From: Leucoraja ocellata
Lineage: Eukaryota
Length of the DNA: 64,000 nucleotides
Assembly: GCA_036785375.1 (NCBI GenBank)
Contig: JAWMAR010000062.1
Coordinates: 7,440,001 to 7,504,000 of the forward strand
Direction of reading: 5' to 3'
Shown: in pieces, positions 1-64,000 of the stretch
Position numbering within the stretch: position 1 is the first letter of the stretch
Layout: every line of letters begins with the position of its first letter
The notes under the pieces: generated by a model
The model's input: only the letters and a program-made list of their open reading frames with translations
What the model was told of the DNA's origin: nothing
The model's database searches: none
Made by a program: the position numbers and the translations under genes

Positions 1-14
1 TTAAGCATCAACGA

Positions 15-290
15 TACAAGGCCAGTATTTATTGCCCTATCTATTTCAGCAGGTTGGATTGCTACAGTTTGTTATTACTGTCAAACTAGTGTCCGGTAAG
101 GATGAAACATTTTCTCCCATACAAAAAAAGCATTAGTGAATCAGACTGTTTTACCTTTTGACAATCCTGTGGTTTATATTTCTAATACCAGATACACGTT
201 TGGAAAGAATTTCAAATTATTCAGAAGTCAGGGTGGGATTTGAAACTGGGCCACATGACCTCCATGTTACCAGTCTAGTAACTTCAATAT
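15..290 (-). mobile_element. Old degenerate SINE fragment
   Basis: Resembles elasmobranch tRNA-derived SINE bodies; reverse B-box-like gggatttgaa at ~234-244; heavily diverged. Confidence 0.4.
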
Positions 291-480
291 TGCACATGCT
301 CCAAGTGGGTTTTTGCATCTACTTCTAGGTGTAACACTGCAGGGAAGATGTAAAGGCCTAAGAGAGGGTGCAGAAGAAATGCAATACATTTATTCCACAA
401 GAGGAATTTAGAATTGCGAATGGACTAAATAAGCTGAAGTTCTTCTTGAGTTTGTTTAGTTTATTGTCACGTGTACTGAG

Positions 481-980
481 GTGCCTCAGTCGCTCGGGCC
501 CGGTGGGCTGGCAGCTCAGTCGTTCGGGCCTGGTGGGCTGGCAGCTCAGTTGTTCGGGCCTGGTGGGCTGGCAGCACAGTCGTTCGGGCCTGGTGGGCTG
601 GCAGCACAGTCGTTCGGGCCTGGTGTTCTGTCACCTCAGTTGCTCGGGCCTGGTGTTCTGTCACCTCAGTCGCTCGAGCCTGGTTAGCTGGCAGCTCAGT
701 CACTCAGGCCTGGTGGGCTGGCAGCCCAGTCACTCGGGGCTGGTAGGGCTGGCAGTCGACCTGCTCACGGTTGGTTGGGCTGGCAGCCGTCTCGCTCACG
801 GCTGGTAAGGCTGGCAGCCGACTCACTCACGACTGGTAAGGCTGGCAGCTGACTCACTCACGGCTGGTGGGCTGGCAGCTGACTTACTCACGGCTGGTAA
901 GGCTGGCAGTTGACTCAAGGCTGTTGGGCTGGCAATTGACACTCACGGCTGGTGAGCTGGCAGTTGACTAACTTGTGGCT
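481..980. repeat. ~30-bp minisatellite (ggcagctcagtcgttcgggcctggtgggct and variants)
   Basis: Directly visible tandem units; they explain the repetitive ORFs at 368-808. Confidence 0.9.
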
Positions 981-1338
981 GGTGGTCACACACACACCCT
1001 CCATCTCACACACACACCCGCCATCAAACACTCACACTCCATCTCACAGACACACACACTCCATCTCTCAGACCCACACACTCCATCTTACAGACACACA
1101 GCCACCATCTCACACACACACACCATCTCTCAACATTCATCACACACTCTCATACACAACATATATATGACAGTAAAACTCTCTGGAATCTACTCATGCG
1201 GTTGAGCGCGGCCTCTCCCCTGAGCGGGACTTCCGCAGTGAGCGGGACTTCTAGAATGAGTGCGACATTCAGTTCAAGCAGCACAATTTGCAGACCAACA
1301 CTTCAATTCAGTTCAAGCAGCATAGTGCAGACTCACAG

Positions 1339-1388
1339 GTTACACAGAAAAGCTGGAGAAACTCAGCGGGTGCAGCAGCATCTATGGA
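1339..1388 (-). mobile_element. Short Penelope-type terminal fragment with 12-bp TSD
   Basis: gcagactcacag flanks the insert at 1327-1338 and 1389-1400; the insert matches 49303-49354 and 51454-51547. Confidence 0.65.
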
Positions 1389-1713
1389 GCAGACTCACAG
1401 TTCAGTTAACTCACAGCGTAGACGCACAGTTCTGGACTCAACTCTCACTCATGGTCTTCTGGGATGACTGACTGACGTCCAGGGCTTTATTCTCCTGGCC
1501 CCCCGGTAGGGACGTTGCCTTCATCATGGTGACTGATGAGAAGACCAACATGCTGATCTCATGATTTTTTAAACATTCATAACTTTTTTATTATTTCACC
1601 GATGGAAAAAAAACTTGGGGCGGTTGGAGGAGCGGACGGTGAGTAAGATGGTAAAAATTCATAGCAATGTAGGGTAACGTTTTTCTAAAATCTATATACA
1701 ACATACACAGGAA

Positions 1714-1939
1714 TGCCCCTGTCCCACTTAGGGAACCTGAACGGAAACCTCTGGAGACTTTGCGCCCCACCCAAGGTTTCCCTGCGGTTCCCGGAGGTTG
1801 CAGGTGGTTGCTGGAGGTTGCAGGTAGTGGAGGCAGGTAGGGGGACTGACAAAAACCTCCAGGAACCTCACGGAAACCTTGGGTGGGGCGCAATGTCTCC
1901 AGAGGTTTCCGTTCAGGTTTCCTAAGTGGGACAGGGGCA
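1714..1939. mobile_element. PIF/Harbinger-type MITE
   Basis: Long TIRs TGCCCCTGTCCCACTTAGG...CCTAAGTGGGACAGGGGCA; 3-bp TSD GAA at 1711-1713 and 1940-1942; inserted into a Helitron. Confidence 0.85.
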
Positions 1940-2723
1940 GAAGTGTTCAAGATGAGACTTTTAGTAATAGTATAGATAGTGATGGTGCCGATTCAACAGA
2001 TCTTCTATGCAGTAACCATTCTATGTTTCTACAGAGGTAATATAGATGTACATCCAACCCCTCTGGAGGGGTTGTGGGATGTTATATTTTCAGAGCATGT
2101 TTTAATTTGGTGTGAAATTTTATAGAATTGTTTATAAAACAAAATAAATACTGAAAAACTTTGCACAAATCGATGCAATAATATTTTAGCAAACAATAAT
2201 TACAATATTTGTAAGTCATGAATCAATATGAATGTATTTTTGCAGGCTTCAATAAATTACAAAAGCCATGTCCTTCGTACAATGTTTATTGATTGAAGCA
2301 TCCAGTTCATCTCAGTGAAGATGCAACACAAATTTATATAATTGGATATGAGTTCATTATATTTTATGTTTGCAAATTATATCAAAATAGATCTAGAAGA
2401 TTGTAAAAGTGATCTGGTTAGGTGGTAATCCATGCTATAAGAAGATAGATTACATGACGACCACTTGTTTATGCCGTGTTATGCTAAAAACAATTATCAT
2501 CTGTTTCCATGAACACTCACAGGCAGCATAACTAACAAAAATTTGCCAATTCATTCTTCTGCCATGCTATTACTTATTTCCTATACATCTGCCAGCCAAC
2601 ACGGGCTGTTATTTTGTTGGCAATGCAGCTACTGATACCAGTTGTTTGCATTACTTTCTTGTGTGTGAAGAAAGTGCATGAGTTGTATGAGACCAAATTA
2701 AGTTATTGGACAAGTTAGCTATT

Positions 2724-2888
2724 GATGTTTCGGGTAGAGCCCTTCTTCAGCCCTCGGTCTGAAGAATTGTAATGACCCGAAACGTCACCTATTCATTCTA
2801 TCCAGAGATGCTGCCTGTTCCACAACGTTACTCCAGCATTTTGTGTCTATCTTCGGTGTAAACCAGCATCTGCTGTTCCTTCCAACAC
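2724..2888. mobile_element. Penelope-derived terminal element with divergent pair of hammerhead-like motifs
   Basis: Minus CTGAAGAAGGGCTCTACCCGAAACATC (2724-2750); plus CTGAAGA...GAAACGTC (2759-2786); followed by the same 3' tail as 33130-33232. Confidence 0.7.
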
Positions 2889-3030
2889 ACTAACTGTTTT
2901 ATGACCTTTGGTCACTTGGTTGATAAGACCACACAAAAATAAGTAATCCATACCAGAAGCAGTTTGTGTTGGTTCCCAATCTGTGCTCAGTTACCATGGC
3001 ATATCTATTATCAATTATTTTTAGAAATCA

Positions 3031-3115
3031 CTAGACTAAGTGGGGCCCATTGGGTCCTAGCATCACACGGGAGGGCTGGTCATCCAATGCAATATTCCAC
3101 CTCTCCACAATTCCA
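3031..3115 (-). mobile_element. Solo Helitron family A 3' end
   Basis: Minus strand ...GGACCCAATGGGCCCCACTTAGTCTAG|T; homologous to 16560-16623 and 30860-30948. Confidence 0.7.
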
Positions 3116-3154
3116 GATGTAAAAAACAAAGGTTTTCCTCCAGCTTAAATCTTG

Positions 3155-3770
3155 TTTAGTTTATTATTGTCATGTGTACCGAGGTACAGTGCAAAGGTTT
3201 TTATTGTACTATTTAGTCAGCAAAAAGACTATACCTGATTAGAATCAAGCTGTCCACAGTGTACAAATACAGGATAAAGGTAATAGTGTTTAATGCAAGG
3301 TAAAGTCTGATTGAAGACAGTTCAAAGATCTCCAAAGATGGGAGGTCAAGACCACTTACTAGTTGATGAGACGATGGTTCAGTTGCATGATAAAAGCCGG
3401 GGAAACACTATCCCTCAGTCTGGACAAGGGTCTCAACCCGAAACGTCACCCATTCCTTCCATCCAGAGATGCTGCCTGTCCCGCTGAGTTACTCCAGCAT
3501 TTTGTGTCTATCTTTGGTGTAAACCAGCATCTACAGTTCTCTCCTACACAGCAGCTTAGTTTAGTTTAGTTTATTGACGCGTGTACCGAGGTACATTGAA
3601 AACCTTTTTTTGCGTGCTATGCAGTCAGCAGAAAAACAATACATAATTACAATCATATATTAATACAATTAATGCATTCAATCCAATTAATGTATATTAA
3701 TTAATACAATAATACAATTATATAGATAATACATAATTACAATTGAGCCATTCGCAGTGTATAGATACTC
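3155..3770 (-). mobile_element. Rex1-type LINE 3' fragments interrupted by a Penelope-type terminus (3415-3550)
   Basis: Homologous to the 6980-7260 3' UTR; (tttag)n tails. Confidence 0.6.
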
Positions 3771-4867
3771 CTACCTAACCCAAATCAAGACGCCCTTAAG
3801 GTCACAAATGACGGATACCCATCTAGAAGATCAGCTGAAACTGCGTACCTCCATGTTGCAACCAAATATTCAAATGCTTTCCCACAAAAAGCAGTCACAA
3901 CAAAATCATTAAAAGATTAGTTAACTTTTTAACAAAATGATTTCATTTTCTTGAAGTTAGTACATAGTAATTAGATTTTTACAAAATAATGGACATTTTG
4001 AAGTATATCTAATTGAAGTTTCTTGGATGTGGCCTTATTAGATTACAGCTAACTTAATGCGGCATTCCAACATGATAAGATTCCCCACCCCTGAGCTAGA
4101 CCATATTCCTCATTTTAAGGCTGGCAAATGAACACTTCCAGGCTGCTGATTTGATGATGGGTTGAAGGCAGTGAAGCTCAAGCTTTCAAATCCTGGCATG
4201 GGATCAATGTTGCAGCATTTTACCCCCAAATTTAATCAACATGTCCGTCCTGATATTTTCTTGAGCCGATATGACTGAGGTAGATTAATAAGACTACAGA
4301 ATATTTATCTATCCCTCCGCACCCTAGTCCTCTGCACCCTTCACCCACAACCCCTTTACTGCACAGCTTCTACAATAGTCATTAAATCCTTTGCACATCT
4401 AAGACTTTAATTACCAGTGGAGTTTCAAATTCAGTTATTTGTAATGTATTGATTCAGCCTTTGGAAAAGTTAATGGACGTGTCATTAATTGTTTTTGCTC
4501 AGTTATTTTTCACATTGCATTTCAAAGTAACACTTCAAATATTAAGTCTCACTTGAGGCTTTTTAATATTATAATTCCAAGCTTTAGTTCATTATGAAAG
4601 ACAATACCTTTTACCCTTAAGCCACCAATCAATTTAGAAAAGCTGCAAGTTTTCAAAAAACAGATATAATGATTTTTGCACAGCTTGTTCTAGGTCAAAA
4701 AGACTGAGGAAGTAATTGGATACTTTCCAAAAAGAACTTTGTCATCTTTTTTTAATCAAAGGTGGGTGGCAAAATTCTTCAGAACCTTCAAGTTAATGCA
4801 GTTTTATGAATGCTTGAATAAGTTCACATTACATTACAGAGGGAATATTGTTCAGGAACAAGCTATG

Positions 4868-5065
4868 GAGACACAAGAGACTACAGATACTGGAATCTTG
4901 TGCAAAATACAAAGTGCTGTAGGAACTGCAGATCAGGAAGCATCTGAAGAGGGTATGGGCAGGTGACATTTTGGGCTGTGACAATTTTTCAGAAATATTG
5001 CCTATCCATTCTCTCCCCAGATGCAGCCTGACCTGTTGAATTCCTCCAGCACTGTGCTTTGTTCA
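4868..5065. mobile_element. Old palindromic Penelope-type terminal element
   Basis: Two inverted degenerate copies of the gatgctgcctgac...ctccagca tail. Confidence 0.5.
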
Positions 5066-5559
5066 AAAACGGATTACTTGGCCAAGCAAAATTGTGCTGC
5101 TCTTGATCCAGATAAACATCATCTTATTCCTTCTACCACATCTCAGCATTTCAACAACACTTTCTACTATTTGTTCTCCAAAGTGCCTATATAGTTTATT
5201 TTGAAAGGATCCAAGTTATTAGTCTCAATCATCTCTGAAGATAGTAAATCCCATTCATTACCATAAAGAATTTACAGATAATTTCCAAATTAATTTATTA
5301 ATCATCATTTCATTTTTTAATTTCTGACAAACCCTCTTTAATCTGAAATGTTAGCTTTATTTCTCTTCCCACAGATGTGGGCTGATCTGCTGAGTATATC
5401 TTTAGAATTTCCAGCATCTGCAGTTTAGTTTTATTTTCACTTGTTCTTTTATAATCCCTAGTTTTCAATTCTCCCACAAGTCATTGGCATTGACTCAGTG
5501 CAATCTGAGAAGTCTGTGTAGTCACCTCTAACTCTTCTCTTTTTTGAAGGAGAAGGTCA

Positions 5560-5885
5560 TGGAGAGAAGTACGGAATGGAAATAGGCTATTATGCTCACT
5601 GTTTATCCAACCTATCAACCAAACTCACTTTAATCCCAATATTTATTGGCCCCAATATTCTCATCAACTTTCTCCAGTATCTATCACTCATCAACACTAC
5701 AGGCAATTTGCAGTTGCCAGTAACCTACAACCTTCATGTTTTTGCAATGTGTGAGGAAACCAGAGCACCCAGAGAAAAACTCAATCACGGAAGAACATGC
5801 AAACTCCAGAAAGACTGTACTCAAGACTAGGATTGAATTAAAGCCCCTGGATCTGTTAACAACATCTCTACTAGCTGCACCACTG
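5560..5885 (-). mobile_element. Degenerate V-SINE/HE1-like SINE
   Basis: Collinear with the SINE at 52846-53157. Confidence 0.55.
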
Positions 5886-6439
5886 TAGAATATAGAATAG
5901 TACATGGCAGAAACAGGCCCCTTGTCCCACAATATCTGTGCCAATCCTGATGCCAAGTTAAACTGCCTACCCTATCTGATCTCAGTTCCAGAACCATTCT
6001 ATGTACATTTTTTGGTGTACTATTTGGATGTTTTGATGTCCTTTTTGTAATTTGGAAATTGGAAACATGTAAAGTGCTTGTGAGGCCTAAACAAAGTGCT
6101 CATCAACTTTAACGTTTTGAATTCTATGTCACAGTAAGAAATCCCAGCACTTTATTAGTATTGTCAACATTTACTTGTAGCAACTGCAAGACGAGTTCAA
6201 CCATATTCTCTTCTCCTTATTTGTTATACCCATGATTATACCCATCTTTTCGTCTACCTTATTTGTTTCCAAAATACTGAGGTGTACACTGTGTACACAC
6301 TTTCTGTTTCTCCCAACCAAAGTTGCCACTTCTCATAGATTTTTAGCCAATATAAAATCCAGTGTTTTTCACTGTAGCTCGGTACACATAAGAATAAACT
6401 AAACTAAACTGAACTGAAGATGTTCCAATAGAATTCAAC

Positions 6440-6790
6440 ATTGATGACCACCTGACAGTGTGGAAAATTGGCCAAGTTGGACCTGCTCTTTTTTCACAAA
6501 AAGCAGGACAAATCCAATCCAGCTGATTACACCCCAATCAATCCATTCTCCATCATCAGCAAACTGGTGGAAGCTGACGTCAACAGAGCTATTAGGCAGC
6601 ATGTGCTTGCCAATAAAATGCTCACCAGTCCCCAGTTTGGGTTTTGTTAGGACCGTTCTGTTTCAGTCTCATCTTAGCCTTGAAGCAATGGAGATCAAAG
6701 TGCTGACTTCCAGCGATGAGGTAAGAGGAATATCAATTACATGAGCAGAATTTGGTCAAACTAGTCAACAATAAGCCCTGTTAAAACACA
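6440..6790 (+). pseudogene. Old CR1-group LINE reverse transcriptase fragment
   Basis: HKKQDKSNPADYTPINPFSIISKLVE...QFGF resembles the N-terminal NYRPISL...QxGF RT region. Confidence 0.75.
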
Positions 6791-6828
6791 AGGCAATGGC
6801 CACAAAAGGGAAACACTTCCTTTGTGCG

Positions 6829-6970
6829 TGGCACAGTGGCGCAATGATAGAGCTGCTGCCTCACAGAGACTGAGATCCGGGTTCGATCCTGACTACGGGT
6901 GGTGTCTGTTCGTAATTTATTCTCCCTGTGACCACATGGGTTTTCTCTGGGTGTATTTTTCTCTGGGCTC
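6829..6970 (+). mobile_element. tRNA-derived SINE 5' half (HE1/V-SINE-like)
   Basis: A box TGGCGCAATGATAG and B box GGTTCGATCC. Confidence 0.75.
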
Positions 6971-6979
6971 ACATATTGA

Positions 6980-7455
6980 ATTTAGTTTACTTCATTACCG
7001 CCACGTGTGCCGAGGTACAGTGAAAAGCATTTTGTTGCATGCTATCCAGTCAAAGAAATACAGTAAATTAGAATCAAGCTGTCCACAATGTACAGATAAA
7101 GGATAAAGGGCACCAAATTTTGTGCAAGATATAGTCCAATAGAGTCTGATTAAAAATAGTTCAAAGGCGTCCAATGAGGTAGATGGGAGATCAGGACCGC
7201 CCACCGGCTGGTGAGGGGACGGTTCAGCTGCCTGATAATAGCTGGGAAGAAACCGTCCCTGAATCTAGAGGTGTGCATTTTCAAACTTCTATATCTCTTG
7301 CCTGATGGGAGAGGGCAGGAAAGGGAGTGATCAGGGTGAGATTGGTCCTTGAATACACTGGTGGCCTTGCAGAAGCAGGATGAAGTATAGATAGGCTCAA
7401 TAGAAGGGAGGATGGTCTGCTTGATGGTTTTAGGCTACGTCCACTACTCTCTGTT
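6980..7455 (-). mobile_element. Rex1/Babar LINE 3' end
   Basis: Minus translation ...KDQSHPDHSLSCPLPSGKRYRSLKMHTSRFRDGFFPAIIRQLN, typical of the Rex1 C-terminus. Confidence 0.75.
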
Positions 7456-7880
7456 ATTTGGTCTGGGGAGACTTATTGTTTGGTGAGAAGATTTTCTGGT
7501 TGCTTTGTTTGGTTTTTTTTCAGGATAAAACCTATTAATTATGAATTATAATAGTATATAAAATGAGCAAACTCGTTCAATATTAAATTGCCCTGGAGAG
7601 GCCCTAATCCCATTAGAAATGCACTACCAATCTTATAACTTCAATTTTTGTATTTTCTCCTTTGGGCTTTCCACGCATTTACATTTTACTTTCCTCTGTT
7701 ATATAGAGGAATAATATGTGCACCATAAAGTATGACACTTGTGTAACTATTTCATTTCATATGCTATTGGCTACAATCAGCACCATTCACAAGCTGTCAA
7801 ATTTTGAGGGCCTACAGCAGTTTTTATTAGATCAATCCTGTCTTTTTAAATTGATGTAACCTACTTAGTAGATGTTGTTA

Positions 7881-9035
7881 TTGTAGTAAATCTGTATTAA
7901 CATAATGCTGCAGAGGAATTGCAACATATGAATTGAAGAAAATGCTGAAAGATAAAGAAATAGAAATAATTATTCTCTCTCTGAGTGAATCGAAAAAATA
8001 AATGCAAAAGATGGCTGAATTTAATTTTTGTTTTAACATGGAGAGGCATAAGAATGAGGTACAACCAGGGGCAAATTTGACAACACACAAGCTATTTCAC
8101 AAATTGATTCCTGAAAGGCTTGAAGATATTCAATGGATACAAATTAAATATTTACATGTTGGAAATCTGACATGAGGACATTAAATGCTGGAAATATGTT
8201 TCGGGTCGGGCAGCATCTGTGGAGAGAGTAGTAGAGCTGGTATTTTGGGTCAGAAGTGAAATGATGTTTAAGTTGTGGTGAAAGGTCCTGGAACTTCATC
8301 ATTTGAGAGGGTAACTTAGGTCCATGATATGCATATGGAGAATCACCAGACACTAATAGTCCAAGAGAGATGAGTAATCCATGAGGATAGTCCAAGTATC
8401 AGTTCCTCAAGTAAGTGTTTAGTTTGCTTTTGTTTCATTTAGTTTAGAGATACAGCATGGAAACAGGCCCTTCGGTCCGCCGGGTCTGCGCCGACTAGCG
8501 ATCCCCACATATTAACACTATCCTGCACACAGTAGGGACAATCTTTACATTTACCAAGCCAAAAACCTGTACATCTTTGGAGAGTGGGAGGAAACCGAAG
8601 ATCTCAGTGTAAACCAACGCGGTCAGGGGGGGGGGGGGGAACGTAAAACTCTGAACAGACAGCACCTGTAGTCGAGATCTAACACGGTTCTCTGGCGCTG
8701 CAAGTGCTGTAAGGCAGCAACTCTACCGCTGTGCCACCGCGAACGCCCACGGTGTCTCCTACAATCATTATTTCTGAGTTCATTTTCAGGTTTCTACATC
8801 TTCAAGCCTTTGTGGATTCAATTCATGAAATATTTAGTGCAGTCAAAGTTTCCTCTGACTGCATTCACTCTCATGCCACTTCACGCCTAAACAAACAAAA
8901 TTCAGCTCTCTTGTATTTATTTTTGGATTCACTTGGGTGATATTAATTATTTCAGTTTCCTTATCTTTTAGCATTGTCTTCAATTCATATACTGCAATTC
9001 TTCAGAAGCATTATGTGAACACTGGTTTACCACAA
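7881..9035. repeat. Ancient inverted repeat; ~250-bp arms at 7881-8127 and 8798-9035
   Basis: The arms align collinearly as reverse complements (e.g. atatgaattgaaga, aaggcttgaagat), roughly 70% identical by eye. Confidence 0.8.
8420..8740 (-). mobile_element. HE1/V-SINE-like SINE, near full length
   Basis: tRNA-like head on the minus strand, V-domain-like core, CR1-type tail and (ctaaa)n. Confidence 0.8.
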
Positions 9036-10609
9036 GTGGGGAAAATCAGATATGTTCACACAGCAGCACAGCTCAGGCCTCGTTTAAACTGTTTATTAAA
9101 CCTGATTACGTCACAAATAGAATAATATAAATATAAGTACCACAAATAACATTGTATTACTTGAAATTACTGAGGGGATAACATAGAATTCCACGTTTGT
9201 CCAATCTCTCCATATAGTTAATACTCCCTAATCCAGGCAGCATCCTGTTCTTGCTTCAAACTTGTCTATAAAACTGCAGCAAGTAAGAATCTCATTGTCT
9301 GTTTCCTATCATATGACAAATAAACACTCTTGAAAGTTGACACTTGCAGAGATTGACTACATATAGTCCCATGGTCATTAAAATTCACAACAGCCATTCC
9401 CCATTGCTTTCTGCTACCTGGACAATATGTTATCCAACATTTCCTACATTTCTATGAATCCCATGGGTTTTTGAAAAGCAAACCGATTTTACAGTACTCG
9501 CATCAAATTAGTGTTGCGTGAGGATTGATGTTTGCGACTGTGCCTGCACTGCTTACCATTGGTGCGTGCACACAGCATATACATTACCTCACTATCTTCT
9601 TGTCTGAGGTCAATTGTCATTGTAAATAACAATGTGAATCACAATTGAAATCCGATGCACATTGCACTCAAAGCATTCGGAAAAATAAAGTGATTCAATC
9701 CAAGCTTTGAACTTCCCCCCCCAAACATTATTCAAGCAAAGAATGCTAGATAAACAATTTTCTTAGATCTGCACATTTTGAGGGTTGTGAGATTAAAATT
9801 AAACCTATTTCTTGTTCTAACAATTAGTTTACATTGCTAAACTTTTGTAAACATACGTTGCATTTTTCTTTGATTTGGACACAACAGACGAAACACATTC
9901 CACTAATTAATTATGCAGTAACTATGGCAACCTTTATACCTTATGGAAAAACACAACAGATCTCAAGTAATCAGTTTTTCTCTTTCTACATGAAGCAACA
10001 CTGTGGCTGTATTTGTGAAACGTTCAAACAAAAGCTGACAGTATGAATAAATACTGGAAATAAAATTTAGGAAAATAATAGATTATACCGATAATGTAAA
10101 TTTGAATTTGTTTATGAATTTGTCTAGAAGTAGAGGCAGGAATATCAGTGTGTATGTGGAATCACATTTTGGTTTACAGTTAGAATTAAATACGTGTGTA
10201 CGGAACTGAGTGTGTACATCCATATGTATGCGTTTACCTGTACTTCCATACTACATATGCAATGAATGATAATTTGTGAAAGAAAATAGCACAACATGTT
10301 GTAAGATTCCTGTGCTGGGAGAATGTCCCTGAACTAATTATTTTGGGGAATCTTGCACTTGAAACATTGTCTATCCATTCCTTCCACTCACTGAGTTATT
10401 CCAACAGGTTTTGTTTCAAGATTCCAACCTGCAATTCCTTGTGTCTCTATTGCTTTTGAAATTAATTTCATGATGAATAATATCCAAGAAGACAATAACA
10501 TAGTCACGGAAATTATAGAGTGGGCAAGAAATTTGATTTATGATTGGCTCTTTTTAGGTCAAGAAGAAGAAGAATTTAAGACAATAATTTAAGACAATAA
10601 ACAGAGAAT

Positions 10610-13513
10610 AAGAGAGGGTGGGTTTCTTAAATGTGTATATTTTAATGCTAGGAGCATTGTAAGAAAGGTGGATGAACTTAGTGCCTGGATTGACACCTGG
10701 AAGTATGATGTTGTGGCGATCAATGAAACATGGTTGCAAGAGGGCTGTGATTGGAAACTAAATATTCCAGGATTTTGTTGCTTCAGGTGTGATAGAATTG
10801 GAGGGGCAAGAGGTGGAGGTGTTGTATTGCTTATCAGGGAAGATATTACAGCAGTGCTTTGGCAGGATAGATTAGAGGGCTCGTCTAGGGCGGCTATTTG
10901 GGTGGAACTGAGAAATGGGAAAGGGATAGCAACACATAGGGGTGTATTATAGACCACCAAATGGGGAGCGAGAATTGGAAGAGCAAATAGGTAAGGAGAT
11001 TGCCGATATTAGTAGTAAGCACAAGGTAGTGATTGGGGGAGATTTCAATTTTCCACACATAGACTGGGAAACACATTCTGTAAATGGGCTGGATGGGTTG
11101 GAGTTTATAAAATGTGTGCAGGATAGTTTTCTGCAGCAATACATAGAAGTACCTACTAGAGAAGGGGCGGTGCTGGACCTCCTGTTAGGAAATGGGATGG
11201 GTCAGGTGGCAGAGGTATGCATTGGGGAACAGTTCGGGACCAGTGATCATAATACCATTAGTTTCAATTTAATTATGGAGAGGGTCAGAACTGGACCTAG
11301 GGTTGAGATTTTTGATTGGAGAAAGGCTAACTTTGAGGAGATGAGAAATGATTTAAAAGGAGTAAATTGGGAGAGTTTGTTTTATGGGAAAGATGTAGAA
11401 GAGAAATGGTGGACATTTAAAGGTGAAATTTTAAGAGTACAGAATCTTTATGTCCCTGTTCGGTTGAAAGGAAATAGTAAAAATTGGAAAGAGCCATGGT
11501 TTTCAAGGGAAATTGGACACTTGGTTCGGAAAAAGAGAGAGACCTTCAATAATTATAGGCAGCATGGAGTAAATGAGGTGCTTGAGGAGTATAAAGAATG
11601 TAAAAAGAATCTTAAGAAATAAATTAGAAAAGCTAAAAGATGATATGAGGTCGCTTTGGCAAGTAAGGTGAAAGTAAATCCAAAGGGTTTCTACAGATAT
11701 ATTAATAACAAAAGGATAACGAGGGTTAAAATTGGTCCATTAGAGAGTCAGAGTGGACAGCTATCTGCAGAGCCAAAAGAGATGGGGGAGATATTGAACA
11801 ATTTATTTTCTTCGGTGTTCTCCAAGGAGAATGATATTGAATTATGTGAGGTAAGGGAAACAAGTAGTGTAGCTATGGAAACTATGAGATTCAAAGAAGA
11901 GGAAGTACTGACACTTTTGAGAAATATAAAAGTGGATAAGTCTCCAGGTCCGGACAGGATATTCCCTAGGACATTGAGGGAAGTTAGTGTAGAAATAGCA
12001 GGGGCTATGACAGAAATATTTCAAATGCCATTAGAAACAGGAATAGTACCGGAGGATTGGCGTACTGCGCATGTTGTTCCATTGTTTAAAAGTGGTCTAA
12101 GAGTAAACCTAGCAATTATAGACCTGTTAGTTTGACGTCAGTGGTGGGCAAATTAATGGAAAGGATACTTATAGATAATATATATAAGCATCTGGATAAA
12201 CAGGGTCTGATTAGGAACAGTCAATATGGATTTGTGCCTGGAAGGTCATGTTTGACTAATCTTCTTGATTTTTTTGAAGAGGTTACTCGGGAAATTGATG
12301 AGGGTAAAGCAGTGGATGTTGTATATATGGACTTCAGTAAGACCTTTGACAAGGTTCCTCACGGAAGGTTGGTTCAGAAGGTTCAATTGTTGGGTATTAA
12401 TGGTGGAGTAGCAAGATGGATTCAACAGTGGCTGAATGGGAGATGCCAGAGAGTAATGGTGGATGGCTGTTTGTCAGGTTGGAGGTCAGTGACTAATGGG
12501 GTGCCACAGCGATCTGTGTTGGGTCCACTGTTGTTTGTCATGTACATAAATGATCTGGATGACGGTGTGGTAAATTGGATTAGTAAGTATGCAGATGATA
12601 CTAAGATAGGTGGGGTTGTGGATAATGAAGTAGATTTTCAAAGTCTACAGAGAGATTTATGCCAGTTGGAAGAGTGGGCTGAAAGATGGCAGATGGAGTT
12701 TAATGCTGATAAGTGTGAGGTGCTACATCTTGGCAGGACAAATCAAAATAGGGCGTACATGGTAAATGGTAGGGAATTGAAGAATGCAGGTGAACAGAGG
12801 GATCTGGGAATAACTGTGCACAGTTCCCTGAAAGTGGAATCTCGTGTAGATAGGGTGGTAAATAAAGCTTTTGGTGTGCTGGCCTTTATAAATCAGAGCA
12901 TTGAGTATAGAAGTTGGGATGTAATGTTAAAATTGTACAAGGCATTGGTGATGCCAATTCTGTAGTATGGGGTACAATTTTGGTCGCCTAATTATTGGAA
13001 GGATGTCAAAACAATAGAGAGAGTACAGAGGAGATTTACTAGAATGTTGCCTGGGTTTCAGCAACTAAGTTACAGAGATAGGTTGAACAAGTTAGGGCTT
13101 TATTCTTTGGAGCGCAGAAGGTTAAGAGGGGGCTTGATAGAGGTCTTTAAAATTATGAGAGGGATAGACAGAGTTGACGTGGATAAGCTTTTCCCACTGA
13201 GAGTAGGGAAGATTCAAACAAGGGGACATGACTTGAGAATGAAGGGACAGAAATTTAGGGGTAACATGAGGGGGAACTTCTTTACTCAGAGAGTGGTGGC
13301 TGTGTGGAATGAGCTTCCAGTGAAGGTGGTGGAGGCAGGTTTGTTTTTATCATTTAAAAATAAATTGGATAGTTATATGGACGGGAAAGGAATGGAGGGT
13401 TATGGCCTGACCGCAGATAGATGGGACTAGGGGAGAATACGTGTTCGGCATGGACTAGAAGGGTCGAGATGGCCTGTTTCCGTGCTGTAATTGTTATATG
13501 GTTATATGGTTAT
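10610..13513 (+). mobile_element. CR1 (HER1-like) LINE, ORF2 APE endonuclease + RT, inactivated
   Basis: FNARSI, ETWL, YRPP, GDFN, SDH, NYRP, QYGF, GVPQ and YADD motifs across ORFs 10668-13430; stops at 11620, 11641 and 12963 plus frameshifts; (gttatatg)n tail. Confidence 0.95.
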
Positions 13514-13682
13514 AAAATTGGGCCAGGTATCTGTGCATTCCTCTGGTTACATTGTTTGGCAAAGATGCTGAATTTATTTCAGTAAGCATCTGCTAGACAG
13601 TGCATGCCATTGTGAATTTGTGGAATTCAGCCCATAACCACAATTTGATGATGGTACTGCCAGTTGAAATCCTATACTCCTT

Positions 13683-14207
13683 CATAGATACAAAGGTACA
13701 TAGAAAATAAGTGCAGGAGAAGGCCATTCGGCCCTTCACGCCATTCAATGTGATCATGCCTGAACATCCACAATCAGTACCCCATTCCTGCCTTCTCCAC
13801 ATATCCCTTGATTCCACTAGCCCTAGGAGCTCGATCTAACTGTCTTTTGGATGCATCCAGTGAATCGGCCTCCACTGCCTTCTGTGGCAGAGAATTCCAC
13901 AAATTCACAACTCTCTGGGTGAAAAGCTTTTTCCTCTTCTCAGTTCTAAATGGCCTATCCCTTTTTCTTCAACTGTGCCCCTGGTTCTGAACTCCCCCAA
14001 CATCAGGACATGTTTCCTGCATCTAGCGTGTCCAATCCCGTAATAATCTTCTATGTTTCTATAAGATTTCCTCTCATCCTTCGAAATTCTAGTGAATACA
14101 AGCTCAGTCATTCCATTCTTTCATCACATGACAGACCCGCCATCCCAGGAATTAACCTTGTGAACCAATGCAGCACTCCCTCAATAGCAAGAATGTCCTT
14201 CCTCAAA
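13683..14207 (-). mobile_element. CR1 LINE 3' fragment (family of 60462-63656)
   Basis: Reverse complement of ~63130-63650. Confidence 0.9.
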
Positions 14208-15051
14208 ATCATTGAGAACTTAATCTCACAAGGTGAAACACCAATTTATCAGCGGACCCCGGAAGGTGCTACATCAAAGGATCACCAATGTTAGTTGCGG
14301 TTCATATTCCTCTAGCTTTTGCCGAAATCCCACCAGTTTATGGTGCTTTCACAAGTGGTTTCAAGCTACTGAAGAGCACATGGAGTGATGTGTGGGTAAA
14401 TGAGGACATCTTCCTGAGTCCCAAAACTGATTTCAAGGCTTCATAGCACTAATGTTCATCATGCGGCGGCGGGCCTGGCCACCCCAAAGAAGGCCCCGAC
14501 GGAAGAAGACATGCAGCAGCCCAGTGCTTACCTGGGCTTACCTGGGTCAAGGGTGCTCCTGTACATCCAGCATATAAACTGGACTTCTGACTTTTCTTTT
14601 GCAAATAGTTCAAAAATATGGCAACAGGTGCAAATATTTCACTGTGCAGTGCGTAGGTGACAATAAAGAACAATTGGACCATTAATAAACCAATAGTTAC
14701 TCTATCAGATAATGCTTGACGTCCTGACAAATATCATAGAATCAACCTGACCTTCAGTTCCTAAAATCCACACTTAACATCAAGTGCTCATCTATGTAAT
14801 TAAAAGTCTCATCTTGACCACTTCCTGTCTGCGCTGTATATTGATTTTAGAATAAACACTACCCTGTATCGCTGTGGTTTTTGGCCATCTTACTCACAGT
14901 CCTCCTCCGCTGAACCAGCCCCAAGGATTTTTCCCATCGATGAAAAATAAAAAAATTATGAGTGTTTAAAAAAACCTTGAGATCAGCTGATTGGTCCTCT
15001 CGCCTGATAATCACTGCAATTAAGGTAATGCTCCTTCTAGGGGGGCAGGAG

Positions 15052-15095
15052 TATAAAACATAAAACCCCGGATGCCTGGACATGAGTCAGTCACT
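15052..15095 (+). promoter_or_regulatory. TATA + Inr-like core promoter in Helitron A
   Basis: TATAAAA at 15052, duplicated as CATAAAA at 15059; TCAGTC with the A at 15089. Confidence 0.4.
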
Positions 15096-15780
15096 CTGCA
15101 AGATCGCGAGGGAGAAGTCACAACTGTCATTCTAAACTGTGAATCAACTGAAATGTGAGTCTGCAATGTATTTGCAATAAATTATTTGTTAGCCCTTAAT
15201 GACAATGCCATGAGTTGTTTGGCCTGCTGCCCTGCCTGTGCTTGAAACTGCAATGCTTTATTTGGTCCGACTGTGTTTGGAAGGAATAAATGCTTTATTA
15301 GGTCCGACTGTGTTTGGAAGGAATAAATGCTTTAATAGGTCCGACAGTGTTTGGAAGGAATAAATGCTTTATTAGGTCCAACTGTGTTTAGTCCAAAATT
15401 CCCTTTCATTTTGTGACTTCCGCTTAGTGACAGGTCGCACTGATTGCGTAATATCGGGTAAGTGCAGAGGTCACGCTGATTGCGTAATTTCCGGTAAGTG
15501 TAGAAGTCACGCTGATCGCAGAAGTGCCGATGACTGCAGAAGCCCCACAGTGGAAAGGCCGGCTCAGCCATGTGAGTAGATTCAAGAAAGTTTACTGTCA
15601 TATATCTGGTGTGTGAGTCATTGTGTGTGTGAGTGTGTGTGTGCGTATGTGTGCGTATGTGAGTGTATGTATGTGAGTGTGAGTGTGTTTGTGTGTGTGA
15701 GTCTGTGTGTGTGTGTGTTAGTGTATCAGTGTGTGTGCGAGTGTGTGTATATTAGTGTGTGTGAATGTAAGTGTGTGTCA

Positions 15781-16200
15781 AGAGTCAAGAGTCAAGAGTC
15801 AATTTATTTGTCATTTGGACCCCTAGAGGTCCAAACGAAATGCCGTTTCTGCAGCCATACATTACACACAAATAGACCCAGACACAACATAATTACAATT
15901 TTACATAAACATCCATCACATAGCTGTGATGGAAGGCCAAAAAAAACTTATCTCTCCACTGCACTCTCCCCCCCCCCCGATGTCAGAGTCAAAGTCAAAG
16001 CCCCCGGCTGGTGATGGCGATTGTCCCGCGGCCATTGAAGCCACGCCGGGTGGTGCGAGGTCGCACACCGGGTCTTGGTGTTGGAGCCCCCGGTGTGCGC
16101 TCGTAAAGTCCCGCAGCCGTTCCAGCCGCGCGGGGCAATGGTGTTAGGCCCTGCATCAGGAGCTCTTCGACCCCGCAACTCGGGCGGGAGAATTCGCCAT
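15781..16200 (-). mobile_element. GC-rich non-autonomous retroelement, 3' part
   Basis: Reverse complement of 33240-33570; (tcttgac)n tail; inserted in the Helitron TG tract. Confidence 0.65.
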
Positions 16201-16558
16201 NNNNNNNNNNNNNNNNNNNNNNNNNNNNNNNNNNNNNNNNNNNNNNNNNNNNNNNNNNNNNNNNNNNNNNNNNNNNNNNNNNNNNNNNNNNNNNNNNNNN
16301 NNNNNNNNNNNNNNNNNNNNNNNNNNNNNNNNNNNNNNNNNNNNNNNNNNNNNNNNNNNNNNNNNNNNNNNNNNNNNNNNNNNNNNNNNNNNNNNNNNNN
16401 NNNNNNNNNNNNNNNNNNNNNNNNNNNNNNNNNNNNNNNNNNNNNNNNNNNNNNNNNNNNNNNNNNNNNNNNNNNNNNNNNNNNNNNNNNNNNNNNNNNN
16501 NNNNNNNNNNNNNNNNNNNNNNNNNNNNNNNNNNNNNNNNNNNNNNNNNNNNNNNNNN
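16201..16558. other. Assembly gap
   Basis: Run of N. Confidence 1.
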
Positions 16559-17211
16559 ATATTGCGTTGGGGGACCAGCCCTCCCGCGTGAAGCTGGGAC
16601 TCAATGGGTCCCACTTAGTCTATTCCTTACTAATCCCATTTCTTCTCTCACATCTCCATCCCCTCCTAAATTCTACTGCCATCTCCACCTTCAGTCATAT
16701 AAAGTGTAAACTCTGCATAGACCACATACAAGGACCAGATGAGACCTGGGTGGGTGGTTCTGGGAGGCAACAGTGCTAACCACTGTGCCATTGTGCTGGG
16801 GCAAGCTGCCACATTCACTCCAGATTCTGCATATATCCACTGTGCCATGTACATTTGACTCACACGCAGGCACAAAAATAAATGGGCAATATTGTGGGTT
16901 AGTGATGACCTAGCGACTGACCCACATACATACAAAATGCACACAATGGAAGTTATGTTGCCATGTGTGTGAAAGGCAGAGCCATGGTGTGCTGAAGTTG
17001 CCTGAACTGCTCGGAGGGAACAATGAAGTATTTGTTGAAGTGCATGTGAAGATTCTGTTTGTTATGCAGCACAGGCATCATACCAGGAAACTATTTGGCA
17101 TCAGCTAGACACATGCAGCTCTGAAAAGAGGAGGAGGGGGTGAAATAGGAAGCAGGCAATCAAGGAAACCCCCTTTTGGTTTAAGTTGCCGGAGCAGAAG
17201 TCATCTGATTA

Positions 17212-17785
17212 TCTATATAATTACAAGTCTAAACTTGACCACTTCCTGTTTGCACTCTATATTGATTTTAGAAAAAAATGCTACTACTTACGGCTGTGAT
17301 TTTTGGCCATCTTACTCAGAGTCCCCCTCCAGCTGTCAGGGCAAGAGGATTTTTCCCATCGATGAAAAAGAAAAGACTTATTAATGTTTAAGTTTGTTGA
17401 GATTCTCTCCTGTCAATCACGCCATGAAGGCCACACCCTTTCCGGTGGGAGGGGGAGGGACTATAAAACCCGTAAGTGTGGATGTGCCTCAGTCGCTGCA
17501 AGATGGGTGAGCGAGAGGTCACAGATCTCTGTCTGAGCTGTGAATCAACTGAACACTGAACACATGTGTACTAAACTGTGAGTGTGGTTTTACTGACCTG
17601 TGAGTGCCCTTAATTTAGTTTGAAAATGAAGTTTGAAAATGAAAATGTGGTTGGTTTGAAAAGAAAATGTGGTTTGTTTGAAAAGGCATATGTGGTTGTT
17701 TTGGGGTAGAGCGGTAAGGGGGTGGGGGAGAGAGCGATGGGGGTGGGAGAAGTATGGGGAGGAGAGGAAGAGGGGTGAGGAGAGG
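17212..17785 (+). mobile_element. Helitron family A 5' part
   Basis: A|TCTATATAATTACAAGTCTAAACTTGACCACTTCCTG; closely similar to 28218-28620; cut by a CR1. Confidence 0.75.
17446..17496 (+). promoter_or_regulatory. GC-box/TATA/Inr-like core promoter in Helitron A
   Basis: GGGAGGGGGAGGG, TATAAAA at 17462, and CTCAGTC with the A at 17491 (29 nt downstream). Confidence 0.5.
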
Positions 17786-18272
17786 GAAACATAGAAACAT
17801 AGAAATTAGGTGCAGGAGTAGGCCATTCGGCCCTTCGAGCCTGCACCGCCTTTCAATATGATCATGGCTGATCATCCAACTCAATATCCTGTACCTGCCT
17901 TCTCTCCATACCCCCTGATCCTTTTAGCCACAAGAGCCACATCTAACTCCCACAAATATAGCCAATGAACTGGCCTCAACTACCTTCTGTGGCAGAGAAT
18001 TCCAGAGATTCACCACTGTGTGAAAAATGTTTTTCTCATCTCGGTCCTAAAAGATTTCCCCCATATCCTTAAACTGTGACCCCTTGTTCTGGACTTCCCC
18101 AACATCGGGAATAATCTTCCTGCATCTAGCCTGTCCAGCCTGTTAAGAATTTTGTAAATTTCTATAAGATCCCCCCTCAATCTTCTAAATTCTAGCGAGT
18201 TCAAGCCGAGTCTATCCAGTCTTTCTTCATAAGACAGTCCTGACATCCCAGGAATCAGTCTGGTGAACCTTC
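17786..18272 (-). mobile_element. CR1 LINE 3' fragment (another CR1 piece at 19005-19080)
   Basis: RFTRLIPGMSGLSYEERLDRLGL...; (catagaaa)n tail. Confidence 0.92.
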
Positions 18273-18289
18273 CTCCCCCCAACCCCCCG

Positions 18290-19004
18290 GTTATTCAAAA
18301 GACATAGAAAGAAAGAACGTCGGGCCCTGTACTCACCCTGGGTCGGCGCATGATGGGGAGGCTGCTGCCAAAGGCAGAGGCCAGCGAATGGAGCTGGAGC
18401 TGGAGCTCGTGCTAGAGCGGGAGTATTGCATTCGGGAACTAGTGACACCGCATGTCCCCCCCACCCTCAAACTCTACCCTTCTCCCTCTCTGCCCACCCA
18501 CCCCTCAAACTCTACCTCCGCTCCCTCTCTGCCCCCCTCCCTCTCCCTCTCTGCCCCCCAGCTCTGCCCCCGATCCCTCTCAGCCAACCCACCCCCTCTG
18601 CTTCTGCCCTCTTCCCTCTGACTTCTGCCCTCTGCCTCTGCCCCCCGCCCTCCCTCTGCCCCCGCCTTTCCTCTGCCCCCACCCTCCCTCTGCTCCTGCC
18701 CTCTCTCTCCCTCTCCCTCTCTAGCCGTGCCTGCGAGTTGAGGGCTATGTGTGAGTGGATATGGTGGGGAATGAGGTAAATGGAGCGAATATNNNNNNNN
18801 NNNNNNNNNNNNNNNNNNNNNNNNNNNNNNNNNNNNNNNNNNNNNNNNNNNNNNNNNNNNNNNNNNNNNNNNNNNNNNNNNNNNNNNNNNNNNNNNNNNN
18901 NNNNNNNNNNNNNNNNNNNNNNNNNNNNNNNNNNNNNNNNNNNNNNNNNNNNNNCGCCGCAGGCTGCCCCCCCCTTGCAACTGTGCACTGTGGGGACGGG
19001 ACGG
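18290..19004 (+). mobile_element. Helitron family B internal/3' fragment
   Basis: Collinear with 31250-31975: captured GC segment, CT-rich tract and ctagccgtgcctgcgagttg motif; gap at 18793-18954. Confidence 0.65.
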
Positions 19005-19309
19005 AGCACAATAATCTAAATGTGGCCTCACCAACGTCTTATATAACAGCAACATGACCTCCCAACTTTTATACTCAGCTCCAAACTTCTGTACTGTTAC
19101 TTTGTGTTACATTCAGTGGTTTGTGTACATACAAAATGCTGCAGGCAGTTTGCACACACAGCAGTATGGTAATGATAATGAATCTACTTTAATCAAATTG
19201 ATTGAAAAGTTTTTCTTTATCCCTGAGAGAACACCTCTGCTGATGTTCCAAATAGTGCTCTGGGTTCGGTTAGAATTTTAATTGCTTCAAATAATTTCAT
19301 CTGTATTTG

Positions 19310-19590
19310 TCATAGAGTCATCTGGATTGGAAACAGGCCATTCAACCCACTAGCTCCATGCTGAACCTCAAGTGCCTGTTTATATTAATTACACATATTT
19401 TGCAGCAGTTATTTAACCCACCAACCTGCACATCTTTGTGATGTGGGAGGAAGCTGGAGCACCTGGGGGAAATTCACACACACACAGGGTAAATATGCAA
19501 AAACCTAACAAAAACAGGGCTTGAGATTGGAACCAAAACTGGTTCACTGATACTGTGAGGCAGCAGCTCTACAAGCTGTCTTAATGTAGC
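19310..19590 (-). mobile_element. Degenerate V-SINE/HE1-like SINE
   Basis: Collinear with 52846-53157. Confidence 0.6.
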
Positions 19591-19747
19591 ACCAAAAATG
19601 TTTCTGAGGACATTAAAGATTAAATTTGACATTAAATCACAACCATGTACCAGAATGGAGGACCAGAAACTTGATTAAAATGGTAGGTTTTGGGATATGG
19701 GGACTAAAAGAATATACAGTATCAATAGAGCAGGATAGATAGCTTAA

Positions 19748-20203
19748 AGGGCCTGTCCCACATGGCTGTCATTTGCGTTTCATTTACGCGTCATAGGTAA
19801 AATAGGTTGTCGCGTTGTGACGCACGGGTAGCATGTGGGTAGCGCGGGACGGGTGCATGGAGAGGCCTGGAGGAGTGTGGAGTTGCGCGCGGTACGGAAT
19901 CCTTGTGCGCCACCTGCGTGACTTATCGCATATGCATGCTGAAGCATTGGGTATGCATGGTGACGCATTGGCATCGCACGCTGCGTCCCAACGTCTCACG
20001 TGTATCACGTGGTGATGCATGATTACAACACCGTGCGTAACCATGTGTCGCCGCGCACCGCAGGGTATTCTAATGATATCACACACACCAGACTGCATGA
20101 TAACGCGTGATTTGCGTGCGACGTCATGCGTAATGATGCGTCGACCTATTTTACATATGACGCATAAATGAGACGCAAATGACGGCCAAGTGGGACAGGC
20201 CCT
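19748..20203. mobile_element. PIF/Harbinger-type MITE
   Basis: TIR AGGGCCTGTCCCAC...GTGGGACAGGCCCT, extended ~60 bp; TAA TSD at 19745-19747 and 20204-20206. Confidence 0.88.
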
Positions 20204-20209
20204 TAAATT

Positions 20210-20765
20210 TCAGGTTGGAACCATTCTTCTGACATGGAGCAGGAGGGAGAAAGCTGATATAGAGGTGTAGGAATGGAGCAAAGCCTGGCAAGTGATAGGG
20301 AGATACTAATAAGGGGAATGGTTGACAGATGGGTGAAGTTAGTGACAATGGATGGTGGTGAAATGGAAATTAGTGTTAGAGAAGGAAGGAAGAAAATGAG
20401 TGAAATATAAAGTTGGAGGAAGAGATATGGGTGGAAGGAGGCATGATTAAGGTGAAAAAGTGGTATACAAGGGAATTGGGGGACACAGAGTGGGGAGGGA
20501 TTGGGGATAAATAGGAGTAAGGAACAAAGTGATAGGGTGGTGGGAGGGGAATTATAAGTGGCGTGGGGAATATTACTTGAAATTGGGAAATTTAATGCTC
20601 ATCTTTTCCAGCTATCTCACCCCAATTCCATCAGTCTGAATTAATGTCCTGATTGAAATGTTACATATCCACATCACTACATTGGTGCAGCCTGACCCAT
20701 TGAGGTCAGGCAGTACTTTGCTTTTAGCTCATGATTCCAGCATCTGCATGGTCTAGTGCCTCCAA
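20210..20765 (-). mobile_element. Old Penelope-like 3' fragment with inverted terminus
   Basis: Minus strand MSIKFPNFK* at ~20573-20602 matches the GMNFDFSHFR* end at 32917; purine-rich UTR; inverted tail at 20630-20765. Confidence 0.55.
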
Positions 20766-21155
20766 CGAGAGGAATATGTAGTGTAATGTTGAGAGCTGTG
20801 GCTTCCAATGATAGATCAGTTAAATTTGGAGATAAACAGGAGGCAGGACATAGAGATGTGAGGGTGTCATAGGGCTGAAGTTTACAGATGAGCGTTCAGC
20901 TAATTCAATTTTATTTCTCGTACAAAAGACCTCTCTTTAAAAGCTTGTGATCAAAAGTGCATGAATGGATCATGCATGGGAAAATAAAATTCTGCTGTAT
21001 TGTTCAGAAAAACTTCAGAGAAATCTTGTGTTCCTCCCTTTGATCCTGCCTTGGTGCTTCATCCATTCTTCATTACAGCACTGACCGCAGTGCCTTGAGC
21101 TGTTTTTCTTCCTCATGCCCTTTATAAAGGGTAAGTCTTTTTATTCTGAGACTAA

Positions 21156-22079
21156 TGGGCCTGTCCCACTTAGGTGACTTTTTAGGCGACTACAGGAAAC
21201 AATGGTCACCACATGTTCGCGGGTAGTTGCTGGGCAGTCGCCTTCATGGTCTTGAGGAGTTCCCGCATTCTGGGAACTAGTCGTGGCCTCATTATGTTAG
21301 CCGTAAATTTTTCAACATGTTGAAAAATTAGCAGTGACTAGAATGATCCGCCATGGAGAGTAGCAAGAATTCTCGTGCCATAGTTGGGTGGCCAGGAGTT
21401 CCTAGTGGATTGCCAGGAGGTCAAAGGTTCTCGTAGGTTGTAGCCAGTGGTGACCCATGAATTTCATTGGCTCATTTGGAAAAAAACCCATAAGCAGTAG
21501 TTTTCAGAACCAAGGATAACCGACCAGTAATGTTAATGTCCACTGAGCTTTACAGCTGTGTATCTCTTGCTTCTTAAAAATTGTATCCACTGCTTCTCAC
21601 CCCTTTCTGGTCGCCGCTAGATTTTGAAATGTTCAAAAATTTTCAGCAACAATCGGCGACCGTGGGCTTGTCGTAAGTTTAACTTCTCCTGACGTTGGTG
21701 CTGTCGTAGGTTGTCGCCAGGATGACGTAGGTTGTCGCCGGTGCTGTCTTTGGCGAATTTCATTGGCGACTACCTACATCATCCTACATCAACTGCCGAC
21801 TGGTACTGGCGACTGAATTGTCTTACCTTGTCGTAGCCTGTCGTGGGTGGATGTGGGTGGACATAGGTTGTCGTAGGTGTGGTCATAGGTGGACGTCCTA
21901 ATGGGTCGCCGGTTGTCAGTAGCTTGCCGTAGCTTGACGTTGACCAGGTGGTAGGTTGTTGTAGACATTGTCGTAAACATTGTCTTAAGGGGGTCCCGTC
22001 GCTGGTTTCTCAGTGACCTGCTACGACTACGACAGTCGCCGGCAGTCGCCGAAAAAATCGCCTCAGTGGGTCAGACCCA
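21156..22079. mobile_element. PIF/Harbinger-type MITE (long)
   Basis: TGGGCCTGTCCCACTTAGG...CCTCAGTGGGTCAGACCCA; TAA TSD at 21153-21155 and 22080-22082; gtcgtag-rich interior. Confidence 0.85.
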
Positions 22080-22782
22080 TAAGGGCTTTTTTGTTAAAGA
22101 TACTGTTTAAATTCTTATTGTTACCAAACAAAATCAAAATCAGTCATGACAAACCTCTCGAAACAAATGTCGTGCCAAAGTTCCAGAGGAAGTATTTAAT
22201 AATTTTGTCCAAAGGGTTAATACAATTTATTATGTTAGCAATTCTAAATAAATACAAGTTGATCTTGTTGCTGTCAGGGATGAAATATAAAAAATTCAAA
22301 ATGTTAAATACACAGTAATTGGAAATCATAATTTGCGAATTTTGATAAGCCTTTCTAACGGAATTATTTTGATAAAAACTTCACTGTATAAACTTTTGAT
22401 TTCAAAGAATATTGTATTTATAATTTGAAAAAAAATCTAATAAATGGATATTTAATAACAAGTAAAAATTGGAGAGCTAATTCGTCTTTGTCACCAAGCG
22501 TCAATAGTAATCAAAGAGATATGGCAAACTTTAAATGTTAGAAATGTTTACCCTTTTCATACGCATAACTCCTTGATTTATATTGGTATGGTGTAACATT
22601 TTGATTAAGCAAACAGTAGATTAATCTTGTGCCTGAGGCCTCCTGAGAATGTTAATGAAACAAAAGAAAATTATTTGAACCGGGGTTTTTTACTGAGAAT
22701 TTATTTAGAATACATAACTAATATTTTAATATAATTGTTTTCATTGGATTTTAAAGGAAATATAACATATCCAGATGATTGT

Positions 22783-22970
22783 GGTTGCACAGTGTCGTAA
22801 TGGTAGAATTGCTGCCTTACAGCCAGAGACATAGGTTTGATCCTGACTACAGGTGCTGTCTGTACAGCTTGTACATCTCCCTGTGACCGCATGGGTTTTC
22901 TCCAGGAGCACCGCTCCCCGACTCGTTGGGCAGAAGGGCCTGTTTCCTCGCTGTATCTTTAAAGTAAAGT
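22783..22970 (+). mobile_element. Internally deleted HE1/V-SINE-like SINE
   Basis: B box GGTTTGATCC and tail gggcctgtttcctcgctgtatc. Confidence 0.7.
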
Positions 22971-23059
22971 ATAGACATTATTTCAGGATGACCAGTAAGA
23001 AATGGAGCTGGAAGATGATCTTGCAAAGGAATATTGCCATTTTAAATAACTAGGCAAAT

Positions 23060-23560
23060 CTGCAGCAAACTGACCTCGGAAGATTATGCTCATCGATTAT
23101 GGACAATGGGAGTGTTTTCTACTAAATGGTGAGGAACTAAGAATGTGCAAAAATCATTAAAAGCCAGTTGAGAAGTACAAAAGGAAAGGAAAGGCTAATG
23201 GAACATTGAAATTATTTCAAACAGACAATGATACCTCAGTTGGATGTTTGCAAGTCAGAGTTCAGCATTATTTTTGGACCATGGTACCTGGGGGGCTACT
23301 TTTACCTTGCAGAGTAAGAACAAAGAAAATTGATTTTGGAGGCTTGAACTAAGCTTGATTTGTTTGTATCCCTCTGAGAGTAGAAGAGAGGTGATCTCAT
23401 GGAGGTGCTACAAAAAGATGCAAATGCTTTTCAATGAGTCAGATAATGAAAGAATATTTTCTGATGGAGAACTATATATTTTTTAAATTAAAGCTGAGCC
23501 ATTCAGCAATGAAATTAGAAAGAACTACTTTACACCTATAATTAAACCTTAAATTGGATA
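23060..23560 (+). mobile_element. Very old CR1 3' remnant
   Basis: Weak collinearity with the CR1 ORF2 3' part (aaaggctaatggaa, gaggtgatctcat). Confidence 0.45.
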
Positions 23561-23564
23561 GCAT

Positions 23565-23810
23565 TGAGGTCCAAATTGCTTCTGTCCTGTCAGATGGATG
23601 TACAGTATAAAGCTCAGACTACTTTCAAAGCGGCACAGCTAAGTTCTCCCCGATGCCTTGGGCAATATTTATCCTTTGACCATCATCATGGATGAGGAGT
23701 TTTGTCGACTTTCAATGTAATTAATATATCTGGTGCTTTGACATTTACAGGCAGTTTTTTTTTGCATCATGATAGCATCTAGACTTCAAAAGTAGTAAAT
23801 GTGTTGTCCA
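23565..23810 (+). mobile_element. DeuSINE (SacSINE1-like) fragment
   Basis: gttctccccgatgccttgggcaatatttatcc resembles the Deu domain; related copy on minus at 32170-32490. Confidence 0.5.
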
Positions 23811-25139
23811 CATATCTAGTAATACAGATGGATAGTTGATGGTTGGCATAGCCAAGGTGGGCCAAAAGGCCTGCTTGGTGCTATTTGACTCAAATGATTT
23901 TTAAAAAGTGCAACATTCTTATGTGGCTTATTAAAAAATCGGCTTCATTTCATGTTGCCGTGCTTAAGTAGCAAATGAACAATTTCACCTGATGCTCCAG
24001 AGTCCATTGTAGTGAAACATAATATTGGAAACAATTTAAATACCATTCCCCAATGCACTTTGAGATAACTGGTTCTTTTAAGAATGTTCTTACTGGGGAT
24101 CAAATTTTGGCACCAGACAGAAAACATGGAAAGGATCAATAATCTGCAGCAATGTGGGATGAAGGGCATACAATAGATAAATACGCTCCACCGGCTATAC
24201 CTATATTAATGTTGGACAATGAAATATATATATTTGTAATATGGCTGGAAGAAACACCAAAGCAATGTCAACCCAGTTCACCTCTTCCTTATTGATATCA
24301 ACATGCCCTAGAATATCAGCATAACCTCACTACTCTCCATGAGAGGTTGGACAGACTTGGATTATTTCCTTCTCATAGTAAGCCTCTTTGTTCAGTTTTT
24401 CATCTCTAACCTTAAATCCCTTAAGTAAAGAAGCAGCTCAGAGGGCAAGTAGCACTGGAGATCTCAAATGCAAAGTTGACATTATTGTGCCAAGATCAAT
24501 TTGTATTTTCACCAATTTGCAGTGCAAAAATAATATGAACTAAAAGACGAGGTTAAAAAGTGCATCTCAACACATTTGTCACAACATGCACTATTCCAGC
24601 AATTTCTAGACCAATGCATATAAATGTGCCATCTGCGTATGTAATTCTGTGTGAAGTTACAGAAATGCAATAGATGTGACAGATTTGATGAAAAGTAACA
24701 GTGTTAAGGAAATGCAATGAAATGTAACTCTAAAGAAAAGTCAGTTTATGAATGCCCTGTTGGAGCAAGGCATTCTGCACTATTCAGGCACATGAAAATT
24801 GACTGAAGAATTATTCTTTAATTTTCTAATGGAAGCAAACTAAAAATCTTATTCTTTTAATTAATAAATATAAATGAAAGGCACAGCTCAGGAAATCATC
24901 ACAATTAATATGACATGAAAAGTTAAGTAGCTATTCATTGGTGTTTACAGCCTTTAGAGCCGAAAGGAGAGGTTCCATAACTTTGCATTTCAATTTTCTT
25001 TATTGTTTGAAACTAGGGTCTTTTTATTATGTTCAATAGCTTGGTCAAGTGAAAGAAGTAGTTATGCACTTATAAGCAAGTTATAAGCAAGGACATTGGA
25101 CCTATTGGCTCTGAAAAAAAAAATTCCTTTCAAATCCCA

Positions 25140-25820
25140 CATGATGTGTAATTCGACTGGACACTTATTGGGGTGCATTTGGACTATTGTGTGCAGTTAA
25201 GGTTGTCACTCTAAAGGAAGGATGTGATTAAGCTAGAGAGGATGTAGAAAGGATTTGTAAAGATGTTGCCTGGATTGGAGGGTTTGGGTTATCAGGAGGA
25301 TTTAAATAAGCTTAGTCTGTTTTCTCTGGAACAAAGGGGTTTGACAGGTGACATGATATATAGATACTCAAAGCGGGAGTAACTCAGCGAGACAGGCAGC
25401 ATCTCTGGAGTGAGGGAATGGGTGACGTTTTGGGTCGAGACCCTTCTTCAGACTGAAAGTCAGGGGAGAGGGAAACTGGAGATATGGAAGTGTAAGGTGA
25501 AAATGACAGATCAAAGCAGACAATAACATTCCTTTGTTCAACATTTGATCTGATCTATCGTTTTCACACCTTACTCTTCCACATCTCTAGTTTCGCTCTC
25601 CCTTGATTCACAGTCTGAAGAAAGGTCTCGACCAGAAATGGTACCCATACCTTCACTCCAGCGATGCTGTCTGTCCCGCTGAGTTATTCAAGCATGTTGT
25701 GTCTATCTTTGGTGTAAATCAGCATCTGCAGTTCCTTCCTACTAGGTGACATGATATATAAAATGATGAGAGGCATGGATAGGGTAGATAGCCAGTGTCT
25801 TTTACCTATAGTGAGGTTTT
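25140..25820 (+). mobile_element. CR1 3' fragment interrupted by an insertion
   Basis: LDYCVQ...RKDVIKLERM...MLPGLEGLGYQE...LFSLEQRGL.GDMI-like translation. Confidence 0.7.
25363..25743. mobile_element. Palindromic Penelope-derived element with 17-bp TSD and two hammerhead-like motifs
   Basis: TSD aggtgacatgatatata at 25346-25362 and 25744-25760; inverted arms; CTGAAGA cores at ~25424-25451 (minus) and from 25615 (plus). Confidence 0.8.
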
Positions 25821-25854
25821 TTCTTTTGTTCAAAGACTTTGGGGGTTTCAGTCT

Positions 25855-26175
25855 GAGCCAGCATTTAATTGCCCTTGAAAAGATGGACACGAGCTGCCTT
25901 CTTCAATAACTGCAGTCCTTGAGGTATGAGCATACCCAAAACAGCTTCTAAGGAGTTCCAGGATTTTGACCCAGCGATGATGAAGGAACAGCGATACAAT
26001 TCCAAGTCAGGATGGTGTATGGCTTGGAGGGGAATTTCTAAGTGTTGCCCTTCTAGCTGGTAGAAGTTTGATTTTGGAAGGTGCTGTCTCAGGAGCATTG
26101 CTGAATTGTTGCAGTGCATCATGTAGCTGATAAAAACCATTACTAGTATGCACAGTAGCCCAGTGGAGTGAGTAA
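25855..26175 (-). mobile_element. CR1/L2-group LINE 3' end
   Basis: MHCNNSAMLLRQHLP...SWNSL resembles a LINE C-terminus. Confidence 0.55.
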
Positions 26176-26179
26176 ATGG

Positions 26180-26495
26180 TTTTAGTTTAGTTTAGTTTAG
26201 TGTGGAGATACAGTGAAGCAACATGGCCTTTGGCCCACGAGTCTGCATAGACTAGCGATCCCTGAGCATTAACGCTACCCTATACACACACTAAGGACAT
26301 TTTTCTTCACACTTACGCCAATTAACCTACAAAGTTGTACACCTTAGGAGTGTGGGAGGGAACCGAAGATCTGAGAGAAAGCCCATGCATGTCACAGGAA
26401 GAACATACATATTCCGTACAGACAGCACCGGTAATCAGGATCGAACCCGGGTCCCTGGCGCTGTAAGGCAGTAGCTATACCGCTGCACCACCATA
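26180..26495 (-). mobile_element. HE1/V-SINE-like SINE
   Basis: Reverse B box GGATCGAACC at ~26438; (tttag)n tail. Confidence 0.82.
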
Positions 26496-26887
26496 GCGTA
26501 CAATGCCGCTATGGATGGGTTGTTATCAATTGTCACCCCAAAAGAATATCCAGACTAAAAGCAGTATAACTTCTGCACACAAATAGTAAAGTTTGGTTTC
26601 TAGACCGTGGGCCGAGGTGCTTTTTCATTTCATTTTGTGACCCACATCCCATATCTCCCTGTATTTATAACATTGTGTAAAAATATTATAGAAATCATAC
26701 CTGAAACTTGTCAAGAAGAAAACCTGTGCATATTTTTTAAAATACCGCGTAGTAATTGTCCAATCAAAGCACGTTTGACATTAAGTCGGATGCCTATTGA
26801 CCTATCACATGCTATGTTTCAGGCTAGCTAGGCAGAGAGCACTCTGGGGTCATGGAGGAGAGGAAGGATAGTGCAAGAGATTTTAAC

Positions 26888-27557
26888 CAAAGATGATAGA
26901 GTGGAGCAAGATACGCCATTCAGCGAAAAAAGCGTAGTACGTCATGGGTGATCACGCCATTTTAATGGGCTGCCTCAATACTGTCATGGCGTCCACATCT
27001 ACATCCAGAGCCCACTGTTCTGCTATAAATTGCTCTAATCGCCAATGTAGACGACCCTACCTGTCTTTCTTCAGGTTCCCCAATAACAAAGAAAGGTGAG
27101 GAAATATTATTGTTTTCTGTCGATATTATTCTGTCCTGAAAATGTTACTTTCTGTTCCCCCATCAATGGTCATTGGGAAACTAGGTTTGTCGGTACATTA
27201 GAAAGTTATTAGATTTAAAAAAAATAGATCTATACTTACCACAATAATCGTCATCAATTTTTGTACTTCTGTACATTTTTGTTTTTGCTCTTGTAAAGCA
27301 GGCGTCTCCAAAATATGGCCCACGGGACACATCAGGCGCGTCACGAGATTTTTCAAGCTCAGATTTGAGTCGGGGAGCGAGGCCCGGGCTGCACTTAGTG
27401 TTGTCACTGGTTAGGTCCCTCGAATTGTCAGAACTGAGACATCACAGGGCTATCGTGAAGAAGGGTGCAATGGTGGGAGGGGGGTTCGGCGGCAGACAGA
27501 ATGGACAGCTGCGCGTTATAACATGCCATCGTTCCTCTCTCCCTTCTCCCTCTCTTC
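26888..27557 (+). mobile_element. Probable 5' end of a P-like (THAP) DNA transposon
   Basis: CAAAG start resembles the CANRG termini of P elements and lies ~100 bp before a THAP exon; no right terminus found; runs into a gap. Confidence 0.4.
26986..27095 (+). CDS. THAP zinc-finger first coding exon (36 codons + 2 nt)
   Basis: gtcATGG start; MASTSTSRAHCSAINCSNRQCRRPYLSFFRFPNNKE(R) has C-x4-C and LSFFRFP; ends at an AG|GTGAGG donor in phase 2, as in THAP genes. Confidence 0.8.
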
Positions 27558-27794
27558 NNNNNNNNNNNNNNNNNNNNNNNNNNNNNNNNNNNNNNNNNNN
27601 NNNNNNNNNNNNNNNNNNNNNNNNNNNNNNNNNNNNNNNNNNNNNNNNNNNNNNNNNNNNNNNNNNNNNNNNNNNNNNNNNNNNNNNNNNNNNNNNNNNN
27701 NNNNNNNNNNNNNNNNNNNNNNNNNNNNNNNNNNNNNNNNNNNNNNNNNNNNNNNNNNNNNNNNNNNNNNNNNNNNNNNNNNNNNNNNNNNNNN
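27558..27794. other. Assembly gap
   Basis: Run of N. Confidence 1.
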
Positions 27795-28659
27795 GGTTAC
27801 TCAAGAGGAAGAATGAGAAATTCCCATTACCCACATAAAATTGTGCAAATGACGATGTATTTATTATTATATATCTCGTGCACAAAAATGATGTAAATTA
27901 TGTAAATATTACCATGAATGACGGAAATAAAAAGTGTTTTCCTTGTTTATGAATTTAGAATTATTTGAAATTGTGGGGGTTGGTGCAATATACTGCTGAC
28001 CCACAAATGTGTCATTATGAGACATTAACAATTTTAAAATCCATGTCTCAAAAAAAAGCAAGAAGGTCTGCATGTTATTTGACCAACTTATCGGCTGAAT
28101 TTAAATATGTAGGTATGTATGCACTACATTGTATTACACTAATATAGAATGAAAGAATGGAAAAATATGTTGACATTGTGTTCATGGATATTTCATTCAC
28201 AATATTAGGATTTCATAACTATATAATTAAAAATCTAAACTTGACCTCTTCCTGTTTGTGCTGTATATTGATTTTAGAAAAAAATCACTCCCACTTACAG
28301 CTGTGATTTTTGGCCATCTTACTCAATGTCCCCCTCCCTCTCATCAGGTGTAGAGGGTTTTTCCCATCGATGAAAAATAAAACTTATTAATGTTTAAAAA
28401 ATGTTGAGATTCTCTCTCCTGTCAATCACGCCACATAGGCAACACCCATTCCGGTGGGAGAGGGAGGGATTATAAAACCGAGAAGTGTGGATGTGCCTCA
28501 GTTGCTGCAAGATGGGGAGGGAGAGGCCACGACTCTCAAGCTGAGCTGTGAATCAACTGAACACTGAACGCATGTCTACTAAACTGTGAGTGTGGTTTTA
28601 TGTGGTTTTATGTGGTTTATTTGGAACTGTGTTTGGAAGGAATAAATGTTTTTATGTGC

Positions 28660-28920
28660 CTTTAAACTGTGCCTTTTAACTGTGCCTTTTAACTGTGCCT
28701 TTTAACTGTGCCTTTTAACTGTGCCTTTTAACTGTGTCTTTAAACTGTGCCTTTAAACTGTGCCTTTAAGCGGTGCCTTTAAATGGTGCCTTTAAACTGC
28801 CTTTTAACTGTGGCTATTGGAACTGTGCGGCTAATTGTAAATTGTGCGGCTATTGAAAATGTGCGGCTATTGAAAATGTACGGCTATTGCAACTGTGCGG
28901 CTCTTGCAACTGTGCGCCTT
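28660..28920. repeat. 13-bp (aactgtgcctttt) minisatellite grading into ~16-bp units
   Basis: Directly visible. Confidence 0.9.
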
Positions 28921-29639
28921 TGGCAGGAATAAACGCTTTATTAGGTCCGACCCTGTTTAATGCAAAAGTCCCGCTCATTTCGTGAATTCCGCTTAGTGGA
29001 CAGGTCAGGCTGATTTCGTCATTTCCGGTGATTGCCAAGGTTGTGCTGAATGCGGAAGTGTTGCTGACTGCGGAAGGCGCAAGTGGAGATGCCGCGCTCA
29101 GCCGTTTGAGTATTGAAAAAAGTTTATTGCCATATATATGGTGTGTGTGTGTCTTTGTGTTTGTGTGAGTGTCAGTGTGTCTTTGTGTGTGGCTGTGTGT
29201 GTGTCTGTGTGTCTGTGTGTCTATGCGTGTGTCTGTGCGTGTGTCTGTCTGTGCATGTGTCTGTCTCTGTGCGTGTCTGTGTATAAGTGTGTGTGTGTGT
29301 GAGTGTCTGTGTGTGTGTGAGTGTCTGTCTGTCAGTCTGTCTGTGTGTCTGTCTGTGCCTGTGAGTGTGTGTTTCTATGAGTGTGTGTGTGTGTCTGTCT
29401 GTGTGAGTGTGTGAGTGTCGGTGTGAGTGTATGAGTGTCTGTGTGAGTNNNNNNNNNNNNNNNNNNNNNNNNNNNNNNNNNNNNNNNNNNNNNNNNNNNN
29501 NNNNNNNNNNNNNNNNNNNNNNNNNNNNNNNNNNNNNNNNNNNNNNNNNNNNNNNNNNNNNNNNNNNNNNNNNNNNNNNNTTGAGTGTATGTGTCTGTGT
29601 GTGAGTATATGTCTGTGTGTGTGTGAATGTATGTGTGTG

Positions 29640-29882
29640 CACTCTGCTTAAAATGCTGTGAAATTGGATTTGCTGGCCTGCACTCCGCTTGGTGCTGTGA
29701 GGTTGGACTTTCTGCCTACACTCTGCTTGGAGTGCTGTGGGATTGGACTTCCTGTCTGCACTCTGCTTGGAGTGCTGTGAGGTTGGACTTGCTGCCTGCA
29801 CTCTGCTTGGAGTGCTGTGAGGTTGGACTTGCTGCCTGCACTCTGCTTCAAGTGCTGTGAGATTGGATTTCAGGCCTGCACT
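29640..29882. repeat. 40-bp minisatellite (ctctgcttggagtgctgtgaggttggacttgctgcctgca)
   Basis: About six units; preceded by a TG-rich tract at 29140-29640. Confidence 0.9.
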
Positions 29883-30948
29883 GAATTATGATGTTGGAGG
29901 CAAATTCTCAGATTTTCTTTTTTTTAATTTGACCGCCAAATCTCTCTATATTAAAATGGTCTTTTTTTTAAAAATCAACAGCAAAGCATCATCAAGAGGC
30001 CATGAGCAGCAGAACACAACAATAGCCACAACAAGAAAGAACTTAATAAATCTCAACTTTAACATTTAAATTGTTGTTATATTTTAAGAGTCATTCACAT
30101 TTTAAACTTTAATAAATCCTTTTTCCACTTGCCATGCCTGCATGTTCTTCATCACAATGGGAACCTAATAGGCAGGAATGGCTGCACTGTCGGAGAGCCA
30201 ATGGGGGGAGGTTGAGGGGAGATGGACTGAATGCATGGGAGGGAGGGGAATGGCAAGGAGCAGAGTGGAAGGTGAAGTGAGGAGGGGTGACTCAGTTTAT
30301 GCCATCACACCAGCCATGAGTGACTGCGCTGCCAGTCCACCAGCCATGAGTAAGTGAACTGCTAGCCCACCAGCTGTCAGTGACTGAAGTGCCAGCCCAC
30401 CAGCCATGACTCACTGAACTACAAGTCCACAAAACCATTCAGCCAACAATATCCATACTAGCCCTCTGGAAACCAGTCCCTTCAGCGCACAACACCCATA
30501 CTAGCATTCCAGAGATCCACGCAAGGATAGACTTTCCTCCTTCATTGCTGTGATCTGTAAAAAAAGATGAAAATGTCTAAAATGTCTAAAATTCCTCAGC
30601 TGCCAGCCTGCCAGGCCTGAGTTACTGAGCTGCCACCCTGCCAGGCATGAGTTACTGAGCTGCCAGGCCTGAGTGACTGTGCTGCCAGGCCTGAATGACT
30701 GAGCTGCCAGGCCTGAGTGACTGAGCTGCCAAGCCTGAGTGACTGAGCTGCCAGCCCAAGAATCCATTTGGCCCACAATGTCCATGCTAACCCTCTGGGA
30801 GCCAGTCCCTTTGGCCCACAGCACCCATACTAGCGCTCCAGAAAGTCCCCCACCCCCCACTGGCCAGCAATATTGGAATTGGTGGAGAGGTGGAATATTG
30901 CATTAGGGGACCAGCCCTCCCATGTGATGCCAGTCCCAATTAGTCTAG

Positions 30949-32000
30949 TAACTATTAAAAGTCTGATCTTGTATGTGGATTTGTTTTTCTGTTATTACAA
31001 AATCAGCTAAACTCTACGTGGTAACGATAAAATGTTTACATATTTCGGTAGACATTTTTTCCGTGGAGTCCAAAATCAACCTTATCTGAAAATTTCATGC
31101 TTTATTTCTCAAGATTACTGAAAATATTTAAAAATCCTTTTAAAATTCAAAACTTTGAATTAAAAAATGACTGCCTTTCGCTGATGACGTCACAATGGGT
31201 CTGCTCTGCATGCCGTCTTCCTCGTGCTGCGAGTGACGTCACCCCTCCTCAAAAGACGCAGAAAGAACGAGCAAGTCAGGCCCTGTACTCATCCCGGGTC
31301 GGCGCATGGTGGGGAGGTTGCTGCCACAGGCCGAGCCCGGCGACTGGAGCTGGAGCTGGAGCTAGAGCGGGTGAGTATTGCATTCGGGAACCAGCTCCCC
31401 CTGTGACATCATGCCCTCCCCCCACCCCTCAAACTCTATACTGCTCCCTCTCTTTCCCTCCTTCCCCTCAAACTCTACCCCCCTCTCTCTCTGCTCCCCC
31501 CGCTCCCCCCGCTCCCACTCTGCCACCCCCGCTCCTTCTCAGCCCCCCTCCCATTCCCTCTCTGCCCCCCCTCCCTCCCTCTCAGCCCCCCGCCCCCTCT
31601 GCTTCTGCCTCTGCCCTCAGCCTCTGCCCTCGGCCCTCTGCCCTCTGTCTCTGCCTCCGTCTCTGCCCTCTGTCTTTTCCCTCTGCTCTGCCCTCCCTCT
31701 GCCCCCGCCCTCCCTCTGCCCCACCCTCCCTCTGCTCCCACCCTCTTTCTGCCCCTGCCCTCTCTTCCTCTCCCTCTCTAGCTGTGCCTGTGAGTTGGGG
31801 GCTATGCGTGAGTGGATGGGGTAAATGGAGCAAATTAATAATATTAATGTAATATGAAGGTGGCATGTTTTTAGTGTGTGTGTGTGTGGGGTGGTTAGTG
31901 CGTGTGTGACGCCACAGGCAGCCCACCCCCACCCCCCTCCCCCTCCCCCCCACAACCGTGCATTGTGGGGACAGGACCTAACGGGTCACACTTGGTCTAG
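30949..32000 (+). mobile_element. Non-autonomous Helitron-like element, family B
   Basis: 5' ...attaaaagtctgatcttg directly after the family A CTAG; 3' GGACCTAACGGGTCACACTTGGTCTAG|T at 32000; two TGACGTCA sites. Confidence 0.75.
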
Positions 32001-32169
32001 TTTTATCTAAATTTGTGCCAAGTTTTAGGTAGATACCAGACATGGGTCACGAAAGTTAAATTCTAGATGCTTTTTCGATGCTCGGCCCGCAGTGCCAAGG
32101 AACTTCTGTGAAAACAAACTTACCATTGCAATATAGAAAGCAGACTGGTTCACGGTATAAGCACTTAAA

Positions 32170-32490
32170 AAATATATATTTGTTGGTTGAGGATTAAGTA
32201 TTGAGAGAAGATTGAGAGTGAAGAGTGCTTAATTGTTATATGTACCGGCAACAAAACAATTACATTTCTACTCGCTGCTGCTTTACAGACCCATTAACAG
32301 GCCCAATATCTTTCCTGTTCTTCACATCTTGAATCATGCCAAATGATATTTGACATTCACGTGAAGAGGTAGATGGAGCCTTGGTTCAATCTTTCTTCCA
32401 GGAGATGGCAGCTCCAGCAGTGCAGTCTCCCCTCGAATTGCACTGGAGAAATAACCTAGATTTTTTTTATGCTCCAGTCTCTAGGAAGAG
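32170..32490 (-). mobile_element. DeuSINE (SacSINE1-like) with a small nested insertion
   Basis: cagcagtgcagtctcccctc...gcactgg segment shared with 57010-57140; ggttgagggattaagtattg is Deu-like. Confidence 0.5.
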
Positions 32491-32818
32491 ATAACTGAAT
32501 AATTTTTAAATGTCAAATTTTAACACTTTCCTTCATTCACTGAGATTTGCACCTGTTGGATATTTTTAAACATTTATTTTTGAAATGGTGAAATTAAGCA
32601 CAATGAAGACTGTTGTTGCTGGCATACCAAAGCACATTTTAAACCATGATGCGGTGGTCAATAATTGAGATGATCTGTTAACTGCCATCAAACTCCTCAT
32701 AATCTAGAGCGATTATCTGGAAGTCCCTCACAATGGCAGCTTCAGCATAACTGCAGGGGATAGAGCGTCCATTGTGTTTTATTATTATTGATTGTTACTG
32801 AGGGAGTTCCAAAGGATG

Positions 32819-33232
32819 AGTGAGGCTAAACGCAAATTCGAGGAGCTGCAACTCATATTTTGCCTGGGCAGCTTACAGCCCAATGGTATGAATTTTGATT
32901 TCTCTCACTTCAGGTAGCCCTAGCATTCCCTCTCTCTTTCCCTCCTCCACCCAAGTCACACTAGCATCTAATTTTCACCCTACAAACAGCTAACAATGAC
33001 CTATTGCCTTTATCATCATTCATTTTTTGCATTTCTTTCAATCATTGTTCCTTATCTCTCCACATCACCATCTATATCTCTCGTTTCCCTTATCCCTAAC
33101 CAGTCTGAAGAAGGGTCTCGACCCAAAACATCACCTATTCCTTCTCTCCAGAGATGCTGGCTGTCTCACTGAGTTACTCCAGTTTTTTGTGTCTATCTTC
33201 GGTTTAAACCAGTATCTACAGTTCCTTCTTAC
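32819..33232 (+). mobile_element. Penelope-like element 3' end: GIY-YIG C-terminus, UTR and hammerhead-like motif
   Basis: 32819-32917 encodes SEAKRKFEELQLIFCLGSLQPNGMNFDFSHFR*; CTGAAGAAGGGTCTCGACCCAAAACATC at 33105-33132. Confidence 0.8.
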
Positions 33233-33239
33233 TTAAACA

Positions 33240-33570
33240 GCCGCGGGACTTGCTAGCACCCACCGGGGGCTTCAGTGTCGGGACCCGGAGCAGCGCCTTG
33301 CATCGCCCGGCGCGGCTTTAAATGGCCGCGGGACTTTCTAACGCCCGCCGGGGGCTTTGACTTTGACTTTGACCGGGAGAAGAATGGAGAGCAGGGGAGA
33401 GACAAGACTTTGCCTTCCATCACAGTGAGGAGGAGATTCGCTGTGATGGATGTTTGTGTGGATTGTGTTGGTGTGTGTCTTGGTTCTTTTCTTGTTGTAT
33501 GACTGCAGAAACCAAATTTCATTTCAACTTCATGTGAGGTTTAAATGACAAATAAACGGTATTGTATTGT
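33240..33570 (+). mobile_element. GC-rich non-autonomous retroelement, 3' part
   Basis: Core gactttgccttccatcacagtgaggagg shared with ~41150, ~43800 (minus) and ~15930 (minus); aataaa and short-repeat tail. Confidence 0.65.
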
Positions 33571-34539
33571 ACTCAAAAGGATGTAATATCTATTAGCGAA
33601 TGCATATACTGTAACTACAAACCAGTTCCTTATTGGAAAGGTAAAGGCACTGTCTAGTGAATAGTACAAATAGAGAGACTTGATAGTTTGGGAAAGGGTT
33701 TGACAGTCATCATTTAAATGCATGCTTTTCATCTTACCATTATAGTCCTGAAAAAAATTGAGGCGAAAACACACTTTGAATAGGCATTGAGATGCATTCA
33801 AAGTTCAAAGATTGTGAAACACTTAGCTGTCCCTGACTGTGACTGAAAAATTATTTTATAAATTGTACAATTCCATTGCATCATTAGCTTTACATTTCTA
33901 CCTACAAAGAAAAAAAATAACATTGTTTTCATAAAGAATGATTTTCTAAGCAAGACCTTCGTTTGTTCTGTGGCTTGTTGTCACGTTTTGCTTAATTATC
34001 TTCCTGAGAAGCACTTTGGAATTACTTAGTATATTGTAAATCTTATTTATTGCAGTTGGTTTTGATGTTTCCATGCAGCAGGTCTACCATTAGAAGAATG
34101 CTTGGCTTTTAAGATCACAAGCTAATTATAATAAAGTAGGCCATTTATCCTATCTGAATTCAATCATTATGAATACTCAAAGGTAGTTTTGTAATTTATT
34201 CCAGGGTTTACGATTTCACCAAACAATCTGAAAGTAAGTCATTTGGGACTTCAAGCCAGTTATGCCATTCTTTATGATCATGGTTGATCATCCAAATGCA
34301 GTCCATTGTTCCAGCCTTCTCTCTGTATTACTATCTCTCTAGTTCTGAGGAAAATATGAGTGAATTCATTTAATAATTTAGCTATTAAATTAGATGCAAT
34401 AATGATATTCAGAATTAGACACAATGTTCATTCAACGGAAAAATAGTATAGACAATAGAGATATCACAGTGTGGGACCACTTGGACGGCTACATCGACAA
34501 GTCAACATGGACGCGATGAGCTACTTCGGCTCCTTTATA

Positions 34540-34717
34540 TGGAGACAAGGAATTCCAGATGCTGGTTTCCCAAGGAAAGATTAAAAAAAAACTGGACTAG
34601 CTCAATGGGTCAGGCAACATCCCTGGATAGTTTCGATAGTGATGTTTCGAGTCGAGACCCTTCATCTGAAGAAAAATCCTGACACAAAATGGTACCTATC
34701 CATATTTTCTGTGGATG
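34540..34717. mobile_element. Palindromic Penelope-type terminal element
   Basis: gtgatgtttcgagtcgagacccttc followed by ctgaagaa...cctatccat. Confidence 0.55.
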
Positions 34718-35545
34718 CATTTTGGGTTAGGATCACCAGCTTCCTGACAGACAGGAAGCAGCATGTGAAGCTGGGAAAGCATGTCTTGGACCCGCAAACA
34801 CTCAGCATAGGAGCATCGCAAGGCTGCGTACTCTCCCCTCTCCTCTACTCTCTCTACACCAATGACTGCATCTCCACTGACTCCTCTGTCAAGCTTCTCA
34901 AGTTTGTAGACTATACAACCCTGATTGGACTGATCCAGGGTGTGGAAGAATCTGCCCAAAGACGGGAAGTGGCACAGCTGGCAGCCTGGTGCCATGGCAA
35001 CAACCTGGAGCTCAATGTTCTTAAGTCAGTGGAATTGATTGTAGACTTTAGGAGAGCTCCCCCTTCCCTCACCCGACTCACCATCAACAACCACAGTCAC
35101 ATCTGTGGAGTCTTTTAAGTTCCTGGGAACCATCATCTCCAAGGAGCTTAAGTGGGGGGCTGCCATCGACTATACAGTCAAAAAGGCACAACAGAGGATG
35201 TACTTCCTGCGGCAGCTGAGGAAGCACAATCTGCCACAGGCAATGATGGTCCAATTCTATACCAGCAACGTAGAGTCTGTCCTCACCTTCTCCATCATGG
35301 TCTGGTTTGGCTCAGCCACCAAGCACGACATCTGGAGGCTGCAGCAAATCGTCCGACCAGCTTAGAAGGTTATTGGCTGCAACCTTCCCTCCATTGATGA
35401 ACTGTACACTGCAAGGGCCAGGAAACAAGCGGGTAAGATCATTTCTGACCCCTCTCATCCTGGCCACAAACTCATTGAATCATTTCCCTCTGGAAGGCGG
35501 CCCTGGACTGTAAAAGCTGGCACAGCCAGACATAAAAACAGCAGA
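34718..35545 (+). mobile_element. Rex1/Babar LINE RT fragment (pseudogene)
   Basis: ITSFLTDRKQHVKLG...QGCVLSPLLYSLYTNDC...KFVDYTTLIGLI...FKFLGTII...KKAQQRMYFLRQL; frameshift at ~35095 and a stop. Confidence 0.92.
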
Positions 35546-35569
35546 ATAAAACAGCATTCATTCAAATAA

Positions 35570-37050
35570 CATTGAAAATAAACGAGATGGTCTCACTGAT
35601 GATGTCACAATGGATCTGACTGCCTGCCTCTGCTCACGCTGCGAGTGACGTCACCCCTGTTCTGTCTTCTGTACTTCTTGGCTTCTTAACTTTCACTTCT
35701 TTAAATTTGTCACTTAGTGGTTTTAAACTGCTGCTCAGGTCATGCTGTGCGTTCTGCTGGGCTCCTTGAAGTTCTAGAACATGGCGTCGGCGGTCGTTAT
35801 CACTGCGCTGGCGTGGGGCAGCCAAGTGGGAAGGTGGCCGTGGCAGCCATTACTCCCTCTGGGAGAGGCCGTCTATGGAGACCTGCGATTCCTCTGTCGA
35901 TTGCAGGGACTCGGGGAATCGTGATGCCTTTTCCTCGCTGGTGATCCCAATTCCACCTGGCTATCCCTGGCCATCACGGGTGACGACCTCGCTCCGTCTC
36001 CCCTGTCTGATCATCTGTCATGCGGGTGGGTGTGCTTCCCCCCGCGGAAGCCATGATCGGCTGGCCCTCCACTGCTTTTGATCGCCCTCAGATCGCACCC
36101 GCCCGTGGCCTCCCTCGAGTCTCCGCCATCTGCTCAACGTGGGCCCAGAAGCCTGCTCACCCACAGCCTGCTCAACCACCTGGCTCCCCTCCTCCTCTCT
36201 CCCCTCCTCCTCTCTCCCCCCTCTCTCCCCCCCCTCTCTCCACCACATCCTATCTCCCCCTCCTCTCTCCCCCTCCTCCTCTCCCCCTTCTTCCTCTCCC
36301 CTCATCCTCTCCCCCTCCCCTCTCCTCCCCCTCCTCTCTCCCCCCCTCCTCTCTCCCCCCTCTCTCCCCCCCCTCTCTCCACCACATCCTATCTCCCCCT
36401 CCTCTCTCCCTTCAACCCCCCTCTCCCCCTCTCTCACCCCCTGCCCCCTCTCTCACCCCTCCTCTCTCTCCTCCTCCCTCTCTCACCCCTTCCCCCCTTC
36501 AGCTCGGCCCGGGCCCCCCCCCTCACCCCCTCTCTCTCTCCCCCACTCTCTCTCCCCCTGCTATCTCTCCCCCTTTCTCTCTCTCCCCGCTCTCTCTCTT
36601 CCCCCGCTCTCTCTCCCCTGCTATCTCTCCCCCTTTCTCTCTCTCCCTGCTCTTTCTCCCCCTCCCCCCTCTCTTCCCCCCCTCTCCCCCTCTCTTCAAC
36701 CCCCCACTCCCTCCACTCCCCGCTCTCTCTGTCTCTGCCCTCTCTCTCTTTGCCTCTCTGTCTCTGCCCCTCTCTGTCTGTCTCTGCCCCCTCTCTCTCT
36801 GCCCTCGCTCTACACCCCCTCCCCCTCCCTCTCTAGATGCGCCTGTGAGTTGGGGAGTGGATTGGGCGGGGATGAGGTAAAAGGAGTGAATGAATAATAT
36901 TAATATAATATCAAGGGGTTGGTTAGTGTGTGTGGGGGGGCGGGGGAGGTGGGGGTGGGGGGCAGTATTTAGTATGTGCGTGACACCACAAGCCCCCCCA
37001 TCGCAACTGCGCGTCGAGGGGAAGGACCCAATGGGCCCCACTTGGTCCAG
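35570..37050 (+). mobile_element. Helitron family B copy with a different captured segment
   Basis: Shares ctgatgatgtcacaatgg...gcgagtgacgtcacccct with 31180-31245; 3' GGACCCAATGGGCCCCACTTGGTCCAG|T. Confidence 0.72.
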
Positions 37051-38749
37051 TGACCAATAAAGGTATGAATCATTTCTGGAACACACTGTGGACACGAGCC
37101 AGAATATCTGGTGATTTATAGAAATTCTCAAGTCCTATGTGCAACTGAACTCAAGTCTATCTGCCAATCTGTTCATTCACATCCATGCATTTGACATCAA
37201 GGGCCATAATGACAATCAATGGGACAGGGCCCAGCTTATTCAACTGATCTTATGAAGGGTTTCCTGTTAAAAGCTTCTGTTTTGCAGATAAAGCAGATAA
37301 GGCCCTTATCATCTGGCCATGTGGAAATAAAAAGCAATAAAAATTGACACTCCTGCATGCCAAATACAGAAGAGCAAACTAAAGGACTTTGAAATAGAGA
37401 TGTATCATTCAACCAGGTAGGACAGCATCTGTATAGAGGAAAAACTGAATCAACTTTTTAAGACAAAGATCGTTCATCAGTACTGATAGAAAATAACATG
37501 AACATTTAGCAGAAAAGTATCGTACAGTGTATGTGCATTCAGCAACCGAGTGAAAGGCCTTTGGTGCTTCCCACACGAATATAAACCTGTCATTAGGGTT
37601 TCAGAAGTAGCAGAAGATCGAAATAAAAAGAAAACATAAAATACTGGAGTAACTCAGCGGGTCTGGCAGCATCTATGGGGAACATGAACAAATTACGTTT
37701 TGGGTCATGACCTTCTGAGTTCTCACAGTGACGTGCTTAGTTTAGAAAACAAATATAGCATAGAGCAACTGAGATTAGAATGCTGGTGAAGGACAAGAAA
37801 TGGTTCTGTCCATATCTATTGCATAGAGATGATACCAGTTTTGCCCTGCTAATTGTAAGAACATTTGACTTTTGTGGTACTGAAATCATGCTTGTGGAAT
37901 GCTGCTCGGTGAAATTACTGTTTTAGGAACCATAGATTAGGCTGGTAAAGGATCCAACCTGAAACATTGTCTGTCTACTTAATTCCGCATAGGCAGCCTA
38001 ACTTGCTAAGTGGTTGATCCGTTTGGTTTTCTGCATTCAAATAAACGTCCCATATATATTAAATGCAGGAAAACGAAAGATCAATCTGAAGGACATGGGT
38101 CAAACGCACGCAGATGGGACTAGCTTAGATGTACTTTTTAGTCAGCATGAACTTGTGGGCTGAGGGTTGGGCAGAAGCGCCTATTCCTGTCCTGTACGAC
38201 TATGATTATGTATTTAATACTTCAGTAAAGGATCAACACCTTCATGAAAGATCAGTATAGCACGTAGTTGCCTCTGAATTGTCAGCTTGATCACAGTAGT
38301 GATGTTGACATCCTGTTGGAAGATCATATGAAAACAGTAACAAAAAGCAATACAATTTATATATCAAGCTGCAGCAGTGTTTGTGAAATAATTCAACTGG
38401 ACATTTTGAGGAATACATCTTTAATTCACTTTTATTCCGACTGTCTCATTGCAACATAAAAAAAACAGCAAACGTGACAAAATATGTAAAGCAAAAACTT
38501 CAATAAGAATTTTCTGTAAAAACAGAATCTACAAACAAGAAAAAATATTGGGTTTTCAAAGGGCTCCTGCTATTAACCAATAGTGGACTAAGGAAGTCCA
38601 AAACTAAGTCCTAAACTTAGGTAGTGGCAATGGCTTTCAGCAGTTTTTAATTTCCGTAGTGGGTAATGTTAAACATACCTTAACCCTCTCAACATTCAAC
38701 CTGACTCTTGGAGCCACTAAAGAACACAATTGCTTCACAGAGTGCATTT

Positions 38750-38846
38750 CAATAGACAATAGGTTCAGGAGTAGGCCATTCGGCCCTTCGAGCCAGCACC
38801 GCCATTCACTGTGATCATGGCTGATCATCCACACTCAGTACCCCGT
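38750..38846 (-). mobile_element. CR1 3' tail fragment
   Basis: Nearly identical to 41747-41842. Confidence 0.85.
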
Positions 38847-39656
38847 TTATTTTTTATCACTTTGCAAATAAATCATGTTTTCATGTTTATCACTTTGGAA
38901 TAAACCTTGACATATCCCAGTTAGTCTTTACCTTCCAAACTTATTGGTGTTTGTTGAACTATTCATAAATGTCTAAGCTACAGCGCAAGAAAGAGCTGCT
39001 TCTGCCAACATAGTTCTGAGGAGATACGTGCTAATAAAAATAATATAGAACAATTTCAAGCCTAACTATTTTTTAAGATGCTAGCTTCTATCTACATCTA
39101 TATATACATAACTAAAACTCTGATCTTGTGCTCTACCGATTTGCGAGGTTTTTCTATTTGTGCAAAAACTGTTTGCGATAGTGCTATGATATTTTGCCAG
39201 GTTAGTTAGCATTCACATGTGCTGTGAGTGCAACAAGTTTCATTCCAATCGGTGGTGTATTGTAAAAGGTATCGATGTTTAAAAATCTTAATAACCACGC
39301 TGCGCAGATTTCTTCGGTAAGCGCCATTCAATTGGTCTATTTTCCTGTCAGTCAATGCCACGACCGGGATGGTGACGCCCCTTCCTGCCCCACCAGTGGC
39401 GGTCTGTCCCCCTTCACTCACAAATTACACTCTCCCCTCCTCACAGTAACTTGTCTATCGTCTCCCCCCGCCACCGACGATAGCCACGGGGGGCGTTCAG
39501 TGGAGGTTCAGTGGAGGTCCAGTGGAGGGCCTTGTCCCGTCTCTCTCTCCCTCATCACTCACCCCTCTCCCCCGCCCACCCTCTGCGGCCATGGCGGTCC
39601 CGTCTACCCATCTCCCCGGTTCCGGCTCCTCCGCCGCCGCCGTTGCGGTAACTCAC

Positions 39657-39736
39657 CCTCACGGCGAGTTGGAGGAGATCTTCTCCACCAGCTCATCAAA
39701 ACACATGGTGCCCACTGTGACGAACACCGACTCCAC
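39657..39736 (-). pseudogene. ALG13: Captured ALG13 exon 1 fragment (UDP-GlcNAc transferase N-terminus)
   Basis: (V)ESVFVTVGTMCFDELVEKISSN-S-AVR|GTGAGT versus recalled human MKCVFVTVGTTSFDDLIACVSAPDSLQ; 80 nt versus 27 codons; GTG in place of ATG and a 1-nt deletion. Confidence 0.82.
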
Positions 39737-39943
39737 CCCCCCCCCCCCCCCCCCCCGCTGCAGCAGTGAGCAGGCAGGCAAGGGCTGAGCGGCAGCCGCA
39801 GACGGGCGGGTAGGGCAGGATGGGCCAAGTGGCAGCAGCAGGTGGAAGGACAGGATGGGCCGAGCGGCGGCTGAGCCCGAGTGAGGGAGGGAGGGAGAGT
39901 TGGGTTGCAGGGTGCCCGAGCAGTTTGCGTGGAGTTTGAGTAA

Positions 39944-40075
39944 TGGGCCTGTCCCGCTTGGGCGATTTTTCAGTGGTCTGCTGGTGACTGTCAAGTTGCC
40001 GGCAGTCGTCTGAGAAACCGGGAACTGGAAAGGCGACTGTCAGAGTGGAATACATACACACACACACACTTGCAT
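39944..40075. mobile_element. PIF/Harbinger MITE left end
   Basis: TAA|TGGGCCTGTCCCGCTTGGGCGATTTTT. Confidence 0.7.
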
Positions 40076-40504
40076 TGTTTTTCTATTTGCGCAAAAATGG
40101 TACATGATAGTGCTATGATTTTTCGCCACCTTACCATTCTCCTGTGCTGCAAGTGCAATAAGTTTTGTTCCGATCGATTTGCGATCTATATATAATTCTG
40201 ATCTTGTTATCTTCCAGTTTGCGTTGTCTTTCTATTTGCACAAAAAATGGTACATGATAGCACCACAGTCACCGGCGGCTGTCAGTCACTGACGGCGCCC
40301 GCCTCACCCGGCGCCTGAGTCGGTCAGCAGCGGCCAGAGGGGATGGTCACAGTTGCCGGAGGGCACAGCCACAGCCACCGGAGGACGCAGCCCACAGCGA
40401 GGAGAATATCCCAACGTGAAAGGGTAAGATGAAGGAGCGGAGTGAGTACTGGTTTATCACGTCTGTCGATTTGGTTCATGATATACATGCATAAGGGAGC
40501 ATGC

Positions 40505-41270
40505 TCTGGAAGTGGCGGCGCTGCCATGCAGCTGCGGCTCGCGTGCAGTCCATCTGTCTTTTCCTTTCTTTGTGTTCTTTCGTCTTGTTGGACGTATGTT
40601 TTAGTTTATTTTTAGTTGTGTTTGTGTGGGGGGGTGGGGGAACTTGTTTTAGTGTCTTCCTTCATGAGGATGCAACCTTTTCTTTGTCGTATCCTCGTCT
40701 CCGTCTCCGTCTGCGCTGAGGCCTAGTCGCGGAGCTGGCGGCCTCCAAATGGGATCGACCTCGAGTCTCCGGAGGCAGAGCCAGGACTCACCATCGCGAA
40801 GCTGGCCGACTTCGGGGCTGTGGTGGCGCTGCGGTGGTGGCCTGACCTCGGAGCCTCGGAGGCTTTGGCCATAAGCCCAGTGGACGATAATATCGGGAGC
40901 TCGCAGGGAGCTCGCAGGTCCCAAGTTGGTGACCGATTCTCCGGAGCTCCCGCAACAACAGTTTCATCCACTGGACTGGAGGGTGGCAGCTTCGTCCGCC
41001 CCGGGCTGCGGCATTTGAACCGGCCCTTTCGCGGAGCTCGGATTCGGCCGCAGGACTTACCATCACCCGGCGGGGGGCCCAACATCGAAAGCCTGGATCG
41101 CCTCGACACAGAGTGAGAACAAGGAAGGAAGAGATAAAGACTTTAAGACTTTTGCCTTCCATCACAACGAGGAGGTTCCTGGTAGACTCACTGTGGTGGA
41201 TGTTAAACTGTGTTCATTGTGTGTCTGTTATTTTATTCTCTGTCATGACTGCAAGGTACACAATTTCATA
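40505..41270 (+). mobile_element. GC-rich non-autonomous retroelement, longest copy
   Basis: Starts GGAAGTGGCGGCG; its 3' part is shared with 33400-33525; no credible ORF. Confidence 0.6.
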
Positions 41271-41746
41271 AGCTTTATACTTTATAGCTTTATACTTTAT
41301 TTAAAAGTACCACAGTTTGTGGTGCATAATTTGCAGGAGAAATTGTTAGCATGGGGATGGATTTCCTGTTGCCTGCCGGGCAGCTTGGGCTGTCCATCAG
41401 CGGCTGCGCGTGATATTCATGTGCGATTAGGAGACCGGGGGAGTGCAAGGAGCATGATTAGACATTGCCAGCCATCTCTGTGGGCACTCTGCTGGCCAGC
41501 TGCAGGTAATTAACCCGGGTGTCCCATGTCCAATGGGATAGATTTGCCAGTATTGATGGGGTGGCGGGAGCCTTTTCCGAGCGACTGTGAGCGATCTAGT
41601 GGATGTGAATGGATATGCCAGTGCCCGCTATCTTGTGTGTTGTCCATTAGAACAATGATCAGCCATTTTTTAAATGTACTTCATTGGCTGCGGGTCATGT
41701 TCTGAGGTGATGAACAAATGCTTAATAAATGCATATTATTTTACAC

Positions 41747-42405
41747 AATAGACAATAGGTTCAGGAGTAGGCCATTCGGCCCTTCGAGCCAGCACCGTCA
41801 TTCAATGTGATCATGGCTGATCATCCACAATCAGTACCCCGTTCCTGCTTTCTCCCCATATCCCCCGACTCCGCTATCTTTAAGAGCCCTATCTAGCTCT
41901 CTCTTGAAAGTATGCAGAGAACCGGCTTCCACTGGTCTCCAGCACCCTCTGAGGCAGAGAATTCAACAGACTCATAATTCTGTGTGTGAAAAAGTGTTTC
42001 CTCATCTCCATTCTAAATGACTTACCCCTTATTCTTATACTATGGCCCCTGGTTCTGGACTCCCCCAACTTTGAGAATATATTTCCTGCCTCTAGCATGT
42101 CTATACAAGCCCAGCCGCTCCATTCTCTCAGCATATGACAGTCCCGCCATCCCGGGATTTAACCTTGTGAACCTACGCGGCACTCCCTCAATAGCAAGAA
42201 TGTCCTTCCTCAAATTTGGAGACCAAAACTGCACACAATACTCCAGGTGTGGTCTCACTGAGGCTTACCTGCATGCTTACTTTCATTGACTGATGAACAA
42301 AGACCCCCAGATCCTGTTGTACTTCCCCTTTTCCAAACTTGACACCATTTAGATAATAATCTGCTTTCCTGTTTTTGCTACAAAAGTGGATAACCTCACA
42401 TGTAT
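41747..42405 (-). mobile_element. CR1 LINE 3' fragment
   Basis: RPHLEYCVQFWSPNLRKDILAIEGV...; internal deletions. Confidence 0.92.
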
Positions 42406-43049
42406 TTGTTTTTGTACATAATGGCTAATCTGTAATTCACTTCTATTCCTTAATACAATAAATAATGTTCTTGATTATTAAACGTTGTCTGGTTTGGATC
42501 AAACAGCGATGGGAGTGATCTAAGAATGCTGCTGACCACAATTCCCCATATAAATTCCCAACAGACAAATCCCAACTCCATCTTGACTTGTCACAATTGG
42601 ATAATCTGCTCACCTTTCAAAACAAGCTACGGGAATTTCCATGGTCCCAACAAACCTCTGCTGTTATTCAGATAGATGATTGTTGGGAAATGGCACATGC
42701 AGTGGTTATTAACCATTGACAATAATTCACAGCATGGTTATTTTATGATCAAGATGTTAGCATTTAACATATTTCTTCTCGGGTTATGTTAAATATAAAA
42801 GAGAGCAAAGTTTTATCAAGAAATTAGTCCATCAGTATGTAGGTAATGCACTTGGTGAAAACAATTCAGTTGGTGAACCTCCAAAAAAGTCCAAGATGAA
42901 GAAGGTCTTTGATCTTTTGGAAGTGAGGAAGTCCGCTAGAGAAATTGAATATTTTAACATTTTATTTGATATCAAGTGCATCCCATTGTAAACTTTATCT
43001 AGAAATAAAAGCTGCAGATGCTGGTTAATACAGAAAAGGACCCTTCAGA

Positions 43050-43080
43050 CTGAAGAAGATTCTTGACCCGAAACGTCACC
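43050..43080 (+). ncRNA. Minimal type I hammerhead-like motif in a Penelope-type terminus (43003-43140)
   Basis: CTGAAGA (43050)...GAAA (43070) C GTC; core intact, stems I and II imperfect. Confidence 0.5.
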
Positions 43081-43654
43081 TATCCGTGTTCTCCAAATAT
43101 GCTGCCTGACCTGCTGAGTTACTTCAGCACTTTATGTCCTTCATTGTAATCTTTCTATCTTCATAAAGATATTTAGCTGCTATCTTCTCCAATATAGTTT
43201 TCTAAAAACTTGTATTGTCAAAAGAAATATATACTAAAAGATGAATATTTAACCGGTTGGTAAGAAGTCCCCTGTCTTGGCAATTTATTTAGGATGTTAT
43301 CCTTTTTAAAATATTAAGCTCTTCTCTGTGTCAAATAGTGGTGAAAGCAAAGATACACTGGGATCTATCCTTTGTATACAACGCAAACTAACACTCCCAA
43401 TGAGGTTATTAATGCTGAAGAAAACAAAACATCATTTTCCTCACTAGAATAAATTAGGTTACCCAGAAATAAGGAAATATTATATCCAGTGGTCTCAATA
43501 GTGTTCCAATGGACCTGCTGCATTTCCTAATTTTTTCCATTACACTTTATTGTCAACATGTTCTCATGATTTGCACCTTGGTGAGGTATACGGCCCACTG
43601 TATGACACACAGTTTATTGGAAATCATGATTTTTCCAATTCATGCCATTACTTA

Positions 43655-43880
43655 CTTTTGATTTTGATTCCTTTTATTGTCATTCAGACCTTTCGTTCTG
43701 AATGAAATTTCGTTGCCTGCAGTCATACACAATAATAATAAATAACAAAACATACAATAAACACAACTTAACATCCAGCACAGTGAGTTCACCAAGCACC
43801 TCCTCACTGTGATGGAGGCAAAAGTCTTAGTCTCTGTCTCTTCCCTCCTTGTTCTCCCTCTGCGCTGAGGCGACACAGGC
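43655..43880 (-). mobile_element. GC-rich non-autonomous retroelement 3' fragment
   Basis: Reverse complement of 33380-33560; ctctgcgctgaggc is also seen at ~40710. Confidence 0.6.
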
Positions 43881-44399
43881 CAACAGACTCCAAGATGTTA
43901 CATGTGTTGATGGCAAGATAATTGATCATTCTTATCATGCTGTTCACAGTTAAAATCAATGCTGCTTAGGATTTCTGTTGATTAATGGCAGTGTTTATGC
44001 CAAAGCCAGTTAGTCTATGAAATAATAATACTGGTGAACCAGCCAGACCTAATTTATTACTCAAAACTTGGGTCTTAAGATCTTTAAACATATTTTCCAT
44101 TTGCCCTGAGCTAATTTGCTTAGTTCCCTGTGACTTCAAGTCCAGTTGAAAACAGAGAGGTCTAAAACACAGCCAATTCCCTATCACCTAATTTTAAAAT
44201 TCATGTAGCACACAAACTCAAAATGTTTGCCACTGACTGATCTATTCTAAAAGACTTGCTGAGACCTATCCTGTATCAGATCACGCTATATTAAACAATA
44301 CAAGGCAGCTTTTCAAACACTATGATGATTTTCCAATGAATGTATCATTTGATACCATATAAATAGTCAACTACCAACTCGACCAGTTAATGCTACAAT

Positions 44400-44620
44400 G
44401 AACATAGAAATGTACAGCAGGGGAATGGGCCCCTTGGTCCACAATGTCTGTGCCGAATATGATGCCAAGATAAACTAATCTCATCTGCCTACGTGTGATC
44501 TATGTCCCTCTATTACCTGCATATCCATGTGCCTATCTAAAAGGGTCTCGATTATCTATCGTATCTGCTTCCACCACCATCTCTGGCAACACATTCCATG
44601 TAACCACCACCCTTTGCGAA
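44400..44620 (-). mobile_element. CR1 3' UTR fragment
   Basis: Similar to 55765-56000 and 5885-5965. Confidence 0.65.
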
Positions 44621-44944
44621 ATATGCATTTGGAACTATTATTATGCTCAACTGTTCTTTCAAAGTGTAACTAACTGTTGATGCAAGAAGAGAGATATTTT
44701 TATTGCATAATGATGAGATCTTTTTATTTCAGTCAAAATACCAATGAGGTAGAGGAACTATTCCACGTTATGATGCCTAAATGCAGCAGCACCAGAATAG
44801 GTCCTCAGATTTCTGACAAACAATGAAGTCTAAGGATAAGGGACAGCAGGTTAGTGCAGCTGAAGACTGGTAACAAATGGGTTTTCTGTCTCCAAACTGT
44901 CTTCGTGGGTTTTCTGTCTCTGATTCTTCTGATTACAAAGAAAC

Positions 44945-45180
44945 TGACCAACCCAAAACGTCACCTATTCCTTTCTCCAGAAATGCTGCCTGACCCGTTG
45001 AGCTACTCCAGCATTTTGTGTCTATGATTTTTCTGACACTTATTTGGTGTCAGGGGCTTTGGGGAGAAGGCAGGAGAATGGGGTTAGGAGGGAGAGATAG
45101 ATCAGCCATGATTGAATGGCGGAGTAGACTTGATGGGCTGAATGGCGTCATTCTGCTCCTATCACTTATGTCTTATGACT
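44945..45180 (+). mobile_element. Penelope-type terminus followed by a CR1 3' tail
   Basis: acccaaaacgtcacctattc... then gatcagccatgattgaatggcgg. Confidence 0.65.
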
Positions 45181-45879
45181 TATTGAGCAATAGGTCCCAC
45201 CAGGTATCAGTTATGTACCTAGACATTTGAACTAGTGCAAGAAGGATGATGTAGCTGATTCTGGAGCTGGGGTAGACAGACAGAAAAAAATGAATGCACA
45301 ACCATGTTATGCCTAATTTCACTTTAATGGCTGACCATTTGTGCCCATCAAAATAGTAAGATTAAACGAGAACTTACCAGTTTGAAGTTTGATCTTTATT
45401 TTATGAGGAGTTACGATGAGGGATTACGTGAAGACCCTGCCAGCACGCATGCGCGACATTCGTCAAAGTAGCAGTGTGAAATCACAGACAACAGTAGATG
45501 AAATAAACATAGTAAGATAAGAAGAACTAGAATACCAGTTGATCTTTATGATAGAGGGCGGGAGCGGAGGGCACGTAATCCATCATCGTAACTCCTCATA
45601 AAATAAAGTTCCAACTTCAAACTGGTAAGCTCGTTTAATCTTACTATTTTACTCCGGAGTCACGTGAGTGACTACATGAAGATTTAAAAGATCTGTGATT
45701 TCATGCCGTGGAAAGAGTCCATGCTTCACTCACTGCCTTAGTTGACCAGGGAAGGAAGTATGTTATCGTATTCAGACATGAATAATGACAATAGTAACCT
45801 CCCTCACCCGGGAGGAACTATGAGCAGAACTTAACATAGAGTTCGTAAATACCCCCCCCCCCCCCCCAATCTGGCAATA

Positions 45880-46200
45880 GGTTAGTACTAAATGTGTGGA
45901 AAATTGCTAGATTGACCATCCTGCAACCGCTAGGATGTGGTCCAGCTAACTTCCATAACCCTGCTGCTGAGGTTGTTACAACCTTGGTGGAGTGATTTGA
46001 AATGTCAGTATTTACTCCTGTATAAGCCAGACCCATAACCACCTGAAGATGGTCTGAAGTGATACCTTCTTTTGACGCTAGATGTAACTAACAATATTGC
46101 TAGTTCAGAGTCTCTAATCTCTAGTGATCTAACATTCTGGTGTAGAAGTGTGACCATACACAATCGAAGGTTCATGGGATATGTGAACATCTAGTTTGAG
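45880..46200 (-). pseudogene. DIRS tyrosine recombinase C-terminal remnant
   Basis: TGVNTDISNHSTKVVTTSAA (HSTR box) then, after a frameshift, LDHILAVAGWS. Confidence 0.8.
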
Positions 46201-46783
46201 GTCTGGTGCCCCTGGTCTACACTGCTTGACTAATTCATAACATGTGTTATTTAGCCTGCAGATATAATCATCCTATCCAGTCAACGTTTATGTAATGACT
46301 GGACCCGTAGTGCTGCATGCAGGGCTATGAGCATAACCACTTATAAGTGAGTTAGCCCAAGGACAGGGATGTAGCTGGAGCCCTTCAGCGAAGTGACGTA
46401 GCACAACGTTAACACCCCATATCTCTGCGTCCCTAGGCCTGGGAGTTTTCGAGTTGCAGATTTCCTTCATAATCTAGAGGTCAGACGGTGACCCCCCCAG
46501 AGTGGATTCTACTCCTCCCAGCCAGATGATGAAGCACTTAGGTATGTAGATGGCACTTTAGACATCATGATTTGTCAAGCATATGAGCCTGAACTACAAG
46601 ACGTCAGTCATCCGTGCCGAATATGTAATATAATTATAAAACAAATACCTCCCATCTCCTTATGAGGAAATATTGATATTTTTTGGTGCCATCCCTGCGA
46701 TCTGCAGGAAGCACGTTCATGGTTGGTTTAACAACCCCAGCCACAGGAACGGTCTTCTCAATCTCTGTAAGTCAGATAATTGA

Positions 46784-47925
46784 TTACATCATGCTGAGGA
46801 CGGTTTCCCGCATCACGGATAGACCAATACTTGTGTCTAGAATAACCATATGTGGTTTTATCATTCCCCACATCAGTGGGAACCATGGGTGGCTAAGCCC
46901 GGCAGGCACTATAAAAATGCCTGAGGCGGGAACTTGCTGAATTTTGCAAACCCGTCTGATGAGGCAGAAATGGAGGAAGACATAAAAGAACATTCCTCCT
47001 TAATGTAGCTAGAATTTAACCAACACTACCGATATGTCACATATTTTCCACTGGTGATTGAGCCTGGATGCAAGCTTCTTGGTCTTTAATGTTCACAATG
47101 TATTTTAATACTTTGTGATCCAACACCCATATTGTGTACCGTAATGAGGTTTCGGTAAACTATCACCGGATATTTTGACTTGTTTGCACCCATGTAAACA
47201 GACATTTGCCACTACCGAAGTGTATCAACTTGGACTAGAGCATGCAGATTAGGCATATTCGCATAACCCTTTAATCCACAGAATGCACCCAGTGTCTATA
47301 GGTAGTTGATACCATGTAACTGAGGAATTGGTAACTCTCCCATCCACATCTGTAACTAGATGGCATGAGCAATTTCTCATCCTGAACAATAGCATCAGTT
47401 TGTAATTTAACTGAAGATTTACTGATTTAGTGGAATAGCATAGAGCTGGTAACAATGACCACATGGTACTTGAATGCTTACTTCTTTTGCATGCTGTATA
47501 GTTCTGATTGTGCAAAGGCCTAAATAGCACAGCTGTAAGCCAATTATACTTGATGAACAGAAGGTTGCTTGATCAGTTTTGTTACGGGCTTCAATTAATT
47601 CCAATCCCTTACCTCAGGGCGGAGTCCCAGACGATTAAATAGAGTTAAAGGTAATCCCAATCATCAATAAATTCAGTTGGTATCAATTTAAATGTATCTG
47701 GACTGATGAGAACCCAATTTCTCAAATTGGTTTTGTGGCTGATACAGCTAATTTAGCAAAATACAACGTTTAATCTCATCCAGATAGTTCTTAACAATAT
47801 TTTTTAACTCTGAGCAGCCGAAGCACTCATTTAGTAAATAACCTGGGAACTGAAGTTAACCTATTTTACAATGTTTTAAATGTATCATTGCCCCATCCAG
47901 TTAAATTTCAGATATTTCCGGTGCC
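46784..47925 (-). pseudogene. DIRS RT-RNaseH-MT-like remnant
   Basis: HRKYLKFNWMGQ (47888-47923), LTSVPRLFTK, YLDE (47775-47786), LASRLNHQ, FYVFLHFCLIRRVCKI...PWFP; many frameshifts. Confidence 0.8.
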
Positions 47926-48619
47926 CTGTGAATGAAGCTGACCCCATGGGAATTAATAGTCACAAAGTTTCAATGTCTATACTGCACATGCGAGTTGGGT
48001 TTGTTGATAATAAACAGGCCTCATTTGTCATAATAGCGAGCCTGCCTAAAGAGGCAACTCCAGCCATATTCCTAGACTGTCTCGCTTGTACTGTGCAGTA
48101 TAAACTATCTCATCCAACCTTCTTGTAAATGGTCCACAACCCCACGTTTCGGAAAGAACCAGACCCACCTACCGTCATGGCTACCGGTGGCTTTATGGTA
48201 AGCACAAAAGGCCCCCGATGTGGGATTGATTTCCATCCTTGATTGGAGCGTAGGGCTGCTGGTGTATGTGGACCCATGTCTTTCCAGGTGCATGGTAACT
48301 CACAGCGGGTACCTGTTCCTCGGTCATGCTTCCGAGTTCAGAGTCAGTTGCCAACTGACTCGTCGCACTCACCTTTGCAGAAGGGAGTTTTGTAGGCAGC
48401 CCTGAAAAGGGTGCTGCCACAGGCTCTCGAGGAGACCTGCGCTGATATGGCCCTCCCTGGCCAATTAGGATGGGTAAAACGTCCGAGGACGAACCCATAT
48501 CAGAGGGGCCCTCCTGGCTTGACTTCAGTCTAGGCCTTTCAGTCTCCTGTTTTAGCTCTTACCCTCCTCGGGCAGCGGAGTCTGAGTTCGCCGCCGGCTA
48601 CCCGCTCTTCTGCGGTCAT

Positions 48620-49260
48620 AGCCGTCTCTTCCACACGGTCCCCGTAGCTGGGGTGTCCCCCAAGCATGGTTCTACCCGCGGTCTTCCACACGGTCCCCGT
48701 GGCTGAGGGTTCCCCCATGCACGGATCTACCCGCAGCTTTTGCACGGTCCCCGTAGCAGAGGTTTCCCCCAAGCACGGTTCTACCCATGTTCTTCGCAAG
48801 GTCCCTGTAGCTTGGTTATCTTCAGTCTTCCCATGGCCCCCGAGGCTGGGTTATCCCCAGTCTTCCCGCGGTCCCTGAAACTGGGTTATCCATGGTTTTC
48901 CCACGGTCCACGAGGCTGGGTTATCCCCAGTCTTCCCACGGTCCCTGAAGCTGGGTTATTCGTGGTCTTCCCACGGTCCCTGAAGCTGGGTTACCCGTGG
49001 TTTTCCCGTGGTCTCTGAAGTCGGATTATCCGTGGTTTCCCGTGGTCTCTGAAGTCGGGTTACCTGTGGTTTTCCCGTGGCCTCCAAAGTCGGGTTACCT
49101 GCAGTCTTCCCGTGGTCTCCGAAGTCGGGTACCCGCGGTCTTGGAGAACAGGTTACCCGCGGTCTTCCCGCGGTTTTGGAGAACGGATTACCCGCTGTCT
49201 TCCCCCGGTCCCGGAAGGCAGGTTACCTGCAGTCTTCTGAGGTTCCGTGGTCCCCGCAGC
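48620..49260. repeat. GC-rich minisatellites (55-bp then ~31-bp units) inside the DIRS 5' region
   Basis: cttccacacggtcc at 48628 and 48683; recurring ggtccctgaagctgggtta units. Confidence 0.85.
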
Positions 49261-51453
49261 CAGGCTTCTTCCTGCGGTTGGCATTCCCCACGGCCCTTGT
49301 AGTTGGGACCTAAAATGCTGGTGAAACTCAGCGGGTGCAGCAGCATCTATGGAACCTTGTAGCATGGATCCTTGTGGTGTCGGGAGCCGGGATTTCCCCT
49401 TTGAATGCTCCCTCGGTTTTGGGCTTCCCCCGAGCCAGCGTGGGTTAGTAAACGGTGTTTCCCTCGCGGTCCCTGAAAAAGGGCTTCCCCGCGACTCTGT
49501 GGTCGGCTTCGGATATCCCCGCAATTAGAGCCGGGATCCCCCCCAGCCGTCCCTGCAGAAGTGAGCCGGGTGGCGCTGGGGTTTCGACCTCGGACCTCCA
49601 GCAGGAGCTCTGAACGCTTGCTGCAGTAAAAAAGAGACCTGAAAAAATTAAAAACTTACATTCAGGTCCAAGCTGTTGGAAGAGAGCTCCAACAGCCTGT
49701 CGTTTGCGCAATGTGAGAGACGATATGACGCGCATGCGTGCTGGCGGGGTCTTCACGTAGTCACTCACGTGACTCCGAAGTAAAATAGAATTTGTGCTAT
49801 AATTCTAGTTATCATGAAATGCTTTAAATTTTTGCTAAATGGCTCATGTTCAAGTACAATTGAATGCATTTCCAATTCCTTTTGCCCGATTATTTCCCAG
49901 CATGAATTGTTTCCCAGAAAGTAAGTGTAGAACAGATGTAACAAAGTACTGCAACCTATTTCAAAGTGCTGGCACATCTTAAAAGATGCAAATTCCTTTA
50001 ACAATTACCTGAATAATTTATAACTTCTTTCTCCAGGACTCTTTCATTTGGTCCCCATACACTCTTCATCTATATTCCATATGTCTCAACCATGCCTGAA
50101 CTGGGTCATTGACTGAACTTTCTGCTGATTCTTATAACTTCAGATTTCAAATCCCATCTGATCTGTCACCTGGTCCTCTGCGTAAGTGCAGTGTGCAAAT
50201 CCTATCCAATTTTTTGAACACCACAAATGCCAATAATGTGCGTTTGCACTCCACCTAAAGAAACAATGACCTGCACAAACCTATTGTGTAGCTTTAATCT
50301 CCTCTTTGCAATTCTTTACCAGATGAATTTAATGTGTCATGATTTAAATGCATAGAAATGCATGTTTGCAGAGAGCGATGAATCTTTGGAATCCCCTTAA
50401 CCCAGGCTAGATTATTAAAAGAATTTAAGATTCAGTAGATACATTTGTTTAATGCTAGGGAAATTGTGGGCTATGGGGAACAGGCGCAAAAGAAGAGAAA
50501 AGGCCAACTCAAATCAGCCATGATCATATAGCAAGGCAGGGCATGTTTGAGAGGTCAGGTCATCAGCTACCCTAACTGACAGCTGCTCACTGAACATTCG
50601 ATAAATAAACAGGAAAGTTTGTGACAACCTTCAGAAGGAGCTTTGCCCTGGAAAACAGAACAGGCAACAGGAAGAATAGAAACGACCTTTCTTAAATGAG
50701 TTTGACCAGTCTCAATACTTTATCCAGGAAGCGTGAAATTATTTTGTAAAGCATGAAATTACAACATGTAACCAGAGTTTCAGCTCTAACCGATACCATA
50801 TGACTCACTTGTTTGTGGCAATGAACTGTGTACATTGTTAGACTGCAAAGGAGCTGTCAATTTTACCTCAACATCTTCAGTTGATTGTACAAGTCAATTT
50901 ATACTAATGCAAAGTATTAATGATTTTGGTTCAATGCTGGCTATAAAATATGACATAGCTTCATAGCCACACCAATTTATTTTAGATATTATGAAGCGGA
51001 GAGAAAGGAATACAGGTGCCAAGGGAGGAGGAAGGGGAGAAAAAACCCTGTTTGATGGGTAGAAGGATAAATGGAACTAGGTGGGGGAGAGTGATGTACC
51101 TAGATAATGGGACCCCTGTCATTTTCCTCTCCTCCCCACCTTGTTAGCTAGACTCCCCCATCTTGTTCCATTGGATGAATGAACTAGTAACGTGTAATTT
51201 GGCAACCTGAAAGTATATTTTTAATATCTTTTCCATTCATAGACCAATATCGAGTTAAATTTCTACATACTAAAACCATATCTATTCTGCAGATTTAGAT
51301 TGCTCTTTTGTCATAAATTATGCAGGTTAACTTTGTATATTCATTATATTCTGAACAATGAGATTACATTTTACTCACTGACAGAAATTAATGTGTGTTT
51401 AGAATGCATTTCTCCAAACTGAATTTTAGTAGGCAGCATGCCATGCTGAGTTT

Positions 51454-51547
51454 AAGAGGGAACTGCAGATGCTGGAGAATCGAAGGTTACACAAAAAAGC
51501 TGGAGAAACTCAGCGGGTGCAGCAGCATCTATGGAGCGAAGGAAATA
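51454..51547 (-). mobile_element. Penelope-type terminal fragment with ~16-bp TSD
   Basis: atg(c/t)catgctga(g/a)ttt at 51438-51453 and 51548-51563. Confidence 0.7.
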
Positions 51548-51689
51548 ATGTCATGCTGAATTTGGAGAGTACTTAATTGAGAAAGTTTGCCAATCATGTA
51601 GGTCACATCTAACTGTTGCTAGAGGGAGAGAAAAATGGAAACTGGTCATTAAGTATTTAATTTTAGTTCCAATTGTAATGTCTTCTCAA

Positions 51690-51860
51690 AGACATGTCGC
51701 GGGGTGACTCCTGTTTGGTCATGAGTAGTCGCCAAATGAGTCGTACCTTTTCCTGGTTGCCACTAGATTTTCAACATTTTGAAATTTTTTGGCGACCTGC
51801 TTGCAACTAAGATGGGTGCCGGTAAGTCGCCGAAAAAATTGCGTAAGTGGGACAGGCCCT
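51690..51860. mobile_element. PIF/Harbinger MITE right end
   Basis: ...AAGTGGGACAGGCCCT|TAA; interior similar to 21600-21660. Confidence 0.75.
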
Positions 51861-52845
51861 TAAAAACCTTAAAAATATCAATTGACAGCCTCCACAAATA
51901 TCGGTGGCAATGAATTCTACAGATTCATCACTTGAATGGTTGGCATCATTCAAAGTTGGCCATGCAGGAAATGATTCAGTGTATGTAAAGCCCAAACAAC
52001 TGTGAAACAAAGAACTTAAGCTTCAGTTTAGCTCTTAATGAGCATCAATGGAGGCAGAAAGGATTCAACAATAAATTAGCATTAAAGTTAATCAATGGCT
52101 CACAAGAATAATTAATATGTCATGGCTGAGTAATATAAAGCAGGGCCATCTTCCAAGACATTGAGAGAGCATAAAACATTGCTGTATTCACCATCCAAGC
52201 CTAACCATATTAAAACCAACAATACCTGATACAGTCACAGATTGACAAATCCTTTTAGCACCATTTACATTACTCACGTCAATGAAAATTTACTCATGGA
52301 ATAAAAGGGATGAAAAGTGATTTTAAAAAGTTTGAAAATGTATTTAGTTGATAATCCGACTTTTCAGTTTCAAATTAAAGTTCAAATACTAGGTGTTAAC
52401 TAACAACACGTAGTTAATTTCTATTTTTCAAAATATATAATTCAGAAAATATTCAAATGTATATTGTAGTGAATATTGAATCAGCATATTCAGTACGTCA
52501 TGCCATTCTATTTACATATCATGACAACATTTCATTATTATTTTTGTTGTATGCAATCTATAAGCAGTCTGAAGTTCTTTTTTCTCAGATTCCGGCCTCT
52601 CCATCTAAAATAGCAAAACCACCTTAAACAGATGTCTTACAGATGTCTTTGTGATGGATGCACCAAGCTCAATCACATTTCCTTAACATGTGCATAACAA
52701 CAGCATTCTGTTATAGACAGCTCCTTCAGATTGCCCTAAAATCAAAAAATGCACTGATCAAGGGTCATTGTACTGCAGCTAAGTTGCTGCCTTGTATGAT
52801 CCACCTTGTTCTATTTAAGCCACAAGATCTGATTGGTGCACATTC

Positions 52846-53157
52846 TAGTTTAGTTTAGTGCAGAGATACAGAGCGGAAACAGGCCCTTGGGCCCAATGAG
52901 TCCGCACCAACCAGCGATCCCCACACATTAACACCATCCTCGGGACAATTTGCACATATAGCAAGCCAATTAACCTACAGACCTGTACATCTTTGGAGTG
53001 TGGGAGGAAACCGAAGATCTGGGAGAAAACCCACGCGGTCATGGGGAGAACGTACAAACTCTATACAGACAGCATATGTAGTCAGGATTGAACCCGGGTC
53101 TCTGGCGGTGAAAGTGTTGTAAGGCAGGAACTCTACCGTTGCACCACCGTGCTGCCC
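52846..53157 (-). mobile_element. HE1/V-SINE-like SINE, full length
   Basis: Minus GGGCAGCACGGTGGTGCAACGGTAG head, B box GGTTCAATCC, V-domain-like core; tail shared with the CR1 at 13460-13490. Confidence 0.88.
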
Positions 53158-53839
53158 TTCAATTTTAGAACACGAACGTCCCCCCACTACCACAAATGTC
53201 GCAGTGGAGTATCCGCATTTGGGGACATCGCAGGCGTCAGCACACCAAAAGTGCAATGGAATAGTCTTGACCTGGAACTGCCTTTTTGATCACGGTCTCT
53301 CCTTTGCCAGGTAGATTAGTGGCAGACTAAAATTAATTAAGGAATAGATGGCCTTCTTTCTCGGTTACATTCTTGACAGGTATGATACAGAAATGTACGC
53401 CTCATGTAACCTCTGACATGTCATGACATTCGTTGAAAAGAGATGGGTAGGCACACAATTTAAATGCCTTGAAATCCATCCCTAAGAAAACACCAAGGCT
53501 TTCTGCTGCCGACCCCAATTTCATTCACGTCTCAACTACATCTCCCACCATGTCAACTTCTTGCCCAAAACTTCCCAATAACATGTGAAGTCAGTGGAAA
53601 AGCAGACTAGAAATGGCAACTAGTTCTTTTCATGTTATTGTATAGATTTTAGATTTTTTGGTCCATTGTTGAGTTAGCCTTTAGATCGATAATCATCATT
53701 AGTGCCTCCATGCAATTTTCGGCATGAGATGCAACGTGCCACAATACGAGACCACATTTGAGAGATTAATTTGCAGAAATGGAATGGAGACATGGTAATA
53801 GATAGATCATAGATTGATAATTGAGGATTTTTGTTCAGA

Positions 53840-55240
53840 AAACAGTAATATCCTTGTAAGTATGTTTTGCACCCGATCTGCTTAATGACATGCTTCCTAC
53901 AGCAGGGTGAACAGAATTGTTCACAGTATTCCAAATGTGGTTTTATCAACATCTTGTATACCTGTAACACGATGCCTGAACTCTTGTACTCAGTACCCCT
54001 GATCAATGAAGGTAAGCATGCCAAATGCAATCATCACCACCCTATCCTCCTCTGTCATCACCTCTATGGAATTATATGACAGGACCCCTCAGTCTCTCTG
54101 TTGTGCAACACTCCCCAATGCCCTACTATTTAATGTGTAAGCCCCACCATGGTTCATCCTTCCAAACTGTAATACCCTGCAATTATCTGAATTAAATGCC
54201 GTCTCCTATTCCACAGCCTATAGGACCTTCTTCACTGTCCACTATATCACCAATTTTGACGTGTAGGAAAGAACTGCAGATGCTGGTTTAAATCGAAGGG
54301 AGACATAAAATGCTGGAGTAACTCAGCGGGACTGGCAGCATTCTCTCCAGAGATGCTGCCTGACCCACTGAGTTACTCCAACATTTTCTGTCTGTAACCA
54401 ATTTTGATGTCATCTACAGACTTACTAACCATCCCACCAACATTCACACCTAAATCATTAATATAATAATGAACAACATTGGACCCAGCACTGATCTCCA
54501 TATCTGTACATATTTCATTTTCATAGATATCAACTCTGCATGTTTCCAGTACCCTCTACCCCACCCTTTCTCCTACCCTCAAGCCAATGTTGTATCAATC
54601 TGAACCCAATTAGCTAGCTTACCCTAGATCCCATGTGATCTAATCTTCCAGACCAGTCAACCATTTGGTACCTCATTAATGCTTTGCTAAGGTCCAGGTA
54701 GACAGAAACTACCTCACTGCTCTCAATAGTCTTTTTGGTCACGTCTTTTAAAAAAATCAAACTAATTTGGTGAGGCATGATTTTCCACACACAAAGCCAT
54801 GCTGCCCACCCCTAACCAGTCCTGGTCTTTCCAAATGTATGCAGAACCCATCTCTCAGAATCCCCTTCAATAACCTACCAACCACTGATGTAAGGCTCAT
54901 CAGTCTTTAGTTCCCAGATTCTTTCTTAAATAGACACAGCATTACTCCCCTGGTTATCAATGATACAAATATATTTGCCAGTGGTCCTTTAACTTCATCC
55001 CCAGCTCCAAACAGATACCCTTGAGCAGGGCCTCAACATTTATCTATATGAATGTGTTTTAAGACCTGCAGCACCCCCTGTTCTATAATGTGACCTGTCT
55101 TCAAGACAACATCATCACATTCCCAGCGTTTCCCTCATATCCAAGTCTTTCACCACAGTAAATACAGTTGATAAATATTATTTTAACATCTTGCTCATCT
55201 CCTGTGCCCCCACGCACAGTTGACCTCATTGATCTTGTAG
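53840..55240 (-). mobile_element. Older CR1 LINE RT region with a nested palindromic Penelope-type insert (54263-54396)
   Basis: KPHLEYCEQFCSP and QHGF-like motifs; the insert is flanked by accaattttga(c/t)gt at 54249-54262 and 54397-54410. Confidence 0.8.
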
Positions 55241-55764
55241 ATGCCCTATTCACAATCAATGCATGTCAGTTGCTCATGAGTCAGCCCTTGCATAATGGGA
55301 GAAAATCTATAAGAGATAGCGAAGGAATTGAACACAGAAGAGGCTGTTACGCAGGTCTCTACTGACAGAAGAGCAAGTTCTTTCTTTGTACAATCCCATG
55401 CTGTTACAAAAGATTTCTCTGTTTGGTGTCACACTAGTCTGTATCAGCATATTTGTTTAAAACTCTCCTGTGGATAAGCTCCAGAATACATTTCCTTTGA
55501 GGATTCTTGATTCTGGCTCAGTGAAGAGGAATTCATCTGTTCCTATCAGAGAGAGAAAAATAGCAAGGCAGCACTCTTGAATCATTAGCTGTAATATGCA
55601 GAGTTGATATCTATGAGAATGAACAATGTACACGGGCAGAGTCTCTTATTTCTTGAGGAAGATACGTAGAATGATTTTTATGACTGCAATTCAGATGACT
55701 GGTACATACATTGAAGTGAAACTGAAGACTGTAATTCACATTATTTCTATCATAATAACATTTC

Positions 55765-56085
55765 AAACAACATAGAGAGCATAAAACAGTACAGCACTGG
55801 AACAGGCCCTTTGGCTTCCAATTTTTGTGCCAAAACTAATGTCAAGTAAACTGTCTCCTCTGCCTGCACATAATCCAGATCTTTCAATTTCCTGCATATT
55901 CATGTGCCTATCATAAAACCTCCTAAATGCCACTATAGTGTCTGCTTCCACCATCACCAATGGCAACATGTTCCAGACACCCACCACTTTCTGTGTAAAA
56001 CAAAAATTGCCCCATACATCTCTTTTAAACTGTGCCCCTCTCACCTGAAAGCTATCCTGCTAGTCTGACATTTCTACTGTGGGGA
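55765..56085 (-). mobile_element. CR1 3' end
   Basis: FKRDVWGNFCFTQKVVGVWNMLP..VVEADT-like C-terminus. Confidence 0.8.
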
Positions 56086-57913
56086 AAATAAAGATTCAGT
56101 CTTTGTTCCATTGAAGGGGATGGTGTTTGCTCATAATTACTGACTTTGATCACGTGGAAGAGAACAATGGGGGAGGGAGGTCCTACTGAAGTATACATGC
56201 ATGCCCTCACTGGGGTAGAAATCCACTGCTCTGTGGTGTAATCAACATGCAGTCATATTGTTTATGCATTGAACTCCACTTCTGAAATTCGGTACTATTA
56301 ACTACATTAATTTCAGAAGCAAATTTCAACACACACTTGTTACTACAATTGTTTCCTATCTGCCATAAAGATACATGTTAACTTCAATATATATATTTTT
56401 CTGTGAACAAAATGGACTATTGCCTTAGACCACCTATTCTAATCCTGATCTAATAACCAGATAAAGCCTTCCCTCATGAACTGTAAAGCTTCTTCGCATG
56501 TCATTGTAGTACTGACTTACAGCATTATTGGACTAAACTATGTTTTATTTATTGGTAATAAGCAGGGGGTCACCCTGCATATCTAGTTAATTTTATTTAG
56601 TCAATTTTCAGTGCTGAAATATTAATTACATTTTGGAGGAAGGTTAGTTGCATAATTTACCAGGACCAAAATTACATTTGGTCAATATTGCACACAGCAA
56701 CAAAGATCAAGAAAACTCAGATGCAATATCAACTATATTGTTTGCAGTGTACTCTGTTTACATATTCTGTTGTGCTGCAGCAAGTAAAAAAAAAATCATT
56801 GTTCTATCTGGGACACATAACAATAAAACCTCTTGACTCTTGACTCTTGAACTTCACAATAGGATTCATTCACTATTGCATTAGCTGCAGTATAATTGCT
56901 AAGACCACTAAAAATCCTATCAGGTTCTATTATTTGTTGTTATTCTAATGCCATTTGTAAAAATACAGCTACAAAGTTTCATTTGTGAAAAGTTGAGCTT
57001 TCTTTAATTAAAAGTTAGCATCTCCACCAGCGCAGCATTCCCTCAATACTGCACTGGTAATTTGCTGCTTTGTGCTTACTTTACTGGAGCAGTACTTAAA
57101 CACAGAAACCATTGATTCAGATGCTAATTCAACGGAGCCATGGTTGATGCAGTGTTTATGCATAGTCTGTGTACAACCTTGGTTAAGTTGACTACAACAA
57201 GGTCATCATCATATTGCATGCTGATATACAGTACTTCAAACAAGGAATCTGAAGGTCACATACCAGCAATAATTTTAACTCATGTTTTTGAAAATTATGC
57301 AGTAAGCTTTCCATTTTCAAAAGCATAATGCAGTGTTCCAAGATTCAATACCTTAAAATCAATAGGTTTATAGTTCTAATACAAATAAGTCTGACGCAAA
57401 GAAAATATGTGCCTTTACGTGTGTGCATTTTCTAAATGACAGCATATTAACAGTAAAACAGAGCAACTAAATTGCTTTAGGCAGCTGGGCATTTTCTCTG
57501 CTAAAAGCTCTTCAGTCCCAGTTACAGTAAATGAGCACCAGGAGATTAAAGATGATGTGAGATTGAGCTGTTAGACGTGTCATTTAAGAAACAGCATTGT
57601 GACATTAATGGCATGCATAGACCCTACATTAGGTGGACAGCTGAAGTGTAAAATACATTTTATAAAGCAAAATTATGGCCATGCATCAAACAATATGAAG
57701 CTTTTTCTAACGCTGTGTTTCTATCAGGACACACACATGGTAACAAATGAATGTATAACGTAAAAGTAAACCCATATAAAGTAAAAATTGCCATATTTAT
57801 AATAAATTTGCTTCAAGAAATATTTTACAATATTACTACACCTAGATATGCATCATAAATGTTTGCACACACCAGCATTTCTGGCCACTGGTTGTTATCC
57901 TTCCTCTTAGCTG

Positions 57914-58277
57914 TTATCTGTCACTGAGTCAGTGCCAGGAGGCAGGTGGATCCTGCTGGGGTTGGAGAAACTGATTGGATGGGCAAGGATGAGGTTTAAG
58001 CTAGGAAAATCAAGGTCACTGGTGCTGAAGAAGGGCAAAGTCATGGACAGGTTCCGCTTCAGCTTCGAAGGGACACCAATCTCAACTGTCTCCGGAAGGC
58101 CAGTGAAGAGTCTTGGCAAGGTGTTTAACAGCAGCCTGAAGGATACAGCAAGGATACATCAAGTTCCTGGTCCAGGCAGTGTAGGATGTCCTGCCCAGCC
58201 CATCAAACCTCTTCATCTGGGGCAAAGCAGAATCTCCGGATTGCATTCAATGCTCCGGCAAGGGGATGTTGGAACAC
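57914..58277 (+). pseudogene. HERO (R2-group, RLE) non-LTR retrotransposon fragment, internally deleted
   Basis: SVPGGRWILLGLEKLIGWARMRFKLGKSRSLVLKKGKV...PVKSLGKVF (RT C-terminal part), then in another frame IKFLVQAV*DVLPSPSNLFIWGKAESPDCIQCSGKGMLEH (start of the CCHC finger). Confidence 0.8.
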
Positions 58278-58702
58278 AACGTTGGTTGAGAGACTGGTGG
58301 GGGTGGGGGTGGGGGAGGGGGGATGGGGGGGGGGGGGGGGGTGGAGAGTTCCTTTCCACAGTCTGGGGGAAGTCTGGCTCCGATTGGCATGGCCTGGGCT
58401 GCACAAAGTAGTAAACTAGGCTTGGCCACCAGGGGTAAAGTTGCGGGAAGGTCAAGAGCGTTGAGAAGGAGGGAGTCAGAAATTATGCCAGCAACTCACT
58501 CACTCAACGCTGCTGCGGCACTCGGGGCGCAGAGCCGCCGCATTGTGGCCAGGGAGGGAAGTAACTCAGGCCCGGACAATGGACTTCAGTGTCTTCTGCC
58601 AGCCCGCCAGCCAGCCACGGTGTCCTTTGGCACAGGAGCAACCGGTGGAGGTGGTTGTTGGCGGGTAGCTACTGGGCGGAAGGCTGCCTACCCCTTGAGC
58701 AC

Positions 58703-60330
58703 CATTTAACTCTCTTTTAAATTTACCCAATGAATTATCCTGTACTGCCTTCTGTGGCAGAGAATTCCACAAACTCACAAATCTCTGGGTGAAAAGGTTT
58801 TTTCTCATCTCAGTTTTAAATGGCCTCCCCTTTATTCTTAAACTGTGGCCCCTGCTTCTGAACACCCCCAACATTGGGAACGTTTTCTTGCATCTAGCAT
58901 GTCCGATCATTTTATAACTTTATACGTTTCTATAAGATCCCCTCTCATCATTCTAAATTCCAGTGAATACAAGCCAGTCTTTTAAATCTTGCCTGCCATT
59001 CCGGGGATTAACCTTGTGAACCTACGCTGCACTGCCTCAATAGTAAGAATGTCCTTCCTCAAAGTAGGTGACCAAAACTACACATAATACTCCAGATGTG
59101 GTCTCACCAGGGCCCTGTACAACTTCAAAATGACCACTTTACTCCTTTGCTCAAATCCTCTCATTATGAAGGCCAACATGCCATTAGCTTTCTTCACTAC
59201 CTGCTGTACCTGCTTGTTTACTTTCAGTGACTGGTGTACAAGGACACCCAGGTCTTGCACTTTTCTTTTTCCTAATCTGACACCATTGAGATAATAATCT
59301 GCCTCCTTTTTCTTGCCGCCAAAGTGGATAAGTGGATAACCTCACATTTATCTACATTAAACTGCATAGACATAGATAGACAATAGGTGCAGGAGTAGGC
59401 CATTCAAACCTTCAAGCCAACACCGCCATTCAATGTGATCATGGCTGATCATCCACAATCAGTACACCATTCCTGCCTTCTCTCCATAGACCCTTAACTC
59501 CACTATCATGAAGAGCTCTATCTAACTCTATCTTGAAAGCATCCAGAGAACTAGCCTCCAGCATCCTCTGAGGCAGAGAATTACACACACTCACAACTCT
59601 CTGTGTGAAAAAGTTTTTCCTCAACTCCGTTCTAAATGGCTTATCACTTATTACTAAACAATAGCCCCTGGTTCTGGACTCCCCCAACATTGGGAACATG
59701 TTTCCTGCCTCTAGCGTGTCCAAATCCTTAATAATCTTATATTGCAATAAGATCGCATCTCATCCTTCTAAATTCCAAAGTGTACAAGCCCAGCCATTCC
59801 ATTCTATCAACATATGACAGTCGTGCCATTCCGGGAATTAACCTCATGAACCTACGCTGCACTCCCTCAATAGCAAGAATGTCCTTCCTCAAGTCTGGAG
59901 ACCAAAACTGCACACAATAATCCAGTTGAGGTCTCACTAGGGCCCTGTACATCTGCAGGGGGACCGCTTGGCTCCTATACTCAACTCTGCTTGTTATGAA
60001 GTCCAACATGCCGTTTGCTTTCTTCACTGCCTGCTGCATTAGCCTGCATCTGCCCACTCATTCAACCTGTCCAAGTCACCCGGCAACCTCCAGGCATCCT
60101 CTTTACAGTTCACACTGCCACCTAGCTTTGTGTCATTTGCAAATTTGCTAGTGTTACTTTTAATTCCATCATCTAAATCATTAGTATATATTGAAAATAG
60201 TTGCAGCCCCAGCACCGAGCCTTGGGGCACACCTCTCGCCACTGCCTACCGTTATGACAGGGACCCGTTTATTCCTACTCTTTGTTTCCTGTCTGCCAAC
60301 CAATTCTCTATCATGTCAATATCCTACCCA
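58703..60330 (-). mobile_element. Two tandem CR1 fragments (58703-59365 and 59366-60330)
   Basis: GVPQGSVLG, FAND and RPHLEY motifs; second tail at ~59366-59400. Confidence 0.92.
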
Positions 60331-60461
60331 TATTCTAATTTTTAGAATCTAATTCAGAGGAGAAAGATCACTCCACATGGCGTATGTTATCATACGTCAG
60401 TTGACCTGGGCATCTGATTCTTTAGATAAAGTGTCAAACTCCAGTTCTCAAATGAAGCAAA

Positions 60462-63400
60462 AGGGATGGATTGTATCTTAACAGGTGGGGGACCAGCATT
60501 CTGGCAGGCAGGTTTGCCACTGCTACACGGGTGGTTTTAAACTGAATAAGGGGGGTGTCGAATGGGATAGTTGAGGATGGAGTTAAAGGGAAAGGGTTTC
60601 TTAAATGTGTGAGCGTAGAGACAGAGGGGTGTAAAATGAAGGTAGAAGCAATAGGTAGCAAGGCGAAAAGTAAAAGTGGCAGGCAGACAAATCCAGGGCA
60701 AAAATCAAAAAGGGTCACTTTTCAACATAATTGTATAAGGGGTAAGAATGTTGTAAAAACAAGCCTGAAGGCTTTGTGTCTCAATGTAAGGAGCATTCGT
60801 AATAAGGTGGATGAGTTAAATGTGCAGATAGCTATTAATGACTATGATATAGTTGGGATCATGGAGACATGGCTCCAGGGTGACCAAAGCTGGGAGCTGA
60901 ACATCCAGGGATATTCAATATTCAGGAGGGATAGACAGAAAGGGAAAGGAGATGGGGTAGCGTTGCTGGTTAGATAGCAGATTAACGCAATAGAAAGGAA
61001 GGATATTAGCTTGGAGGATGTGGAATCGATATGGGTAGAGCTGCGAAACACTAAGGGGCAGACATCGCTAGTGGGAGATGTGTACAGGCCACCTAACAGT
61101 AGTAGTGGAGTTGAGGATGGCATCAAACAGGAAATTAGAAATGTGTGCAAAGGTAAAACAGTCGTAATGGGTGACTTCAATCTACATATAGATTGGGTGA
61201 ATCAAATTGGCAAGGGTGCTGAGGAAAAGGATTTCTTGGAATGTATGCGGGATAGTTTTCTAAACCAACATGTAGAGGAACCAACGAGAGAGCAGGCTAT
61301 TCTAGATTGGGTATTGCGTAATGAGAAAGGGTTAGTTAGCAGTCTTGTTGTGCGTGACCCCTTGGGCAAGAGTGACCATAATATGGTTGCGTTCTTCATT
61401 AGGATGGAGAGTGACATTGTTAATTCAGAAATAAGGGTCCTGAACTTAAAGAAAGGTAACTTTGAGGGTATGAGGCGTGAATTGGCCAAGATAGACTGGC
61501 AATTGATTCTTAATGGGTTGACGTTGGATATGCAATGGAAGGCATTTAAAGACTGCATGGATGAACTACAACAATTGTTCATCCTAGTTTGGCAAAAAAA
61601 TAAATCAGGGAAGGTAGTGCATCCGTGGATAACAAGGGAATTCAGGGATAGTATCAAAACAAAAGATGAAGCGTACAAATTAGCCAGAAAAAGCAGCCTA
61701 CCAGTGGACTGGGAGAAATTCAGAGTCCAGCAGAGGAGGACAAAGGGCTTAATTAGGAAAGGGAAAATAGATTATGAAAGAAAACTGCCAGGGAACATAA
61801 AAATTGACTGCAAAAGCTTTTATAGATATGTGAAGAGAAAAAGATTAGTTAAAACAAATGTAGGTCCCTTGCAGACAGAAACAGGTGAATTGATCATGGG
61901 GAACAAGGGCATGGCAGACTAATTGAATAACTACTTTGGTTCTGTCTTCACTAAGGAAGACATAAATAATCTGCCGGAAAAAGCAGGGGACCGGGGGTCA
62001 AATGAGATGGAGGAACTCAGTGAATTCCAGGTTAGCCGGGAAGTGGTGTTAGGTAAATTGAATGGATTAAAGGCCGATAAATCCCCAGATAGGCTGCATC
62101 CCAGAGTACTTAAGGAAGTATCCCCAGAAATAGTGGATGCATTAGTGATAATTTTTCAAAACTCTTTAGATTCTGGAGTAGTTCCTGAGGATTGGAGGGT
62201 AGCTAATGTAACCCCACGTTTTAAAATGAGAGAGAGAGAGAAAACGGGGAATTACAGACCAGTTAGTCTAACGTCGGTAGTGGGGAAACTGCTAGAAACA
62301 GTTATTAAAGATGGCATAGCAGCACATTTGGAAAGTGGTGAAATAATTGGACAAAGTCAGCATGGATTTACGAACGGTAAATCATGTCTGACGAATCTTA
62401 TAGAATTTTTCGAGGATGTAACTAGAAGAGAGGATAAGGGAGAACCATTGGATGTGTTATATCTGGACTTTCAGGAGGCTTTCGACAATGTCCCACATAA
62501 GAGATTAGTATACAAACTTAAAGCACACGGTATTGGGGGTTCAGAAATAATGTGGATAGAGAACTGGCTGGCAGACAGGAAGCAAAGAGTAGGAGTAAAC
62601 GGGTCCTTTTCAAAATGGCAGGCAGTGACTAGTGGGGTACCGCAAGGCTCAGTGCTGGGACCCCAGCTATTTACGATATATATTAATGATTTGGACGAGG
62701 GAATTGAATGCAACATCTCCAAGTTGGGGGGGGGGGGGGGGGGGGGCAGTGTTAGCTGTGTGGAGGATGCCAGGATGCTACAAGGTGACTTGGATAGGCT
62801 GGGTGAGTGGGCAAATCCATGGCACTTGCAGTATAATGTGGTAAATGTGAGGTTATCCACTTTGGTGGCAAAAACAGGAAAGTAGACTATTATCTGAATG
62901 GTGGCCGATTAGCAAAGGGGGAGATGCAAAGAGACCTGGGTGTCATGGTACACCAGTCATTAAAAATAGGCATGCAGGTGCAGCAGGCAGTGAAGAAGAC
63001 GAATGGTATGTTAGCATTCATAGCAAAATGATTTGAGTATAGGAGCAGGGAGGTTCTACTGCAGTTGTACAGGGTCTTGGTGAGACCACACCTGGAGTAT
63101 TGCGTACAGTTTTGGTCTCCTAATCTGAGGAAAGACATTCTTGCCATAGAGGGAGTGCAGAGAAGGTTCACCAGGATAATTCCTGGGATGTCAGGACTTT
63201 CATATGAAGAAAGACTGGATAGACTCGGCTTGTACTCCCTAGAATTTAGAAGATTGAGGGGGGATCTTATAGGAACTTACAAAATTCTTAAGGGGTTGGA
63301 CAGGCTAGATGCAGGAAGATTGTTCCCTATGTTGGGGAAGTCCAGAACAAGGGGTCACAGTTTAAGGATAAGGGGGAAATCTTTTAGGACTGAGATGAGG

Positions 63401-63656
63401 GAAACATTTTTCACACAGAGTGGTGAATCTCTGGAATTCTCTGCCATAGAAGTTAGTTGAGGCCAGTTCATTGGCTATATTTAAGAGGGAGTTAGATGTG
63501 GCCCTTGTGGCTAAATGGATCAGGGGGTATGAAGAGAAGGCAGGTACAGGATACTGAGTTGGATGATCAGCCATGATCATATTGAATGGCGGTGCAGGCT
63601 CGAAGAGCCGAATGGCCTACTCCTGCACCTATTTTCTATGTTTCTATGTTTCTATG
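60462..63656 (+). mobile_element. CR1 LINE: end of ORF1 (esterase-like) and near-complete, inactivated ORF2
   Basis: RDGLYLNRWGTSILAGRF...LN* (60462-60545); EN and RT motifs in ORFs 60555-63460; stops at 60975 and 61920; FADD deleted at ~62723; (tttctatg)n tail. Confidence 0.95.
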
Positions 63657-64000
63657 AAAGGAGATGGGATAGAATTATTTTTTTTATTTGTGATTTGAAT
63701 TAAGTTAAGAGACAGGACACCTTTTGTTCAAGTCCTTTAAAGCAAATATACCAAGAATTAGATGATTGGCAGATTAAATGAAAGGACAAAACATTTACAG
63801 GCCATGGCCAATGTTGACAAATGGAAGGTCATTGTCTTAGAATTTAAGAAAATTATGGTGACGGAGTAGAATCTGCAGAATACCTAAGTGATATGAGTAT
63901 CGAAATTCCAAAATTATTTAAAGTTAATAGATATCTACAAAAAGCAATTAACAAGGCCAATGGAAAATTGGGCTTTATTTTGAAGCTCCTCCAGCACCTT

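Follow-up and report, generated by a model that had tools for sequence, protein, structure and literature searches.

Abundant non-autonomous Helitron1 elements in a skate genome and a possible target motif resembling their own left end

Results

Helitron pieces within the window

The window analysed here is a stretch of 64,000 nucleotides (C62:7440001-7504000) from the 3.44-Gb skate genome assembly G000. An earlier note on this DNA had placed Helitron-like 5' motifs and 3' hairpin ends along it, and every coordinate it named was verified in the sequence. The pieces resolve into eight elements, namely G, H, A, B, C nested in D, E and F. Their parts are as follows.

Element G, 481..1976, minus strand: non-autonomous Helitron with an intact 5' end and a truncated 3' end; B-type 5' module, GT run and 30-31 bp satellite
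Inserts in element G: palindromic MITE-like repeat at ~1713-1943; short SINE-like insert at 1336-1390
Element H, 3031..3145, minus strand: lone 3' end with hairpin and CTAG|T; a retroelement tail cuts off the upstream part
Element A, 14791..16623, plus strand: runs from TC to CTAT|T; B-type 5' module, 37-bp satellite and GT run; part masked
Insert in element A, 15778-16200: separate repeat
Element B, 17212..19002, plus strand: three-part chimera whose terminus is lost
Element B, 5' part, 17212-17702: B-type 5' module
Element B, middle, 17703-18272: inverted CR1-like 3' fragment with purine tract
Element B, 3' part, ~18290-19002: D-type 3' half
TCATA, 28213..28217, plus strand: putative first five bases of D, which would have been left when C inserted
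Element C, 28218..30948, plus strand: 5' region with predicted promoter, satellites of 13, 17, 40, 30 and 22 bp, CTAG end
Element C, post-stop 3' region, from 29882, plus strand: matches the stretch after a RepHel stop codon
Element D, remainder, 30949..32000, plus strand: starts TAACTATTAAAAG right after the CTAG of C and ends with hairpin-CTAG|T
Element E, 35562..37050, plus strand: 5'-truncated, in a subfamily that elsewhere starts TCTCTATACTTATAAAAC; ends CCAG|T
Element F, 39087..40261, plus strand: stacked TC units at 39087, 39091 and 39097; 3' end absent from the window
Element F, interior: F-type to ~39945, where a MITE-like repeat breaks in; a second fragment of F follows at 40077-40261

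The labels CR1, SINE and MITE for these inserts and fragments are ones that we presume from sequence features.

The 5' starts read A|TCTATAC at 1976 (minus strand), A|TCTATG at 14791, A|TCTATA at 17212, ACTATA at 28218 (first base altered), TAACTATT at 30949 and TCTATA at 39097. The 3' ends read CTAG|T at 3031 (minus strand), at 30948, where half of the hairpin is deleted, and at 32000; they read CTAT|T at 16623 and CCAG|T at 37050. One correction to the earlier note is needed, as 1976 and 3031 on the minus strand are the ends of two separate truncated elements. Both ends lie within the window only for element A (14791-16623) and for the nested C/D unit (28213-32000), while the 3' end is absent here from B, F and G and the 5' end from E and H. 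Two N stretches affect elements A, B and C, either in their interior or at the end.

A second copy of the window was found at G000:C62:8.74-8.80 Mb, inverted and ~98% identical, and it carries the same elements. It was considered as an empty site for element A and rejected: most of A and its flank are gone but the right end is kept, which is a deletion.

Ends, copy number and insertion sites

The 27-bp right end has 7,528 exact matches in G000 (3,735 on the forward strand plus 3,793), while the reversed control gave 0. The end motifs are thus far above chance, and the high copy number claimed for the family is borne out. One 131-bp left end gave 2,028 first-look candidates in G000. The B-type left end starts with TC in 29 of 30 loci; the preceding base is A in 21, T in 6 and G in 2, and five of the six T-preceded starts are inner starts of one composite. 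Among 72 right-end motifs, which were anchored on the inner part alone, 55 finish in CTAG and 2 in CTAA, and T comes next in 53 of the 55 CTAG cases.

The subterminal hairpin has a 7-bp stem and ends 11 nt before the 3' end. It reads GGGACCC-AAC-GGGTCCC in the window family and CAGACCC-AAC-GGGTCTG in a young autonomous family described below, a difference of two compensatory pair changes. Folding of the window ends alone, in which the hairpin is weak or decayed, gave no significant z-scores (+0.8 to -1.4).

The absence of target site duplications, also claimed before, was confirmed in 32 left/right end pairs, none of which showed a duplication of more than 2 nt (longest 0 nt in 18, 1 nt in 7 and 2 nt in 7). 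A first search for empty sites found them for 3 of the 32 pairs, two of these being self matches; a second pass over 124 ends gave 12 candidates, of which six were head-to-tail self matches and one (L193) was weak. Empty-site homologues in other repeats are uninterrupted at A|T and without duplication for L093 (21 homologues), L171, L080, L019/L027 and L154, in agreement with the A|T insertion proposed earlier; in the occupied copies of L019/L027 the left base is G.

Two other classes were considered for these pieces. Helitron2/Helentron (HLE2) elements have asymmetric or subterminal inverted repeats and a T|T target according to the consulted parts of PMC11417382 and PMC5148889, whereas the ends found here are TC/CTAG and the target is A|T. 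A TIR transposon or MITE does not fit either, since the left and right ends are unrelated and no duplication is seen.

Autonomous RepHel partners

When 150 candidates were scored, at least 120 matched PF14214, and many carry long open frames of up to 1,851 aa. Of 20 Rep cores compared, 19 are 98.9-100% identical to the first, and they make up a young family (family A). Its frames carry HUH and Y2 motifs as well as PF14214 and PIF1 (PF05970) domains, and its RepHel matches that of Helraiser (PDB 7lcc) with an E value of 8.9e-129. The nearest database proteins to its RepHel region are P0002 and P0004 of Leucoraja erinacea (100% and 97%), followed by P0003 of Rhinoraja longicauda (76%) and P0005 of the snail Physella acuta (65%). 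These matches mark the host as a skate. The database labels P0002-P0005 as 'uncharacterized proteins', and our literature search found no description of the DNA family.

A second, decayed family (family B) has 64% amino-acid identity to family A over 254 residues, and its copies are 92-97% alike. Family B shares the ends of the window elements. Its copy at G000:C51:3174574-3181838 runs from A|TCTATATTACTAAAAG to GGGTCCCACTTAGTCTAG|T, and further degenerate RepHel copies with the same ends lie on C21 and C635. The RepHel element with matching ends that had been proposed as a check on the family was thus found, in degenerate form. None of the nine regions examined holds an intact B-family frame, and the RepHel that moved the window copies is accordingly one that we infer. 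The pieces are high-copy non-autonomous Helitron1 elements of the skate, whose ends are shared with resident RepHel-coding elements.

Interiors share modules with autonomous Helitrons

The interiors share modules with each other and with the autonomous elements. In element C, 1,955 of 2,605 unmasked bases align to RepHel-bearing loci (28 tested), part of this being simple repeat, and the segment from 29882 matches a stretch that starts at the RepHel stop codon. Element C is, on sequence grounds, an internal-deletion derivative of autonomous family B. The autonomous 5' region has a stretch that aligns with the TATA-like segment TATAAAACCCGGAAGTG of elements A, B and C and is followed by a splice-donor-like site; this segment is a predicted promoter of the element itself. 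The autonomous 3' region also contains the 30-bp satellite, and the middle of element B is 88-91% like a segment in the 3' region of young family A. Elements D, E and F each represent a distinct subfamily that is present in many copies and has ends of the same kind. The interiors, which had been called different, are therefore distinct without being unrelated, as modules are common to the pieces and to the autonomous elements.

The earlier note went further and read the family as one that shuffles promoters, exons and satellites, a reading under which host promoters and exons would have been captured. Capture is documented for Helitrons in the consulted parts of PMC4778049 and PMC12001565. Against the 28 RepHel-bearing loci, no alignment was obtained for the CpG-rich interiors of D, E and F or for parts of A and G. 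The young autonomous family has a CR1-like fragment in its 3' region, and this DNA is of non-Helitron origin, whether by capture or by insertion. Host capture is nevertheless unlikely to explain these pieces, because the promoter-like segment, the 3' segment and the 30-bp satellite are native to autonomous copies, none of the 15 interior ORFs of the window (a subset of frames scanned) matched Pfam, and the best 18 matches of interior E are all further family copies with no lone donor among them. No host exon was found between ends within the window. The exchanged modules appear to be mostly Helitron parts, plus later retroelement and MITE-like insertions. The reading of the pieces as non-autonomous, high-copy Helitrons of modular build with RepHel partners is supported, while the shuffling of host promoters and exons found no support in this window.

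A motif downstream of the insertion site

Downstream of the 3,735 forward-strand exact right ends, the pattern T-N5-8-TA(A/T)A was present in 2,465 cases, as against 5.0% of 24,060 AT sites in the fetched loci, a count that overstates independent events since many loci are near-identical pairs. It is missing from 34% of the right ends. Four of the five window ends fit it, that of element H included; the end of H is 90.6% identical to the autonomous end in L108. The right flanks have T at +1, and A stands at +10 and +11 in 40 and 47 of 59 non-family flanks, respectively. An AWAT control gave 1,277 of 3,735, but it overlaps TATAT/TAAAT and so depends on the motif. The motif is present in the empty-site homologues, which means that it precedes insertion. 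The family left end itself fits the same motif a few bases in.

According to the consulted text of PMC4778049, Helraiser prefers AT-rich DNA mostly 3' of its insertions, and the skate flanks are likewise AT-rich over +1 to +12. The motif could thus reflect a generic preference of the Helraiser type, with its count inflated by TATA microsatellite-like sites. We regard this as improbable. Among distinct non-family flanks, 19 of 23 fit the motif, while 3.7 were expected at matched AT content and 10,000 shuffles reached 12 at most; the pattern was chosen after viewing the flanks, so that the independent evidence is the genome-wide count alone. These 23 flanks are 30 unselected loci minus 6 flagged family starts and 1 duplicate, and by eye one of them is still a family start. 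In addition, the commonest starting position of TA(A/T)A is +8 (24 of 59 flanks), and the flanks show T at that position besides the A positions given above.

It is quite possible, if still short of probable, that this vertebrate Helitron transposase reads a target like its own left end and nicks 6-8 nt upstream of TA(A/T)A, and that the family in this way targets itself and nests into chains and subfamilies; all the evidence comes from old fixed insertions, which are open to shaping by selection and decay.

Probable nesting and head-to-tail junctions

The genome holds 183 D-type starts, and 30 of them were examined. A right end immediately precedes 22 of these starts, with at least four end types represented; in each of the remaining 8, TC lies 4-5 nt upstream. 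In the window, TCATA stands immediately before element C and the remainder of D comes after it, the arrangement that an insertion of C at TCATA|TAAC would produce. Free D-type starts indeed read TCATA-TAACTATT, and the second window copy shows the same.

With a stricter pattern, 605 head-to-tail junctions (314 + 291) were counted, and precise CTAG|TC was seen in 2 of 100 listed. Twenty such loci contain chains of up to four modules with stacked TC/TCTA units at the outer start; the upstream and downstream units are 69-86% alike in 9 of them and unmatched within 4 kb in 11. Where a module follows, 18 of 26 starts show at least two stacked TC units; among solo starts the figure is 14 of 45 (Fisher p=0.003), in a crude comparison that includes duplicates and false starts. 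At L019/L027, a composite with two starts entered a CR1-like repeat as a single unit.

Not every junction agrees with nesting. Many read CTAG|TATATTACTAAAA, short of the commonest left end by TC alone, so that the target would have been C|T and not A|T, barring a longer start in the recipient; the upstream partners at L232 and L233 have no leftover TC. The junctions that are short of TC alone would be accounted for if the head-to-tail units were rolling-circle concatemers or imprecisely joined circle junctions instead of targeted insertions. Helitrons are reported to form tandem arrays and to show head-to-tail junctions (PMC5876387, in the part consulted), young autonomous copies are flanked by short tandem units, and some dimers are of the same type (L192-L195, L208). 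We still give this explanation little credence. Helraiser circle junctions are precise TC/CTAG joins in the available text of PMC4778049, whereas 98 of the 100 junctions listed here are imprecise; the partners come from different end types and are at best 69-86% alike; and the motif is found as well in empty sites and in flanks outside the family. Self-insertion into 5' starts is likely, because the sites of insertion bear a TATA-like motif similar to the left end of the family itself.

Discussion

The observations on which a mechanism can be built are the ends, the copy number, insertion at A|T without duplication, the RepHel partners, the motif and the imprecise heterologous junctions. With good probability, the modular build of the family arises from a transposase preference for targets resembling the elements' own left end. 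Autonomous elements would first drop the RepHel frame by internal deletion, with both ends, promoter and satellites retained. RepHel supplied in trans would then nick targets ~6-8 nt upstream of TA(A/T)A. As the left ends read TC(T/A)TA...TAAAA and thus resemble the target, new copies would land 2-5 nt inside the 5' ends of older copies, leaving TC, TCTA or TCATA at the left and a CTAG|TA... junction at the right. Later rounds might begin from the outermost TC or continue past an inner right end, and composites, chains and stacked (TCTA)n starts would spread as new subfamilies. Helitron1 RepHel is described as nicking the left end, stopping at the hairpin and at times reading through in the parts consulted of PMC4778049 and PMC5876387. 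The left-end-like target choice, the nesting and the re-mobilisation of composites are the steps that we infer.

The skate elements are a very abundant but otherwise ordinary Helitron1 radiation, in which the new part, the target rule with self-nesting, is modest and testable. Site choice beyond A|T and the origin of composites with exchanged ends are open points in Helitrons, and a left-end-like target, if true, would explain both. It would also caution against taking modular Helitron interiors for host cargo as a matter of course, and it would bear on Helitrons as gene-delivery tools. Helitron target choice can be tested directly using a naturally occurring enzyme, since the skate has an intact young RepHel family of 99% identity, with open frames as long as 1,851 aa.

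Judged from the listings, our literature search found no published skate Helitrons and no left-end-like Helitron target motif, and no paper that joins Leucoraja erinacea with Helitron. In the consulted parts of PMC9409754 and PMC13286980, the target preference is stated as A|T and nothing further.

Among known systems, the skate family resembles the bat Helibat1-Helraiser and HelibatN1-3 elements (Helitron1/HLE1), which share the 5' TC, the 3' CTAG, the subterminal hairpin and the A|T target without duplication (PMC4778049, PMC5876387, in the portions seen). A RepHel partner (the 7lcc match above), an AT-rich 3' flank and several non-autonomous subfamilies are further likenesses. The available text of PMC4778049 and PMC5876387 mentions neither a positional TA(A/T)A motif nor the frequent insertion inside the own left end that is likely in the skate elements. 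Heli1Xen1 of Xenopus laevis is, in the part of PMC12001565 consulted, likewise a young vertebrate Helitron1 with an intact ORF and many non-autonomous copies, but it carries host CDS fragments, of which none was found in the skate window. The composite FoHelis of Fusarium differ from the skate family in their Helitron2-type ends, in their few cases and, as far as the text of PMC5148889 was available, in having no link to a left-end-like target motif. They are alike in the self-insertion proposed here: self-insertion of FoHelis gives several 5' termini with one 3' terminus, and the outermost start is the one used to move (PMC5148889, same part).

Other repeats and a second copy of the window

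The window also carries repeats of other kinds.

10930-14205 and 60978-63670: degenerate LINEs (one copy each) whose ORFs span 230-320 aa
48626-49237: GC-rich minisatellite array of 35-bp and 55-bp units
1713-1943, ~21990 and ~39945: MITE-like palindromic repeat with ends of the CCTGTCCC type

The LINE ORFs were endonuclease-like and reverse-transcriptase-like. The minisatellite array showed no connection to the Helitron family. The MITE-like repeat interrupts two of the non-autonomous Helitron1 copies, elements G and F.

As an inverted and collinear copy with 95-99% identity, nearly the entire window was repeated 1.3 Mb away on the same contig (G000:C62:8.74-8.80 Mb, loci L096-L102). This copy is either a segmental duplication or an uncollapsed haplotype. 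Near-identical pairs on one contig were seen for many further loci as well. A LINE-like 3' fragment of ~630 bp is present in the second copy (L100:225-1 and L101:10000-9592) and missing at window 46507-46514, where an 8-bp overlap resembles a target duplication.

Helitron subfamilies and the young autonomous family

Five loci (L005, L018, L019, L027 and L028) form one subfamily with two 5' modules and a single 3' end. The base preceding the inner start is T, and the whole unit was amplified together.

The young autonomous family is represented by L051/L052 (G000:C2153:36657-42208), whose RepHel (Helitron transposase) ORF of 1,851 aa bears an array of charged 23-aa repeats at its N-terminus and is flanked on either side by tandem non-autonomous units of ~470 bp. 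A CR1-like 3' fragment lies within the 3' region of this family (L052:1895-2380 and similar loci) and recurs in several modules at each locus. Outside skates, the closest relative of this RepHel was a protein of the freshwater snail Physella acuta (65%). This value is well over those of other animals (36-48%) and is a possible lead to horizontal transfer.

Follow-up and report, generated by a model that had tools for sequence, protein, structure and literature searches.

Within a 64,000-nt stretch of a Leucoraja ocellata contig (hereafter the window), the segment beginning at position 39,097 can be identified with near certainty as a copy of a Helitron family that carries the start of ALG13. 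In fuller terms, it is very probably a decayed, 3′-truncated copy of a non-autonomous family that holds the 5′ end of ALG13 in antisense at hundreds of places in the genome, the ALG13 block having likely been acquired in one event, in which template switching or gap repair exchanged it for the middle of a pre-existing element. The original prediction had proposed a DNA-level Helitron capture of a CpG-island first exon, and this is borne out by a 555-bp block that includes intron and upstream DNA and by the Helitron ends found on other copies. The process itself is already known from bats and frogs, and the skate ALG13 family is another case of it.

The window copy and the source gene

The minus-strand stretch 39736-39657 translates as an ALG13-like first exon with a GTGAGT splice donor directly after it, just as had been read from the letters. 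Its 25-residue frame has no match in Pfam or PDB; what identifies the exon as ALG13 is its DNA homology to the source locus. The Helitron-type 5′ module predicted beside it is likewise present, with an A at 39096 preceding TC at 39097, and the arm that follows matches that of a complete copy (L026) at 81% over 329 nt. Since this start lies on the plus strand and the exon on the minus strand, the ALG13 exon is antisense within the element. The features of the window copy and its breakdown are collected in the table.

Table. Features of the window copy and of the sequence that follows it
Feature	Position in window	Strand	Evidence
5′ arm of non-autonomous Helitron	39097..39400	+	TC start after A (39096/39097); common to sister family without ALG13
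Captured start of ALG13 intron 1, with donor GTGAGT at 39656-39651	39401..39656	-	Aligns with C46:6228097-6228275, also with C1175
Captured ALG13 exon 1 coding part, decayed	39657..39736	-	68/81 nt identical to source exon, G000 C46:6228276-6228356
Captured ALG13 upstream DNA, 5′ UTR and likely promoter	39737..39943	-	Aligns with C46:6228357-6228566
Left part of TIR MITE, inserted at TAA 39941-39943	39944..40069	+	88% over 128 nt to element in L159/L167
Internal piece of 5′ arm of second related Helitron	40070..40176	+	77-81% to 5′ arm
5′ start (TC after A) of further related Helitron, other family without ALG13	40185..40266	+	

The element had been thought to span 39097..39940. Its start stands, whereas 39940 is a break in this copy and not an element end: the copy is 3′-truncated by a MITE insertion and a deletion. 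We take the MITE to be Harbinger-like, judging by its TIR and TAA target; the same TIR type recurs at window 19749-20202. Both its right half and the Helitron 3′ arm are missing from the window copy, and after the deletion the sequence passes into the arm piece of the second Helitron. No family 3′ end or hairpin-CTRR is present in window 39944-43500. The further Helitron-type start downstream leads into a GC-rich repeated block of another family (window 40185-40560). In a separate observation, three different TIR MITEs occupy one and the same TAA/TTA site within the upstream DNA captured from ALG13, namely that of the window and those of L006 and L012 (three of the first 30 copies), which suggests that this site is a strong MITE target.

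A PF04101 search of the skate's own genome located ALG13 exons 2 and 3 on contigs C46 and C1175 only, with none on the contig of the window. On C46, exon 1 occupies 6228276-6228356, exon 2 6224735-6224902 and exon 3 6222593-6222703. The source exon 1 has an ATG, a donor and 81 nt, which makes the 27 codons named in the original prediction; these encode residues 1-27 of the Leucoraja ALG13 entry P0001, to which exon 2 is 100% identical. The C46 and C1175 loci are 92-98% alike over 60 kb and are probably haplotypes. In complete copies, the captured block corresponds to C46:6228096-6228650 (555 bp) and comprises ~180 bp of intron 1, exon 1, and ~295 bp of upstream DNA, the upstream part reaching ~85 bp farther than in the window copy, up to 6228650. 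The source block has 66% GC and a CpG observed/expected ratio of 0.78, and qualifies as a CpG island by the usual limits. It lies internally and antisense in the element, not at the 3′ end of the element. On the source side, a GC-rich minisatellite in ALG13 intron 1 (L043, C46:6227550-6228090) extends right from the capture junction, and its length on C46 is not the same as on C1175.

That the window contains the genuine ALG13 exon 1, altered by sequencing errors, is extremely improbable, as is a simple segmental duplication or retrocopy of that exon. What might favor such a reading is assembly redundancy: ~58 kb of the window (5621-64000) has an inverted second copy, 96-99% identical, at a distance of 1.28 Mb on its own contig (G000:C62:8737698-8795000), which may be a segmental duplication or an uncollapsed haplotype. 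However, the exon frameshift is common to both C62 copies, the gene itself resides on C46 and C1175, and homology to the source ends after 555 bp while taking in intron and upstream DNA, so this reading is refuted by the location of the gene and the limits of the block. Consistent with this, the 69 scanned frames of the 182 in the window yielded no ALG13 exon or other host domain, only LINE-type domains. LINE fragments with endonuclease and reverse transcriptase domains (and one PF09004 match) lie at window 10930-13430, 34585-35365 and 60546-62885. An L1-type retrocopy is excluded in particular because the copies keep intron 1 and upstream DNA and lack exon 2; the retained intron junction had already been read as speaking against retroposition.

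A high-copy Helitron family, probably from a single capture

An 18-mer across the exon and donor occurs at 131 exact places in the assembly, and a 24-mer of the exon at 430 places with at most 2 mismatches (reversed controls 0 in both cases), the places being counted unchecked one by one and with the source gene included. Finding the true locus and counting copies had been proposed as a check; it gives a gene on C46/C1175 and copies in the hundreds. The 24-mer pattern is matched by 40 of 61 sampled copies, a share that suggests ~650 places for the family, and the collapse of 78 loci into 61 independent groups, with 17 near-identical loci merged, suggests ~500 distinct insertions. This sampling set aside L121, L135 and L142, which had no BLAST match to the block, and nine repeat fetches. 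With a 381-bp query, 790 first-look candidates were obtained, 40 scored and 30 fetched, and the ALG13 exon was present in all 30 of these top copies. Conversely, 27 of 30 loci chosen by the 5′ arm alone also match the ALG13 block. One 18-mer scored in the copies gave a fraction of 11/39. In a DNA run, the summed contig depth over exon 1 is far above that over exon 2 and consists mostly of family-type letters, a figure that may come from the assembly's own sample and is not taken as a copy number.

The family element measures ~1.5 kb, with 25 copies that have both ends ranging from 870 to 2259 bp. The shared sequence stops sharply at a hairpin followed by CTAG. This 3′ end was seen in 33 of 61 independent copies (25 with CTAG, 2 with CTAA and 6 with single-base variants; reversed control 0/61), the next base being T in 30 of the 33, and it is absent from the other 28 within the 1.1-1.9 kb of sequence covered for each. 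In the four copies that were folded, the hairpin has a 7-bp stem and a 3-nt loop (-7.6 kcal/mol) and stands 7 nt before CTAG. The 5′ arm is found in 49 of 61 (reversed control 0/61), and 35 of these 49 have ATC no more than 10 nt from the 5′ motif, against 12/49 in the control; nine of the 49 starts are blurred by TCTA repeats, and six directly abut a preceding Helitron end. One of the 25 complete copies provided an empty site (L056, the site being seen in three paralogous repeats), a clean one that shows insertion between A and T with no target duplication. The family thus has the traits of a Helitron1 non-autonomous family: a TC start, a CTRR end, a hairpin and A-T insertion without duplication. 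The pairing of a TC module with a hairpin-CTAG end, which was to be looked for on each copy, therefore holds at the level of the family, whereas the window copy has no 3′ end. As for the outcomes named beforehand as telling against a Helitron capture, ALG13 homology was found, the window copy is not the sole one and has no further ALG13 exons nearby, and the other copies do have Helitron flanks.

The Helitron lineage with this 3′ end is dense in the skate genome; the 64-kb window itself has ~5 more such ends (3030-3092, 16562-16622, 30898-30951, 31970-32001 and 37024-37051). Head-to-tail Helitron tandems were seen at L016, L020, L027, L058-L060, L081 and L141, and L058-L060 are three near-identical copies on C2, spaced 4.6-6 kb apart.

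Four exon positions differ from the source, and they do so in 44, 54, 50 and 49 of 56 copies, respectively. In addition, 45 of 49 of the 5′ arms of ALG13 copies fall in one weakly supported cluster of the arm tree. These shared exon differences and the arm cluster point to one origin, and we infer from these sequences a single capture event.

Route of capture and source of mobility

A sister family (20 loci fetched, L155-L174) has in common with the ALG13 family the first ~300 nt and the whole purine-rich 3′ arm with its terminus, whereas its middle differs. With the same two arms around different middles, the ALG13 block has likely taken the place of an older middle in a pre-existing element. 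The block begins within ~10 nt of the end of the shared 5′ arm. On the promoter side, its junction with the 3′ arm lies at an internal repeat unit, where source and parent have TTA in common. The sequence preceding that repeat unit is kept in the sister family, which so looks ancestral there, and we regard this family as the probable parent of the ALG13 family. In the arm tree, the ALG13 copies do not form one clade (three label changes; 0 of 200 bootstrap trees with one), so that the order of parent and daughter is not given by the tree. An 18-mer of the sister family, held by 5 of the 20 fetched copies, occurs at 86 exact places. The middle of the sister family (e.g., G000:C464:1438150-1438480) is a CpG-rich block with a GTGAGT-like site at its end, and may be another captured promoter or first exon; a search for the source of this middle gave no protein match among 84 candidates.

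We somewhat favor a replacement by template switch or gap repair over an end bypass involving two elements. Under the favored route, the ALG13 block would have entered once, with template switching or gap repair substituting it for the middle of the element; the 3-nt TTA microhomology lends weak support to a template switch. Alternatively, in what we hold to be a possible though rather unlikely course of events, a 3′-truncated Helitron in ALG13 intron 1 would have read through exon 1 and the promoter into a second, 5′-truncated Helitron upstream, both being later lost or never fixed. Read-through by Helitrons has been experimentally shown (PMC4778049), and end bypass is documented, in the account cited, for HelibatN539, with the bat source loci there usually being free of remnants too (26 cases; PMC4224331); hence, the absence of remnants at ALG13 is no proof against it. 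The intron-side junction, which is ambiguous by several bases, also adjoins AT in the source, and ~22 kb upstream of the source junction one Helitron 3′ end occurs in the same-strand orientation that such a bypass would require. That distant end, however, has a variant hairpin and may be there by chance, given ~5 such ends in the 64-kb window, even as it fits the bypass. Against the bypass, a single sister family is colinear with both arms, which are joined at internal positions, neither source junction has arm remnants, and at the promoter-side junction the host repeat that was cut runs on unbroken in the source. Further, no 5′ arm was found within 60 kb of either ALG13 locus.

As regards the source of mobility, the genome has 120 PF14214 matches, and ten RepHel loci were fetched. 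On C51, C635 and C274, all decayed, RepHel homology is followed by the family's 28-nt 3′ end, with C51 and C635 probably being one insertion; a further decayed locus, on C239, combines a related 5′ arm with a variant 3′ end. Among the ten loci there is no single intact RepHel element with both family ends. The older decayed RepHel loci form a group ~79% alike, and judging from their sequences this group is the likely partner: an older autonomous family that shares the 3′ end would have supplied, in trans, the RepHel protein that mobilized the ALG13 family. A young RepHel group (L093-L100, on C2974, C2153, C175 and C168) is 96-97% alike, has open frames of 1017-1851 residues and was possibly active recently. 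We rejected it as the partner, as the family ends were not found in the 20 kb covered per locus.

Decay, potential function and parallels in other lineages

The copies decay neutrally after an old burst. Among the 56 independent copies that remained after five deletion-damaged rows of 61 were removed, 323 exon changes were counted, 213 of them nonsynonymous, where neutrality predicts 216 ± 8, and the mean exon divergence from the column majority is 7.4%, or 5.3% outside CpG. We infer that copying of the family has now ended or become rare. In 40 copies not chosen by their donor motif, the ATG is kept in 28, GTGAGT in 25, and ATG, frame and GT together in 14. The GTG and the 1-nt deletion noted in the original prediction are both present in the window copy (the missing base lying near 39670 relative to the source exon), but both are decay and not family traits, the ATG being kept in most of these copies.

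The combination of parts nevertheless makes the family a potential portable promoter-ATG-donor cassette, at least as far as its sequence goes. One may ask whether it is a selected, working exon trap, in which the ALG13 promoter drives transcripts spliced into host exons. We deem this improbable, although the retention figures just given agree with it and the bat HelibatN3 is described as performing exon trapping (PMC4778049). Against it stand the lack of any deficit of nonsynonymous changes and the loss of both ATG and frame from the window copy. In addition, when an intact copy was read for 44 codons in a weak search for chimeric proteins, all six matches among 11 candidates were ordinary ALG13. 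A similarly weak protein search with representatives gave three matches, two of them to unrelated repeat proteins and one to an unnamed 38-residue ALG13-like start. Two contig sets that we guess to be RNA have cover over source exon 2 and none over exon 1, even of the real gene, and are thus silent on donor use; no RNA set is listed as containing the window stretch. A family-wide function is improbable, and most copies, that of the window included, are likely inert passengers.

The closest parallel is HelibatN3 of Myotis, which carries the NUBPL promoter, 5′ UTR, first exon and part of intron 1 at high copy, and which traps exons (PMC4224331; PMC4778049). Like the skate family, it is described as a non-autonomous element that amplified with the 5′ end of a housekeeping gene, including part of intron 1, and kept the splice donor. 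The two differ, as far as those accounts go, in copy number (~500 in the skate vs 1000 or more), in the captured codons (27 of ALG13 vs 6), and in orientation, with ALG13 being antisense and NUBPL marked '+' in its supplement row (PMC4224331); moreover, exon trapping is shown for HelibatN3 and would be a conjecture for the skate family. A reversed gene start is reported in HelibatN217.1, which carries that of TMBIM4 (PMC4224331); there, a near-identical 3′ end is described beside the parental gene, unlike the ALG13 junctions, which have none.

The Heli1Xen1 captures of Xenopus laevis, reported as skewed to gene 5′ ends (17/19; PMC12001565), resemble the skate case as a vertebrate Helitron1 that captures such ends, but are presented there as low-copy (19 fragments in 64 insertions, at most 17 copies), young and possibly active (PMC12001565). 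In Spodoptera, the Hel1 exemplars, discussed under a filler-DNA model, have shared arms, differing internal captured blocks and junction homologies of 2-13 bp (PMC6544945). The skate families share with them the common arms and differing internal blocks, whereas the skate block replaces the middle and is an identified gene start, in contrast to the Spodoptera blocks, which in that description add to the element. Our literature search found no report of Helitron capture of ALG13, or of such capture in Leucoraja, Amblyraja, sharks, skates or elasmobranchs, and ALG13 is absent from four supplement files of PMC4224331; the family may be catalogued in Repbase or Dfam. A review mainly describes LINEs and SINEs for the one genome of this lineage then sequenced (PMC5381603).

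High-copy capture of promoters and first exons is thus best known from vesper bats, with low-copy capture in Xenopus, and the skate, at ~500 copies, represents an independent lineage. With the source gene, both junctions and a candidate parent in hand, gap repair and end bypass can be tested against each other in related genomes. In practical terms, the copies can mislead the annotation of ALG13, the mapping of reads and the calling of methylation. We tentatively raise the possibility, which we hold to be on the unlikely side, that skate genomes contain hundreds of ALG13 CpG-island promoter-ATG-donor cassettes, about one-third of them intact, some of which give host genes new first exons. If true, this, together with the CpG-rich, donor-ended block of the sister family, would mean promoter shuffling on the scale of bats in cartilaginous fishes, and would offer a third vertebrate lineage for testing why Helitrons that capture gene 5′ ends amplify.
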